Assembly (NCBI GenBank): GCA_051362555.1
Contig: CM120640.1
Span: 67,806,788-67,870,787 of the forward strand
Origin: Lingula anatina
Lineage: Eukaryota > Animalia > Brachiopoda
Length of the DNA: 64,000 nt
Reading direction: 5' to 3'
Shown here: piece by piece, positions 1-64,000 of the stretch
Layout of the letters: every line of letters begins with the position of its first letter
Position numbering within the stretch: the stretch's first letter is position 1
Notes under the pieces: model-generated
Told to the model about the DNA's origin: nothing
Database searches by the model: none
What the model saw: only the letters and a program-made list of their open reading frames with translations
Program-made: the position numbers and the translations under genes

Positions 1-1170
1 GCAGTACTGTAATGGATAATAAATTTTGAACTCCGGAAAAATAAAACATAAGGCTTGGCAAAGCAGACAACTTGTGGTCAAAAATGACATTATTTCATCA
101 AATTTGAACATCTGGAACTTCAGTGCACCTCTTATTTCAAGAATTTTGACCAAAATGACGTTTTCTTTATTCTAATTAATTTTTTCTGTAGGAAATTTAT
201 GGCACATTAAGGTAACTCCAAAATTAAAACATTTAGTCCCTTATATCTCCAAAACTGGCAGAGATAGGTCCATAGTTTTTATTGAACTTGAATAGGAAGT
301 CATATACTGGCACATATTGGTGGTGAAAGCAAAATGTGCAGTACTGTAATGGATAATAAATTTTGAACTCCGGAAAAATAAAACATAAGGCTTGGCAAAG
401 CAGACAACTTGTGGTCAAAAATGACATTATTTCATCAAATTTGAACATCTGGAACTTCAGTGCACCTCTTATTTCAAGAATTTTGACCAAAATGACGTTT
501 TCTTTATTTTAATTAATTTTTTCTGTAGGAAATTTATGGCACATTAAGGTAACTCCAAAATTAAAACATTTAGTCCCTTATATCTCCAAAACTGGCAGAG
601 ATAGATCCATAGTTACTATTGAAGTTGAATAGGAAGTCATATACTGGCAATTTTACTGTGACCTTGAAATTGACCTTTGACCTACTTTTCACCATGAACT
701 GAACTTTGCATATTTTTCTTCCCTTTTATCTACAAAACTGGCAGAGATAGGTCCATAGTTACTATTGAACTTGAATAGAAAGTCAGAGATAGGTCCATAG
801 TTTCTATTGAACTTGCACGGAAAGTCATATACTGGCAATCTGAGTGTGACCTTGAAATTTACCTTTGACCTACTTTTTATCATGAATTGAACTTTGCAAA
901 TTTTGGTTCCCTTTTATCTCCAAAACTGGCAGAGATATGTCCATAGTTTCTATTGAACTTGCTTGGAAAGTCATATACTGGCAGTCTAAATGTGACCTTG
1001 AAATTGACCTTTGACCTACTTTTCACTATGAACTGAACTTTGCAAATTTCTTTCTCTTTTAACTCCAAACCTGGCAGAGATAGGTCCATAGTTACCATTA
1101 AAGTTGAATAGGAAGTCATATACTGGCAATTTACTGTGACCTTGAAATTGACATTTGACCTACCTTATGA
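1..1170. repeat. Tandem array: 337-bp unit (1-337, repeated from 338) grading into ~147-bp units
   Basis: The sequence at 1 recurs near-identically at 338. The motif caaaactggcagagatag recurs near 250, 587, 733, 921 and 1067. Confidence 0.9.
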
Positions 1171-1376
1171 TGAACTTAACTTTGATTGTACCATTTTAAG
1201 TTATATATATTTTTTGCATATTTTGAAAATTCTTGTTGATTGCATTTTTACAGCTTGTCAAGCACAAGACTGGTGGCTGTGTCCCTTATTTTGTGTATGT
1301 GGGGGTCTATACGAATGCGCTTGCTCCAGCTGGTGGTACAATATTCGGAGGCGGTATCGCCTCTCTGATCCTCTAG
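1..1376 (+). mobile_element. 3' end of a non-autonomous Helitron-like element with internal tandem repeats
   Basis: Hairpin GAGGCG-GTAT-CGCCTC (1348-1363) followed 9 nt later by CTAG (1373-1376) and then T, the canonical Helitron 3' terminus. The upstream sequence is a tandem array. The 5' end lies outside the window. Confidence 0.65.
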
Positions 1377-1429
1377 TTTTTACTTTTTTATTTACATGAA
1401 TGGCTTATGGTAAGAATTCACAGTTAATA

Positions 1430-3458
1430 GTAGTATGGTTGCCATCTTGGATATCCTGTCATATTTGAAACATTTGAAATATTTTAAATAGAGAAAGCTT
1501 CAAAATTATACCAAAATAGGAAAAAGGAGTCTGCAATATATACAGTTTTATCAAAAACGTACATTACGCCTTCTGTATTCATTTTCAATGCAGTTTGATT
1601 TTTTCTCATTACGTACAGAGAATTTATGGGCAAAAAATCAGAAGGGATCATTTGTTCAATTCTGTAGCCTTCCAAAAATTTGAACTGAATTAAACAATAC
1701 TGTAGATGAATTATTGCATGAAAAAGACATTCAATTTGAAATCTAGAAAGACATCAAGCTTTCGTTCATAATCAACTCACTATAATCAACTCTTTTTCAT
1801 TGGTAGCCGTCATTGATTTATGGCAATCAAGTAAAATATGATGAATTTAAGGAAATATGAATGGTCAAAGTAGCAAGAAAGGCCTTGATGTTAAAGATAC
1901 ATTAAAGATACGTCACAGTGGTTTTAAAATAATGTTTCTTTAATTTCTCTCTCTATATATATATTATTAGTAATGAATCAGATAAGTAAGCATATTTAAT
2001 GTACGTAATAGCAGCCATCTTGAATATTAATTGCAATGTAAAAATCTGAGAAAGTTTCTTTGAAATGATTCAAAGAAAAAAGTTATTTAAGATAAAAAGT
2101 AATTTAAAAATGAGTTCAAAAAAGTACAGAAATACTGAGTACGCAATTTAGTAAGGCTCTCAACGTGGTATTGTCCACACAGGTAGTTGCAGTTCATTTT
2201 CTACAATGGCCAACTTGGAATCATGATAAATGAAGCAAAAATAATCACTTTTGGACAGAATGAAGTGTCCAAGAAGCAAAATGAGATTGCAATACAGATA
2301 AATTTATCAAAAAATAAATATCTTTAATTTGCTAATTATTCAATTTGATGTTTTTCAACATGCAAATCAAAATAATGTATGTTTTGGATCCAGAAATTGA
2401 CGGCCATTTTGGACTTTTCAACCCTAAACTATAAGCCTAAAACCATTTTGAATCATTCAGTTATATATTCCATTCCATAACTTGAACAATAAAGCTCAGA
2501 AATAGCCTTTTAAGTAAGGCTCACAACATGTGGTATTGTCCATACGGGTAGCGTGCAGTTCATTTTTATCAATGGCAAACTTGGAATCATGATAAATGAA
2601 GAAAAATTAACCACTTTTTGGCTGAATAAAGTGTCTAAGAAGCAAAATGAAATTTCAATCAGATAAATTTATCAAAAAATAAATGTTTTTAATTTACTTA
2701 TTATTCAATTTAATGTTTTTTAACATGCAAATCAAAATAATGTACGTTTTGAATCCAGAAATTGGTGGGCATTTTGGATTTTTATACCCTGAACAAAATC
2801 TCAAAACAATTTAAATTATTCCGTCATACATTTCATACCATGACCTGTGCAATAAATCCTCCATTAAGTAGTCTGAGATGTTTTATACTGAGAAAGGCTT
2901 GTTGACATATCAAAACAAAAAGCCCATTTTAAGTGGTGGCCATCTTGGATTAGAGCCATCTGTGTTCAAATGTACAATTTTGTGATAAATTAACTGGTAA
3001 AAATTAAAAATATAGACTTCAACTTATTCAAATACATCAAAACATGTAAAATATTCCTAATTTTTGGTTAATAAAAAAAAAATTCAAATTAAGGTATTTG
3101 TATTTTTTCACAAAAAGTAAGGAAGATGGCCGCCATCTTGGATTCAGTCGCCATCTTGAAAAATGTAAAGTGCCTGAAAAATCAAAGAAGGCCAAAGTAC
3201 TTGTGATCAGTGCAAATTTTGATAATATTAAGTTGTTAAGTAACTTTTAAATCAATTTTTGTATTTACGGTTGACACATGAATTTACTGGCGGCCATCTT
3301 GGATTTGGCCTGTTTCCGGTACAAACGGACACTTTTTCAAGCCGGAAACAAGCAGAAATGAACAATTCAGGTTCTAAACTACAAGAATCAATCCTAAAAC
3401 CTTTGCCTGACGGGGGGTGCAGCCAAATTGGATTTTTTGGCCTTTGGCTCATGGACTA
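1430..3458 (-). mobile_element. Academ-like DNA transposon terminal region (non-coding remnant)
   Basis: The minus strand starts TAGTCCATGAG at 3458, and Academ termini begin TAG. There are repeated subterminal GCCATCTTG(G) motifs (about 1441, 2034, 2938, 2954, 3132, 3149, 3292). The left boundary is not identified. Confidence 0.45.
2150..2845. repeat. Diverged ~363-bp direct tandem duplication
   Basis: agtaaggctc...tggtattgtcca...cttggaatcatgataaatgaag...cagataaatttatcaaaaaataaat occurs from about 2150 and again from about 2513. Confidence 0.85.
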
Positions 3459-4435
3459 TAAAGGTCGACCAAACTTTCTTCATCTGATACTATATTTATA
3501 GGCACTTGTTATGAGTGGGAAATATTTTTCGTGCAATATTTATTCTCCACACACCACCTCGCGAGATCAACGTGTAGCTGGACACTTACACAGTGAGACC
3601 CTACGACATAAAAGTTGCAATTTATCTTCATATTTCGTGTAGTTATGCATTTAAAAGCACTTACCTGTTTTTTGAAAACCTTGTCCAACGTAATATCATA
3701 TAAATTCTGTATTTCTCTCATTTTTTAGAAACTTGGGACTCCGTTTCTGTTTCTGTCCTCAAAAATCAACAGACGAAGGCACATATACTAACAAACGAGA
3801 TTTAAACGAGAGTAACAATTAAGCGTAACAGAGATAGGCATCCATTGTTCTCTGGGTTCTATTCATTCCGACCAATGAGAGACCGTAATACGGGCTCCGC
3901 CCCCACGCGTGTAATCTCCTTCTGTTATAACTCCTTGGTTGACCTAAATACTCAACCCAAACCATCCAAATATAATTTCCCAATGAATTGGGATTGAAAA
4001 CTTCTGCTTGAACAAAACTGTTAAGTTCCTCCAACATACACATCATAAATATTATGTAAAGGTTAGCAGAAAATTGTGTTATTGAACTAACTTATATAAA
4101 TTAAGAACAATTTTGACCAAAACCCTAAAGGCTGGGAGCCTATTCATAACTAAAAAAAACTGTAACACCCATTTCATGTTCATATTTATAAGTGCGCTTC
4201 ATACCTCAACTTTATCTCCTAATTTCCCCTTCAACTTCTCCTTTATTGCTGCCAAAGAAGTGTCTTAAATGCGTCTTTTCTTCGGTGGAGGCTGCTAAAA
4301 TGTGTAGAAATGTTTATTAAAAAACATTCACATATATATATAACTGGCCTGGAACGGGATCTGGCCTGTGACATCTACATGCATTAAGTATGTAACATGA
4401 AGTCGAAAAAATATTGTGGACGGCAGAAATGACAA

Positions 4436-5893
4436 ATGCTCGGAATTCATTTCTCTTATGATTACGAAAGCTGTAGGTTTCTAGACTTCGATAGTAAAGT
4501 TGATCAAATTGAAAAGCTGCTTAACCTTTGGTCCAGCAGAGACCTCACATGGATTGGAAAGATACAAATACTGAAAACATTGGGTCTGGCTAAACTGGTT
4601 TATGCTAATACAGTTCTTGAGACCCCAAATGATATTATTTTGAGGATAGATGCTTTATTCAAAAAATGTCTATGGAATGATAAAAAACCAAAATTAAAGC
4701 AGAATACATTAACAGCCCCAAAGAGTAAAGGTGGTTTAAATTTGACACATGTGCCATCGCACGTGCGGTCTCTGAAGGCCTCAATGGTTAAGCGCATAAT
4801 GTCAGCTGACAACGATGATCCGTGGGTTATAAACATACTGAAATATTTAAGAAGTGTGGGAGGAAAACTCATTTTCAGTTGTAATTATGAACTTAAGAAT
4901 ATTAACATTTCGGACATGCCACCTTATTACGTAGCCATGCTAGATGCATGGAGTGATTTAATACAAACAGACCCTAATAATGCCTCCGATATAAAGAAAC
5001 AGATAATATGGAATAATAGATTCATACTTGTAAACAAAAAGTCAATATATCTAAGGCATTGGTCAAAAGCCGGAGTAAATTATATTCAAGATATCATAAA
5101 TATTAATGGTGAATTTATATCATTAGAAGAAATAATAAATCAACACAACTTCGATATTAAGCTGCCGAATTTTCTAGAATACGAAAAAGTAAAAAAATCA
5201 ATTCCGATATCATGGTTACGTAAACTTCGGGAAAATGCAGAAACAGTTGACAACACAGACTCAGATGAGATAGTATGGACTCTTGCCTCTACAAAAACCA
5301 TTTACGATAAGCTAATAGAAAGAAATGTAATAAATCTACCCACAGCAAGTTTGCATCTTATCAAATCAGGCATAAGTGAAAATGATTGGCAGAGAGTTTT
5401 CTTAATACCATTTGAGTCTGTCAAAGAAACTCAACTACAAGTAATGCAATACAGAATAATTCACAATGTGCTGTACACAAATTCTACACTGTTCAAAATG
5501 AAAATAGTTACTAGCCCAGGATGTACTAACTGCCATATGAAAGAAACAATAATACATCGTTTTGTGGAATGTGTACGCGCAAGAAATTTTTGGATTGCAT
5601 TTGAAAACTGGTGGAACATTCCGAATAATACCATACACTTCAGAAAAAATGAAAAAACTATAATGTACGGGTGTCTGTCAAGCGACCAGCGCGTAAAAGC
5701 TTTAAATTTCTGTATTATTGTGGCTAAACAATTCATAAACAAAAATTCAGAAAATCCATCAGTCTATGATTTTGAACTGTTTCTGCATTTTCTTAGCCAG
5801 AAGAAGAAAATAGAAAAATACATTGCTATAAAGACAGGAAAAGAAGATAGGTTTAATACAAAATGGAAACGCATTCCTACCATAACGTGTTAA
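4436..5893 (+). CDS. C-terminal half of LINE ORF2 (RT thumb region plus cysteine-rich zinc-binding motif); lacks endonuclease and RT catalytic core
   Basis: The 485-aa ORF has LGIHF...WSSRDLTWIGKIQILK, typical of L1-clade post-RT sequence, and CTNC-x7-H-x4-C. The ATG comes from the target site. Confidence 0.85.
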   Translation: MLGIHFSYDYESCRFLDFDSKVDQIEKLLNLWSSRDLTWIGKIQILKTLGLAKLVYANTVLETPNDIILRIDALFKKCLWNDKKPKLKQNTLTAPKSKGGLNLTHVPSHVRSLKASMVKRIMSADNDDPWVINILKYLRSVGGKLIFSCNYELKNINISDMPPYYVAMLDAWSDLIQTDPNNASDIKKQIIWNNRFILVNKKSIYLRHWSKAGVNYIQDIININGEFISLEEIINQHNFDIKLPNFLEYEKVKKSIPISWLRKLRENAETVDNTDSDEIVWTLASTKTIYDKLIERNVINLPTASLHLIKSGISENDWQRVFLIPFESVKETQLQVMQYRIIHNVLYTNSTLFKMKIVTSPGCTNCHMKETIIHRFVECVRARNFWIAFENWWNIPNNTIHFRKNEKTIMYGCLSSDQRVKALNFCIIVAKQFINKNSENPSVYDFELFLHFLSQKKKIEKYIAIKTGKEDRFNTKWKRIPTITC

Positions 5894-6318
5894 AATTTTC
5901 ACCTCTAGTACGCTATAGTTGCCGTTATGTAGTTCACAACAAGCATGTATACGTGTAGTATGTATGGATGGATGAGTGAGTGAAAGTATGTCTATATATT
6001 TATGTTCTTTTTTATTTATCAGTATTTAATTACCGTAATTACCATCAGTATTATATGCATTTAATCTTTGATTACCTGTCTAAACATTTCATTAAATATG
6101 TTATAGTTGCCGATATGTAGCTCACGCGTAGTATGCATGGATGGATGAGTGAGTGAGAGTATTTCGATATATTTACGCTCTTTTTATTTATCTATTAGTA
6201 TTTAACTACCGTAATTATCATCAGCATTGTTTTACATGCATTCAATCTTTGATTATCTGTTTAAATATTTCATTATATATGTATATTTTCTTTTTTTTTT
6301 CTTTGAGTGAATAAACGC

Positions 6319-6350
<32 letters not shown>
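4440..6350 (+). mobile_element. 5'-truncated L1/Tx1-clade LINE with poly(A) tail and 15-bp TSD
   Basis: TSD AGAAATGACAAATGC at 4425-4439 and 6351-6365, AATAAA at 6310-6315 and poly(A) at 6323-6350. The 3' UTR has a diverged ~190-bp duplication (about 5913 and 6102). Confidence 0.95.
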
Positions 6351-6353
<3 letters not shown>

Positions 6354-7149
6354 AATGACAAATGCATCTAATAGTAATATGTCAACATCGAAACAATACG
6401 GGAGTATTAAACTGTAGTCTGTCACCATGTACATCATTCATTCATCAAAAAATACAGATTCTAATGGTCCATTGAAAAAAAAACATTTTGAATAACATGA
6501 CAATGTGAACATGCTTGGCAAAAAATGGATGTTATTTGAACATTAAACAAACAGTTATCTAATATGTCAATTATGACAAGATAAACGCAAAATATTTTAC
6601 CTTTCTTGTCAATGTGCCATCATCTTCATCTGAATCAACACTGAGGTACCTGGTATTTATCTTCACAGTTCTATGACTCTTACCACCATCTCTGTCCCTT
6701 GTGGGTGTGTTGGAGCATCCAGTCTCAATATAGTTGTCTAGGTATTTGCTAAGTGTGTCTTTATCATCTAAAAATAGGTAATGTTAAAAGAAAAATTAAA
6801 TGCTCTCTAATATCCATATATCATACAGTATGTCAAATAGAGACATGCCCCTCAATCAATGCGAAATGGACTATATTCACATCTTAACTTTTGTTCATTA
6901 TTTATAATTATACCCCTTTTTATCATTTTTACACAAAAATCAACTAATTTTGAAACCCACATTCACAAATAAAGAGGAAATACACCAAAAAGAGAAAAAT
7001 CCTTGTTAACAGAGATGAGCCTGGGTTTCATAAAAAATATCTATACAGAAAAAGGAATGATCCCTCACCTTTCTAGGGACATTCCTTAACTCCCAGGGCT
7101 CTGGGACCAGGACCAGGTCGCACCAAGCCTGGCCCGAAAACCAACCAGT

Positions 7150-8900
7150 TACATTTCTGGTGCCAACCGCTCTACATATTGGAGGTAGGCATTTGCACTA
7201 GCCTTTGCTAGGATCTCTTTCCAAGGCTGCCCCTTGATGACAGAAATACTACTTGTCCCAGATGAGCAGGAGTAGATGCAGCCTCACCTTCTCTTGAAAA
7301 GTATGGGCTGTCCGTTTCCAGTAGCAGTCTATTGAGAGACATGTTATACACTGTTTTGTAGGCAGTGGATACATTATCACTTTTAAACTGATGCACTGCT
7401 CCTGCTATTCCGAAGTAAGTGTTCGGAAAGTGCTTTAACCATGATCCTACTAAGTCCATGGATCCAAGAAAACAATGGCAATGGATCAGCCTTTCCTGAC
7501 CAACAGCTGGCACCAACCTAAGAACATTGAGAATAATTCTCCATGCTGTGTCATCAGCATCACTTGAATTTCTCAATCCATGGCCATGAAGAATCGAGAC
7601 TTTTCCTGGCTGAAGAAAGGATAGGGCAATCTCCAAGTTTTGAATCTGCTCATCCCACTTCGAGACTTTACAAGTCATATCAAATCCAACCTCTCCCAAT
7701 GCAGCCACTTCTGGCTTGGCCACAACCCTTTGGAATCTGGCTCACTCTTCAGTCTTTACCTGATGCTTGGGGTGCATGCCCACAGCCACCACCCCTCCAA
7801 TTTCCTGAATGCCTTTGCATATATCAGGACTTGGGTATATTTCAGGGTCACAATAGACTGCAGTAAACCCTTCGATTTTAACCCCGCAGCTATCGACGGG
7901 AACAGCCTGAATGATTTCTTGTAGCCCAGTTGTCCTAGGTAACTTCAAAAATTTCTGAGCTTTGTCCAGATGACAATGGGCATCAAATGCTTCCTGAGTT
8001 TGGGACAATTACCTTACCTCCTCTTCATCAGGTTCAAACAGCTGTTTCAGCTGTTCCTGTAACTCCTTATCAATCATAGAGAAGAGGTCTAACAACACTC
8101 TCCAGTTAAGAAGACGTAACATGAGGCTTTCCTCAGTGAAGGGCAGATGGCAATCAAACGCATATTCAGCTGTATCTGGGCCTTTGCACCAGGACAGCAA
8201 ACATCCCTTTTCTCTCTCTTGACATGGCGCTTTCGCCGCTGGTGAACTGGAAGCCATTCTCTTCCCATGATGATAACTCCCATGACCTGGCCATGCTCAG
8301 ATCTACGGGGCGATGGTGAGCTACGTCGTTTGTACGGCGAACTTCTCCTCTGCCTTCTCCAATCTTTATGGTAAGGAGAGCCTTTCCTCCCCCTGGATGA
8401 TCCACTTTTATCTTCTGCTGGCCGTACTGCCGTTGATGTCACCTTACGTCTAGGTTCAGACATATGCACCTTGTACTTAGTGTGAGAAGCAACTCCTTTG
8501 AGTGCCCAGCCTCCACCTCCATTCTGACATCTGACCTTTGAGATTCTTTAATCTCAGCAGTCATGTCAGATGTACCAGCTGACTCTTCAGTTTTTGTAAT
8601 TCTTTGAGGCGTCACTCCTGACAACAATGCCTCCTCCTCATCAGAGTCAAGCTCCATGTCCTCACCCATAATCACCCTTTGGTGAGTTATGGTAGGATCC
8701 TCTTTGAGCCTAATGTCCTTTGACATTTCCAGGCCTGCTTATGCAGTACTAGGCCCTTGTTTAGCAGGTAATTGAATGTGAATAACATTTTCACATATCC
8801 ACTCATGCCGCTAAAAACCGAATTCTTTCAGGTCTCGAGCCACCTGCTTTCTCCAGTTGTTATTTTTCTTGCCTTTCTGACCCTTGAGGATAGCCTTTGT
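7150..8900 (-). pseudogene. Zinc-finger-like/TatD nuclease multidomain pseudogene, copy 1
   Basis: TatD motifs FDAHCHLD, VGMHPK, LGEVGFD, ILH, HCHCF and LLETDSPYF lie in one frame with stops at 8009 and 7742. Upstream fragments WRKQVARDLKEFGF*RHEWICEN, KDIRLKEDPTIT, CLLSWC...CHLP and NWRVLLDL match copy 2. Frameshifts are present. Confidence 0.85.
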
Positions 8901-9420
8901 TTGCTGTTGTTCCGCTCATTCCTTCAAACAGTTGATCCAAAAGTGTATGGTCACCATCTGAAACCAACTTGACAAAGGGTGTGAGGATGGACCTTGCATT
9001 AAGTATGTAATTTTGCTCTGGTTGTATTGTCTCTGGCTTCAAGAGACATGTCTTCATATGCTTCCAAAGTGATGATTTCAAATAAAATCAGGGCTAATTT
9101 CCATGGTTTATTCGCTGGGCAACAACCAGCTCGCATTCACCCTCTGTAATTACCTTTGTGTTTTGGAGAATTGCCTTTATTTTGGACCTTCAAAAAAATT
9201 TTCTTTCTTTCTATGGACTTTGGTGGAAGAAGGAGAGCCCTCTTGATATCTTCCTCTGGGCACAAGTGTAGTGAGTAGATATTTTTGATTTATTACAAGA
9301 TTTACAGTAGGCACAGTAATCTAACTTTTTGTAATTTCGCTTTCCGTCTGGAGCCTTCTCATAGATTGGGACACGTACGTTTTCAAGATGCTGCCATAAA
9401 AGTGTGTCAAACAAGTTCTT
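8900..9420 (-). pseudogene. Fragment of a Crypton-like (tyrosine-recombinase-associated) transposon protein
   Basis: Frameshifted pieces KRNYKKLDYCAYCKS..SKISTH, VQNKGN..NTKVITEGECELVV and KSSLWKHMKTC resemble the N-terminal Cys/His region of metazoan integrase-like transposon proteins as I recall them. No recombinase domain is visible. Confidence 0.5.
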
Positions 9421-10368
9421 GTTGTCCTCACCGTTTGGCTCACAATCTGTACTGTTGTCATTTTATTCCTGATCTGCATCACTTACAAATTGTGTCTCTT
9501 TGTTCTTTACTTTTAACTAAACTGTATAAACATATATAAACCCAAACCTAATAATTCTCTAATTATAATAATAATGATAATAAACTCTGGTCTAAAAGTT
9601 GACAAAGTATTTATTAAACAGATACATTTGTAATTATCTTAGTGTAGCAAACATAATATTTTTAATAGAAATTTTAAATATTTGTTATATGAGGTTTACA
9701 AGTTAAACAAGGCAGCAAAGTCACATCTTCAAAATGCCAAAATGTAAACAAGAGATAACCGTGCTGAAACTTTGTTGAAATTTAATGATTTCTTACAATT
9801 AAACATGTTGGTGATGAAAGCAAATACGTATTTGACATCTGTTCCTTAAAGGAAAAAACACTTTAAGCACAAATTTTAACTTTGAAAAGTACCAAAACCT
9901 CTTCTCTAATTACATGTCATTGGTCACAAATTAAAAAAAAATATATTATCTCCATATGGCCCCACCTATATATGCCATCTTGTATCAGCTTACAACTCTT
10001 CCCCCTCAAATTTTTTAAGCTACTGCACCTACATGAAGGGAATGGAATTTACTGCCACTTTTACTACATAAAATATGCTCTACTAGAGAACTCGAGGTTT
10101 ATCTATTAATAAGACATTTTGTAAATAAAATTTTTATAAATGACTTTTAAAATTGAGTGAAGGAGTGACATTTCTAACTTTTACATTGCTTGATTTAATA
10201 AGTTTATTTTATTTTCTTTTAGTAGCCTCATTTCTTTCTTGTTGTATTATAAAGTCTACTGAACAAATTTGGATTTAAGATTCAAATTGTTTATCATTAT
10301 TATGATCTCTAAAAAATCTATTTCTCTTTTACCTACTTATGCTCATGTAGATGAATATTTATTAGCAT

Positions 10369-12660
10369 TTAATCTAACATAGATTGCAAATTCATTTGGG
10401 CCACTTTTGCCTCCCATTTCCTTTTCTTAAATTCAAACATTTCCTTCTTCAACTTCAATTTTTCTTCCTCTATCTCGACCAACCTCTTTAAACACAAAAG
10501 TTTCTCAGATTCTACGTCTATGACTTTGTCCAGTCTGGAGTCCTCTGAAAATTTAATACAAATCATAATTTTTTTTAAAAAATCAGCTGTTACACCATTT
10601 GCTTATAGAACACATTTCAATTTATGTGTACATCAGTTTATGTGTGCTCCTCTAGTTATTATTGAAGTTATATTTAAAAATTCTTACTTGTCTTCCTTGG
10701 TGCTTTTCTTGGTGATACTGTTTCTGGGATTTCTGAAAAAAATTACAAAAACAAAACATTTATTTTGGTAACAAAAAATAACTTATGTTAAAATATTAGT
10801 AATAAGATCGTTCTATCATTATAAAAAATAAGTCTTAAGATTACTGGTATTAATAGAGTACCTTCTGGCTCTTCTCTTGGATGGCTGGCTTCATGCGTCC
10901 CTGGCACTACTGTGTCTTATTCCCCTGAGTTGATGTCTGAAAAATGTAGTTTATCTCCAGATTTGACTTTTATTCAACTTCAGCATCTTACTTTGTCTTT
11001 TAGAAACACTGCCATCATGCATAGTGATGGTATTAGTGTTTAAAAGTACTGTACATATGTCTATAAAGGAGGAAAGAGTAGCTAAAATATTATTTTTAAA
11101 GATTACAGAATGTATAATAATAAAGCTTACTTTCATACAAAAAATCCATGCGCCAATGTCAATTTAGGGCATCATCCTCATCATCATTATTACAGATTGT
11201 TTGAGCTGTAAACGTAAGATTGATAATTTTTTTCACATGTTTATTAAATATTATATGTGAATTTTTCATAATAATGGTTGAATACAATGTAATACTATAA
11301 TAATAAAAATAAAAGATGAATGATAACTTTGGTATACTTGCCATTTTGACTTTGCTGGAAAGTATCAGTTCCACCCTGACAACCACTAATGGCTGTTTCT
11401 CCAATAATTGACACAACCTAAGACAAAAGTACCAATAAATTTAAGTCAAATAAAAGTCATAAATCATTTTATTTGTAATAAATGAACACAGATTATATAT
11501 GTATGCATGTAAAAAGAAAAATAAATAAATAAATATTGCTAACATTATTTTAGCTTTTCTTGTATTGGAGTCAGTATGATCTGAGACCCCCCCCCCACCA
11601 GTCTTGTGAATTTCCCTCCTCCTCTCTGCTTCCTTCTTCTTCGTGCAATCAGACCATTTTTTGCGGATATCTTTAACATCTTTCCTGTCTATCCCTACAC
11701 CGTTGACTCAGAAAATCAATAAGATATTACAAATTTTTTCTGCTATAACAAAACAAACATTTAATGTTTCCAATTCTCTTCAGTGTGCTGCTGGTATGCA
11801 TAATGATGTAATTCCCTGTGTTGTGGATCCCACGCCAAACGAACACAAACTACGGGAAAATGTTCACACCTTTATTCACGCACATACACTGACATGGTGA
11901 AACTAAAAATAACAAAATAATGAAAGATAAACACCAAACTGATAATATAAAAATACACAAATATAATATAAACTAAATACAAATATAAAAAGAAATAATG
12001 AATTAATTATAAGAAACGGGAAATGTGCATACTATAAATTTGGCTAGACAAACAACTTATGCTTTTACATATACATTGTGCAAATGGTTAACAATACGTA
12101 CAGAGAAATGTGGCTTTTCCCCGCCCGATGGTGATCCACAGATTTTGCCAAAGTGACTACTAAATCTTGAGACTTGGCAACCTGAGCCTTCTGCTCATCA
12201 ATTCCAAAGGGGGCCGCGCCCAGAACTACTCCTGGCCGTATATATACTGAGCAAATCATTTGCATAACAAAACAAATATGACTAGTAATATGACCATAAT
12301 CGCAACTTGTTGTCGTAAGCGATTATACCCCGTGTGTACAAAAAAAAAAAAAAAAAATTAATTGAAGCATAGAATTAAAAATATATATATATCAATATTC
12401 AAGTCACCTATTTTAGTGCTTTTGGTTTTAAAAAAATGGACAGAAACCTTCTAATGATTTCTTGCCAAGCTTTCATCTTAGCCTCATTGGTTACTGTTGT
12501 TGAAAATTTAGTGAATAATATACTTTTCCTCCTTTCCTCTTCATCAACCAAAACTTCAACTTCTTCGCTCATATATTTCACTCGCTTTCTCACGGCTCCA
12601 TCTTCACTTCTGGCTCCGGGAAAAACTGCGCCAAGGCTTTTATACTGTCACCTCTGCATC
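10369..12660 (-). pseudogene. Spliced Myb/SANT-like plus coiled-coil gene of PIF/Harbinger accessory type (MSANTD4/NAIF1-like), probably decayed
   Basis: RKRVKYMSEEVEVLVDE...AKMKAWQEI (12593-12450), VNGVG...DIRKKWSDC...HKTGGG (about 11705-11590) and a C-terminal coiled coil (10549-10369). Splice sites and start are degenerate. Confidence 0.65.
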
Positions 12661-13436
12661 TGATTGGGTTAGATTTACCTTCATTTTTTGACACTCAGAG
12701 ACAGTGTGTTTTTTGGAAGAAAAAACAAACAAATAAAATGACAACAATGAAAGTTCATTTATTTTAATAGTTGAATTGTATTCTGAAATATCTGTATGAT
12801 TTCTTTTTAATGCCACTGTTTCAGTGCCTAGAAAATTGGGGGGGATTCCGCCCATGTGGAAGCACTTTTCCAGGGTAATTCCCGCAGAGAAACTCGCGCC
12901 GGGAATTCCTAGTTTGACCTACTTAAAAAAGCCGGCGCAAAACGCGGAAAGACGTAGTACTCGGATATTAAATAATAAATCTTTTGCTTGAACTATCTTT
13001 AAGAAACAATTAAATAAATTGTTAAAACACACAAGACTTTATTTCCTGTCATGAATTGTGATAATAAAGAATTTTATGAGGAAACTGATATTATTTATGA
13101 AAATGCCAATATGTGAAAAATTTAACTTCACAGAAATACTGTATAACTTCCAAAAAATTAACCAATGAGACAGATTTATACAACTGAAGCTGTATGTTAG
13201 TCTTATGTTTCTTACTGGTATGTTTGAGAAGAGTGAGTGACATGGCTTTCCTTTTATGGTCACTATAGAGGCAGTATCAAAAAACAGAGTTTTTCTCAAT
13301 TTTTTATCTAATTTCCACAAATTAAAGCAATGGATTAGACACATACTCTTCATTCAAAGGTAACAATGCAATCTTATCAGCAACAAAAGTAACATCAAAT
13401 ATATATAAACGTTCCATGAGGTCACTTACCAAAGAT

Positions 13437-14490
13437 TTATTTCAAGTGAGTTGAAGGGGTAATAAAAAATGGCCTTCCGCCTCTAAATTTCTGACATACA
13501 CAATGTATTACGTCACCCACACAAATTAAATTTACTACAATGTATGTAGCCTCACCAATCAGAACAGCGTTATCTGGTGTTTTTTGTAGATAGCATAAAA
13601 TTGGGCATAAAGATCTGTTGATAGTGTGCAAATTCAGCATTTACAAAAATTTGCAGGAAGAGGGACATGTAATTTTTTTTTTAATTTTTTTTTTATTTTT
13701 TTTAAATTTTTTTTATTATTATTATTATTATTATTTTTTTTTTTTTTTTTTTTTTTTTTTTGCAAAATGTTTATGTTTTCGATGATAGAGCCATGCAAGT
13801 ACATCTTTTCAACATGGCTTGTTGAAGGGGAAATTTAGGTTTTCTTATTAATTTCTTAAAACTGTGCAGGTAGTTTTCAAATGGAAATCCTGAAAATAGA
13901 TGCAATGGACCATATAACTTTGAGTGATCTGCTAAATGTGTTAAGACATGAACACTGTATTTGATAATCTCTTTACCACATAATGCCGCAAAATGTTCAA
14001 CAAAAGATAAAAACATTTCTTTCACATAAAAATACCAGCTGACAACATCATGAAATTTGTATATACAATGTCAGACACTTTTCCTTTCAATACTACAGGT
14101 CCTGTGTATAGTAAAAATGTCCTAAACTCAGAAGCTTTCCATCGCTCAATGTCAGTTAATTTTCTTCCTTTTCTCATGAATTCTCTAGGCAGAAATTGTC
14201 CAAGGGCTATAGTCCATCAGAGATTGTTCTTGAGACCATCTTTTGGAAACATTGGCAAATTAGGCCTCAAAAGCATGAGGAGGCTATACACATGTGTAAG
14301 TGGCGTGGCACTATTAAGTGCCCACTCACGAAGTTTTTTCTCCCTCAAATTATCCTCGTCATCTGTGTCCTCAAGACTGCTAGAATCACTGCTATCATCA
14401 GAATCTGTTCCAGACGAAATTTTCCAAATCAGTCCACTCTGCTTCATTATCAGAATCGTAGATTTTGTCAGAAGACTCACCCTCAGCTCT
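13437..14490 (-). mobile_element. Internally deleted CMC/EnSpm-like transposase remnant
   Basis: LREWA...LL.LL...FPKD is joined almost directly to PREFMRKGRKLTDIERWKASEFRTFLLYTGPVVL, followed by YSVHVLTHL...YGPL..FSGFPFENYL. It is interrupted by a T-rich tract at 13672-13761. Confidence 0.75.
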
Positions 14491-14644
14491 TAGGGAATAC
14501 ATTTCCTGAAGGGCTGCCTAAACTACAAACTGATACTAACACTTTTGGAAACAAACAAACGAAAAACCTTATAGGTAAAAAATATGTGAATTATAAATTC
14601 GGCCTTTTTGCCCCATTGCTGGGGCAATACGCCTCGCACCACGG

Positions 14645-15050
14645 TGTAGGGGTCCATGTTCCACCCTACCCAGGTTCTTCTAATATTTTACCTGTCACTG
14701 ATGCATGGGAGAGGGAATATAACTACAAACTCACATCTTCAGTTCCAAGTCTAAAAGTCCTTTATTAAGTCCCAGCCTTCAGCCTTTATACACATTATCT
14801 CCAGAGAATCTATCTGCATGCCACAGTGGCAGCAACTCATTTAAATACTAATTGCAATGCAATAGATAACAATTGAGGGCTTCTACTTTTAAGTTATATC
14901 AGTTCTACTTATCAGGTATACCTATACAGAGGATGATAAATATTCATTCAAGACTGAAGTAAGGTGAATGATAATATGCTGACTGATTACAAGTATAAAC
15001 ATAATATGTAAATGAGTGATTTCATCACATGCATTTAGTGGACCTTAACA
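14645..15050 (-). repeat. 3' LTR
   Basis: Direct repeat of 16778-17183. One mismatch was found by eye (14838 C vs 16971 T). Confidence 0.95.
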
Positions 15051-15704
15051 TATTCCTTCTTTTCCCACAAAAAAAATTATTGTTACATAATTTTTTGAAA
15101 TAAAGATTCTACAGAATACTCAAATATAAAAAATTTTAACTGCTAAATACTTATACAAAATATCTGCGTCATGATTCAATTACAAGAATAAATTAAAATA
15201 TTATTCTATCAAACATCATCACTTAAACTAACAATTGTAATTAATTCAGTTCATTATCCATTCCATTGCTGTACAAAGACATGTCATTATTCTAATGAAA
15301 TTAAATTTGAATTTTTATGCTTCCAAAATATTTTGACAGAGATAAATGTCCAGTTATCATACAGATTGTTTAAACAGCTTTTCTTATGGACTGTACATTT
15401 AAAATCTCATCAGTTAAACAATTCAGTATCAGGTATATCACGAAACTAAATTCTTTCTTCCATAACACATGTTGGAAATTTAACATTTTTAAATAAAAAA
15501 AAATACCGTCACATATTCTTTATAATTCAATTAAACCGTATCTGTAAACACAATTTATCTTGTTATTTTCAAATAAGTAGGTCATGAATTATTTGGTGCA
15601 ATTTTACTTAGAATATTAAAACAAGAATATCAAATACTGAGCCAAGTGTAAAATATCTATAAATCTCATTTTTCTGAACCTACAGTACAGCCCTAACTGA
15701 TGCA

Positions 15705-16790
15705 TTATCCTTTAACTGAATAAAAAAAATCATTTCTTAATTTGCAGTGTGGAAGAAGTGTCCATTTTAGTTTCTTTGCCATAAACTTTCTCTGCACCTT
15801 TTTGTTGTCTCTGTTAAAGTCCCATTTTACACCTGTCCATTCTTTTGCATTCTCATAAACATTTTCTGTGTCTGAACCTTGTTTGTCTTCATTCTCTACA
15901 ACTTTAAGTACCTCCTCACTTGCACTTTGTTCTTCATTCTCTTCAACTTCTTCCTCACCTGCACTTTGTTCCATCTCTACTTCAGTAAGTTTGTCTCCGT
16001 CTGTATTTTTGAAATTAGAAAAATCCATTTCCATCCATTCATCATTAAGTCCTTCATCAGCATTCTTTACATAATCCGTTACAGCATTTTCATCTACATC
16101 ATGTTTCTCCACATACTTTGGGTCATCACCATCATCAAGTCCTTTATCCGTATTCTTTACATCATCTGTTAAAGCCTTTTCAACTACATCAGGATTCTCA
16201 TAATACTTCAGTTCACCCATTTTACTCTCACTTCCGATTAATCCGTTGTCATCATCATCATCATCAGTTTTCAGTCCTAGCTCTTGTTCTTGTTCTTTTT
16301 CGACATACCCTTCACATTTCTCCCCTTTCTTGAAATCAGTTCTCTTTTCTACCTCTGGATCATTTACAATCATAATGTCCTTGCTGAGTTCATTCCCATC
16401 ATTTTCCTCACCTATATCATGTTCCTTCACAAACTCCATCATACATTCATCTTCTTTAGCCGTAGTCAGTGTCTCATCATGAGTTCCCTTCTCCATTTCT
16501 AATAATTCATCTACTTTGCCTTGGTTTCTTTCTTTAACTTGTTTCATTTCAGATTCTGCAGTAATGTCATTATTCTGTTGCTGCAAACTGCCATACTGTC
16601 TCTGTAACAAGTCGGCTAGCTTGGACAGGCATTCTACCAGTCTGCCGTTAATATTATAGTCCTTTTCAGAATCCCAGTCATCATCTTCATACACATACTC
16701 ATCTTCAAAGTTGGATCCATAGCTATATCCATAGCTATATCCCTCCCCCGCAGTGACCCTGGTCGAGCTCGCCATTATGTAGGGGTCCAT
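15705..16790 (-). CDS. Acidic low-complexity protein, the sole long ORF of the LTR element
   Basis: Uninterrupted 361-aa ORF. The likely start MASSTRV overlaps the PBS. It is D/E/K-rich with internal repeats and has no protease, RT, integrase or CCHC motif. Confidence 0.6.
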   Translation of the reverse strand: MDPYIMASSTRVTAGEGYSYGYSYGSNFEDEYVYEDDDWDSEKDYNINGRLVECLSKLADLLQRQYGSLQQQNNDITAESEMKQVKERNQGKVDELLEMEKGTHDETLTTAKEDECMMEFVKEHDIGEENDGNELSKDIMIVNDPEVEKRTDFKKGEKCEGYVEKEQEQELGLKTDDDDDDNGLIGSESKMGELKYYENPDVVEKALTDDVKNTDKGLDDGDDPKYVEKHDVDENAVTDYVKNADEGLNDEWMEMDFSNFKNTDGDKLTEVEMEQSAGEEEVEENEEQSASEEVLKVVENEDKQGSDTENVYENAKEWTGVKWDFNRDNKKVQRKFMAKKLKWTLLPHCKLRNDFFYSVKG

Positions 16791-17183
16791 GTTCCACCCT
16801 ACCCAGGTTCTTCTAATATTTTACCTGTCACTGATGCATGGGAGAGGGAATATAACTACAAACTCACATCTTCAGTTCCAAGTCTAAAAGTCCTTTATTA
16901 AGTCCCAGCCTTCAGCCTTTATACACATTATCTCCAGAGAATCTATCTGCATGCCACAGTGGCAGCAACTTATTTAAATACTAATTGCAATGCAATAGAT
17001 AACAATTGAGGGCTTCTACTTTTAAGTTATATCAGTTCTACTTATCAGGTATACCTATACAGAGGATGATAAATATTCATTCAAGACTGAAGTAAGGTGA
17101 ATGATAATATGCTGACTGATTACAAGTATAAACATAATATGTAAATGAGTGATTTCATCACATGCATTTAGTGGACCTTAACA
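16778..17183 (-). repeat. 5' LTR
   Basis: Direct repeat of 14645-15050 with imperfect inverted ends TGTAGGGGTCCA and TGGACCTTAACA. Confidence 0.95.
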
Positions 17184-17719
17184 ACGGGGCTAAACGCCTA
17201 CCGTGGGCGTCTTGCCCCAAACTATAGGCGTTAGCCCCGCCTTTGTACAAAGCAAAATAAAATCAAATTATATTTCTACAGGACAACTTAGAAGTCATTT
17301 TAAGCAACAGATAATATTTTGGGGTACTAAGATAATAAAAATACCCATCAAATTTATTCAGAATGAACAGTTGTATTGTTTTAAACAGTAAAGCTATATA
17401 TCAAAACTAACAGTACAATTGTCTTAATATCGTTCAAGTAATTTTGAAAGTCTCCATTCCATTCGTTAATCTGAGAAGATTGGAAAAGTCAAAATTGGTC
17501 ATAATAAACAGCTATTTTATCATTATACAGTTGAACTCTATCTCAATTGTATCTTTGTCATTCAACTAGTCTCACTCCGTTTCCTTCACAATTCTAATTC
17601 CCCTATTTCTCTACTGTGAAAAGACAGGGAAATGTCAAACGTGGGCAGAATAAAGAGCTAAATTTATGACCAAACAGTAAAGCTAACTCTCAAAACTAAC
17701 TTCTGACTTCTCTCCGTAA

Positions 17720-18404
17720 AGGCCCCGTCACATTTATTCGGAATCAGCAGGAATCGAGCAGAACCAGCTGGGTTGAAGAATTTTCAAAATTCGTACTACA
17801 TTTGGGAAGAAATTTCAAATTGACCTTAATTCTTGTAAGAATGCCGTTGGAATACCCAGAATGGGCTTGAATCTGCCTGGAATGATTCGTGCACATTTCG
17901 GCTGTATTAGCTCTTAAATGCAGCTCGAAAATAGTTGGAAAACTAGGAATATCGATAATGCTGTCAGAATGCAGTCAAAATATGTAGAATACACTTCAAA
18001 TGCTGTACGAGTATTGCTGGCTGAAATAGGATTTTGGTAACCATCGAGATGCATTCGAGTTGCATTCCGGCTCATTCTAGCAGGATTTGAAGTGTCTTGC
18101 CATTTCTATACAGTTTTCCCTTGAACGTGATCAGAATGTTTCTAATGCTGTCGAAATGCCCTAAGAATATTTAGAATGCACTCATAGTGCAGTTAGAATA
18201 CATTTTAGAATGCCATTCTCAACTTGGAATGCACTTTAAAAGTTTTTTAGCATGAGCAAAACATTCGGGACGGCCACAAGAATGGGTAATAATATTTGGA
18301 ATGCATTTAGAAATTTAGAATGCTCTTCGAGAATCCAGGAACGTACATAGAATTGTCTTTCCTACGGCATTCTTGCACATTCCGCCTTTAGTGTGACGGG
18401 TCCT
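17720..18404. mobile_element. PIF/Harbinger-type MITE
   Basis: Imperfect TIRs AGGCCCCGTCACA and TGTGACGGGTCCT, TAA duplicated at 17717-17719 and 18405-18407, and internal GAAT/ATTC-rich repeats. Confidence 0.85.
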
Positions 18405-20082
18405 TAACACAGGCTAACGAATGCTTAAACCATGATGAGAGACAAGCCCCTTGCACCCGCGAGCAGCTTATCCAACTGTCTATCTGAGGAGAGAGAAATG
18501 AGATGGCATCATTAGACATGTGTGCCGGCAACCATATGTACTCTGAAACTTGATCACATGTTTTATATAGTAAATTTATAAATCTACTAATCTGACCATG
18601 CTCGTGTAACCGGCTGATAGCGTCTGCAACTGAGTTACTCTCGCCCGGAATAAAGTGCGCCTCCAGTTTGAAGTCGAACCGGGCAGACAGGAGGTATAAT
18701 TGCTCTAATAGGGCAAAGGCGGTAGGGCTAGTCGTAGTCCCATTGTTAATCATATATACGGAGGCAATGTTATCGGAATAGAAGTGTACGTGCTGTCCCT
18801 TCCAAAGCCTTCCCCAGCGTCGCGCGGCTAAGACAATTGTAGCTAACTCCTTAGCGTTAATATGTTGGTCGGCGAACGAAGGGGCGTCGACATCCCAGGC
18901 GTAGTAGAACCAGTCTCCCAAGCAGAAAGCTCCGCCGGCGACCGTACACGCATCTGTGTGTACTTCAACTTCTGGTCTATCGTTCCATATTGTCCTCCTA
19001 CTATTGCACTGAATTTGTGTAGCCCACCAAGCTAGATCGCCGTGGATGGCACGCAACAGACACTTGTGCGATGCGGCTTTAGTCGACGACATAAGGCTGT
19101 ATATCCTCCTCAGGTGAAGTTTTCCCCAGGGGATGACGTTGCTAGCCCAGACCAGGTGCCCGGCTAGTCGCTCTAACTGCTTCCGCGTCGCTCGTTTACG
19201 CTTTAAAAATGTGAATAATAAGTCCTCAAGTTTCGTTAACTTAGTGTGTTCGAGGGATACTTTTCCCGCGCACGAGTCAATTTCAATACCCAAGAAAACT
19301 ATTTTCTGTGTCGGGTCATTCACTTTCTTCCAGTTTATGGCAAAACCCAGCGAGCGGAGCAATTGTACGAGAGTGTTGTATGCTGCTAAACATTCCGCAA
19401 AATCTTTTCCCGCTACAATAAAGTCGTCTAAGTAGGCTACTACAACCGGGAAACCTCTCCTTAACATCATCCGGCGCACAGCCTGAGTGAGTGTATTAAA
19501 AATAGCCGGACTTTTACGTCCACCGAAGGGGAGTCTTAAATCAACAAGGGTGGTAGGTTTGCTTTTTCCAGTAAACGTCCACTGTAGCCCTGTGTATTGG
19601 TGATTGCTTGGATGTAGTTCTACGGAGCGATACGCGTTGGCTAAATCAACTTTTGCAAGGTACCAGTGGGGCTTGATATTACATAATACTTCCTGTACTG
19701 ACTGATAACTCACACTGTCCTTAGTCGCGTAATCATTCACACTGGTTCCTTCCGGTCTGCTACAGTCATGAATTAATCTTATGTTTCCGTCCGGCTTTGG
19801 CACCGCATGGAGTCCACTAATTATACGAGGAGTAGTTTCCGCTATGGCATAATGACCCTCAGCTATACCTTCTAACAGTTTTGCCTCTACTTGTTCCCTC
19901 GCTCTAATAGCTGTAACTGAATTGGGAACGTATGCCCTATCCGGAATAATAGAGTCATCATCTATAATTGAAAAACCATACCGTATCCCGTTAAGAATAT
20001 ATTCACGGTCCGGATCGTCTGCTAGCTCTTGTTCCCACACGTGAACAGCTTTTCTTAGCGTGGAATTGTCCTTATCTACCAC
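18388..20082 (-). CDS. DIRS/Ngaro reverse transcriptase-RNase H
   Basis: VPKPDGNIRLIHD, KVDLANAYR, LPFG and YLDDF, then RNase H motifs HTDAC, HINAKEL, SDN and HFIPGESNSVADAISR. The last codons run into the MITE. Confidence 0.92.
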   Translation of the reverse strand: MVDKDNSTLRKAVHVWEQELADDPDREYILNGIRYGFSIIDDDSIIPDRAYVPNSVTAIRAREQVEAKLLEGIAEGHYAIAETTPRIISGLHAVPKPDGNIRLIHDCSRPEGTSVNDYATKDSVSYQSVQEVLCNIKPHWYLAKVDLANAYRSVELHPSNHQYTGLQWTFTGKSKPTTLVDLRLPFGGRKSPAIFNTLTQAVRRMMLRRGFPVVVAYLDDFIVAGKDFAECLAAYNTLVQLLRSLGFAINWKKVNDPTQKIVFLGIEIDSCAGKVSLEHTKLTKLEDLLFTFLKRKRATRKQLERLAGHLVWASNVIPWGKLHLRRIYSLMSSTKAASHKCLLRAIHGDLAWWATQIQCNSRRTIWNDRPEVEVHTDACTVAGGAFCLGDWFYYAWDVDAPSFADQHINAKELATIVLAARRWGRLWKGQHVHFYSDNIASVYMINNGTTTSPTAFALLEQLYLLSARFDFKLEAHFIPGESNSVADAISRLHEHGQISRFINLLYKTCDQVSEYIWLPAHMSNDAISFLSPQIDSWISCSRVQGACLSSWFKHSLACVKDPSH

Positions 20083-21118
20083 TTTTTTGAATCCGGGACG
20101 TGTTCTGGGGTTGTTTTCTGGGGGTAGGTTTGCTTATGGTCGAAATCCCCGTGGGTGGGCGAGAAACATTTTAAGCAAATGTGAGAATATTTGCATACGC
20201 GGAGACTACAGCCGTTGCGCCCGTTGAATCTCTCGCAGATTGGTCTTGCTGTATTTGGGTCTACTTTACCGCGCTGGATGAAATTTTGGCCTCTTGGATT
20301 CTGATGTCCTGTGTCCGCTTGTTCTCTCCCCTCTGTAGTAGGAGTTGCATCAGGTATTGGTCATCTTTTCCCCAGTCGCTGTTCTCCCGTGCCTGTTTCT
20401 TCCTGAACTCGTAGTCGAAGTTCACGATACTCTCCCACGAAAACGCCTGTGCGAACGTAGCGATCTTGATGAGATAATCGATGTGCTCATCCGTCGTGCT
20501 CTCCCCGGCATTGCGCATTTCTCTGAGGATCCGTAGCGACCCCTCCATGTACTGGGCCAGTGACAGTTTGGCCAGTGGGATTTTGGTATCCTTAACCTTT
20601 ATTTGAAAGGGGCCCATGTCTACTGTATTGGAGTTGGAAGTTTCTGCTGCGAGTGTCACAAAGTCTCTAACATCTCGGAAGATACCCGACTTCCCCTTTC
20701 TTGCCTCCCCCACTTTAAGGCACATACCTGTAAAATCCTGTGAGGTAGCTTTCTCCTGTTCCGCTGCGGCGGAGGTCATCAAACCCAGGATCTCATCTAC
20801 AGTCAGGGCACCTCCGTTTGCCAGTCTCTGTCGAACGTCGACTTCGGTGCTCTTTGGCTGGACGTCTGCTACGCTTGGGGTGGTCGCGCTTGGGGCACTG
20901 CTTTCTGCACTCGAGTTTAACTCTTTCACAGCGTCCTCTAGAAGAAAGAGCTGGGCTGGGGGGAGATCTTCGCCATACAGCCTTTCAATTCTCTCTGGGG
21001 TGAGCTTCTTTAATGATTTAGCGGAATCGAATCCTTTCTCCATTAAGGCAGCTAGTGTCTCTGTCGAAAGTCCGTTCTCTTCTTTCCATACGTGAGGATC
21101 GAATTCTTCTTCTGCCAT
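20076..21118 (-). pseudogene. DIRS/Ngaro gag-like ORF1 with a frameshift before its zinc fingers
   Basis: MAEEEFDP...FSWESIVNFDYEFRKKQARENSDW. The Cys/His tail ICERFNGRNGCSLRVCKYSHICLKCFSPTH (about 20240-20150) is in a different frame and ends at TAG 20076. Confidence 0.8.
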
Positions 21119-23300
21119 GATAAACACGTGTTGTCCGACAGATAAAACCAAGATCGTATAGTTAGGGAAAAACCCGTTAGATATCAAAGTACAAAAACGA
21201 GAATTCAAAAATCAAAGTATGCCGCTGCGAAGCTGACGCAAGCGTGCGTCTTGTTCAGTAACAAACTAGCGACTGCAGATTTCAAATTACCGCACGTTGA
21301 GCATCGGCCAATGAGAAACGATGTCCGTTAAGCAGGCTGGTCCTATCAGGGGAGAGAGAACGATGTCTGTTGTAATCTCTGCCAATAGAAGATCGTTTAC
21401 ATAAAGTCCGTTAAGTGGGCTAACCAACCAGCGGTCGGGAGAAAGGTAACAGGCACGCTGCGTGAGCGTGATAAGCGTACCATCTGTGCGTCATTTTAAA
21501 TCCGACTTATAAATAAGTCTTAACATAAATGTGGGGTATATACAGGTTATCGTTGAGAAATACATATGTTGACAGCTTTTGCTAGGACCAGGGCTATGCA
21601 AGTTTGATCAATCAGCTTTTTACAAGAAAACAAAAAGTGGGGTATATATTATATATGACCAGTGGGGTATATACAGGATACAAGTGGGGTGTATTTACAT
21701 GACTTTCTACAAACAGACTTGAATCCACGGTACCATATTTCAAAGTGCATTCATTAATCAATTTTCATCAAATGTAACACTGTTCGATTGAATAAAGTTT
21801 ATTTAAGTTTTAAGAAGTATCATAATTTATATAGCCATGTTTCTGTGATCTGTGTGACATGTTTATTGCAAGTAGAGCGACTTACTTGTTAATGTGGAAG
21901 CATATGATGTGGGACTGTAGAATTGGCTTGGAAACCATGCTGTGTAATATTGAAGGAATGTTGTTTGAAATACACAAAATAGTCTGTCAGAAGGTATTGG
22001 ATTTTCCTTTACTGTCCTTTCTTTCTGATGGACATTTTTGGATAGTGCTGCCAAGGTATAGTTTTTCACTACAGTGCACCTAATACCTACACTACACATT
22101 AAAGCTGTATGGTTCGGTTTGTTCTACATTGTAATATTAATGGAATGACTCTTACCCTATATATATGCTAGTTTCAGATCTGATAGACAAGCAGTCTTAG
22201 GTTAGACATTTGAAAATGAGGAAGCCAACTTACCCTGCATTGGATCTGAACTTTGGAGTAGTAAGCCACAGACCTTTGAGCAGCTTTAAGTCTTTACTCT
22301 TACTAAGAATTTAGGTTACTTAATATTGTAGGGGTCTTTGTATTTTTGTGGTCAAATTGATTTCATCGATTTGAGAAAAGAAGTTTATTGTAATAATGCT
22401 GAACCATTTGCTTATTGTATGAAACTGTGATTTTAAGTACTTGTGATAAAATATGGCTTTTTGATCTGTAATTGATTGATAAAATATAATAGCTTTTGTA
22501 AAAAATAAAATTGGTTGAGCTGTATATATTGTTTTTTCTTCATATTCCAATAGTGCATATTTATATATGAACCAATACCTTCTAAAACGCAGCAATACTA
22601 AATGAATCTTTCTTATGTTAAGAAGTTTAAGTTAATAGCATTTTGTTCAGTAAAAGTCAATCAAAATTCAAATAAACCAGCACCTGGGTAGTTTATTGTG
22701 ACATTTCTGTCATGAGAACTTACAAATGTGTCTATAAAGCTTCAATGCTTCTGGTACACTCAAACTAACTCCATATAACTAGTTAACAACTTCCAAGTCG
22801 AGGAAAAATTTTAATAGAACAAAAATAGGGGAAAAAATCAAGAATGTCCTCCAGTATCACAGTTAATACAGATCACTATAGCTAGTTAGCACCGACATTC
22901 CAAATACCACTGCAACTGTCATTCATCTTGAAATATTCTTGCAATTCTTAGTAATATTGTTGCAATTCTAGGAATTTCATCTAAGAGATGTTTCTGATCA
23001 TAATATTTCCTCGAGTAATTTATTGATTGGTCAATTAATGAAAGGGATGTAGTATAATAGTACTTATATAATAGTATTGCACAAACCTCAAAGTACAAAA
23101 AAGTCAAAATAAAACAACAGCCTTTAAACAATGTAAACCATCACATAATAAGAAAAAAGTCTTGAATAATACATTTTAATTTTAATGGTACAAACTTGAC
23201 TGAAATGATCAATGTGGAAACAATTATCTGATTATATGCAAACTCTCAGTTTAAATAATGATACCAAAATGTTTAAAAAACCAGAAAAGCCGCATATTCC

Positions 23301-23969
23301 CACCCTGAGCTTCAGAGATAACTTGACACATACCTCTTCACTATAGCCTATCTTCATCATGTCAAGTTACCTCTGACGAAAATAGTTTGACCTAGTTTAC
23401 ATAAGCCAATCGAATCCAAGTTTCAAAATTTTTCACCAAAGTTTGGTGAAAACGCTGATTGGTTGACCGTCAATCGGCAATCCTCGGCTGATTCCGCAAG
23501 CTCCATACAAACAACAAAGTTATTGTCGAGTGCGGAGACATCCGAGTAGTTCCGAGTGCATAACCGTACACGAAGAAAGCATGGCGTCTCCTACGAGTGA
23601 CTATGTAAAATAATGTGTTAAGTTATCTCTTGATTCTTTGCAAAATATGAGTATATCGGAATTGAAACCAGAGCAGTTTGAGGCCCTGCATCGTTATCTA
23701 CTGAGGGATGATGTATTTTGCGTGCTGCCCACAGGTTACGGCAAGTCCCTGATATTCAGCCTTATCTTTGATTGGTCCGGATTTGAACAAAGCGCGCTTT
23801 GACTCATTCGCGTTCATTGGCTAGATCGTTCAATGAGTAATTGAGTGCGGGCTTTAAATTTGATTGGCGGGCGGCGGAGGCAATCAAATGTGGTCAGAGG
23901 TAACTTGACACGATGAAGATAGGCTATAGTGAAGAGGTTAGTGTCAAGTTATCTCTGAAGCTCAGGGTG
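23301..23969 (+). mobile_element. Non-autonomous TIR element carrying a RecQ-helicase N-terminal fragment (AcademH-like)
   Basis: ~75-bp TIRs starting CACCCTGAGCTTCAGAGATAACTTGACAC and an 8-bp TSD CATATTCC (23293-23300 and 23970-23977). The frame from ATG 23581 reads MASPTSDYVK*...ELKPEQFEAL...DVFCVLPTGYGKSLIF. Confidence 0.85.
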
Positions 23970-24752
23970 CATATTCCACACCTTAACTAAAAATGAACCA
24001 TGGACCTAGTACAATGGTTCCAAATTTCCATCAAGCAAAAGTGTTATTTCTTGATATTCAAAATAAATTACATTTACTTTGTATATGCACATCTCTACTG
24101 CCCCTTAGCATTATTTTTTATATTTTAACTAGATATGAATATAAGGGTGAAACAAGATTTGGATCAGTTTGATTACTTTTCAATCCCCAAACAAGAACAG
24201 TCCACATACCCCCATATCCTGAAATTCAAAATACGAATGAATGAAGAAAAATGAAAAAGCATGAAGAAGAATGAACCATTTAGTTAAAAGCTTAGTTTTC
24301 TATAAACAGAAAAGCTTTAATGCCTTTGCACTCAAACACACTAAAAAAGAAAAGATAAAGGTATAGAAAAAACAGATGCACCTAACATGCATTATTAAAT
24401 TGCTGCTGCATGTCAAAAATGAAAATGAACATCAGCCAAGAATGTAGAAATATTGACAGAAAAAAATGCTCTTTAATACTTCAATACTATTTTTAATACT
24501 TAATTACTTTGTGTTACTATTGTTTGGACCACCACTGTTTAATTTTTCATTAAATAAATAACACAATAGATCTTCAGTAGTCAATGTCCATTAATAATTA
24601 CATATAAACATACACATGTATATGATATGTCAGTTTAAGAAAATACTGACACAATCCTGAAACATTCATATTCATTTTTCGTGATGAACTGTCCTCATCA
24701 ACCATTTCATGGACTATTATTGCTGGAAAGAACATATCAAGACTGCATTTAA

Positions 24753-27700
24753 TTACATAGGTTCTACAAAATCTTTCTCGATGATAAATTCAATCAGCCG
24801 CTTGTTACTCATGGATTCCAATCTCAAAGAGGGCAGAGAAGTGATCGAGTTGACCCTCCGCATATCAGGGGCAGATTTTGACTTATGAATGGCTGACTTT
24901 GATTGGCCATCTGCTGTTGAAACTGATTGTAAGCTGTATCCAGATTGGCTGCTTTGGCTAAGGGTGCTGAAAAAGCCATGCAGGTCGTACAGTGTCTTGA
25001 TATAGGAGGTTGTTAGCAGAGGTTTGCCTGGCTCTCTCATAATGAGGCGGACTTGCTCTTTTGACTGAAAAAGAGTTCAGATTTGAGTTAAATGTGACAA
25101 AATATGTATACTCAAGAATAACAAGATCTGATAACCCTGACCATATTAAAATAACATTTTTACATAAGGATAATCAATTTAAAATAAAATAAAATTATAA
25201 ATGCTTGAACTGCAAGAATTGTTTCACACCCTAACCCAAAACAACTTCTGAAAATAAAGATAGAAATACGCCATTACCTTCTTTTTCATAATCTTAGCTA
25301 GTCTGACAATGTGAGGTGAGAAGCAGGATGTTCCAGGCTTCCTCTGCTCTTCCTCTAGACCAGGGTCCCCAACAAATGCCCAGCGATACCTGAGAATGGC
25401 ACAAAGGAAATCCATCTATGAAATCCAATTGCCATATAAATAAAATTCTACATTAAGCTATAGGGGGAACTATTGGTGTAAATTACTCTAACAATTTCAT
25501 TGTTTCCCCATTATCTCCTGACCCTGAATGAAATATATTGCCATCATGAGTCTTTACATATGATCTACAATTATAACAGTAGTTAAAAATTAGAGCTGAA
25601 AAAAAAATACTCAATTTTTAACAAAAAAAGGTCAGAAATATGAAGTTGAAACTTGGGGGGGAGGGGGAGGGGGAGATCTAGTGCAGTCGGGGGAGGGGGG
25701 GATAGGATCTAGCACTTCCTTCACGACACTTACAGTTGAAACTGTGGCAGCATCTCAGCAGGCAGTGCCAGTGCCAGGTCCAGCAGTTTACAGGCCCCAA
25801 GGTACAGCTGCAGCCAGTCAGGACTGCTGTGGCCCAGATAACCATTGGCCCAGGTAGAGTCCAAGTTAGCCATGCTCTGACTATGTCTGCAATACAATAC
25901 AGATCTTGGTATACACACTGTTATAGAGTTAAGGTTTTAATATGAGTTTCTGGTAAAGCTCTTGTTAGGTATGTAAAAGATAATTTAGTCTGCAACTTTG
26001 AAGAATTTTATAACACTGTTGTTAATTTAACAAATGAAAAGTGAATATTTTCACAAAGCAAACTACATACAGTGTATGGCAAGTTACTCGTACAAATACT
26101 CATGCAAGGAAATTGACTTTTCACAAAACATATCTATATGCACAACAAAAATGACTGAACAATTAAGGCATCACTAGATGTTACATCACACTCCACACAT
26201 TCACTAACTGATGTGCATAATGTACGAATGCGTTCACACAGTCATCATACACATAATCCACACAAACATGCTGAATCAAAATAATTAATGCTATCATGAT
26301 TCATAAATAGTCATTTGAGATTTTCAACAGGTGCAGTTTATGCAAGTTACGTGGAGGTTCACACATTGTGATTTTGACAGTAAACTGATGTATCTGACAC
26401 AAGGTGAAATCACTTCACAGAACATTCCCTTTCTTTAAATATTTACAACTTAATTCATACTACTCTTTCAACCCTTTGAAATCCCATAACCAAGAAATGC
26501 AATAAAGCAAAATTATTGCACCATTTTTCAACTCTGTTGAACTAACACAACTGTGAAGTGAAAATTTTATCACAAAGAACAAACAATGTCACAGAAAAAG
26601 GAACGGATGTGCAATGACCCAAACATAAATCAAGACTTTTTGTCTGACATATCAATCAAAACAAAATGTCACAGAAACAACATGTATTTTGTGCAAGACT
26701 GGCAGAGAGGGTTGACTGTTCACAGCTTTGATTCTTATTCATTCCTCATTGTTAGTTTGCAGAAATTAAATGACATGAAGGCAGGAATTTATGCATGGTA
26801 CAGGCTACATGCACATCTCACAATATCAATACCTGGATTTCTTTTTATTCTTTTTTAACATCCTTTAAGTAAAGACAAGCAAGTGTATTTGTAAGTAATT
26901 GTCAATATTTTTCATGGCATGTACAAAACCAACTGTTATATATGTTACTGTGTAGCTCTGAAAAGACAATGCAATAATCACAAGGTAAATGTTGAAGGGA
27001 AGACTTTAAAGGCGTCCAACTTTCTCACCAGTTTTAAAAATATCAATGTATAAATTGCATAAACTTGGGTAAGTAGTTGATGCATCTTTTCAATAGTTCA
27101 TTATAAACATTACATGTTGCACTTTCATTCAAATACTACAACTCACCCTCTATCTTCAAAGTCTGAAGCTAATTCTTGCTCCATTTGAAGAAAAACATGC
27201 ACCTGAAAGACAATTTTTAAAAAGTAGATTTCACTCAAAACCATAGCTTGTAATAGCAAACTGCACCACTTACATATTTTCTGTCTAATCCACATACAAA
27301 CATATTAAACAGCAAACCACTTCATAATTCAAAACAATGTAACTTAAAACTACTATATATTAATTAAAGCCACCAAGCCAGCTCTGTGGCCAGTCTCCTC
27401 ACCAGCTCAGTAATCATGGTTGGCCAGAGAGAGGTAAGGTGGTGTGGGGACATCCTCAACATCAGCACCCTGAAGCACAGGAAAACTTGCTGCTGGACTG
27501 CAGGCACTAGGGAGTTACGCAGGTTTTCAGCAAGACGCTCTGGAACATAACATTCGTACCAGTCAGTTAACCCAAATAAACAATGGCTGGTATGTCAAAC
27601 AGCACCACTTACAACTTTTTTCTTCCCCACATACAGACAGGATTTAAATACTGTATATGCTCTCTGAAAACTAAGTAATTCAACAAACAATATGCCATGG

Positions 27701-28167
27701 GTTTTCAGCAAGATGCTCTGGCACACTGACAGCTTTCAGTGCAGAGAACAAATTACCAAACTTTCAGTAAAAGCAATTATTTAACTTTTTTGCTGTGCCA
27801 TAAAATTATGTCACATGAAAAACAACACTGTTTAGTGTAGTACTCTATAATATTATCATTTTCAGCTTCTCCAGTGCCCAACACAATATCAGGCATAAAA
27901 ATGACACCTTACTAAAAATCTACCTTGTATTTCTGGCATATATCTAGCATACTGGTCCAGCTCACTGCAGAATATGGTGAAGGAGAGCCTCTTTAACAGC
28001 TGTGCTCTCTGCTCAAACTCCTGCTCTTTACTGGAGAATATGTTAATGGCTGTGGAGGGATTGACAGACACACGAGCTGGAAGATGGCCAAAACAGATTT
28101 ATCAATTTGAAATTTTTACAGGATAACATTTGGATGCTTGCTGCTTTAAGAACAAAATATATTTTGA

Positions 28168-28210
<43 letters not shown>

Positions 28211-31200
28211 ATCAAATTAATTGTGTGTTAAGTTTATTTAAATAAAATCCAACAACAGTACAATAAACAGCCTACAGAAGTTGCTTTTCAACAACCCACT
28301 AATAAAACTAAGTAATGCTATCACACCAATATAATTACTAAAGCCACATGACATGTTTATGGAGACAGCACTTACTAATCAAATCCCTAAATGAGGTTTT
28401 ATCATGGGTCATCAGGTTGTCTATGACTATTCTCCAATTCTGAAGAGCGATAACGTCCATTTGGAAGAAGGTTGGGTCAAGAAGCATCTCAAATGCCTCT
28501 TTTTTCCAAGCTTTCCTTGTGTACTGGTATCCACTGAGGCTGCACAGGATCTGGGAGCAGGCACGGAGGCTGGGGAGGTTGTGTGTGCTGAAATATTCAG
28601 AAATATCAGTGTATAATACAGAAAATGCATACAGGATTTGTCCGAAACTGTCAAAAATAAAAGAGATCACTTTTTAATTTAAAATAAATCTACTTCAAAT
28701 CTGTTTCAAAATCATATTTTAATTAGCTTTTAATAATAATATTTCATCAAGGATTAAAAAGGTTACATTTATAGGCTTTCTATTATATCTGTTATATCTG
28801 GTTTTACTGCTGTAAGCTCAGTAGCCTGTTCTAACCTGTGGTGTTTGAGGTAAGGGAAGACATGGTACATGATATTTGCATTCAGAAATGGTACAACTTT
28901 GTCCTTCTCATCACTGCCATACACTATGTCCAGGACTGAGGCAATTGTCTGGAATAGAACAAATGGAGCAAATTCAAAAGAGTCACACACATAAACAATG
29001 TTGATATAAAGTAACCAAACTTTACAGTACAGCAAAGCATATGCATTTGACCACTGTCAGAAAGAGGTGCACTTAAAAATTAAGAATACAATCTGAGATT
29101 AACAGGCTGCCACTGTTATGGAGAGTGAGTTCCATGTTCTGCCACAATTTCAAACTGGATTCCACATTGTTTTATTACTGGATAGCAGATTCCACATTCT
29201 GCCACAGTTCCACTATTTCAGAGAGTGTGTTCCACCTACCTCTGCCAACATGACCAGGGCCTGAACACTGTACTGAGCATGACTGGAGCTCAGGACTGCC
29301 TTGGACTGAGCAAGGGTCAATGGGACAGAGGAAGGTCCTGAAAATTGACATTCAAAATAAAATTAAAAAGTTTGAACCTTAGCAACAATACTTTCAATTT
29401 TTATCAATCAATGAGCACTCCATTCTTACAATATTTTGAAATTCATTAAACTTGTGTTTAATTTTAGTAATAATAAATACTTGGCAAAAAACCTTGGCAC
29501 TAAAATTATAGTTAAGTCTTAAATAAACAAAGCTAGGTCCTAAAATTGATCTCAATTCAAATATTTTTTGTGAACATTTCATTGTAATTCCAGGCATTTC
29601 AATGCTTAGCAAAGAGTCTGTACCCTCAGCGTCATGTTCATGGTCTTCTGCCGCCACAACATCATTCTGGGGGCCTGGTTTCACGGCCAGGTTCCTCCTG
29701 AGCCATGTCGTCTGCTCAAGGGAAGAGCCGGCAATCAAGCTACATGCCTCTAGAAGCTTTTGAGCAATATCCTATGTAGTAATAAATACAACATGCTGTT
29801 ACAATGGGTCCACTGTTATGAAATGCCAATGACAATATCTCAAGTTCTACATTTCAGCAATCACCACTTTTAAATGATTCGCACATTTATCGTAAGAAAC
29901 AAACTGCTATCAATGGCTATGTATACAAAGTGACAAGATGTTGACACTGTACCTGCAGATCTTTGTGATCCTTCCTGGACTCCATTGGGGGTATTTTATG
30001 CACAAACACATGCAAAATACTGCAAATGAAGAGGATAAGACTTTTTTTAAAATTATCCAGCATGTGAAATACATGTGGCTTTTGAATGAAAGTCACAAAC
30101 TGAATTCCAAAATAAATTGGTTTGGTTATCTTCTAATAAAAAGCTTCATAATACAGATACTTGATAAAAGCTAGCAAGCAAGCAACCAATATATTGAAGT
30201 CATCAGATGATAACTTTGCTTAAAATTCTAAGATTTGCTCTTTATGCTATCTGGTCTACTGGTGATGTCACTAAACTATTTCTGGTCCAAGTTACTCCTG
30301 CTGTGAACCCGGCCAGACTCACCCCAGCAGCAGGAACTGTCCTGGGGGTACCAGAGCCAGTTGAAGTCCCTCCTTGAACAGTGCCAGCAGGGAGGACCAG
30401 CTGTCCAGCAGCTGAGGGGCAGGTGTCCTCTCCACATAGGCATAGAAGAACTGCAGCATGCTCACCTCCAGGGGAACACGCTTCTGGATGATAAAATATT
30501 TAAATACTTGATTAGTAATGATGAGTTAGTTTGAGTTTGATTTCATTTAAGTTTAATAAAAGGGTGACTCATTTCTGTATGTGGAATAATACAAAACCAA
30601 AAGTAATACAAAAATTTAAGAAGCAATAAGTTGGAAAGCAAACCCAAAAACGGAAAAGGAACCACCAATTCTAAAACATTTATATCAGATACGTGGGTAC
30701 ATGATAAAATTTAAAGAATGGAAAATCATTTTTCTATTACTTAAAACATTCCACTAATTCATTTTCAAACAGTAATCAAGAAAAGAATATCAATGTTAAT
30801 CAATCTATTTTCTTCTCTATACACCACAGTATTCTCACCTTGTTCCTGTCTTGGTTGGTGGGTGGAGGAGACTTGATCACCTGTCTCAGGGTCTGGATCA
30901 GGGTGTCAGTGGGCAGTACTCGGACAGAACTGACCAATTCAACCAGCAACAGTTGGTCTTCACACCAGTTTGGAATTACCTGGAGTGAGGAGTTATTATA
31001 ATGTTAAACAGTCTTTGACAGAAACAGCTATTTCTGTGTAAAACTGAAGTTTAAAGAACAAAAAATTGTGCATTAATTTATGTTAACAATCATTTTCTGC
31101 ATCAAGATATTAATGCACAGAATAAAAGTGCTTACTTAGTTACTTTAAAGATCATTCTCGTAACTATAAATCTGATTACAACAATCTTCTTTGCCTGCAT

Positions 31201-34200
31201 CATTTGATATAGTATCCTTATCAATGACAATGGTGTACCAAACAGCAATGAGATTTGTATCCTGCACAGCTCTAATCATATGAGTTCATAATGCATGTGC
31301 AAACTTGAGAAAAAAAGTTCATGATAACACAGCAGCTCTAAATCAAATCATAATTGGATTTTTTTTGTCCAGTTTCAACCATTTTTCAATACTACATGAA
31401 CTGCCCCCTTTAAACCAAGCACTGTGATGTACTACTTCTACACCGATAGCACACAATGCAACGTCCCTCCTACAAATTGAATAGCAAGGTTTCAATGAAT
31501 TCAAATTCAATGAAATTCAATGAATCCCCAAAAGACCCTTCACAAACCTAAAGAACTATTTCATTTACTCATGCCCAAATTGGACACAACATGAAGATCT
31601 TTTTTATATGTGCAGTGGCAATGCTTTTTTTCATTTTGATAGTAGTGGATTAAAGAGACTTGTAGAAAAATAAAATCTAATTTGAATTATCAAAGTACTA
31701 TCTATTACATCATCAATGACATCATAATCATGTACGTTTCAAGAAGAAAAGCATCAACTCATGCATTAATTTTAAGTCTTAAGATTATCTGCACCAACAC
31801 AAAAAGCAGCCCATATCAGGATAGTCACACAACATCTAACCTTCACCGATAATAAGGATATTCAAATGACTGAGCCACAAAGTATGTCTACTTGATAATG
31901 TAAATCTTTTCAAGCTTTCATTATCTGATTCAAAATAAAGCTCCCATGCCACGCCAACTTACTTCTACTTTCTTCCATTTTGCCTTTTTCTGATTAAAAG
32001 ATTTAAGTTTAAAATAAAACATGTTATAAAAAGGATATGGATATTACTGCTGTCACACAATTTTTCATGATTTTATGTAATTTCAGTATTTCTAAGAAAA
32101 GCATGGTAGCAGAAGCAAACTTTAAAGTTAGTAGCGGAAGATTAAGTGGCTTAAACCAAAAGCAAAGTTTTGAGAAGCTTTAAATATTGAATGTATATTT
32201 TTGAAAAAATATATATTTTGAAAATGATGCATATTTTTAAATAATAAGTTTGATTTCTTACCTTTCTATGTGACCCAGCCTCTCTTTTCCTTCTGTCATT
32301 CCATACCACAGCCACAGAGCCCAGCAGGTTCACACCATGGTACAGCGAGATAGGACTCAGAAACTCCAAGATACACTGACGTACAGCCTGCATATAAAAC
32401 AACCAATTTCACAACACATCAAGGCTAAAAAGGCTAATAATTGCTTGTAGAATCACTATGGCACTTTCATACATTCTAGGAAAGGTATAACTTACTACTA
32501 ACAAGGTGATACTTCAACGCACTACTTACCTTAATAACATTCCAATAACACAATTTTAAAGATATCCCTGGATATATTTGTCTCTTTTTTAAACAACCTT
32601 TGCGAAATTTTGAAAAGTGAAAACTGCACCTTGCAATAATCTTTCAAAAACAGTTCACCTTACCTTGGGACTTCCCATAGTCCAACATGGCTGCTCCTCA
32701 TCCTCCCTGGCCTCAGAGATATCAATGGCCTTCCAGAGCACAGTGAGGGCAGCTATCACCCTGGGCAGGATACTCAACAGTAGTCTCCTGGCTTCCACCA
32801 CTGGGGGGAGGGGACCAACCTCCTTCAGGGGACTGGGTTCCTTGGAGAAATTAATCAATAGAAAGATAAAATTGATGCTACTGAATTGGTACTGAGTTGA
32901 ATATGGAGACATGGGAATTTATATTTAAAAATTTTGATATCTGGTGCATTATCATAGCACTTTCATGTAGCTACTGGAAGTATATATGTACATTGCCACG
33001 CCCAACTGTGATAAGTGAATTCAAACATGGCAAAAATGAATGACCAAAAATGTAAATGTGATTATGAAGCCAAAAACTGGCCCTTAAGATATTTTGCTTA
33101 TTTCCTTAGTTACCCTGCTGTGTGCTGGGTTGAACACGTGGATCAGGTTGTTGAAGATCTGCCCAGAACTTTTGCTCTCCAGTGACTGTGCAGAAGTGGC
33201 TGCTGAAGTCCCACCTACTGACACCTGATTGGTGTTGTCAAGGAGACAGAAGTGACAGATGCCTGTCAAACCTTCAAGCACTGTTATCACATGATCTGGG
33301 GGAATTTTATCTGGATGGCGAGGTGTTCTAAAATTCAATAGTATGAAATGAATGTAATAAGTAAGTTGAAGAAAGTGGTTATATGGGTAAAATGACATTA
33401 CAGTTGATATGGAACTTATATCTGATATTGGTGTCGGCCCTCAGCCCTGGAAAGTCATCCACATGACAACATATCCAGGTCCCTGTATAGTGTCTGCACA
33501 TTGACATTGTATCAATCATATATGAAAGACACTGGCAATGCTAGGAGCGCAAGGATGATTTCATCACTGGGCATTAATGATTATGTATTTATATAAAGGT
33601 GCCCATTTTCCATGTTACACTATTACAAAAATATGTCTTAAAACTAGCTAGCTATACATGTAGGTTAAGAACAAATTTAAGGCTGAACCTTATAATAAAA
33701 TATTATTGGTATGCTAGATGAAAATAAATTCTAACATTAAAATGATTTCATATGCATTTGTATTTCACAAAAGCCATCACATAATAAAAGTCATGTGCCC
33801 ACCTTCTATAGTTTCCTCCACCCACAGCATACTCAGAGGCCAAAAATTCCAGGTTTTTACACAGCTGACAGACCACATTGTTGACCAAGTCTGGCAGAGC
33901 TTTGCCTACATGTGGAAGACATGAGATGACCAGCCTCATCCACTGCTGGTGCATGTGTGCCATGTGCTGCTGCTTCAACCCACTCAATATGGCAGACAAA
34001 AACATCCCCTGATATGCCACAGGCTGGCGTGCTTTGAATGTGGCAGACGACAGAAGCTGAGGTACGAAGGTGACCTGGGATCTTTCCCAGTCTGTTGAGG
34101 TGGTCACAGTCTGGTCCTGGTCAGTCTTGGTCTTATTAATGCAGTCCTCCAAGATGACAATTTTCAGCAATACATTGAGCAGTTTACTTTGGAATGCATC

Positions 34201-37200
34201 TATGGTGCTTAGGTTTATGTAGTTGTCATTGAAGCCTACAATAGCGTCTGTGAAGCTGATATTCTTTGCCGAAGTGTCCAACTTTCTTGTGTTATACACA
34301 CTTGACAGTGCACAGTGTAACGCAGCTTTCTGCACCTTGCACTTATTCAGCAGCTCTGTGGCATAAAAGGCAAAGGATTTGCCACTTTCCTTGACCACAC
34401 TAATCATCTCTAGCAGCAGGGAGCTTAGGACTTCAGTGGCAAGAATCTGGACCTCTTTGTTCCCAATCACCTCTTGCTCAGACAGCTCACTGGTCATCAA
34501 GTTTGGGTAATAACTCCTCACAAAGTACAGACACACAGAGATCAGGATTTCAAGATACATGCTGTTCCTATAGGTGGCTGCCTCTCCTGTCAGGTCACCA
34601 AAGAAATTCTTCCCAAACACAGACTTCCTGTGGCGAGCCAAGAGATTTTGAAGTTTAACAAGATGTGCCGTCCTCCTGCTGCTAATACTGGTAGAGGCTA
34701 TGGTGCACATAAAGAGTTTGGGATTACTGGCAATCATCGATTTCAATATAGTCAAAGCATACAGAGTTCTCTGGCAGTCGTATTTCTGTGCGTACAGCAG
34801 AATATGGGTGTGAAGAGGATGTATTCCTGGGATTTCTTCCATTTCTTCTCGTCTCTCAGACAAAGGATCACACTCGCTGCTGGAATCGACCTCAGATATT
34901 CGACTCTGAATTTTGTTCAACAGATCCTCATTGCTGCTTGCCTTGGAAACAATACTGCTGCTTCTCTGGTCTCTGTCCTGACAAAGTGACTCCTGACTGC
35001 CTTGAGAGTTTGCATCCTTGTCAACATTATGCAGAACTTGATCCAGGAGCTCTTCAACGATTTCCTGTGCAAAATCTTCAGCTTTTGTTTCATCACTGTC
35101 TTCCTCTACCTCCTTTGCCTCCTCGTCCACATCATCGTCAAATGTTATTCCTTCTTTCTGGCATATATCCTTATCTAGTCTCTTCACTTTGCCGACATCA
35201 GGAAACTCTGAGGGGGGAGGTTCATACCCCTCTCTCATTGCCTTATCCAGGGATGTGTTGGACCCAAATGGATTAACAAACATATTCATAGCATCTGGGT
35301 TCACTTTTTCAAAGAAAAGATCTTGGTGAACTTTCTCGGGGGCTATCTTTGTTGTTTCCTTCTCACCAATGGTTGTCAAGGCAGCCATGGTTCTAAGGTC
35401 CTCAGCGTTCTTCTTGCCAACTTGTTTGACATCACTGGAGACATGATAGATGACGTTGCCTCCTTCGCTGCTGATGGCATAGATTTTGGCTTCGTGATCC
35501 GACTCATCATTGCTCTCTGAAAGCCTGACCTTTCTAGGCTGGTGGATATCAACATGTTGGATTGATATCCTGAAATAGAAGTACAATTATTTATTTTCAA
35601 ATTCAGTCCTTTTTAATTGCAAGTAATTCATAACTTCAGGGAATTTTTGTTCACATTCAAGCCTAAGCAGATATCTTTCAAAATAATTCACTAACAAAAC
35701 TATGTATCATTCAAACATACAGTAGTCCAGGCCCGTAGCCAGCAATTTCAAAAGGGGGGTTCTTTTTCTGAAAAAGTGTCCCTTTTACCATATAATCCCC
35801 ACGTACCTAGGTCAAATTTTACCCAAAGTGGACCTTTTTCCAGCAAACAGGGGGGTTCTTTCGAACCCCCCGAACCCCCCCTGGCTACGGGCCTGTAGTC
35901 TGTCTTTTCCTTCTGTTTTGTGCACTGTCACAACAAAGAAAAGAAAGCAGTCACACAATTTAACTTTATTATAGCATTTTATAATATAACCTACCTGGCA
36001 GTATCAGGGTGAAGTAACAGCAGTAGTACAGGCTCCAGAACTCTGTTGATATCTCCCCTCTGGATAGCATGTTGTATATAACAGTATAACATAACTTACC
36101 TGGCAGTATCAGGGTGAAGTAACAGCAGTAGTACAGGCTCCAGAACTCTGTTGATATCTCCCCTCTGGATAGCATGTTGTAACCATTCAGTGGCTAACAT
36201 CTTGGTTGGACTGCTGTCCAGAATCAGGCTGTCCAGCAGCACAAACAAAGACCTGGAAAACAGGAGAATAGAGTAAGAGACAGTCAAGACAATCCCTTGA
36301 TGACATGAAGAAAAATGACTGTAATATCTTAAATGAATTTTGTATTAATTTTTCAGATTTGACCAAATACATACATATATGATTCATTAATACTGTCATC
36401 TTAGGGGCTGTTTAGAATGAGTTTGGTCATAGCAGTGGCTTTTGCAATCTCACTCACCCTGAACAGCCCCTTAGAAAGCGGACTGTAGACAGTTTAATTA
36501 AGTTTGGCACCCACTTGCATTGTACTTGATACCCCTTTACTATGCGGTGTACACATTTAATTTAACAAAAGAGTAGCATATAAGGGGAGATATACTTTTC
36601 TGTACCTTTCAAAAGTTCTTTTGACCTGTGGCATGCCTGGCTTGTGTCTGACCTCTCTCGTCAGGTGCCATAACACTGCAAACTTCTGGTGAGCCTCAAC
36701 CCTCTCTCGCTAGTTTAGGAAATATCAATTTACATACAACGCTATTCTGCTGTGAAACTTTTAAACAATCTTATATCTAGAATCAAAATTTCCAATATCC
36801 ATATCTGAGAGATAATATAAGTTTCTTAATCACATAATAAGTTTCTTAATCATAGAATTATATTTTATATCTATCATTCAATAATCTTCACCAAATTGAT
36901 CAATCTCATCTTCAGGCCTGCTTTCTCACCTCATTCTCTGATACCAGTGCATTCCCTATCACATCCTCACACACCCACTCTGTGGGAGCAAGCTGGTGCA
37001 GCTGGAAGAACAACTCCACACCCTTCTGGTGGCAATTGGGACTGTCTTGTCCTAGGTAGCACCACAGTCTTTCAGCAACAATCTGAACACAAGGCAAAGG
37101 CAATATTTGATATGCATATACAGTCTATAACATAATACCCACTGTGTTCTAGCAAATAAATACAATGTTTTGGCATTTTAAAAGTATACTTCTTTATGGT

Positions 37201-40200
37201 TAACTTTCAATTTAAAAAATATTCTCCAAGTATATTTTTTTATTTTCGTTTTGAGTTCATAAGTATCTTTTCTGGTAATGCAATGTATGCCATTTATAAA
37301 TTGCACTTATTTATAAATGCATTACTCTTGGCTTAAGAAATAAACTCCAAATTGTGTGACATTACCTTATAAAACTTAGGTGTCCCATTAATATGTCTAA
37401 AGACCTTAGGAGCCAGTGGGGGCACAATGACAACTGACACTGTCCCGTCACTGGCTGAGCAATGTCTTTTCCTGGCCAGGTCTTCACATTGGTCCAGTAT
37501 GGACCCAGTGAGAGTGAGCAGGTCTAACATGGCACTGACTGCACCAGCTTGGATGTCAAAGTTGTCCATGTAGCAGGCACAGGACAGAAGTATCTTCAGC
37601 CAGGGGGGAAACATATCACCATCTGGGGAGGGAAATATAGCATCATTAATGAATCTTAATTTTATATCACATTCAACAGTGAACAGATAGATAATTCAAA
37701 TATACCATTCCTGACTTATTTTCAGTAAAGCTACCATAGCATCTTCATGCTATTTTCTTAAAGTTAAAGCAAACAGCATGAAAATTGATGTGTATAGACA
37801 GTCATTCTTTAATAACAAATCAACTGCATTGTATCATGTTACATACAAAAATTACACAATCCCAATACATTAATTTACAAGTACCTCTCTTAAAGTTTCA
37901 AGTTCTTACATACCAACACCAAATGTCTTGTCCAGAATCAGGCTGTGATCAGTACAGTACAGAGGAAAGCTGGAGAAATCAATCAACAACTGACATGCTG
38001 CCATGAATGCTTCAGAACACTGCTTTCCTGCTGTGGAAGGGGGCTGAATCTTAAAATCATCTCCAGTTGGCTTGTGGCTGTCATCTGATTCTGAGTTACT
38101 AGTGTCGTTATCCTCTGAATATACCTAGTAGATATGTAAAATTGGCACATCAATTTAGTTAATTTGAGGTGGTAAGAGTACTGCAATTGACATATTAACA
38201 TATTAAAACATATTACATAAGCACACATCCATCATGTCAGCAAAATAAATGAATAAATTTAAATCAAAACTAATGTTCCAATAAAAAATTTTCACTTTCA
38301 AACGGCACCAAATTGAATGCATTCCAACGTCAACAATATTATAATGTATTACTCTATTCTAGTTTGGAAGACCAGTCTCTACCTTGTCTTCATAGCCTTT
38401 CATAAGTCTCTGTAGGCAGTCATCCAGCACTCCAGTGTCTGGGGTGATCCTATGGTAAGAAAATGTAGTAAAGAATGTCTGGAAAGACTGCACACATGCC
38501 TGCATGGTTGTTAATGGTTTCTTAGGGATCTGGTCTGCACTGTGCTTGGAAGTGTACAGCTTCAGTGGACTACGAGGAGGTGTTTTGTCTTTATTTTTAG
38601 CACTGGACTCTCCCTTGCCTGGGACAGTCAACTTTCCTTTATCTGATGGATCTGACGGATGTGTCTTGTCAGATTCCAGATCACTTACAGCACTTTCATA
38701 GCACTCATCATCAGTCTTCCTTGTAGGATCCAGAGACCCCTCCCTTGACGCCATCTCTGAATCATTTCCTCTTTTCTCTGGAGTGGCAGATGTCAGAGTT
38801 ACAGAAGAGCAATTCCCATCAAACATATCCTCATCATCGCAGCTGCTGTCACTGTCGTTATCAGACAAGGGAGTCATAGATGGCAGCACATGAGCCAGGA
38901 TTTTGGAGCACAGTTTGAGAGCGTCAGTCACCTCAGAATCTGTAAGAACCTTGCAGTGGTCTGTTATTGATGTGGTAATGTGACCAAGTAGCTCTGGAAG
39001 GTATTCTGTTTGAGTTTCTGTGTAAGTTTCCTACAAGAGAAAAAAAAGGCAGGGCTAACTTTTACATTGTATATACAACATGCTGAAGAATAAGACTTTC
39101 ATGTTCCACTCTATTGTTATTTGTTTTTTGGGGTTTTTTTTCATCGTGCCAGGGCAACAAAATGGTTCTTCATAGTCTCCATTTTTTTTTCAACTTGGTG
39201 TTTAACTTTTTTTGATAGAAACAATACTTTATGAGATCCCCGAGTTCATAATCAACTTACCAATGTCACTGTATCCAGTAGAAAACTGGCCAAACTGCAG
39301 AACTCTGAAACACCTAGGTTTGAAGTCAAAGCTGCTCCAAATTTTGGTTTTCCTTTCTCAGCAGTAGGCTCTTTTGCTTTGCAAACATTTTCAAAGGTTT
39401 TTGTCAAGAAGTCCCACAGGAAATAGGGTTCAAATGTACCAAAGAATAAGTTGGCTGTTTTGATTAGTTCATTGCTGAGACGATCATGCTTTCTGACATT
39501 GTTCTCAGTAGAGTGAAATGCTCCCATGTCCATGCTAGAGATGGAACCCTCTCTATAGATATCACCACGAGACTTCTTGGACAATTTTGATTGCAGCTCC
39601 ACTGCACACTCTCTGTACAGACACCTGAACACCTCCACTAAGACATCTTCAACAACCGAGGAACCAATTTCTGGTTTGTCCAACAAGCTGATAAGAATTC
39701 TGAAAGGTTTCAGCCCAGCACTCAAAGTTTGCTTTCCTCTGTTTTCTTTTTCTTCTTCACTCCCTCTTTCCTCACTCAATACTGACTTCAGTGCCAGGAC
39801 CAGAAGGGTTTTAGAATATGTATTAAAGTAATGTAATTCCGTCTCCCCACTCTCGCTGCTGTCACATCTTTTCAGCTGCTTATTGTGCTGTTCGGGTACA
39901 GACAGGAGAGGTGTTCCATTGACATCAGTGCCCAACAACCAGGCATACAGTCTCCTGTTTAGTGACATGTCTCGCCGCAGGACCACATAGATGCCTGTAA
40001 AATCAATTATTAGTAAAGTAAATGAATACTAAACAATTTTTTTTCAAGTCAGGTACAATACACATTTTTACAATATCTTTGCAGCCATTCAAGGACAGAA
40101 ATAAAAAGGTAATAATAACAGATACTGCTATTATAATAATCATTATATTATGAATATTATTCAGAGTTTCTTGCACTAAAGTTGACTGTGGTGCAATGAT

Positions 40201-42921
40201 TCCATGAATTCTTGTATGATCACAAGTTTGTGGTTATTACTAATAATTATTCAATGACATACATTCTTACTACAGCTAAATTAGGTGCCATGGGCCATCA
40301 TGCACTGGTTGGCCATTTTGGCAGCCTACAATTATGAGTTGAGCTAGCTAATAATCCCAGGGGTCATTCATATTGCTGATGCAGATATGGTAATAACTTG
40401 ATCTTTTCAATGGGGAAATTTGTGAATTTTACAGATACTGTATTCTTTAAGTCATAATTTTTTTTAACTAAGTACAATCCTGTTCAGTGCTAGCAACAAA
40501 ATCAAAATGCAGGCTACTCTATAGTCCTATTCTATGCAGTAAGAGCACCGTAAATACTATGTAGAAATATAATTTTTGTGATTATATAAGACAGGACCTG
40601 AAAGTTAAAAAATTTTTGCCCATTGAAAAGATCCGAGTCATTACCCCATATTGTCAGGGTGCTACCTTTCCTGCACATATAAATATATACGGATTGATAA
40701 ACATTTGCTGATTCACACTCTTATGTATAGTAATGAAGAGCACATTCAGAACAGCGGATCAACAGATCTGCGGATCAAATATGGCTGATCTACTTGAATG
40801 CTTGTTGCGTAATCCCCATGTGAAATCTATAAAGTGTCTAATTGGAAATTAACCAGCAAGCTTTGAAATGGGTCGCCATCTGTTAGTCCACTGTTCTGAA
40901 TGTGCACTAAGTATCACATACCAGAGGTGAGTAGTTTGATCATGTCTGGTCTGGTCAGCTGACTGTTGTGCATGGGGAAACCACTGAGCAGCAGTTCCAG
41001 AGCACTACGCTGCACCAGAGCACTTTTATCCTCTACGGCACTACTCAAAGCTTGAACCTAAAATTACAAACAATCATGGTAATGTTTTTATTAATTTTGG
41101 ATATTTGCATTGTTTGCATTCATTTGACACTGCTGACCAGATATTTGTGCTTTGGCTTTTTCATTCCTCTCTTTTGGTCTGGTTAAAAATAGTAAGCCAT
41201 ATTTATGTAAACATTTAATGTCAATCTTTATTTCACGAAAACTATGCATGAACATATATAAACCTGAGTGTAATGGTCAAACAGAACTTTTTCAAAACTG
41301 CACAAAAATAAAATCTTTTAAAATGCATCTTAATAACTTACAACCAGCATAACTTGTGTCCTCTTCTGATAAGTACCTCTATTTACAGTACATCCATATA
41401 AATCATACAAAATTCATCAGTGTCATTTTGTGTGAATTCAGAACTTAGAGAATATTACCATAATGTCAATGTTGGTGCCCATGATATACAGCTGATCCTC
41501 CATGCTCAGTTTCCTGTTGTAGTGGGCTAGTACATAGTTAACTGCAGGGAGACGGATGGTGGGGGCAGACAGAACACACTCCCATAGACAACCGTAGAAA
41601 AATGTGGAATCTGTGACCTTGCAGAATTCTTCCAGGAGAGAGTTTGTTCTGAAAGTAAAAAAAATTCATGACACACAGGCAGGAGACAGACATGCTATAA
41701 TTTTTTTAACAGCCAGGCATTCAGAACTGCAGCTATGAAAATTTGCCAGACCAGAAAATTTTACCAGACTAACTGTAAATTCAAAATGGCAGCTCTTAAA
41801 ATTGTTGCCAGTTGCTTGGACCAACTGAATAGAAATTTCTGTCAGTCCTTAAAATTAATATCGGTCATGACCAGTAGGGCTGTTAGTTTCAGCATGTCTG
41901 AGGAGGATAACAAAAACTATTACCTATGTGTGATGACTTACAAAATGAAGACTTAAAAACATACTCTGAGTACTGTATTCATGCTAAAACCATTAAACCA
42001 GTTTATTAAATAATTCAAGTGAAATAAAATTCAGCAAAATGTTTTCTCTGAGTTTTCAGATAACTTTGTCCAACATACACACAATTTAATTATTGTTCCA
42101 CCCACTCAACTAATTTCACATTTCCAACACTTACATATAACATTAACAACAAACCTGTCAAAATGATCAGAACCCTCCTCCAGTCCTGGCAGCACCCCCA
42201 TCAGCAGTCCAGTTAGCCCAGGCCGGAGACTCTGGCCAAGAGGCAAGAAATGGTTCTCATAAATAGCCAACAGCGTTGGCCTGACATTCATTGCAGCAAA
42301 TGACAACAACGGGAAAAGGCCTGCGCTGTATATGAACATGTCTTTGGCAAGCCGCGTGGTCCCTATGGTATTGAATATGATGTCGTAGGTCTCCATTGCC
42401 TTGAGGTGTACCCCTGCTGGAAGGGCTGGGTGAAGACACTGGGCCAGACGCTTCCCAATGGTCACCTTTTTAGGTATCACGTCATATTTTTTGTGAGACT
42501 GGAGCACCTGGTGGGAAGAAAAGTCATATGTTGCATATTCAGAAAGTCTTAAATATAAAGCACATCCACTCAACATGCTAATTAACTTATTGAGATGATC
42601 TTACATATAAACTTGAAGTTTTTTCTCAGAAAAATATAGATAAATAAACAGATAAAAAAATAAATAAATAATGAACAATTAAGTTCAAAAACAAAATCAC
42701 AACTACGCATACACTCGGATGTTTTAAAAAACAAAGTTAACTCAAGTAAAATGTCAAAACTGAAAGTAATTTACCTTGTTTAGTTTCCCAAGAGCTGATA
42801 TCAAGTCTGCCCATTCACTGGTGTTTTCAAAGCTTTTCAGGGCTTTTTCAACACTCTGGATGTACGATCGATATTTTGAGTCCTGAAGTAGGTCAACCTC
42901 TTCAGAGCATGAGGAACTCAT
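24753..42921 (-). CDS. DOP1: Protein dopey-1 / DOP1 (pad-1), 28 coding exons
   Basis: Dopey N-terminus [53 protein letters not shown] and [17 protein letters not shown], with C-terminal [15 protein letters not shown] exons: 42921-42775, 42507-42155, 41648-41459, 41057-40922, 39994-39261, 39030-38383, 38124-37914, 37622-37366, 37082-36930, 36709-36606, 36252-36100, 35569-33803, 33327-33114, 32840-32664, 32387-32262, 30979-30839, 30483-30323, 30019-29953, 29771-29624, 29337-29240, 28948-28836, 28587-28376, 28076-27924, 27539-27403, 27202-27147, 25886-25734, 25389-25278, 25064-24753. Confidence 0.95.
28168..28212. repeat. (AAAT)n microsatellite
   Basis: Read directly; lies in a DOP1 intron. Confidence 0.95.
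35728..35895. mobile_element. MITE in a DOP1 intron
   Basis: Perfect 15-bp TIR CAGGCCCGTAGCCAG with a flanking TAGTC duplication (35723-35727 and 35896-35900). Confidence 0.85.
35971..36181. repeat. 105-bp tandem duplication spanning a DOP1 exon end and splice donor
   Basis: 35995-36075 is identical to 36100-36180, and both copies are followed on the minus strand by GT donors. Confidence 0.95.
36404..36470. mobile_element. 67-bp Harbinger-type MITE
   Basis: TIR GGGGCTGTT / AACAGCCCC flanked by TTA on both sides. Confidence 0.6.
40385..40652. repeat. Degenerate inverted repeat (MITE-like)
   Basis: GATCTTTTCAATGGG at about 40400 and CCCATTGAAAAGATC at about 40619, with further imperfect pairing outward. 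Confidence 0.5.
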
Positions 42922-43713
42922 GGCTCTATTGCACTGATTTCTGTATAAGTATAAATTGCACAGTTGGAGATTGTGAGCAGAAGCAATAATCGCTACATGT
43001 AACAAAGCATGTTCATGATAGAATTTTTTAAAAAACAGGAGCAAAGAGTTTTTAATGAAAATGATCTCTTCAAATCAAAAAAAGAAGTCTGTCGGGCTGC
43101 ATCAAGTCTTAAGGGCATCAAAGCCCAGAGTTGGACAGGACAGCCAATGAAATGTTAACAGAAGGTGCGACTTCCATGGCACCTGCCTTGTCAAATTTCG
43201 TCAACAGGATTTAATGCTTTAATGCCCTAAACAACTAAGAGAGCAGTGCGAGCTCAACTTAAACATTAGTGTGCAGTGTATATGAGCTCAGTGAAGGTCC
43301 TGTGGAAGTTGTTGTAGATATTGTGCACAGAGCATATTCCACAGTATGTGCATATATTACAGTAGTTTGTAATGTAGTGTTTTCTGTCACTGCCAAGAGG
43401 ATTCTGGATTCCTGTTGCACATATGGGGACTACACAGGGATGCACACATATAAAGTAAGAGCCAACCATGCCCTAGATCCCTCCAGATCTGACGAGTGGC
43501 AGACGTGCAAGCTCTCACTCTACACAAGGCAAAGCTATTCAAAAGAAACGTGGTGTCCCAACTAAACAGAAGGAACAGGCAATACTCTTTGTAAGTACCA
43601 GAAGTGTATTTTAATGCTGTCAGAATAGAGTAAAACACTATCTTGGTGACAAGGATGAGACAAAAAAGTAAAGAAGTGCAGAAATCAAACAAAAAAGTAA
43701 GGAAGTGCAGAAA

Positions 43714-43963
43714 GGGGGCATGTCGATACCCCCCCCCCCGCACCGTTACTCCCCCGCACCATTACTCCCCGGCACCAATAATCCCCCTTAGTAATTTTTT
43801 GTATTATGCGCATCGGTACGACCCCACACTAATAGATCCCCGCACCGGTACATCCCCGCACAGATACTCCCCCGCACCGATACTTCCCCGCACTGATACT
43901 CCCCCTTAGTATATCTGTAATTGTGGGGGAGTATCGGTGCGGGGACTTATAGGCATGTAACCC
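43714..43963. mobile_element. MITE with ~17-bp internal repeats in the DOP1 5' intron
   Basis: Units of gcaccgatactccccc occur in tandem at left and inverted at right. The flanks share AGAAA(G). Confidence 0.65.
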
Positions 43964-44360
43964 AGAAAGCAGCTTCCCTATCTCCAAAAACATACAGGAG
44001 ATCATCTGCATTACCAAATTAATAGATCACGAGAAAGTCGTGGCGTCAAATCTGTTTCTCAGAAAAGATCTTCCTTGCCTGCAGAATTACAAAGTACTTA
44101 GTTTGTAAGAATGACTTAACAAGATACATTGCACTGAAAGCAGAAACACAATTCCCGAAAAACGATTCTTTTCTTCGCAAAAAATTACGCCTAGCGTATG
44201 CTGTGCATTGTGACACTACTCACCTGACTTGGGGCAATTTGCTTTACTTCCGTCAAATTATCTCCATGAATCAAACATTAATGAAGCTGTTCAATCATCG
44301 CCAAACCCTATGTTCCATTGAGTAGTAAAAGAAAATGCAAGCCTTCCTCGTCATAATCAC

Positions 44361-44608
44361 CTGTCGCCCATACTTCCGGTCCTCCGCACAGACAAAATGT
44401 TTTTGATAAAAATGAGCAAATTATATAAATATTCAATTTCCATTAAAAAATGAAAAAATTGTTGAATTTTTGTTGAATGAAAATGTCTTCTATTTGTCAC
44501 ATTATTGCAAACTTATCAAATGATACTGTTGATCCAAAAATAACTGCGACCCTGCTACATTCTACTGCAAGTCGAGCAATACGTAACACGTGCATCTAGA
44601 CATAAACT
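44361..44608. promoter_or_regulatory. Putative bidirectional promoter, DOP1 / TIMM13
   Basis: Minus-strand donors CAG|GTGATT (44361) and CAG|GTGAGT (44224) suggest non-coding DOP1 first exons. There is an ETS-like ACTTCCGG at 44372-44379, and the TIMM13 ATG is at 44609. Confidence 0.55.
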
Positions 44609-45635
44609 ATGAATTCGTTCGACAGTCCTGTGGGTAGCAAGGGGGGTATTTCGTCTGCAGACAGAGATAAAATATTAGCAGCAGCACAGCAACAGATTAC
44701 AGCATCTTTTAACCAAATGATCCTAGAGGTGAGTTAGCCAACAAGCTAAACAATAAACACGTTCAAAATCTCATTGCAAGGTCAAGCAGGCAAGAGGGGA
44801 TATGGGGGTTAAACGGGTCTAATGCCGCAGGGGATAGTAACTATAAAGTATTGAGCTATGTAAGAAAAGGTAAAAATGACCACTTGTAGTGCACACCTAC
44901 AGCTGTTTTAGTTTTAAAGTATTTTCCCCGAGTTTCCCTAAAATATTATTATGCAAGTTTTGAAATAACATAAACAACACCGCCCATGATGCAATATTTT
45001 GGTATTTGTTCAAGCACCGTATCATGTGTTTGGAAGTTCCAGTTAGTGTGAATGAATCTGTTGTACTGTTCCATCTTTTATGCAAAATGTCAAGGCTCTG
45101 AATGTAATTTTATTAAACTTAAGATCTCCTTATCCTCAAATCTTATTAGATATTTGCAGCTGTCACACTTGATTCCAAAAACCTGCCTTCTACCATAATG
45201 TCCCCATGCCCCCCCCCCCCCCCCCCCCCCCAGTCATCATTTTAAAATGTCTCTCAAGCATGGCACAAAATTGATTGCCTCTTTCCTCCTGTATTCAACA
45301 TGGACACTATTCAAACATTTAGGAAATAAGAAAAAAAAATGTTACTTTTTCATTTCAGAAAATAAATGACAAGTGCTTCCACAAATGTATAGAAAAGCCA
45401 GGTGCCTCACTTTCAAGCTGGGAGGAGGTAATTTCTCCATTGTCATGTTACTACACCTATATGGTTTACCTTTCTGAGCTGAATTGTTCTTTTTTTTTAA
45501 TTACTATCGTTCAGATGGATTTAAACCATTTAGGACATTCACTACTAGTTTTGTCAAGAATAAAATAATTCTTTGTACTCAAACAGGATAGGATGTTTCA
45601 ACAGCTGTAGTGATAGTCCCTCAATTTTGTGGCTT

Positions 45636-45704
<69 letters not shown>

Positions 45705-45899
45705 GTAAAAATCCAAGGTTTTATTGTTTTGATTTGTACTTTGAGCCATGCCAGTGAAAGTAATTGCTTTTCTACATTTTTGTCATTTTCTTATTTCCAG
45801 AAATGTTTAACCATGTGTATGGACCGTTATTTAGACACAGTGCAAATAGTACAACGAGTGTATCATAGGAAATTACAAGAAGGCATGGGAAGTCAGTAG
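44609..45899 (+). CDS. TIMM13: Mitochondrial import inner membrane translocase subunit Tim13 (95 aa, 3 exons)
   Basis: Exons 44609-44728, 45359-45427 and 45801-45899 splice in frame to ...KINDKCFHKCIEKPGASLSSWEEKCLTMCMDRYLD..., the twin CX3C motif with Tim13-like context. Confidence 0.88.
45638..45704. repeat. (AT)n plus poly(T) simple repeat
   Basis: Read directly; lies in TIMM13 intron 2. Confidence 0.95.
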
Positions 45900-46603
45900 T
45901 ACATTTTACCAATAAAAATCATAAAACTTTATTTGACAGTGTACATAGGATGGCATGCATATACATCACAATGAGTGGGATTCTTCAGCTGCACAGAGAG
46001 TGAAAGAAAAAGTGAACAAAACTTCATTTCCGACCTGGCATGTCAGAAAACTCCAAATCTTCCGTAGAATGTGCACATTAATCATAACAGTCACATGATC
46101 TTCATGTTAATGGATTTCTATTATTGTAAGACAGTTTGATTTTTTACAACGACCTTGGTGATTTTATACTTGAGATGTAGATAAGTTGCATAAAGCAAGT
46201 TGGACATAAATCATGTTTCTCTAACAACAGCATGACGGGCCAACTCAGCATTGAGGAATCAGACCAACAATTCAGTTGTATTATTTTGGTTGTATATTTG
46301 AGTTTACATTAATTGGTATTCTGAAGATGGATAATGAACTTTGCTTTTTGTCAGCATATTGTTGTTACAGTCTTAAGTTAGCAAAACAGATCTACACCAC
46401 TATAAAGTGATTTGCTTTTTAAGTAAACATCTAAATAAACCAAATTCACATGGAAAATGCAGTGTGATTGTTTAAAACAAAATCAATAACACCCAACTCT
46501 ACCATTTATTTATTTGAATATTTTCAAAGATTTTTATTTAAAAAAAAGGGGGGGGGGGACACCAAGAGTGATAGTTTGATCAATGTTGAATTTGTAAAGC
46601 ACA

Positions 46604-46849
46604 GGGCCCAGTCTCATCAATACTGGATAGCACTACCCTATGGAAACCACTATCCATTTGATAAAATTGTTATCCACTGGACAGTTATCCTGAGGATAGC
46701 AGACATTTTAACTTTTGGATAGTAATATCAGACAGATATTAGAAAACATTACTTTACCCACAGGATAACTGCACAGAGGATAACAAATTCAGCTAATGGA
46801 TAGTGTTATACAGTGGAAAGTGCTATTCAGTGTTGATAAAACCGGGCCC
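46604..46849. mobile_element. Harbinger-type MITE
   Basis: ~30-bp imperfect TIRs GGGCCCAGTCTCATCAATACTGGATAGCACT and AGTGCTATTCAGTGTTGATAAAACCGGGCCC, with internal GGATAG/CTATCC repeats. Confidence 0.7.
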
Positions 46850-47294
46850 AATAGTATGGGGCATAATTTCATAATGAAACAAGACTAACTACTACTAGAC
46901 ATTATAAGGGGTGAAATCTTGGCACAGAATACACATAAAAAGGAGTTGTAATTTTCCTTTCCTTATGACCCTTTCAATGATAACAGTTAGAGTAATGGAA
47001 AACAGTTCACATGATTGCAATGTTTTGTAACTATAAATTAATAGAATTCTTAAAATTTTTCCAATTTACAAAATATACACAATGACTACAAGTTTATCCA
47101 CTGAGCCTAAAAAAAAACTCCAGTTGTGTCTAATTTGAAGAGAAATGCACAAATATTTGAGGGAGAGTCCTAAGTGTCCTGCATGAAATTGCACACATTA
47201 AATGTAACATTGCTGTATAACAAAGCAAGCTCCATGAACTATGAGCTACCCAGTACATGTACATGGCCTTGCTGGATGACCAAGGTCTATCTTG

Positions 47295-49240
47295 TTACCA
47301 CATTGGGTGCTTTTTAAACATGCCCTTCCACGAAACCCCAGATGCTTCATCCAGTCGTTTATTGAGAAAAACCAGCTTGCGATCTAAATCTTCAAGCTCC
47401 TGAAAAAAGTTAGTTTATATAAGAAATATATGGAACACTCTTAACTACGACTCCTGCTACACAAATGGCTGTGTAATTATAAATGAATTTTTTTCTCTCT
47501 CAGTCAAGTACTCTCAAGGAAGACATTTTTTCCTCAATGTAATCTACACAGTGACCAGTACTCTACTTACGGCCGCCAGTTTGGCATCTCTTTTCTGTTT
47601 GAGCTCTGGGGTAGCATTTTCAACATTTTCTATCTACAAGTAAAAACAGGCATGTAAAAATGAAACTACCAATGTTATACATAAATACATGCAGTTATAA
47701 ATGAAATTAATAACAAGTATGGAAGTGGCATGACAAAATTTTACAATCATCTGAGTATATTAATACTTATTATAAAGATCAACACACGCAACAGTAGAAT
47801 GCTATGATCTCAATTATAACTTCTGACGGATTGTAACCAACAGATTTAACTATGAAGTGTGAAGATTGAACGGTGAAGATTGAACTCTTAAAGGTATGAC
47901 TAAAGATTTCAATTTCCCAATCTTACCCTTTGCAAAATAGAATTCAGACTCTTTCTTACAGACTCGTGAGCTCCTGGCATTCTGATTGATCGAGGTAATG
48001 GTTTAACTGGAATAAGAATTTTAAAATTTCTCTCTGTTCTAAAGGTCAGATTATTTCTCAGTCTTTTCTTTTACTTGAAAAGCATTTCCCTTAAACATTT
48101 ATTTTCATCTCAAAATCATTCTTCAAAATTTAAAGTAGTGTACAGTGCAAGTGATTGTTAATTTTAGTTATGTGCGTAAAATTCTACTGTAATTTAAAGA
48201 AAGCATTTAAAATACTATTTAAAATACTTACTATTTTGATATACTCTAAATATTTCCAATACATAAGGTCTGGAAAAAACATTATAATTATAGTACAATA
48301 TATATTCCTTTTGTTGATATTAAGAGTTACTTACTTTAGTATTGCACATTCATCTAATAAATTGAATACAATGTGGAAACTCGTTGATTCTTTTCTTCAT
48401 GTAATATTTCTGGTATAAAACTTCATTCCAGTATGTAACAAATCAATTAAGTCTAAATGATTAGTTTGAATGTTGGTCCCAAAGCCTTGCTCTATGCCAC
48501 AGTTGAATGAACCACTCTGTCCTCAATACATGTACTTACACAGACTTAGAGTTAGGTTGAAGAGCACTGTTGATGGGGATCAAAGAACCTCGGTGGTTTC
48601 TTAACTGAAATTAATAAAGCAAATCAATAACGATAAAACAAACACCTGTGAAATGTTTAACTTACTAGTACAATTGAAAATCAACAAGTTTCCACATTGT
48701 ATCTTCGAAAGTGTCATAATGAAAATATATATAAAACTTCAATTTTTAATGTTGAAACTACTTTAAAGACAATATAATTGGTCTGCAGGAAAAGAACTGA
48801 GGGAAAATAAAACCTAAACTTATTAAAATCGATATTAACCTTCATCACTACTCCTGTATCAAACAAACCAAAGGCTTCTCTGATAACAATCTTTACAAAA
48901 TCTGAGTCCATGTCATCTGCCAAATACACAGAATTCAGCTTGTCGACCTTCTGTGAGTGCTCTTCATCTGCAATAATAGAATGTTAATGAAAATGACATA
49001 GGTATTTTTCAGTTGGAAACAAAGTCCATCAAGGTTTTAATTCTACAAAGACTGTTGAATTTATTGTATGAAATTCGTATTATTTGTTAGTGATAACTAG
49101 TCCCAAGAAATAAGTTTTTTTTTTTCAAATTTAGGGCAAATTCAATAAATCAGGAAGAATAAAGACAGTTGTATTTCCTCACCTTCCAAGTCAAACCTCC
49201 TTAACTGAATCCAAACCTTTTTGCTCTTAGAAGACGTCAT
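47295..49240 (-). CDS. Uncharacterised 178-aa protein with C-terminal coiled coil (7 exons)
   Basis: GT-AG exons 49240-49183, 48967-48840, 48604-48540, 48269-48232, 48006-47927, 47633-47571 and 47399-47295 join in phase without stops: MTSSKSKKVWIQLRRFDLEDEEH...LRNHRGSLIPINSALQPNSKSVPYVLEIF...WKGMFKKHPMW*. Confidence 0.85.
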
Positions 49241-49349
49241 ACTGGCTGTGATTTTGTTATATATGTGATGACACTTCAGTCCATAGACTAATCTCAGTTG
49301 CCTCTTAGTCTTAACACTACAGAGTCAGAGCTCACTGCCTTGAGTTGAG

Positions 49350-49680
49350 ACCTGCAAATTCACACTCACAGTCGCAAACCCACTAGGTGATGGGGTTTCT
49401 CGACAGGGCAACAGTTGAGAGGCTATCTTCGACGCCGATTCTGTGCTTGCATTCTTGCAAAATCGGAATCCAAGTAAGAAATACTACATAAACACACCTG
49501 ACAATGGAGCCTGCAAACCTAGGCTAACTTGTATTTACTCTGCTGTCATGAATTCTACGTCAGCAAGCTTTGCTTCACATATATTGATGACGTACTTCAC
49601 ATCAGCATGTGAGGAAAGGAACGTGACTCCTTACGTGATTGAAATTAACGTGAAATAAACCAAAAGACGATTCAGAAATG
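49350..49680. promoter_or_regulatory. Putative bidirectional promoter, uncharacterised gene / PDSS2
   Basis: Lies between divergent genes and has four ACGT-core CRE/ATF-like sites at about 49587-49652. A plus-strand donor GTAAGT at 49680 suggests a non-coding PDSS2 first exon. Confidence 0.5.
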
Positions 49681-50063
49681 TAAGTATTAATATCCGATGG
49701 GCCATTGCTACTACCACTGACATCTGTTATTAGTACTACTTACCTAAAGCTACGATTGCTAGTTTGCTACCAAGTGCCGTACTGCAGATATCGAGTAATG
49801 CAATGTTATGAAATTGTTCCACAGCAAGAGTATAATTTTTGTTATTTGAAAAAGCTGTTTGTGAAGATTCTAGTTAAGTTAGAGCAGAAAATGCGTTCTA
49901 GTTACGTGAATATCAATGTTCGGTAATATTCAAATTAAATTCAGCAAATACCAATTAAAGGGAAAAAATTAGTTTGAGATGACAATAATTCGAGCAGTAA
50001 AGCAAGTCTTCTGTTAATGCACATACTAAAATAAAAAATATAAATGTTTCAGACTAGAAAAAT

Positions 50064-52699
50064 ATGTGTAGTTTCAGAGGCAAATTGTGTTGTCACTCAG
50101 ATAAATTCCTTGTTCTTGCCAGGTCTGCCTTCACCATTGCAAGGTTCATGGCCAATAAAAGTGGAACCATACAAGGTCTACTCAAATCCCCGGCAGTGCC
50201 ACTGACACTGTGCAGACGGTGCCTGGCATTATGGGGCTTCAATAAACCTGATGAATGGAAGAAAACTGTCATGGATGCTGAAAAACTTGTGGGATATTCC
50301 ACATCACTCCTCAGTCTCCGCTGTATATTCAGTGATGAACTTGCCAATGTAGCTATGCAAGTAGGAAAACTAGTGGGAACAAAACACCCTCTGTTACATA
50401 CAGCAAGGTAATGCATTTTATTAATTGACTAATTCACTGACAACAAGGAGAGAAATTTATGGCTGAAAATTAGTTAGGGTCTTGCGTAGTAAAACATTGA
50501 AGATATGGATGAATAGCTTTTCCTTTCAAGCAGAAGTCCGTCAATTTGTGTGTGTATGTGTGTGTCCAAGCATGCGTGATCCCAGTATTTTTTTACCTTA
50601 GTTGAAGAAAAGCATATTTTCATGTCAGCATGTTATACCCACTGTTACAGAACATTTATATGGGATGACAAGCAGGGCCCTCAGACCAGAGGGTTGATCA
50701 TTCTACTATTGTCCAAGGCTGCTGGACCTTCCAACCATCCTGATAAGATGCCTGATTTTGATCGTGAAATGGTCTGTGGTATATATCAGAGGTATTGTCA
50801 GTCGTTAATGATTTTTTTCTGCAATGAAGGAGGAATTCTGCATTTTATATATTTCAGTGTATAGATCTCTACCTCTGTATTTTAGGAGGGGATATCATTT
50901 ACTAATTCCCATTTGGTATCCATTAAAGACTGTTAGAGATGTCCTTTGAGGAACAAAACAAATTGTTCAGTTATATTTGGAAATATTCAAGTTATGTAAT
51001 GTTAATCAATTTTTATTTACTTTCAGCCAAAGAAATCTTGCAGAAATTGCAGAAATGATATATGCTGCCAACCTCATTCACAAAGGAGTGGTCAATCTTG
51101 CTGAAGTCAAGCCAGCAGATGGCATGATGAAAGACATGGAGTTTGGAAACAAGATGTCTGTTTTAAGTGGAGATTTCTTCTTAGCCAATGCCTCAACAGC
51201 TCTTGCTGACTTACAAAATACCAAGGTTAGTTATGACAGTACACAACTCAAAAGTTCAATATTAATGGATTTTTATTGTTAGTATCAGTCATCATGGTGA
51301 TGTGTTATATCTGTTTCAATATTTTGAACATTTTTTCTCCAAGAAATTATGTCATAAAAACAAATTGAAACATTCTCAGTGGAAACATTTTATTTATGCC
51401 AGAAATTATTGAATTAAAATTCCTTCTGTGTCAACTACATATATTTTTTCTGTAGGTTGTAGAAATAATTGCCAGTGCCATTGGTGATTTAATGCAAGCA
51501 GAATTCACAGGACTTACAGATAAAAGTGGTTGCCCAGTCCTGAAAACAACCACAACAATGGACAATTGGTATGAACAGACATTTCTCTCTGCTGGGAGTC
51601 TGGTTGCAAAAAGTTGTAAGGCAGCCATGGAACTTGCCAAACACTCACAAGATGTGCAAGAAAAAGCTTTTAACTTTGGGAAATATTTGACATTTGCTAG
51701 GCAGGTAAGGGGAACTTTTTTGGAATAAATTCCTTGTTTATGTGGACCTTCATGTATAAGGGTAAATCCATTAGCCTCTGTCCACATGATTCCACAGAAA
51801 GAAATTGATTGTATAGCATCTTGTATTTATCATGCACTTCACATTGATTGCATAGCAGCATTTTTCTGTGCATTCTCATAGCTGATATTCTGATGTTTTT
51901 TTCACGTTAATTAATGAATATTAATTTATGAATATAAAATTGCTCTGAACGTGTTGCTTTATTTCCAGTTAAATGAAGATCTCCAACCGTACATAACTTA
52001 GCAGCATTTTCTGTGCATTTGCATTATTATTATCAATGCATCCCAGATTTTATTGCACTTTGAACAGCATTATATTATTTTCTCTTTTGATGGATCATAA
52101 CTTGCAAGTAATTTATGAAGATAAAATTGCTCTGAACATGTTGCTTCATTTCCAGTTAAATGAAGATCTTCAGCCATACATAAGTGAAGATGGCGGCAGT
52201 GCTCCTTTTAACCCAACATCTGCTCCATCAGTTCTCTATGCCATGGGGGGAGACCAGGATAGGGTGGATTTTCTCAATAATTGTGCAAAAACTACGAGTG
52301 GAAAGGTGCTTCATTACAAGTCCTTACGGCTGATTTTAAATAATTTGACAAGACCACATACAGACAAAATATTCCAATACATAAGTTCCATAGTTTTCGC
52401 ATTTAAAAATGTTGACTTTTTTAAATTGTTTCACACTCTGCAGGCTAATCAAACACTCATTTTAAATGTATAACTAGTGCATGCATTAAATATATTTTAT
52501 TTAAGTGGTAAATGAGAATGTTAGTGTTTAATTTCAGATGCAGGCACTTAAGCTGATCTCAAAGAGCAAGGCTCTGGAAGAAACGAAGCGTCTTTGTAGG
52601 GAACATGGACAGAAGGCAGTGGAGGCTATAAAAGACTTTCCCATCTCAGATACAAGGACTGTATTACAGAAAATGGCTCAAGTGACAACTAATGTATGA
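50064..52699 (+). CDS. PDSS2: All-trans-polyprenyl-diphosphate synthase subunit 2 (6 coding exons)
   Basis: Exons 50064-50407, 50651-50791, 51027-51225, 51456-51704, 52156-52305 and 52538-52699 are in phase. Motifs [59 protein letters not shown] (no DDxxD, as in subunit 2) and [16 protein letters not shown] are present. Confidence 0.93.
51922..52183. repeat. 187-bp-period duplication of the PDSS2 exon 5 acceptor and exon start
   Basis: 51922-51996 matches 52109-52183 with a few mismatches. Confidence 0.9.
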
Positions 52700-53259
52700 G
52701 TTTCACCTTTTACAAAAACATCTCTTGCAACTTCTTCTTGTAGTCCTTCAACAAAGAGATGGTGATTGCAGGGTTCTCAGTTTTTCTTTCTAAGATATTT
52801 TGTACAAAAATTTTTCAGCATGTATATAATGATCTCTTTTTTCATCCATAAAACTTCATGAACACTAAATTTCAGTGATTTCATGTTGAGATTGTTCTAA
52901 AACATAAATTATTGGGCTGAAAGTGAAAAGATTACTGTTCATGGATGAGCTTTGTCACGTTTTCCATGAGAGGGACTGGCTTACCAATTAAAGTGTAAGG
53001 AGGTTATTATTTTAGTTATGACTTTATCTTCATCATTTATGCAGCAGGTATCACACTGCTTCCACCCAGAACTTTGGTTTGTTAAAGCTTTTTAAGAAAA
53101 TAATCCCTCCCAAAGGTGGTTCATTTGTAGTAGACTAAAGAATATTTGTTAATTTTTCTATCTTCCATGTTAGCTAAATTAAGATCACGTCACATCACAC
53201 ATGTGCTTCATTGGCAGATGTATTCATCCTTGTCTTAATGTGAGATACCTGATGCAAAA

Positions 53260-56200
53260 ACTTGGTATGTTTTTTATTGCAAGATGGTACAGAGCAAGTT
53301 CATGAAAGTTTTTCCTTATAATTTCTGTCACTTCATCACCAAATTCTTTCTTGTTATCTTCTGCAGTTTTCTGTAAAGCAAAAGAACACACACTTGGTGA
53401 CAATTTCACTCCATAAAGATGCACGGTCATTCTATATTTCTTCGGATTTTCATTGAGGTTTTCTGACCAAAGGAATTTCAGAGCATTCCTGTGTTCTGTT
53501 GTCACTTTTACTTGGTTAAACATCTCTGTTATGTCTCCCATTAAAGCGACTCTTTCTGTCCTGATTCTCAGCAACACTCCAACTAGCCATGCTGTCAAGT
53601 CTGGACCCTGTAACAGATGATCATTTAGAGACTTCCCTCTGAACTTTGCAGCACAGTCAAACACAATCCTAATCTTGTCTGGCTTGGCTGGGTTAAACAC
53701 AGGGAAATGCGGCAGGTACCACATTCACTGCTGCTCTTCATTCTCACTGCCTTGTCACTGTTGTTTTAAGTAATGCAAACATGACTGAGGATTATTCCCT
53801 ACATTGATTGAACATCTACCTTGATCAAGAGCAAGTCAACAAGTGAGTCACAGTTAAACAGTTTGATTCTTTAATAAGAACCCATCCAGGTTGGCTCCCC
53901 CTATCTGACGATTTCTGTGTCCACTTCACCGTCTCAAATGAGTTGAAGAATACACCATCAATGACTGACTGACCTATGTTACATTCAAAAATTTCTTCAG
54001 CTGAGTTGAGGATTTCAATGGCCTCTACTTCTGTGAGAAATTTACCTCCTGCAAGCTTCTATTACTTCTAGCCATTTTTGTTTTCTCTGTTTATCACTTC
54101 GTATTCTGGATGGTGCCTTTTCCTTCACTATTTTCATTGCTCATAGGGTGTTGACCTCTGTTGCACTCCTCTTCGTTTTTGGTGTCCTTGGGTCAGTTTT
54201 CCACTTCAGAGTATATTACAGTTCTTTACTCGCACTGTACATTGATGGTATTTGGTCAACTTCCAGTAGAATATTAAGAATATCTGCTGGACCAGGTATG
54301 ATATTTAGACTCTCAAGTCTCTCCATCTTTGCCGTTTGTGGTATTGGGAAAGTTAAAATGCCCTAAATCTTAACTTTTTAAGAAAAAAAATATGAGATAT
54401 TAAATTTTCAGCCATATACCAGTGGCTATTATGACTTGATGCCTCACACATACCATGGTGATGGTTGTCATGAAATTAACAATGTTGCCTGTATACAATA
54501 GGACCTAACATCCTTGGTTTAAGGCTAGATCAAGATGTATTTTTGGTTTCTTAACATGTTTACAAGTTTCATTTCAGTGATAATCCATTAAAATCTTTTG
54601 GATGTTGGTCCTCTACTGTTTATCTGAACAAAAAAGAAAATGTTTTTAAATGTTAATCTAAACAATATACGATTAGGCAAAATAGGAAATTAAATAGAGT
54701 AGCATTTAAGAAATCATAAAAATAATGTTTTGGATTAAATTGTATAATACTTGTAAAATGTGGATTTAACAACGCATTCAGATTCAGACGTCATGACATC
54801 TGGGATGATCCAGCTGATCTGTGGGGATCAACTAAATAGAGAAGAATTTGATCAGAATATAAAGTTAGTCATGTGCTCCGGCCAACACAGAGCTTCACTG
54901 AAAGAGCTTCCCCTAAGTTAGATACGCCGTTAAGTTGGTGTCGAGGCAACTCAAGGCATGGTCCGGTTACGCTGCCACCATGTTACAATGTATGCATACG
55001 ACAGATTGTAGAGGCATACTAGAAGTTATACAGAGCGCGAGAGAGAAGGCACAAGTGCCATTAGAACTCAACATCCGTTGTAAAAAGGTCAAGGTCACTA
55101 CACAGTAAACACAATAGTGTAACACTTTTTTTCTTGGCCTCCCCACTGGCTTTTTGCACTTTTTAAGCCTCATTGGGCTTCTCTCAGGTGTGCTGTTCAA
55201 ATATATAGATTCTTGCAGATGTCTTGCCAAACCAACCTTTTTCCCACGGCCACCACGTAAGCTCCTGCCATGCTTGGTTTGAGCTGATTTCCTAGGTCTG
55301 CCAGGGCCTGCATTTTTTCTTTACCTTCCCACTGGCTTTTTGCACTTTTTAGGCCTCACTGGGCTACTTTCAGGTGTGCTGTTCAAATAAAGTAAAGTGT
55401 AAGAGTGTGATAAAGAATTTAAAACAGTAATAAAGTCCGTACAAGTTACGCAGTGCAACAGATGTCAGCCATTTGAACACAACACAATTTGTTCTGAATG
55501 CCAACCATAAACATTTGACTTGCACATTTGCAATGTGAACATGATTTGTCAATCACCATTAATCAGATTCACTATGACTTACGACATGATCTAGTTGGCT
55601 AACTGGACCTAAAGACTTGATTCAATCCATTCTATCCCAAACTATAGAACTCGATATTAAAAGATTCATAAGTTATACTAGTCTTATTACCCCAAATGTT
55701 TCAATATCTACATTATATGTAGTAGTGGACTTTTCATTATCAGACGCACTGTATAGCAACTATTGCATCTGTCTGTATAAACAGTGAACACAAAGTCATC
55801 GTTACCTTCATAGTGGAGCTCGATTATCATTTTCAACATTTACATACTTCACCGACCTGTTGGCTTTCTGTTGTGGCATTGCCAGTGTACACTGCTCTCT
55901 CTGGTGCTGCTGTCATTGCGGTTGTTTCGATGTAGTCGAACAGCACTTGGGCTCAAAATGTCCCATTCTGTTACATTTGAAGCATCTGACATTTTTAGTT
56001 CTGCAGCAATAATTTCCATAATGTCCAAGGTAACCACACCTGAAGCATTCTACTTTGACGGACAATTTTGTCGATTTCATCCTTTGCTTTTATCTTCCCA
56101 GTTTCTTACGGTTCACAGGACGCTTCTGTTTTACATTGAATGCATTAACACCTGCAACTTCTGATATTTTCAACGCTTGTTTCTCTCTTGTTTCCATGGC

Positions 56201-56748
56201 TAATTCTATGTCTAGTGTGCGTGCTAATGATAAATTTGTGTCTGTCAGTTACTTTGTTCTCAGTTTTCTTTCTCAGAAAGACAATTGTCATCGATTTGAT
56301 CCTTTATTCGTCGATTTGATTCGTCTCAAAATCACATTCTCTAGCTAGGGAGTGCAATCTAGTTACAAACTGCGTGAGTGTTTCAGATCTGCTTTGTCTG
56401 GCCAGGCAAAAAATATGCCAATTGTACAAAATGTTTCTTCTTGGTCTGAAGTAATTGGTAAGCAGATTAACTGCAATGTCAAATGCATTTGCATTTCCTT
56501 CTTGGTTGTCATTAGGGGTTTCTACATGTAGCTATTGAAGATTTCTTGAACCTTGATTCCTGCACAGTGGAGTAGTAGCTGCTTCTACGCAAACAGTGGC
56601 TACGGCGAAGATTTTGAATCTTTTCAGCTATCTCTTCCATCTCGTAGCAATGTTTGATCACTGTGTGGATCAAAACTCTCAATGGATGGTTCATTTATTG
56701 GGCTCAACATTTCCTTCAATTTCTTAGTGGAATCTCTTCGTTATTTCT
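53260..56748 (-). mobile_element. Fragmented BEL/Pao LTR retrotransposon remnant
   Basis: RT fragment [42 protein letters not shown]...[10 protein letters not shown] (53724-53310). Decayed gag-like pieces lie upstream. No LTRs were found and the outer limits are uncertain. Confidence 0.75.
55138..55389. repeat. Direct repeat encoding GRPRK (AT-hook-like) basic peptides on the minus strand
   Basis: cccactggctttttgcacttttta.gcctca.tgggct.ct.tcaggtgtgctgttcaaata occurs at about 55142 and 55328. The translations KPVGRPRKK and GPGRPRKS are visible. Confidence 0.6.
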
Positions 56749-58748
56749 TGGTCCAGTAAGAATAACTTAGGTTAGAAAAAAATGTTAACAACTGAATCTG
56801 GTCCAATATATGTTATGGGGCAATATAATCCAGATAATTTCCCATTGGAATCTACCATTGGCAAAGTGCCAAAATCCAAAATGGCTGCCAATATGCAGAG
56901 GGGGGCTCAATATATGCATATCTTGGGAAACAGAAGACACAAAAAGATATTTTTTCCCTGATCAAAGATGACTTTGCTTGTTAACTGAAATAAACCATTT
57001 TCAAAAATAAAGTATGGGAGGATTTTTCCCTTGTCAAGAATAAAATACAAGATACTTTTTCTTGTTGACTATATGAATATTTTGTACAAACTATGTACAT
57101 GTAAAATATATAATGCAAATATAATAACTGTGCAATATATTACAATAGTGCATTTTTTTTTCAATATATGTAAAAAATAAAAGGCTGTACTTTATAATTT
57201 TGATAAAGGACCAGTTTACTCTTTTTTTAACACCGTTGGTGACTGTAATGTCGAGTATATGCCTAACCTCAACACCCCTAGCATCTGCTAAAATTTCTGC
57301 TGTCTTAAACAACAAATATGGTGTTGAAGCCCTGATGTTTTGGGCATGGAAATATGGTACATCTAATTCCAAGAGTAATTTACACTCCGGGACAGCTTTG
57401 ACCGCCTCCAACTAGGATTTGTTGTAAGTTTTCACCAGCCTGGTGAAGCCAAAGTATGTGTTGTAATAAACAGGCAGCCACATCTCCATGAGCTTGTTCC
57501 CCGTAAAACAGTGGAAATTGATGGGCTGATGCTCTGGGATGTTATTCCTTTGTAGGATTGATAACAGATGCCTGATGGCATACACAGAGTCACCACTACC
57601 CATTCCAAGGCAATGCAACACTAACACCTTGCTGTCAATTTCTGAGGGCAGTAGATCATTGAGCAGATCTTCCTGATCCTGCCAGACATGGGAGGACTCT
57701 GAAAAATCAAGACCAACCTCTCCGATGGCGCTGACATGGGAATCTTGAACCAACGTCCTGAAGGCTATGAGATTTTGCTCCCGCAAAGCAGGGGTTTGGG
57801 AGGCCTTTTTCGGGTGAAAGCCTATAGCTACATGCATGTTCTCCAACTTATTTAACAAGGCACTCCGAGTTGGATCCCTCTCTGGATCACAATACACTGC
57901 TACTGAGCCCACCAGATTAACCTCCTTGCCCTCTGGCACAGGAACTTTCTCCCGCAGATTCTCCAGGGTCCCATTGGACGGCAGATTATAAGCTTAGAGA
58001 GTCCTGTCCAAGTGGAAATGGCTATCAAAAGCCTTGACTCCCATCACTACATCTGCCACTGTTGTCCGTTGGAGACCTGCAGGCACCTTGAAATTGTTGA
58101 GCCATAAATCCCGTTGGGCTGGATTCGTGCATGAAGATAACTTCAACACAGCTCGCCAATGTATAAATGCACCCACAGAGTTGGCTGACTTTAGGGTTAC
58201 TTGCGGGGGCAGAGAGACACCAAGCTCTTGACAGAAGGCTTGCATCGCTTGCCGTTGGGCTTCGCCAATCCCCCTGATATTTTTAAGGTTGAATTTGTCG
58301 CCTGATGCTGATATAAAATCGCATAGGCTTTGTAGAGGTTTATTGATACCAAAAATGAGCAAGGTAGCCCACTCCAAAGCTGTCACCCTGAGAGCCACGA
58401 TCTCAGGGACGATACTCAAACCCTCGTCAAAGATATCAGGTATGTGTGTTATGACATGGACCTTGACTGCACCCCTTTCAATATTGGGGTTACTACATCC
58501 AGGGACTTGGCCCCGTATGCACAAAACATCTTAAGTGTATTTTTTTAAGAATTTCCTTAAGTGATCACCCTTAACATAAGTGGTATGCACAAAGCATCTT
58601 AAGATGAGAATTTCCCAAAATATCTCCTTAACTTTAAGGTACCTCATTGGGTCTCTTAAGTGGAAATTTTGTCCTTAGATTCCGTGACTGTACAACACAG
58701 TGGCATTCATTTGTGCTAGTCAAAGCTGTGCAGCAACATTATTTCTCT

Positions 58749-59126
58749 ATGACTCTTATTATTGCTGTTTATCGTGAAGAATCGGATGAACTGGAAAGGG
58801 CAGTCGCAAGACCAAGAATATTTCGGGACCACGAAAATCCTTTGGATTTTTACCCAGATCATGAGATTTACCAGCAATTTCGTTTTGATAGAGCGGGGAT
58901 ACTTTTCATTACGGATCTTCTGGCAGAGGATATTGAACCACCCACTAACAGAAGCCACGCAATTCCTGCCTTACTACAGATTTTCATTACCCTAAGGTTC
59001 TATGCCTGTGGGAGCTTTCAGCAAGTTGTTGCAGATACAATTAGAATACATCAGAGTACTGCTTGTCGAATCATTTACAGGGTTACAAATGCTCTCCTAA
59101 GACATATCAACAAATTTGTGAATTGA
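58749..59126 (+). pseudogene. Harbinger (HARBI1-like) transposase N-terminal fragment
   Basis: RPRIFRD...FRFDR...TNRSHAIPALLQIFITLRFYACGSFQQVVAD...QSTACRII. It ends before the DDE domain. Confidence 0.88.
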
Positions 59127-59646
59127 AATGAATGAATTGAAAGCGAATATTTGCATGGGTCTCCAACCAAATACATTTGTAATTTGTCATTCTGTTAAGG
59201 GATATCTAAAGTGAAAATTTTTGAGTGGGCACTTTTTATGACATGTTGCTTATGAAATCCCCAAAAACCACCTGATAACACGGAATCTCACGCATCAATG
59301 CTTATACAATTAACATAGGTATTTAATATGTGCATACGTGGGGTCAATAGTGAAATTAATAATTAATATTAATATTATGAATTACATGCCACAATTTTTC
59401 ATCACAGATAACACTTAAAAATGTAATTATGTCACTGGATTATTATTATTAGTGTTGGGTCTGGGGATTGGATGACACGCCTCTTTTTCTGTCAGAGTAT
59501 GAAGAATACTAGGCCTACACAAGAAGTTACAACTTCTTGGCCTACACGATTGATATCTCAACTCTTTTAATAATAACTGATAGGCCAATAGGCTATTAGC
59601 AAATGTAGCCTATAATGTGGACAAATAAAGCATTGACGTTTCATTC

Positions 59647-59943
59647 ACTGGTTTTCCTCAGTTCCTTTTTGTAATCGATGATGTCCTTTTTTGCACTTGA
59701 AAGGAGGTTGTCCCACTTCTTTTTGACACTTTCAAGGTCTCTCTTCATATCAGGATTGTGCTGGTTTACACCATTCATTACTTTGGTCCATGCATCTTTT
59801 TTGGCTTGTGCTGTGATCTTAGATATTAGAGAATCTCAATTAGAGAATCGTCCCCTGAGTGTGTGTTTCTGCTTTAAAAATTCCTCAACAAGTACCTCTT
59901 TCTCCTCACAACTCCAATTGGGCCCTCTTTTCTTATCTGCCAT
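59647..59943 (-). pseudogene. Harbinger Myb/SANT-like accessory protein fragment
   Basis: MADKKRGPNWSCEEKEVLVEE...AKKDAWTKVMNGVN...VKKKWDNL, with one internal stop. Confidence 0.82.
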
Positions 59944-61476
59944 GTTTAAAGTACATACAACACAGTGTATAAGTTTAATACACACCAATGTGCTTGCTCA
60001 TATCCAAGTAAAGGATTCCTTCAAACATGAATTCCCCAGTGTGAGCTATTGTAGCAGGTAATTCTGTTGGTCAATGCACAGGCTAAACATAGCTCAACAC
60101 ATAAGAGAAATCCTACAGAGTTGAGGAAATTCCTATTATTTGAGAAAATTCTTGGCTTAGGAAATTTTTAAGGTACTTTGTGCATACCACTTAAGGCGTT
60201 TCCTCAGCTAAGAATTTTCTTATGAAGTTAAGGAGAATTTTTCACTTAAGATAAGGATTTTTTGTGCATGCGGGGCCTGACATTTTGTCATTTTTGGTCC
60301 AACCTTAGCCACTTTTAGGTTAGGCTCCCCCACAGACTCAATCAGAGACTCTTGTTTCTGAGATTCCCCAGATGCAGCAACAGTCCCTGGCTTCTGTACA
60401 GACTGACCTGACTTACAATTTTGACGATTTGGGCTTTCTTTTCTTACTTCTGCTTTTTCCGGATTGGGATTTCTCCCCCGTACTTACAGATTCAGAAAAG
60501 GGGTTCTTTCCGGTTTGGGATACTTGCCCAACTGAATGGGCTTTCTCCCCCGTAATAGGAAAAGAAGGGAAGTAGAGGCTCATAAGTGATGGGATTGGCC
60601 TTTTATCCTGCTTTCCGGTTTGGGATACTTGCCCAACTGAATGGGCTTTCTCCCCTATACTGGCAGACCCTTGTTTTCCGGCTTGGGATACTGGTCCAAT
60701 TAAATGGGTTTTCTCCCCCTTACAAACAAAGACAGAAGCAGGAGAGGGGGTGGTAAGTTTGCGGCAATGCACGCCAAAGCTGCCCGTCTCCTACCCTCCA
60801 TGGAAAACACAAGGCATGGGGACTTTTACAAAGTAGACTCATGGGGCTTAGGGCTCCCTTTGGCAGCAGATCCATCTGAGGATCCAAGCAATTCCGAAGA
60901 ATTGCAAGGCTCCCCAGAATAGACCTCCCCCTCCAGGATGTCCACCTTCATGGCCTCTGCTGATGATGTTGTAGGAATTGGTGTGGAATTCCCCCCTCCC
61001 CCAGACACCACAAAAGTGGTTTGGGTAATATTGGGGTCAGTTCCCAACCTTATATCCCTGACTGGTCCCGAGAAAACACTTGGCTCCCCAGTAGGTTTGG
61101 GTTGCACTGGCTTCTTGGATTTCCCAGTCTTAGGATTAGGTGGGAGTTTAGAGATATTTTTTTCCACCCAATTCTTATCGGAAATCCCCTTGGAGAGTAC
61201 TTCAGACGCTAAGTTGCACAGCCACGAGTAGTACTCACCCTTCTTCTTATCTTTGGCCATTTGTATTTTACATAAGTCCACAACGTCTAATACTGACTGT
61301 TGGATCTTGTCAGTATCCCCAGGCAGAGCTTCTATCAGATCCCGGACAAATTCCCCGGGCTGGATGACTGGAAACACACGGTATTTTATCCATGTGGCCA
61401 GCTCATCCACGACTATATTTTTGGACTTGGGATTTTGCTGCTTGGCCATCTGAAATGATAAATGAACACACAGATT

Positions 61477-61612
61477 TTAAGTTATATGTTGTTCAGCTTT
61501 CTTGCAATGAGGACATTTATACTCCAAGGCATCAGTCACTGTGATATTAACACAGGACCCATGATACCATTCATCACAGAAATCACACTGAATCATGAAC
61601 CTGCCACCGTAC
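61477..61612 (-). pseudogene. PHD finger fragment
   Basis: YGGRFMIQCDFCDEWYHGSCVNITVTDALEYKCPHCKK followed by TAA. The N-terminal cysteine pair is not recognisable. Confidence 0.8.
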
Positions 61613-61869
61613 GGGACCGTAAAATCATCAGCATTTGCCAGGCAATCATGTTTGTTTCATAAGACCTGCAATTTATCATCAGGCATCTTCTCGCACATGA
61701 TATCTGACACCAGGTTTACAAGCGTGTCCTAGACCTCCGGTCCCACGTTTCATAACTAATAATATCATAAACGTTGGCTGACCCTGAGTGGTTTGCTCCT
61801 TCCTTTAACTGCTCCGCACTGCTCGCATCATCCCTCAGATCGTTTCCAGGGGCAATTAAGTCATGATGG

Positions 61870-62700
61870 CCTCATATTTGATCTAGTGTAAAGGAGAGTC
61901 CTACTTGAAGGGGAGAGAGAAAGGCCTGCGGATGTGTGGCATGCATTATTGCCTGAATCAGACGTGAGATCTTGGATTTCTGTGCCCTATGTTATAGAGG
62001 CATTTTGTTTATAGGTATTTGCTTCCTTATAAGATGACCAAAACCCAAAGCTATTCAAGAGATCAATTAAGTCACAATGGCCATATTTTTGATCTGGTGT
62101 AAAGGAGAGTCCTACTTGAAGGGGAGAGAGAAAGGCCCTGTGGCGTACATTATTGCCTGTCCAATAGAAGCACAAAGAAGGTTCGCATTTTTGCTTTTAA
62201 TTATGTTTTTTAGCAAAAGTCACAATGAATTCAGCAGAATAGCCAGATTGTGTTCCATGGATTCCATGTCTGATGTGCTTGGGTATACATTTTCATGTTT
62301 CTTGGCACTTTTGATTTCACTTCTTATGTTGTGCCCAACAACTTTAATTAGTCCATCCATATTATCATTTTCATTTGTAAATTTTACATGTGATTCTTGG
62401 ATTATTTGTTTTACATTCATAATAAGGTGACAATTAGGAGTTTTTGTTTTGTTGATGTTATATGGAAACTTTGCCCCTTTTATGCGCATAAAGTTATTGT
62501 GGAAGAGATTTTTTACAGTAAATGCTTTTACTAACATATTCAATTTGCATTATTTCGATAAGTTCATCCAGTGTAACAGTTTCATTGTCATTATTCTCTT
62601 AATACTCAATAATGTGCAAGAAAACTTTTTAATATCATCTGTGATGCCAGCAGGTCGTCCTCGTTTTTGAGTTGTTGATAATGCTTCTATTCTTATGTTC
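61870..62700 (-). pseudogene. Academ-like transposase remnant
   Basis: KRGRP...ENNDNETVTLDELIEIM, IRSEIKS....YPS and SPLQVGL...LIDLLNSFGFWSSYKE are present, with many stops and frameshifts and a partial duplication (about 61866 and 62077). The family is assigned from remembered motifs. Confidence 0.55.
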
Positions 62701-63261
62701 CTGGTGTAGCCTTGAGAGGATGTGTCATTAAATACAGGCTCAAAGCCTAAGGAAAACGCAACACCGAACTGGCTGCTTCCACAATTTATTCCAGTGCTCT
62801 TTACACTACGTCATGCGCATGTGTGGCCTCATTGTGACCTTAAGCATAGGTTAGGCCACACTTTTTTATTTTTGTGGATGACATCCTCTGGGGACCCCGA
62901 AATCGATTTGAGAGGGTGAAATGTCTCTTAAAGTTATTTTCAAACTCTTTGCATCCCAAACATGTATGTGTCCTTGTTGAAAATACAATAGGTTTCTGAC
63001 ACAGTAAACAAACTTTTACCTCCCAGTACATGTATTCACTTTCTAAAAGTGTGATGTGTCCATGAGTAGGGTCTATCAATTTTTCTTGCTGTTAACTTTT
63101 TTTTTTTTTTTTTAACACAAAAAATAGGTAATCTGGGCTATATTAATAATGCAGTTTTCTTGCTTGAAATGCAACCAAAATTCATAATAAAGAAAATAAG
63201 AAAAGACATTCTTTATCAATGCACATTTTTTTTATGTGTGACAAGAAACAATGCTTGCTAA

Positions 63262-64000
63262 TTGTACCACCAGCGTAGGCGCTGGCGGTACCCATGGTTT
63301 TAGTCCCGACCCGTATGTTCCGCCGGCTCCTGCGGCTCCTGCGGCTCCGCCGCCAAGTCACCGTTACTGCTTCTCCTCCTAGACGGTAAGGGCCCCTGTA
63401 CCCATCTCTTGGATTTAGGTCACCTATAATCTCAACTCGTTCCACGTAAAATTTGGGCTTTGTCGGTATTGGGGTCTAGGTGTGGCACTCATTGCAATGC
63501 ACCCTTGTCTAAAAATGGCAAAATTAAATGCTAATTATCTACCCTACGGAAGGAGTTATGGGAAAAATTTCTACAGACAGCTTTCCAAAAGTCATATGTG
63601 TAGATTTCAAATATGCCCTTGGATTTGACCTTTGACCTTTATTTCAAGGTCAAACGGGCCAAAATTTTCAAAAAAATGAAATTTTTTACGAAAAAAAAAT
63701 TTTTTGCCCTGTTATTCAGACACCACACAGACTTAACCAATAATATTATTGGAAAGTGTTATCCTTCAGGTCATCTTTCATCTCCGTGAATTTGGGGTCA
63801 ATCGGTGCATTTTCACGGGAGTAGTGGCCATAAAGTACCGAAACTGAAAACTGTCTCTAATTCGGGAACCGTTAATGCTAGAGACCCATTCTTTTTTTGC
63901 ATTTTGTAGAGCATGTAAAGCCCAACACTGGAGGTGGTCTCCATTTTTTTGTATTCCATACGGTTCTCAAGTTATGCTGTATCAAAAAGTACATAATGGT
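63262..64000 (+). mobile_element. Helentron-associated (HINE/DINE-1-like) non-autonomous element, one end
   Basis: Terminal hairpin GTACCACCAGCG-TAGG-CGCTGGCGGTAC (63264-63291), short (GCGGCTCCT)n repeats and a TGACCTTTGACCT motif. It runs off the window. Confidence 0.5.

What the first reader, a model, noticed from the sequence alone, without database searches (positions are those of the whole stretch)
7150..61449. Two diverged copies of a multidomain zinc-finger-TatD nuclease gene, both in transposon context
Seen: loci 7150-8900 and 57200-61449 (both minus strand, no introns evident) share five collinear blocks although they show no obvious DNA similarity. (1) An ungapped W-x4-A-x6-G-x5-W-x3-N block (WRKQVARDLKEFGF*RHEWICEN vs WLCNLASEVLSKGISDKNWVEKN). 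(2) KDIRLKEDPTIT vs RDIRLGTDPNIT. (3) A C-x4-C...H[LI]P motif. (4) NWRVLLDL vs HWRAVLKL. (5) A TatD barrel with the HxH, GE, two His and ExD metal ligands. Known: host TATDN1-3 are normally low-copy spliced housekeeping nucleases. Inference: two decayed paralogues 50 kb apart, each among DNA-transposon remnants, point to a high-copy mobile nuclease family of about 800 aa. It could be transposon cargo or its own element, and I do not know of it being described.
Basis: partly seen in the sequence, partly recalled or inferred. Interest (0 to 1): 0.85.

Follow-up and report, generated by a model that had tools for sequence, protein, structure and literature searches.

The report
Retrotransposon-borne TatD nuclease gene remnants
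These are two broken leftovers of a nuclease gene that, in intact relatives from marine invertebrates, is the third gene of a Gypsy-type jumping gene, sitting where a viral envelope gene would; it was likely captured long ago from the host gene TATDN2 and likely acts on RNA, though no activity has been tested.

Summary
Both loci are decayed copies of one ~800-aa protein: helical N-domain, disordered linker, C2H2-like zinc finger, helical domain, class II TatD barrel. Its intact relatives are multi-copy, and named ones come from bivalves, a gastropod, brachiopods and sea urchins. The carrier is not a DNA transposon. In 24 of 25 related loci with enough upstream DNA the gene follows Ty3/Gypsy pol domains (complete elements: gag, PR-RT-RH-IN-PHD, ORF3), and many loci have a polypurine tract and TG start behind it. 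Window locus 2 keeps the pol PHD and a splice-acceptor-like site just before the ATG; a Harbinger-like insertion later split it. TatD-bearing elements form one integrase clade (22 against 20 without), TatD co-diverges with integrase (r 0.81), metal ligands are conserved, and the domain is sister to animal TATDN2. Best mechanism (inferred): an accessory RNase made from a spliced env-type message. No description was found in 10 literature searches; Repbase and Dfam could not be searched. The rotifer DEDDy ORF3 is the precedent, and this scan already noted the same layout in a sea urchin.

The parts
7148..8915 (-). Locus 1: decayed ORF3 remnant (N-domain from about residue 45, linker, zinc finger, mostly deleted helical domain, TatD barrel, frameshifted C-terminus)
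   Evidence: 46% identity over 307 aa to intact P0197; further segments at 8870-8496 and 7247-7155; N-block 8915-8688; Pfam TatD
7241..7993 (-). Locus 1 TatD barrel with HxH, GE, two His and ExD ligands; one in-frame stop inside
57226..58509 (-). Locus 2, 3' part of ORF3: rest of zinc finger, helical domain, TatD barrel; two in-frame stops; cut off about 5 codons before the natural end; no polypurine tract or LTR follows
   Evidence: 87% identity over 431 aa to intact P0215
58509..60277 (.). Harbinger-like DNA transposon inserted into the ORF3 zinc finger: 22-nt terminal inverted repeats, Myb/SANT gene (59641-59943, minus), transposase-like fragment (58638-59126, plus; name recalled, no Pfam hit)
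   Evidence: TIRs 58509-58530 and 60256-60277, 91%; Myb PF13873 E 7e-17; reads and contigs of other copies skip 58505-60276
60271..61449 (-). Locus 2, 5' part of ORF3: ATG, helical N-domain, DIRL block, low-complexity linker with internal repeats, first zinc-finger Cys; one stop and frameshifts in the linker
   Evidence: collinear with P0215 residues 1-393
61450..61464 (-). Splice-acceptor-like site (pyrimidine run plus CAG) directly before the ORF3 ATG
   Evidence: the same site precedes ORF3 in 16 of 32 related loci against 39 of 1577 control ATGs
61480..61614 (-). PHD finger and stop codon: C-terminal end of Gypsy pol, about 30 nt before ORF3
   Evidence: 64% identity to the pol PHD of L008, E 4e-15; Pfam PHD E 1.4e-9; contigs of other copies diverge from the window at 61608

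Best explanation
Both loci are broken internal fragments of the third gene (ORF3) of a clade of Ty3/Gypsy LTR retrotransposons, a gene that encodes a zinc-finger TatD protein, was likely captured once from a TATDN2-like host gene, is likely made from a spliced env-type message, and likely serves the element as an RNA-degrading nuclease. Shown: the gag, pol(PR-RT-RH-IN-PHD), ORF3 order in relatives; one integrase clade; co-divergence of TatD with integrase; kept metal ligands; sister position to TATDN2; transcription of related copies. Inferred: splicing from a donor near the 5' LTR to the acceptor before ORF3. Inferred, and the weakest step (about 0.4): the protein is a soluble two-metal 3' RNase like TATDN2 that clears R-loops or structured RNA arising from the element's own transcription in germ cells, with the zinc finger and basic linker giving nucleic-acid binding. 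The two window copies are dead; the DNA transposons around them are later or unrelated insertions.
For: Carrier: 24 of 25 loci with at least 3.2 kb upstream of the barrel have pol domains there; full PR-RT-RH-IN-PHD pol plus gag in 7 contigs; polypurine tract plus TG/TA start behind ORF3 in 13 of 31 loci against 43 of 1550 shuffles and 20 loci under a looser rule; paired terminal repeats at 96.8% in L008. Clade: 22 TatD-bearing against 20 TatD-less integrases need one change (SH-aLRT 94; shuffled mean 14.3, 0 of 500); all 22 PHD-ending pols lie on contigs with ORF3, against 2 of 110 others. Long association: Mantel r 0.81, 0 of 5000 permutations, 17 elements; 5 of 6 supported integrase splits recur in the TatD tree; dN/dS 0.10 in the one clearly unsaturated pair. 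Enzyme: HxH 83, GE 85, His 84, His 78 and ExD 84 of 91 long members; TatD fold Z 28.7, rmsd 2.7, 250 aligned. Origin: element TatDs form a clade (33 rows, 94) sister to animal TATDN2 (26 rows, 98), jointly 99 against bacteria; both window copies nest with confirmed Gypsy ORF3s (97). Splicing: acceptor 16 of 32 against 39 of 1577; GTRAGT within 400 nt of the LTR start in 9 of 15 against 541 of 3000 shuffles. Not an envelope: no hydrophobic segment above 1.7 in 12 proteins, while other Gypsy elements of the same assembly carry baculovirus-F env in this slot. Expression: RNA reads mostly under 95% alike cover ORF3, nearly all in one direction in run X15, and lack the Harbinger insert. TATDN2 activity: PMC10711561 section 23.
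Against: No LTR, polypurine tract, gag or RT survives at either window locus; locus 1 has no pol remnant and is assigned by homology only. No element with both LTRs and target-site duplication was seen: contigs are short or circularly permuted. L069 has 3.9 kb upstream without pol. No spliced read was listed, and reads also cover the PHD. Both trees are quick trees without bootstrap, key supports are 94, TATDN1 and TATDN3 are absent from the TatD tree, and TatD-less controls come from two assemblies. Counts include near-identical copies. The ORF3 N-part has no counterpart in 27 TATDN2 proteins, yet TATDN2 needs its N-terminus for R-loop binding, so the substrate may differ. Some members have lost ligands (e.g. 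P0217). No activity is measured.
Confidence: 0.85

Rival explanations
1. Same Gypsy ORF3, but a counter-defence nuclease: it degrades host small RNAs or other silencing intermediates aimed at the element.
For: A separate message and start codon suit a diffusible accessory factor; ORF3 evolves about 2.7 times faster than integrase (mean tree distance 2.73 against 1.02); a silencing role was raised for rotifer DEDDy ORF3s (PMC5408684 passages).
Against: No direct data. Faster change than integrase is usual for accessory genes. piRNA 3' ends are methylated and protein-bound (recalled), a poor exonuclease substrate.
Confidence: 0.25
2. Same Gypsy ORF3, but a DNA-acting enzyme (AP endonuclease or 3' ssDNA exonuclease) that trims or repairs the cDNA or the integration gap.
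For: TATDN1, TATDN3 and the three E. coli paralogues, including class II YcfH, are AP endonucleases (PMC10085689 abstract and passages); YcfH is the best solved match; TATDN2 nicks catenated DNA.
Against: The nearest relative TATDN2 has little DNase and only very weak AP activity; TATDN2 was not among the PDB matches, which favours YcfH; Gypsy elements without ORF3 exist in the same assemblies.
Confidence: 0.2
3. One reading: cargo of a DNA transposon, or a nuclease element of its own.
For: DNA-transposon-like remnants flank both loci; L069 lacks pol upstream.
Against: 0 of 72 related loci match the five neighbouring transposon-like stretches; the Harbinger lies inside ORF3 and is absent from other copies; L069 still has a polypurine tract plus TG.
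Confidence: 0.03
4. Processed pseudogenes or expanded paralogues of host TATDN2.
For: Databases name many members 'putative deoxyribonuclease TATDN2'; sister relation to TATDN2.
Against: True mollusc TATDN2 falls in the host clade, apart from the family; the zinc-finger module is missing from 27 of 27 TATDN2 proteins; pol linkage.
Confidence: 0.02

Closest known systems
Juno and Vesta LTR retrotransposons of bdelloid rotifers with a DEDDy 3'-5' exonuclease ORF3 (PMC5408684, abstract and passages seen)
   Same: Gypsy-type element; non-envelope enzymatic ORF3 behind pol; intact catalytic residues; 3' exonuclease class; function untested.
   Different: TIM-barrel TatD, not DEDDy; fused to a zinc finger, two helical domains and a long linker (700-1100 aa); pol ends in PHD; one old clade co-diverging with integrase across several phyla, against repeated recent acquisitions in rotifers.
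env-carrying Ty3/gypsy errantiviruses (PMC13524379, passages seen)
   Same: Third ORF in the same slot; env-type splice signals (that env is spliced is stated for ORF3s in PMC5408684).
   Different: No strongly hydrophobic segment and no fusion-protein domain; soluble nuclease fold. The words PHD, nuclease and hydrolase do not occur in that paper.
Animal TATDN2 (PMC10085689 passages; PMC10711561 abstract and section 23; PMC12709183 passages)
   Same: Class II HxH TatD barrel behind a long disordered region; sister clade; all ligands kept.
   Different: Intronless, multi-copy, inside a retrotransposon; extra zinc-finger and helical modules; about 30-36% identity to the basal members.
MolGy and PolGy-type Gypsy clades of molluscs and annelids (PMC6238403, PMC8556966, passages seen)
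   Same: Same hosts and superfamily; this clade may well be one of them.
   Different: Defined on RT/RNase H only; neither main text holds the words PHD, ORF or nuclease. Assignment was not tested; their supplements with sequences were not read.

Membership tests
Ty3/Gypsy LTR retrotransposon (intact relatives) | gag followed by pol with order PR-RT-RH-IN | tested here: met
   Pfam on L008, L009, L010, L013, L051, L052, L054
Ty3/Gypsy LTR retrotransposon (intact relatives) | Polypurine tract abutting a TG-starting 3' LTR | tested here: met
   13 of 31 against 43 of 1550 shuffles; 20 loci under a looser rule
Ty3/Gypsy LTR retrotransposon (intact relatives) | Two LTRs, primer-binding site and target-site duplication | tested here: inconclusive
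   216-nt terminal repeat at 96.8% in L008 only; other contigs short or circularly permuted; PBS and TSD not established
Ty3/Gypsy LTR retrotransposon (window copies) | Element landmarks at the locus itself | tested here: inconclusive
   Locus 2 keeps the pol PHD and acceptor; locus 1 keeps none; no PPT or LTR at either; both nest among confirmed ORF3s
Named Gypsy clade (MolGy, Cigr-1, CsRN1 and others) | RT/RNase H placement with reference elements | not testable with these tools
   No reference set (Repbase, GyDB) available
TatD nucleases, class II | TIM barrel with HxH, Glu, two His, Asp | tested here: met
   class definition from PMC10085689
TatD nucleases, class II | Metal-dependent nuclease activity | not testable with these tools
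   needs an assay
Host TATDN2 orthologues | Falls inside the TATDN2 clade | tested here: not met
   Sister clade, not nested (quick tree, TATDN1/3 missing)
Envelope (env) ORF3 | Transmembrane anchor and fusion-protein domain | tested here: not met
   Maximum hydropathy 1.15-1.68 in 12 proteins; only TatD found by Pfam
DNA-transposon cargo | Shared transposase and inverted termini around copies | tested here: not met
   0 of 72 loci match the neighbouring transposon-like stretches; 24 of 25 have pol

The most novel reading that the evidence does not exclude
A Gypsy lineage older than the split of protostomes and deuterostomes captured the ancestor of TATDN2, fused it to a zinc-finger accessory gene in the env slot, and still uses it as an active RNase to clear R-loops or defeat RNA-based silencing in the germ line: a retrotransposon-encoded genome-maintenance or counter-defence enzyme whose many copies are filed in databases as host TATDN2 or even as bacterial TatD.
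Probability: 0.35. Interest if true: 0.8.

Novelty: new variant of a known kind. Interest (0 to 1): 0.6.

Why it matters
It names a widespread, old Gypsy clade by an accessory enzyme not found in the literature searched, and makes the open question of what non-envelope ORF3s do testable with a well-studied fold. It bears on TATDN2, which protects germ cells in fish (PMC12709183, passages). It also corrects annotation: copies are listed as host TATDN2 or YcfH-like in RefSeq and as TatD of bacterial symbiont genomes, which would inflate gene-family counts in molluscs and brachiopods. The two window copies themselves are ordinary dead fragments.

Tried and rejected
No genome is held for the window, so copies could not be counted directly. 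Viral contigs gave 2 weak TatD matches (22-24% identity), not followed up; BFVD gave one TatD-like match at E 5e-10 and nothing for the other domains. The ESM Atlas gave no usable hit for the zinc-finger/helical part or the N-domain. P0229 is a repeat artefact. My first polypurine pattern was too strict and found 1 locus; my first ExD pattern (54 of 91) was too strict and was redone. I had labelled P0430 as family; it is TATDN2. No RNA holder was listed in the index; raw-read runs were laid instead. No joint at the acceptor was listed (45 loose ends not shown). The careful integrase tree did not finish; the quick tree is reported. Literature: of 10 searches, six required TatD or TATDN2 (with transposon and Repbase; gypsy and retrotransposon; LTR; LTR retrotransposon; retroelement) or ranked it; their listings showed no paper on such an element, and the one checked in text (PMC6962438) only labels a TATDN2 gene in a Hox cluster. 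sought context. Subscription journals, Repbase Reports and Dfam are not covered. The names Crypton-like and Academ-like for flanking fragments are recalled and had no Pfam hit.
Full report
Observation. Six-frame translation shows all five blocks on the minus strand at both loci, with no DNA similarity between them. Both barrels match Pfam TatD, and tblastx links them at E 3e-17. The window is animal DNA with spliced Dopey and polyprenyl synthetase genes; no genome is held.

The family. The locus-2 frame, read with X at stops, found 72 proteins, about 50 of them sharing the zinc-finger, helical and TatD parts. Further searches gave 104, 84 and 115 hits. Named members come from bivalves, a gastropod, sea urchins and Lingula. 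Clusters at 90% identity hold 17-52 members; the Dreissena members listed lie on 7 different chromosome-sized contigs. All five blocks align in order in intact proteins. A model of one (811 aa, mean pLDDT 71) shows a confident helical N-domain, a disordered linker, a zinc-finger/helical domain and the barrel. Nearest intact proteins are two Lingula anatina sequences: P0215, 87% identical to locus 2, and P0197, 46% to locus 1, so the host is probably a lingulid brachiopod (inference).

State of the copies. P0215 is collinear with 61449-60271 and 58509-57226; the gap is a 1.77-kb element with 22-nt inverted termini and a Myb/SANT gene. RNA reads (8 in X12, 1 in X18, 5 in X15 over two neighbouring joints) and DNA contigs of other copies skip it. 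Locus 1 lacks its first 45 or so residues and most of the helical domain; contigs of other copies hold extra sequence at 8136-8142. Both have stops and frameshifts, and neither has a polypurine tract or LTR.

The carrier. Related loci show three same-strand ORFs: gag (HhH, PNMA, CCHC), pol (PR-RT-RH-IN-PHD) and the TatD ORF. Of 72 loci with an ORF3 match, 25 have at least 3.2 kb upstream of the barrel and 24 of these have pol domains; 13 of the 47 shorter loci have them too; none of the 72 matches the five DNA-transposon-like stretches of the window. A polypurine tract with TG/TA start follows ORF3 in 13 of 31 loci against 43 of 1550 shuffles. In the window, the PHD at 61614-61498 matches the pol PHD at 64% and stops about 30 nt before the ORF3 ATG, as in intact elements. 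Many of these contigs are filed under bacterial symbiont genomes; I read them as mis-binned animal DNA (inference from gag-pol content and splice signals).

One old clade. I fetched most integrase-bearing contigs of two such assemblies as controls. Of 132 integrase loci, 22 end in PHD and all 22 contigs carry ORF3; 2 of the other 110 do. A quick tree of 106 (26 dropped as too short) needs one change between 22 TatD-bearing and 20 TatD-less elements (SH-aLRT 94; 64 contigs too short to score, 5 of them inside the clade); the PHD subclade has 99. TatD and integrase distances correlate (r 0.81, 0 of 5000 permutations, 17 elements after dropping one near-duplicate), 5 of 6 supported integrase splits recur, and the one clearly unsaturated pair gives dN/dS 0.10. 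Near-copies and few assemblies limit these counts.

The enzyme and its origin. Among 91 long members, 78-85 keep each metal-ligand motif and 88 the zinc finger. The barrel is class II by the HxH rule of PMC10085689 (passages); best solved matches are YcfH-type (E 5e-21) ahead of TATDN3 (1e-10) and TATDN1 (3e-7), with Z 26-29 to all TatDs. In a 74-row quick tree rooted on bacteria (2 candidates dropped for lack of the motif), 33 element-type TatDs form a clade (94) sister to 26 animal TATDN2 rows (98; jointly 99). The two window copies each pair with a different Lingula protein inside a subclade of confirmed Gypsy ORF3s (97). TATDN1 and TATDN3 were not available for the tree. The zinc-finger module is absent from 27 of 27 TATDN2 proteins and weakly resembles zinc-finger ORF3s of neighbouring clades.

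How it likely works. An acceptor-like site precedes the first long ATG after pol in 16 of 32 loci (39 of 1577 control ATGs) and in window locus 2; a GTRAGT donor lies within 400 nt of the LTR start in 9 of 15 loci (18% of shuffles). This points to a spliced env-type message, but no junction read was seen. Related copies are transcribed at low level (80, 78 and 235 reads laid; mostly under 95% alike; one direction in X15). The protein lacks membrane segments. Human TATDN2 degrades the RNA of R-loops and hairpins from the 3' end and barely cuts DNA (PMC10711561, abstract and section 23), and medaka Tatdn2 protects germ cells (PMC12709183, passages). I therefore favour an accessory RNase that clears R-loops or structured RNA during the element's germ-line transcription (about 0.4), over counter-silencing (0.25) or cDNA repair (0.2). 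All three are untested.

Comparison and novelty. Enzymatic non-env ORF3s are known from rotifer Juno and Vesta elements (DEDDy exonuclease, GDSL esterase; PMC5408684, passages; PMC6431247, passages). Searches tying TatD or TATDN2 to retrotransposons listed no paper on such an element. Surveys of mollusc, annelid and env-bearing Gypsy elements do not hold the words PHD or nuclease in their main texts (PMC6238403, PMC8556966, PMC8220671, PMC13524379; passages); their supplements were not read, and Repbase and Dfam could not be checked, so the clade may be catalogued without this domain being named. Earlier notes of this scan reached the same reading for a sea-urchin element and its splice acceptor, and report TatD-like ORF3 fusions in a flatworm; I saw them after forming my reading and do not count them as evidence.

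Verdict. A real feature: two dead ORF3 fragments of a TatD-carrying Ty3/Gypsy clade. New variant of a known kind; interest 0.6.

Noticed in passing
L132, L141, L186, L187, L201, L219, L205 (ORF after pol): Neighbouring Gypsy clades without TatD carry other non-env ORF3s: C2H2 zinc fingers plus low-complexity tails, one with a BTB domain. Two match the TatD-ORF3 zinc finger weakly (E about 1e-3 at Z 1000), hinting that TatD was fused onto an existing zinc-finger ORF3.
   Followed up: partly
L173:1342-3837, L223:6439-8865: Gypsy elements with baculovirus-F env in the same slot, in the same assembly.
   Followed up: partly
G001, G002: Two genomes filed as bacterial symbionts hold 122 and 22 integrase matches and, in G001, about 20 ORF3-type TatDs; most look like animal retrotransposons binned in by mistake (inferred).
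   Followed up: partly
L004:322-900: An NXPE/SGNH-like domain (PF24536, E 1e-21) lies just upstream of the integrase in one TatD element; several pols have long inserts between RNase H and integrase.
   Followed up: no
P0217 (1102 aa, oyster): A family member with a duplicated zinc-finger/helical module and a TatD barrel that lacks most metal ligands, in a cluster of 3 full-length members.
   Followed up: no
L009, L010, L015, L052, L054, L003 gag: gag begins with a helix-hairpin-helix motif and holds a PNMA-like capsid.
   Followed up: no
window 18388-21211 (-): Intact-looking DIRS-type gag and RT/RNase H ORFs (316 and 581 aa; Pfam RVT_1; type recalled).
   Followed up: no
window 14645-15050 and 16778-17183: 406-nt direct repeat at 99.8% around a 371-aa acidic ORF (15705-16820), like a young LTR-bounded insertion into a DUF4218 transposon remnant.
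   Followed up: no
window 8930-9460 (-) and 61700-62600 (-): Decayed fragments recalled as Crypton-like and Academ-like; no Pfam hit.
   Followed up: partly
window about 24700-43100 (-) and 50050-52500 (+): Spliced host genes: Dopey/DOP1 and a polyprenyl synthetase.
   Followed up: partly
window 9716-9769: A short very high-copy, transcribed repeat (depth over 1000 times its flanks in DNA runs).
   Followed up: no
window 4433-5893 (+), 53224-53724 (-), 55900-56500 (-): LINE RT tail, BEL/Pao-like RT fragment and a decayed gag with zinc knuckle (class names recalled).
   Followed up: no
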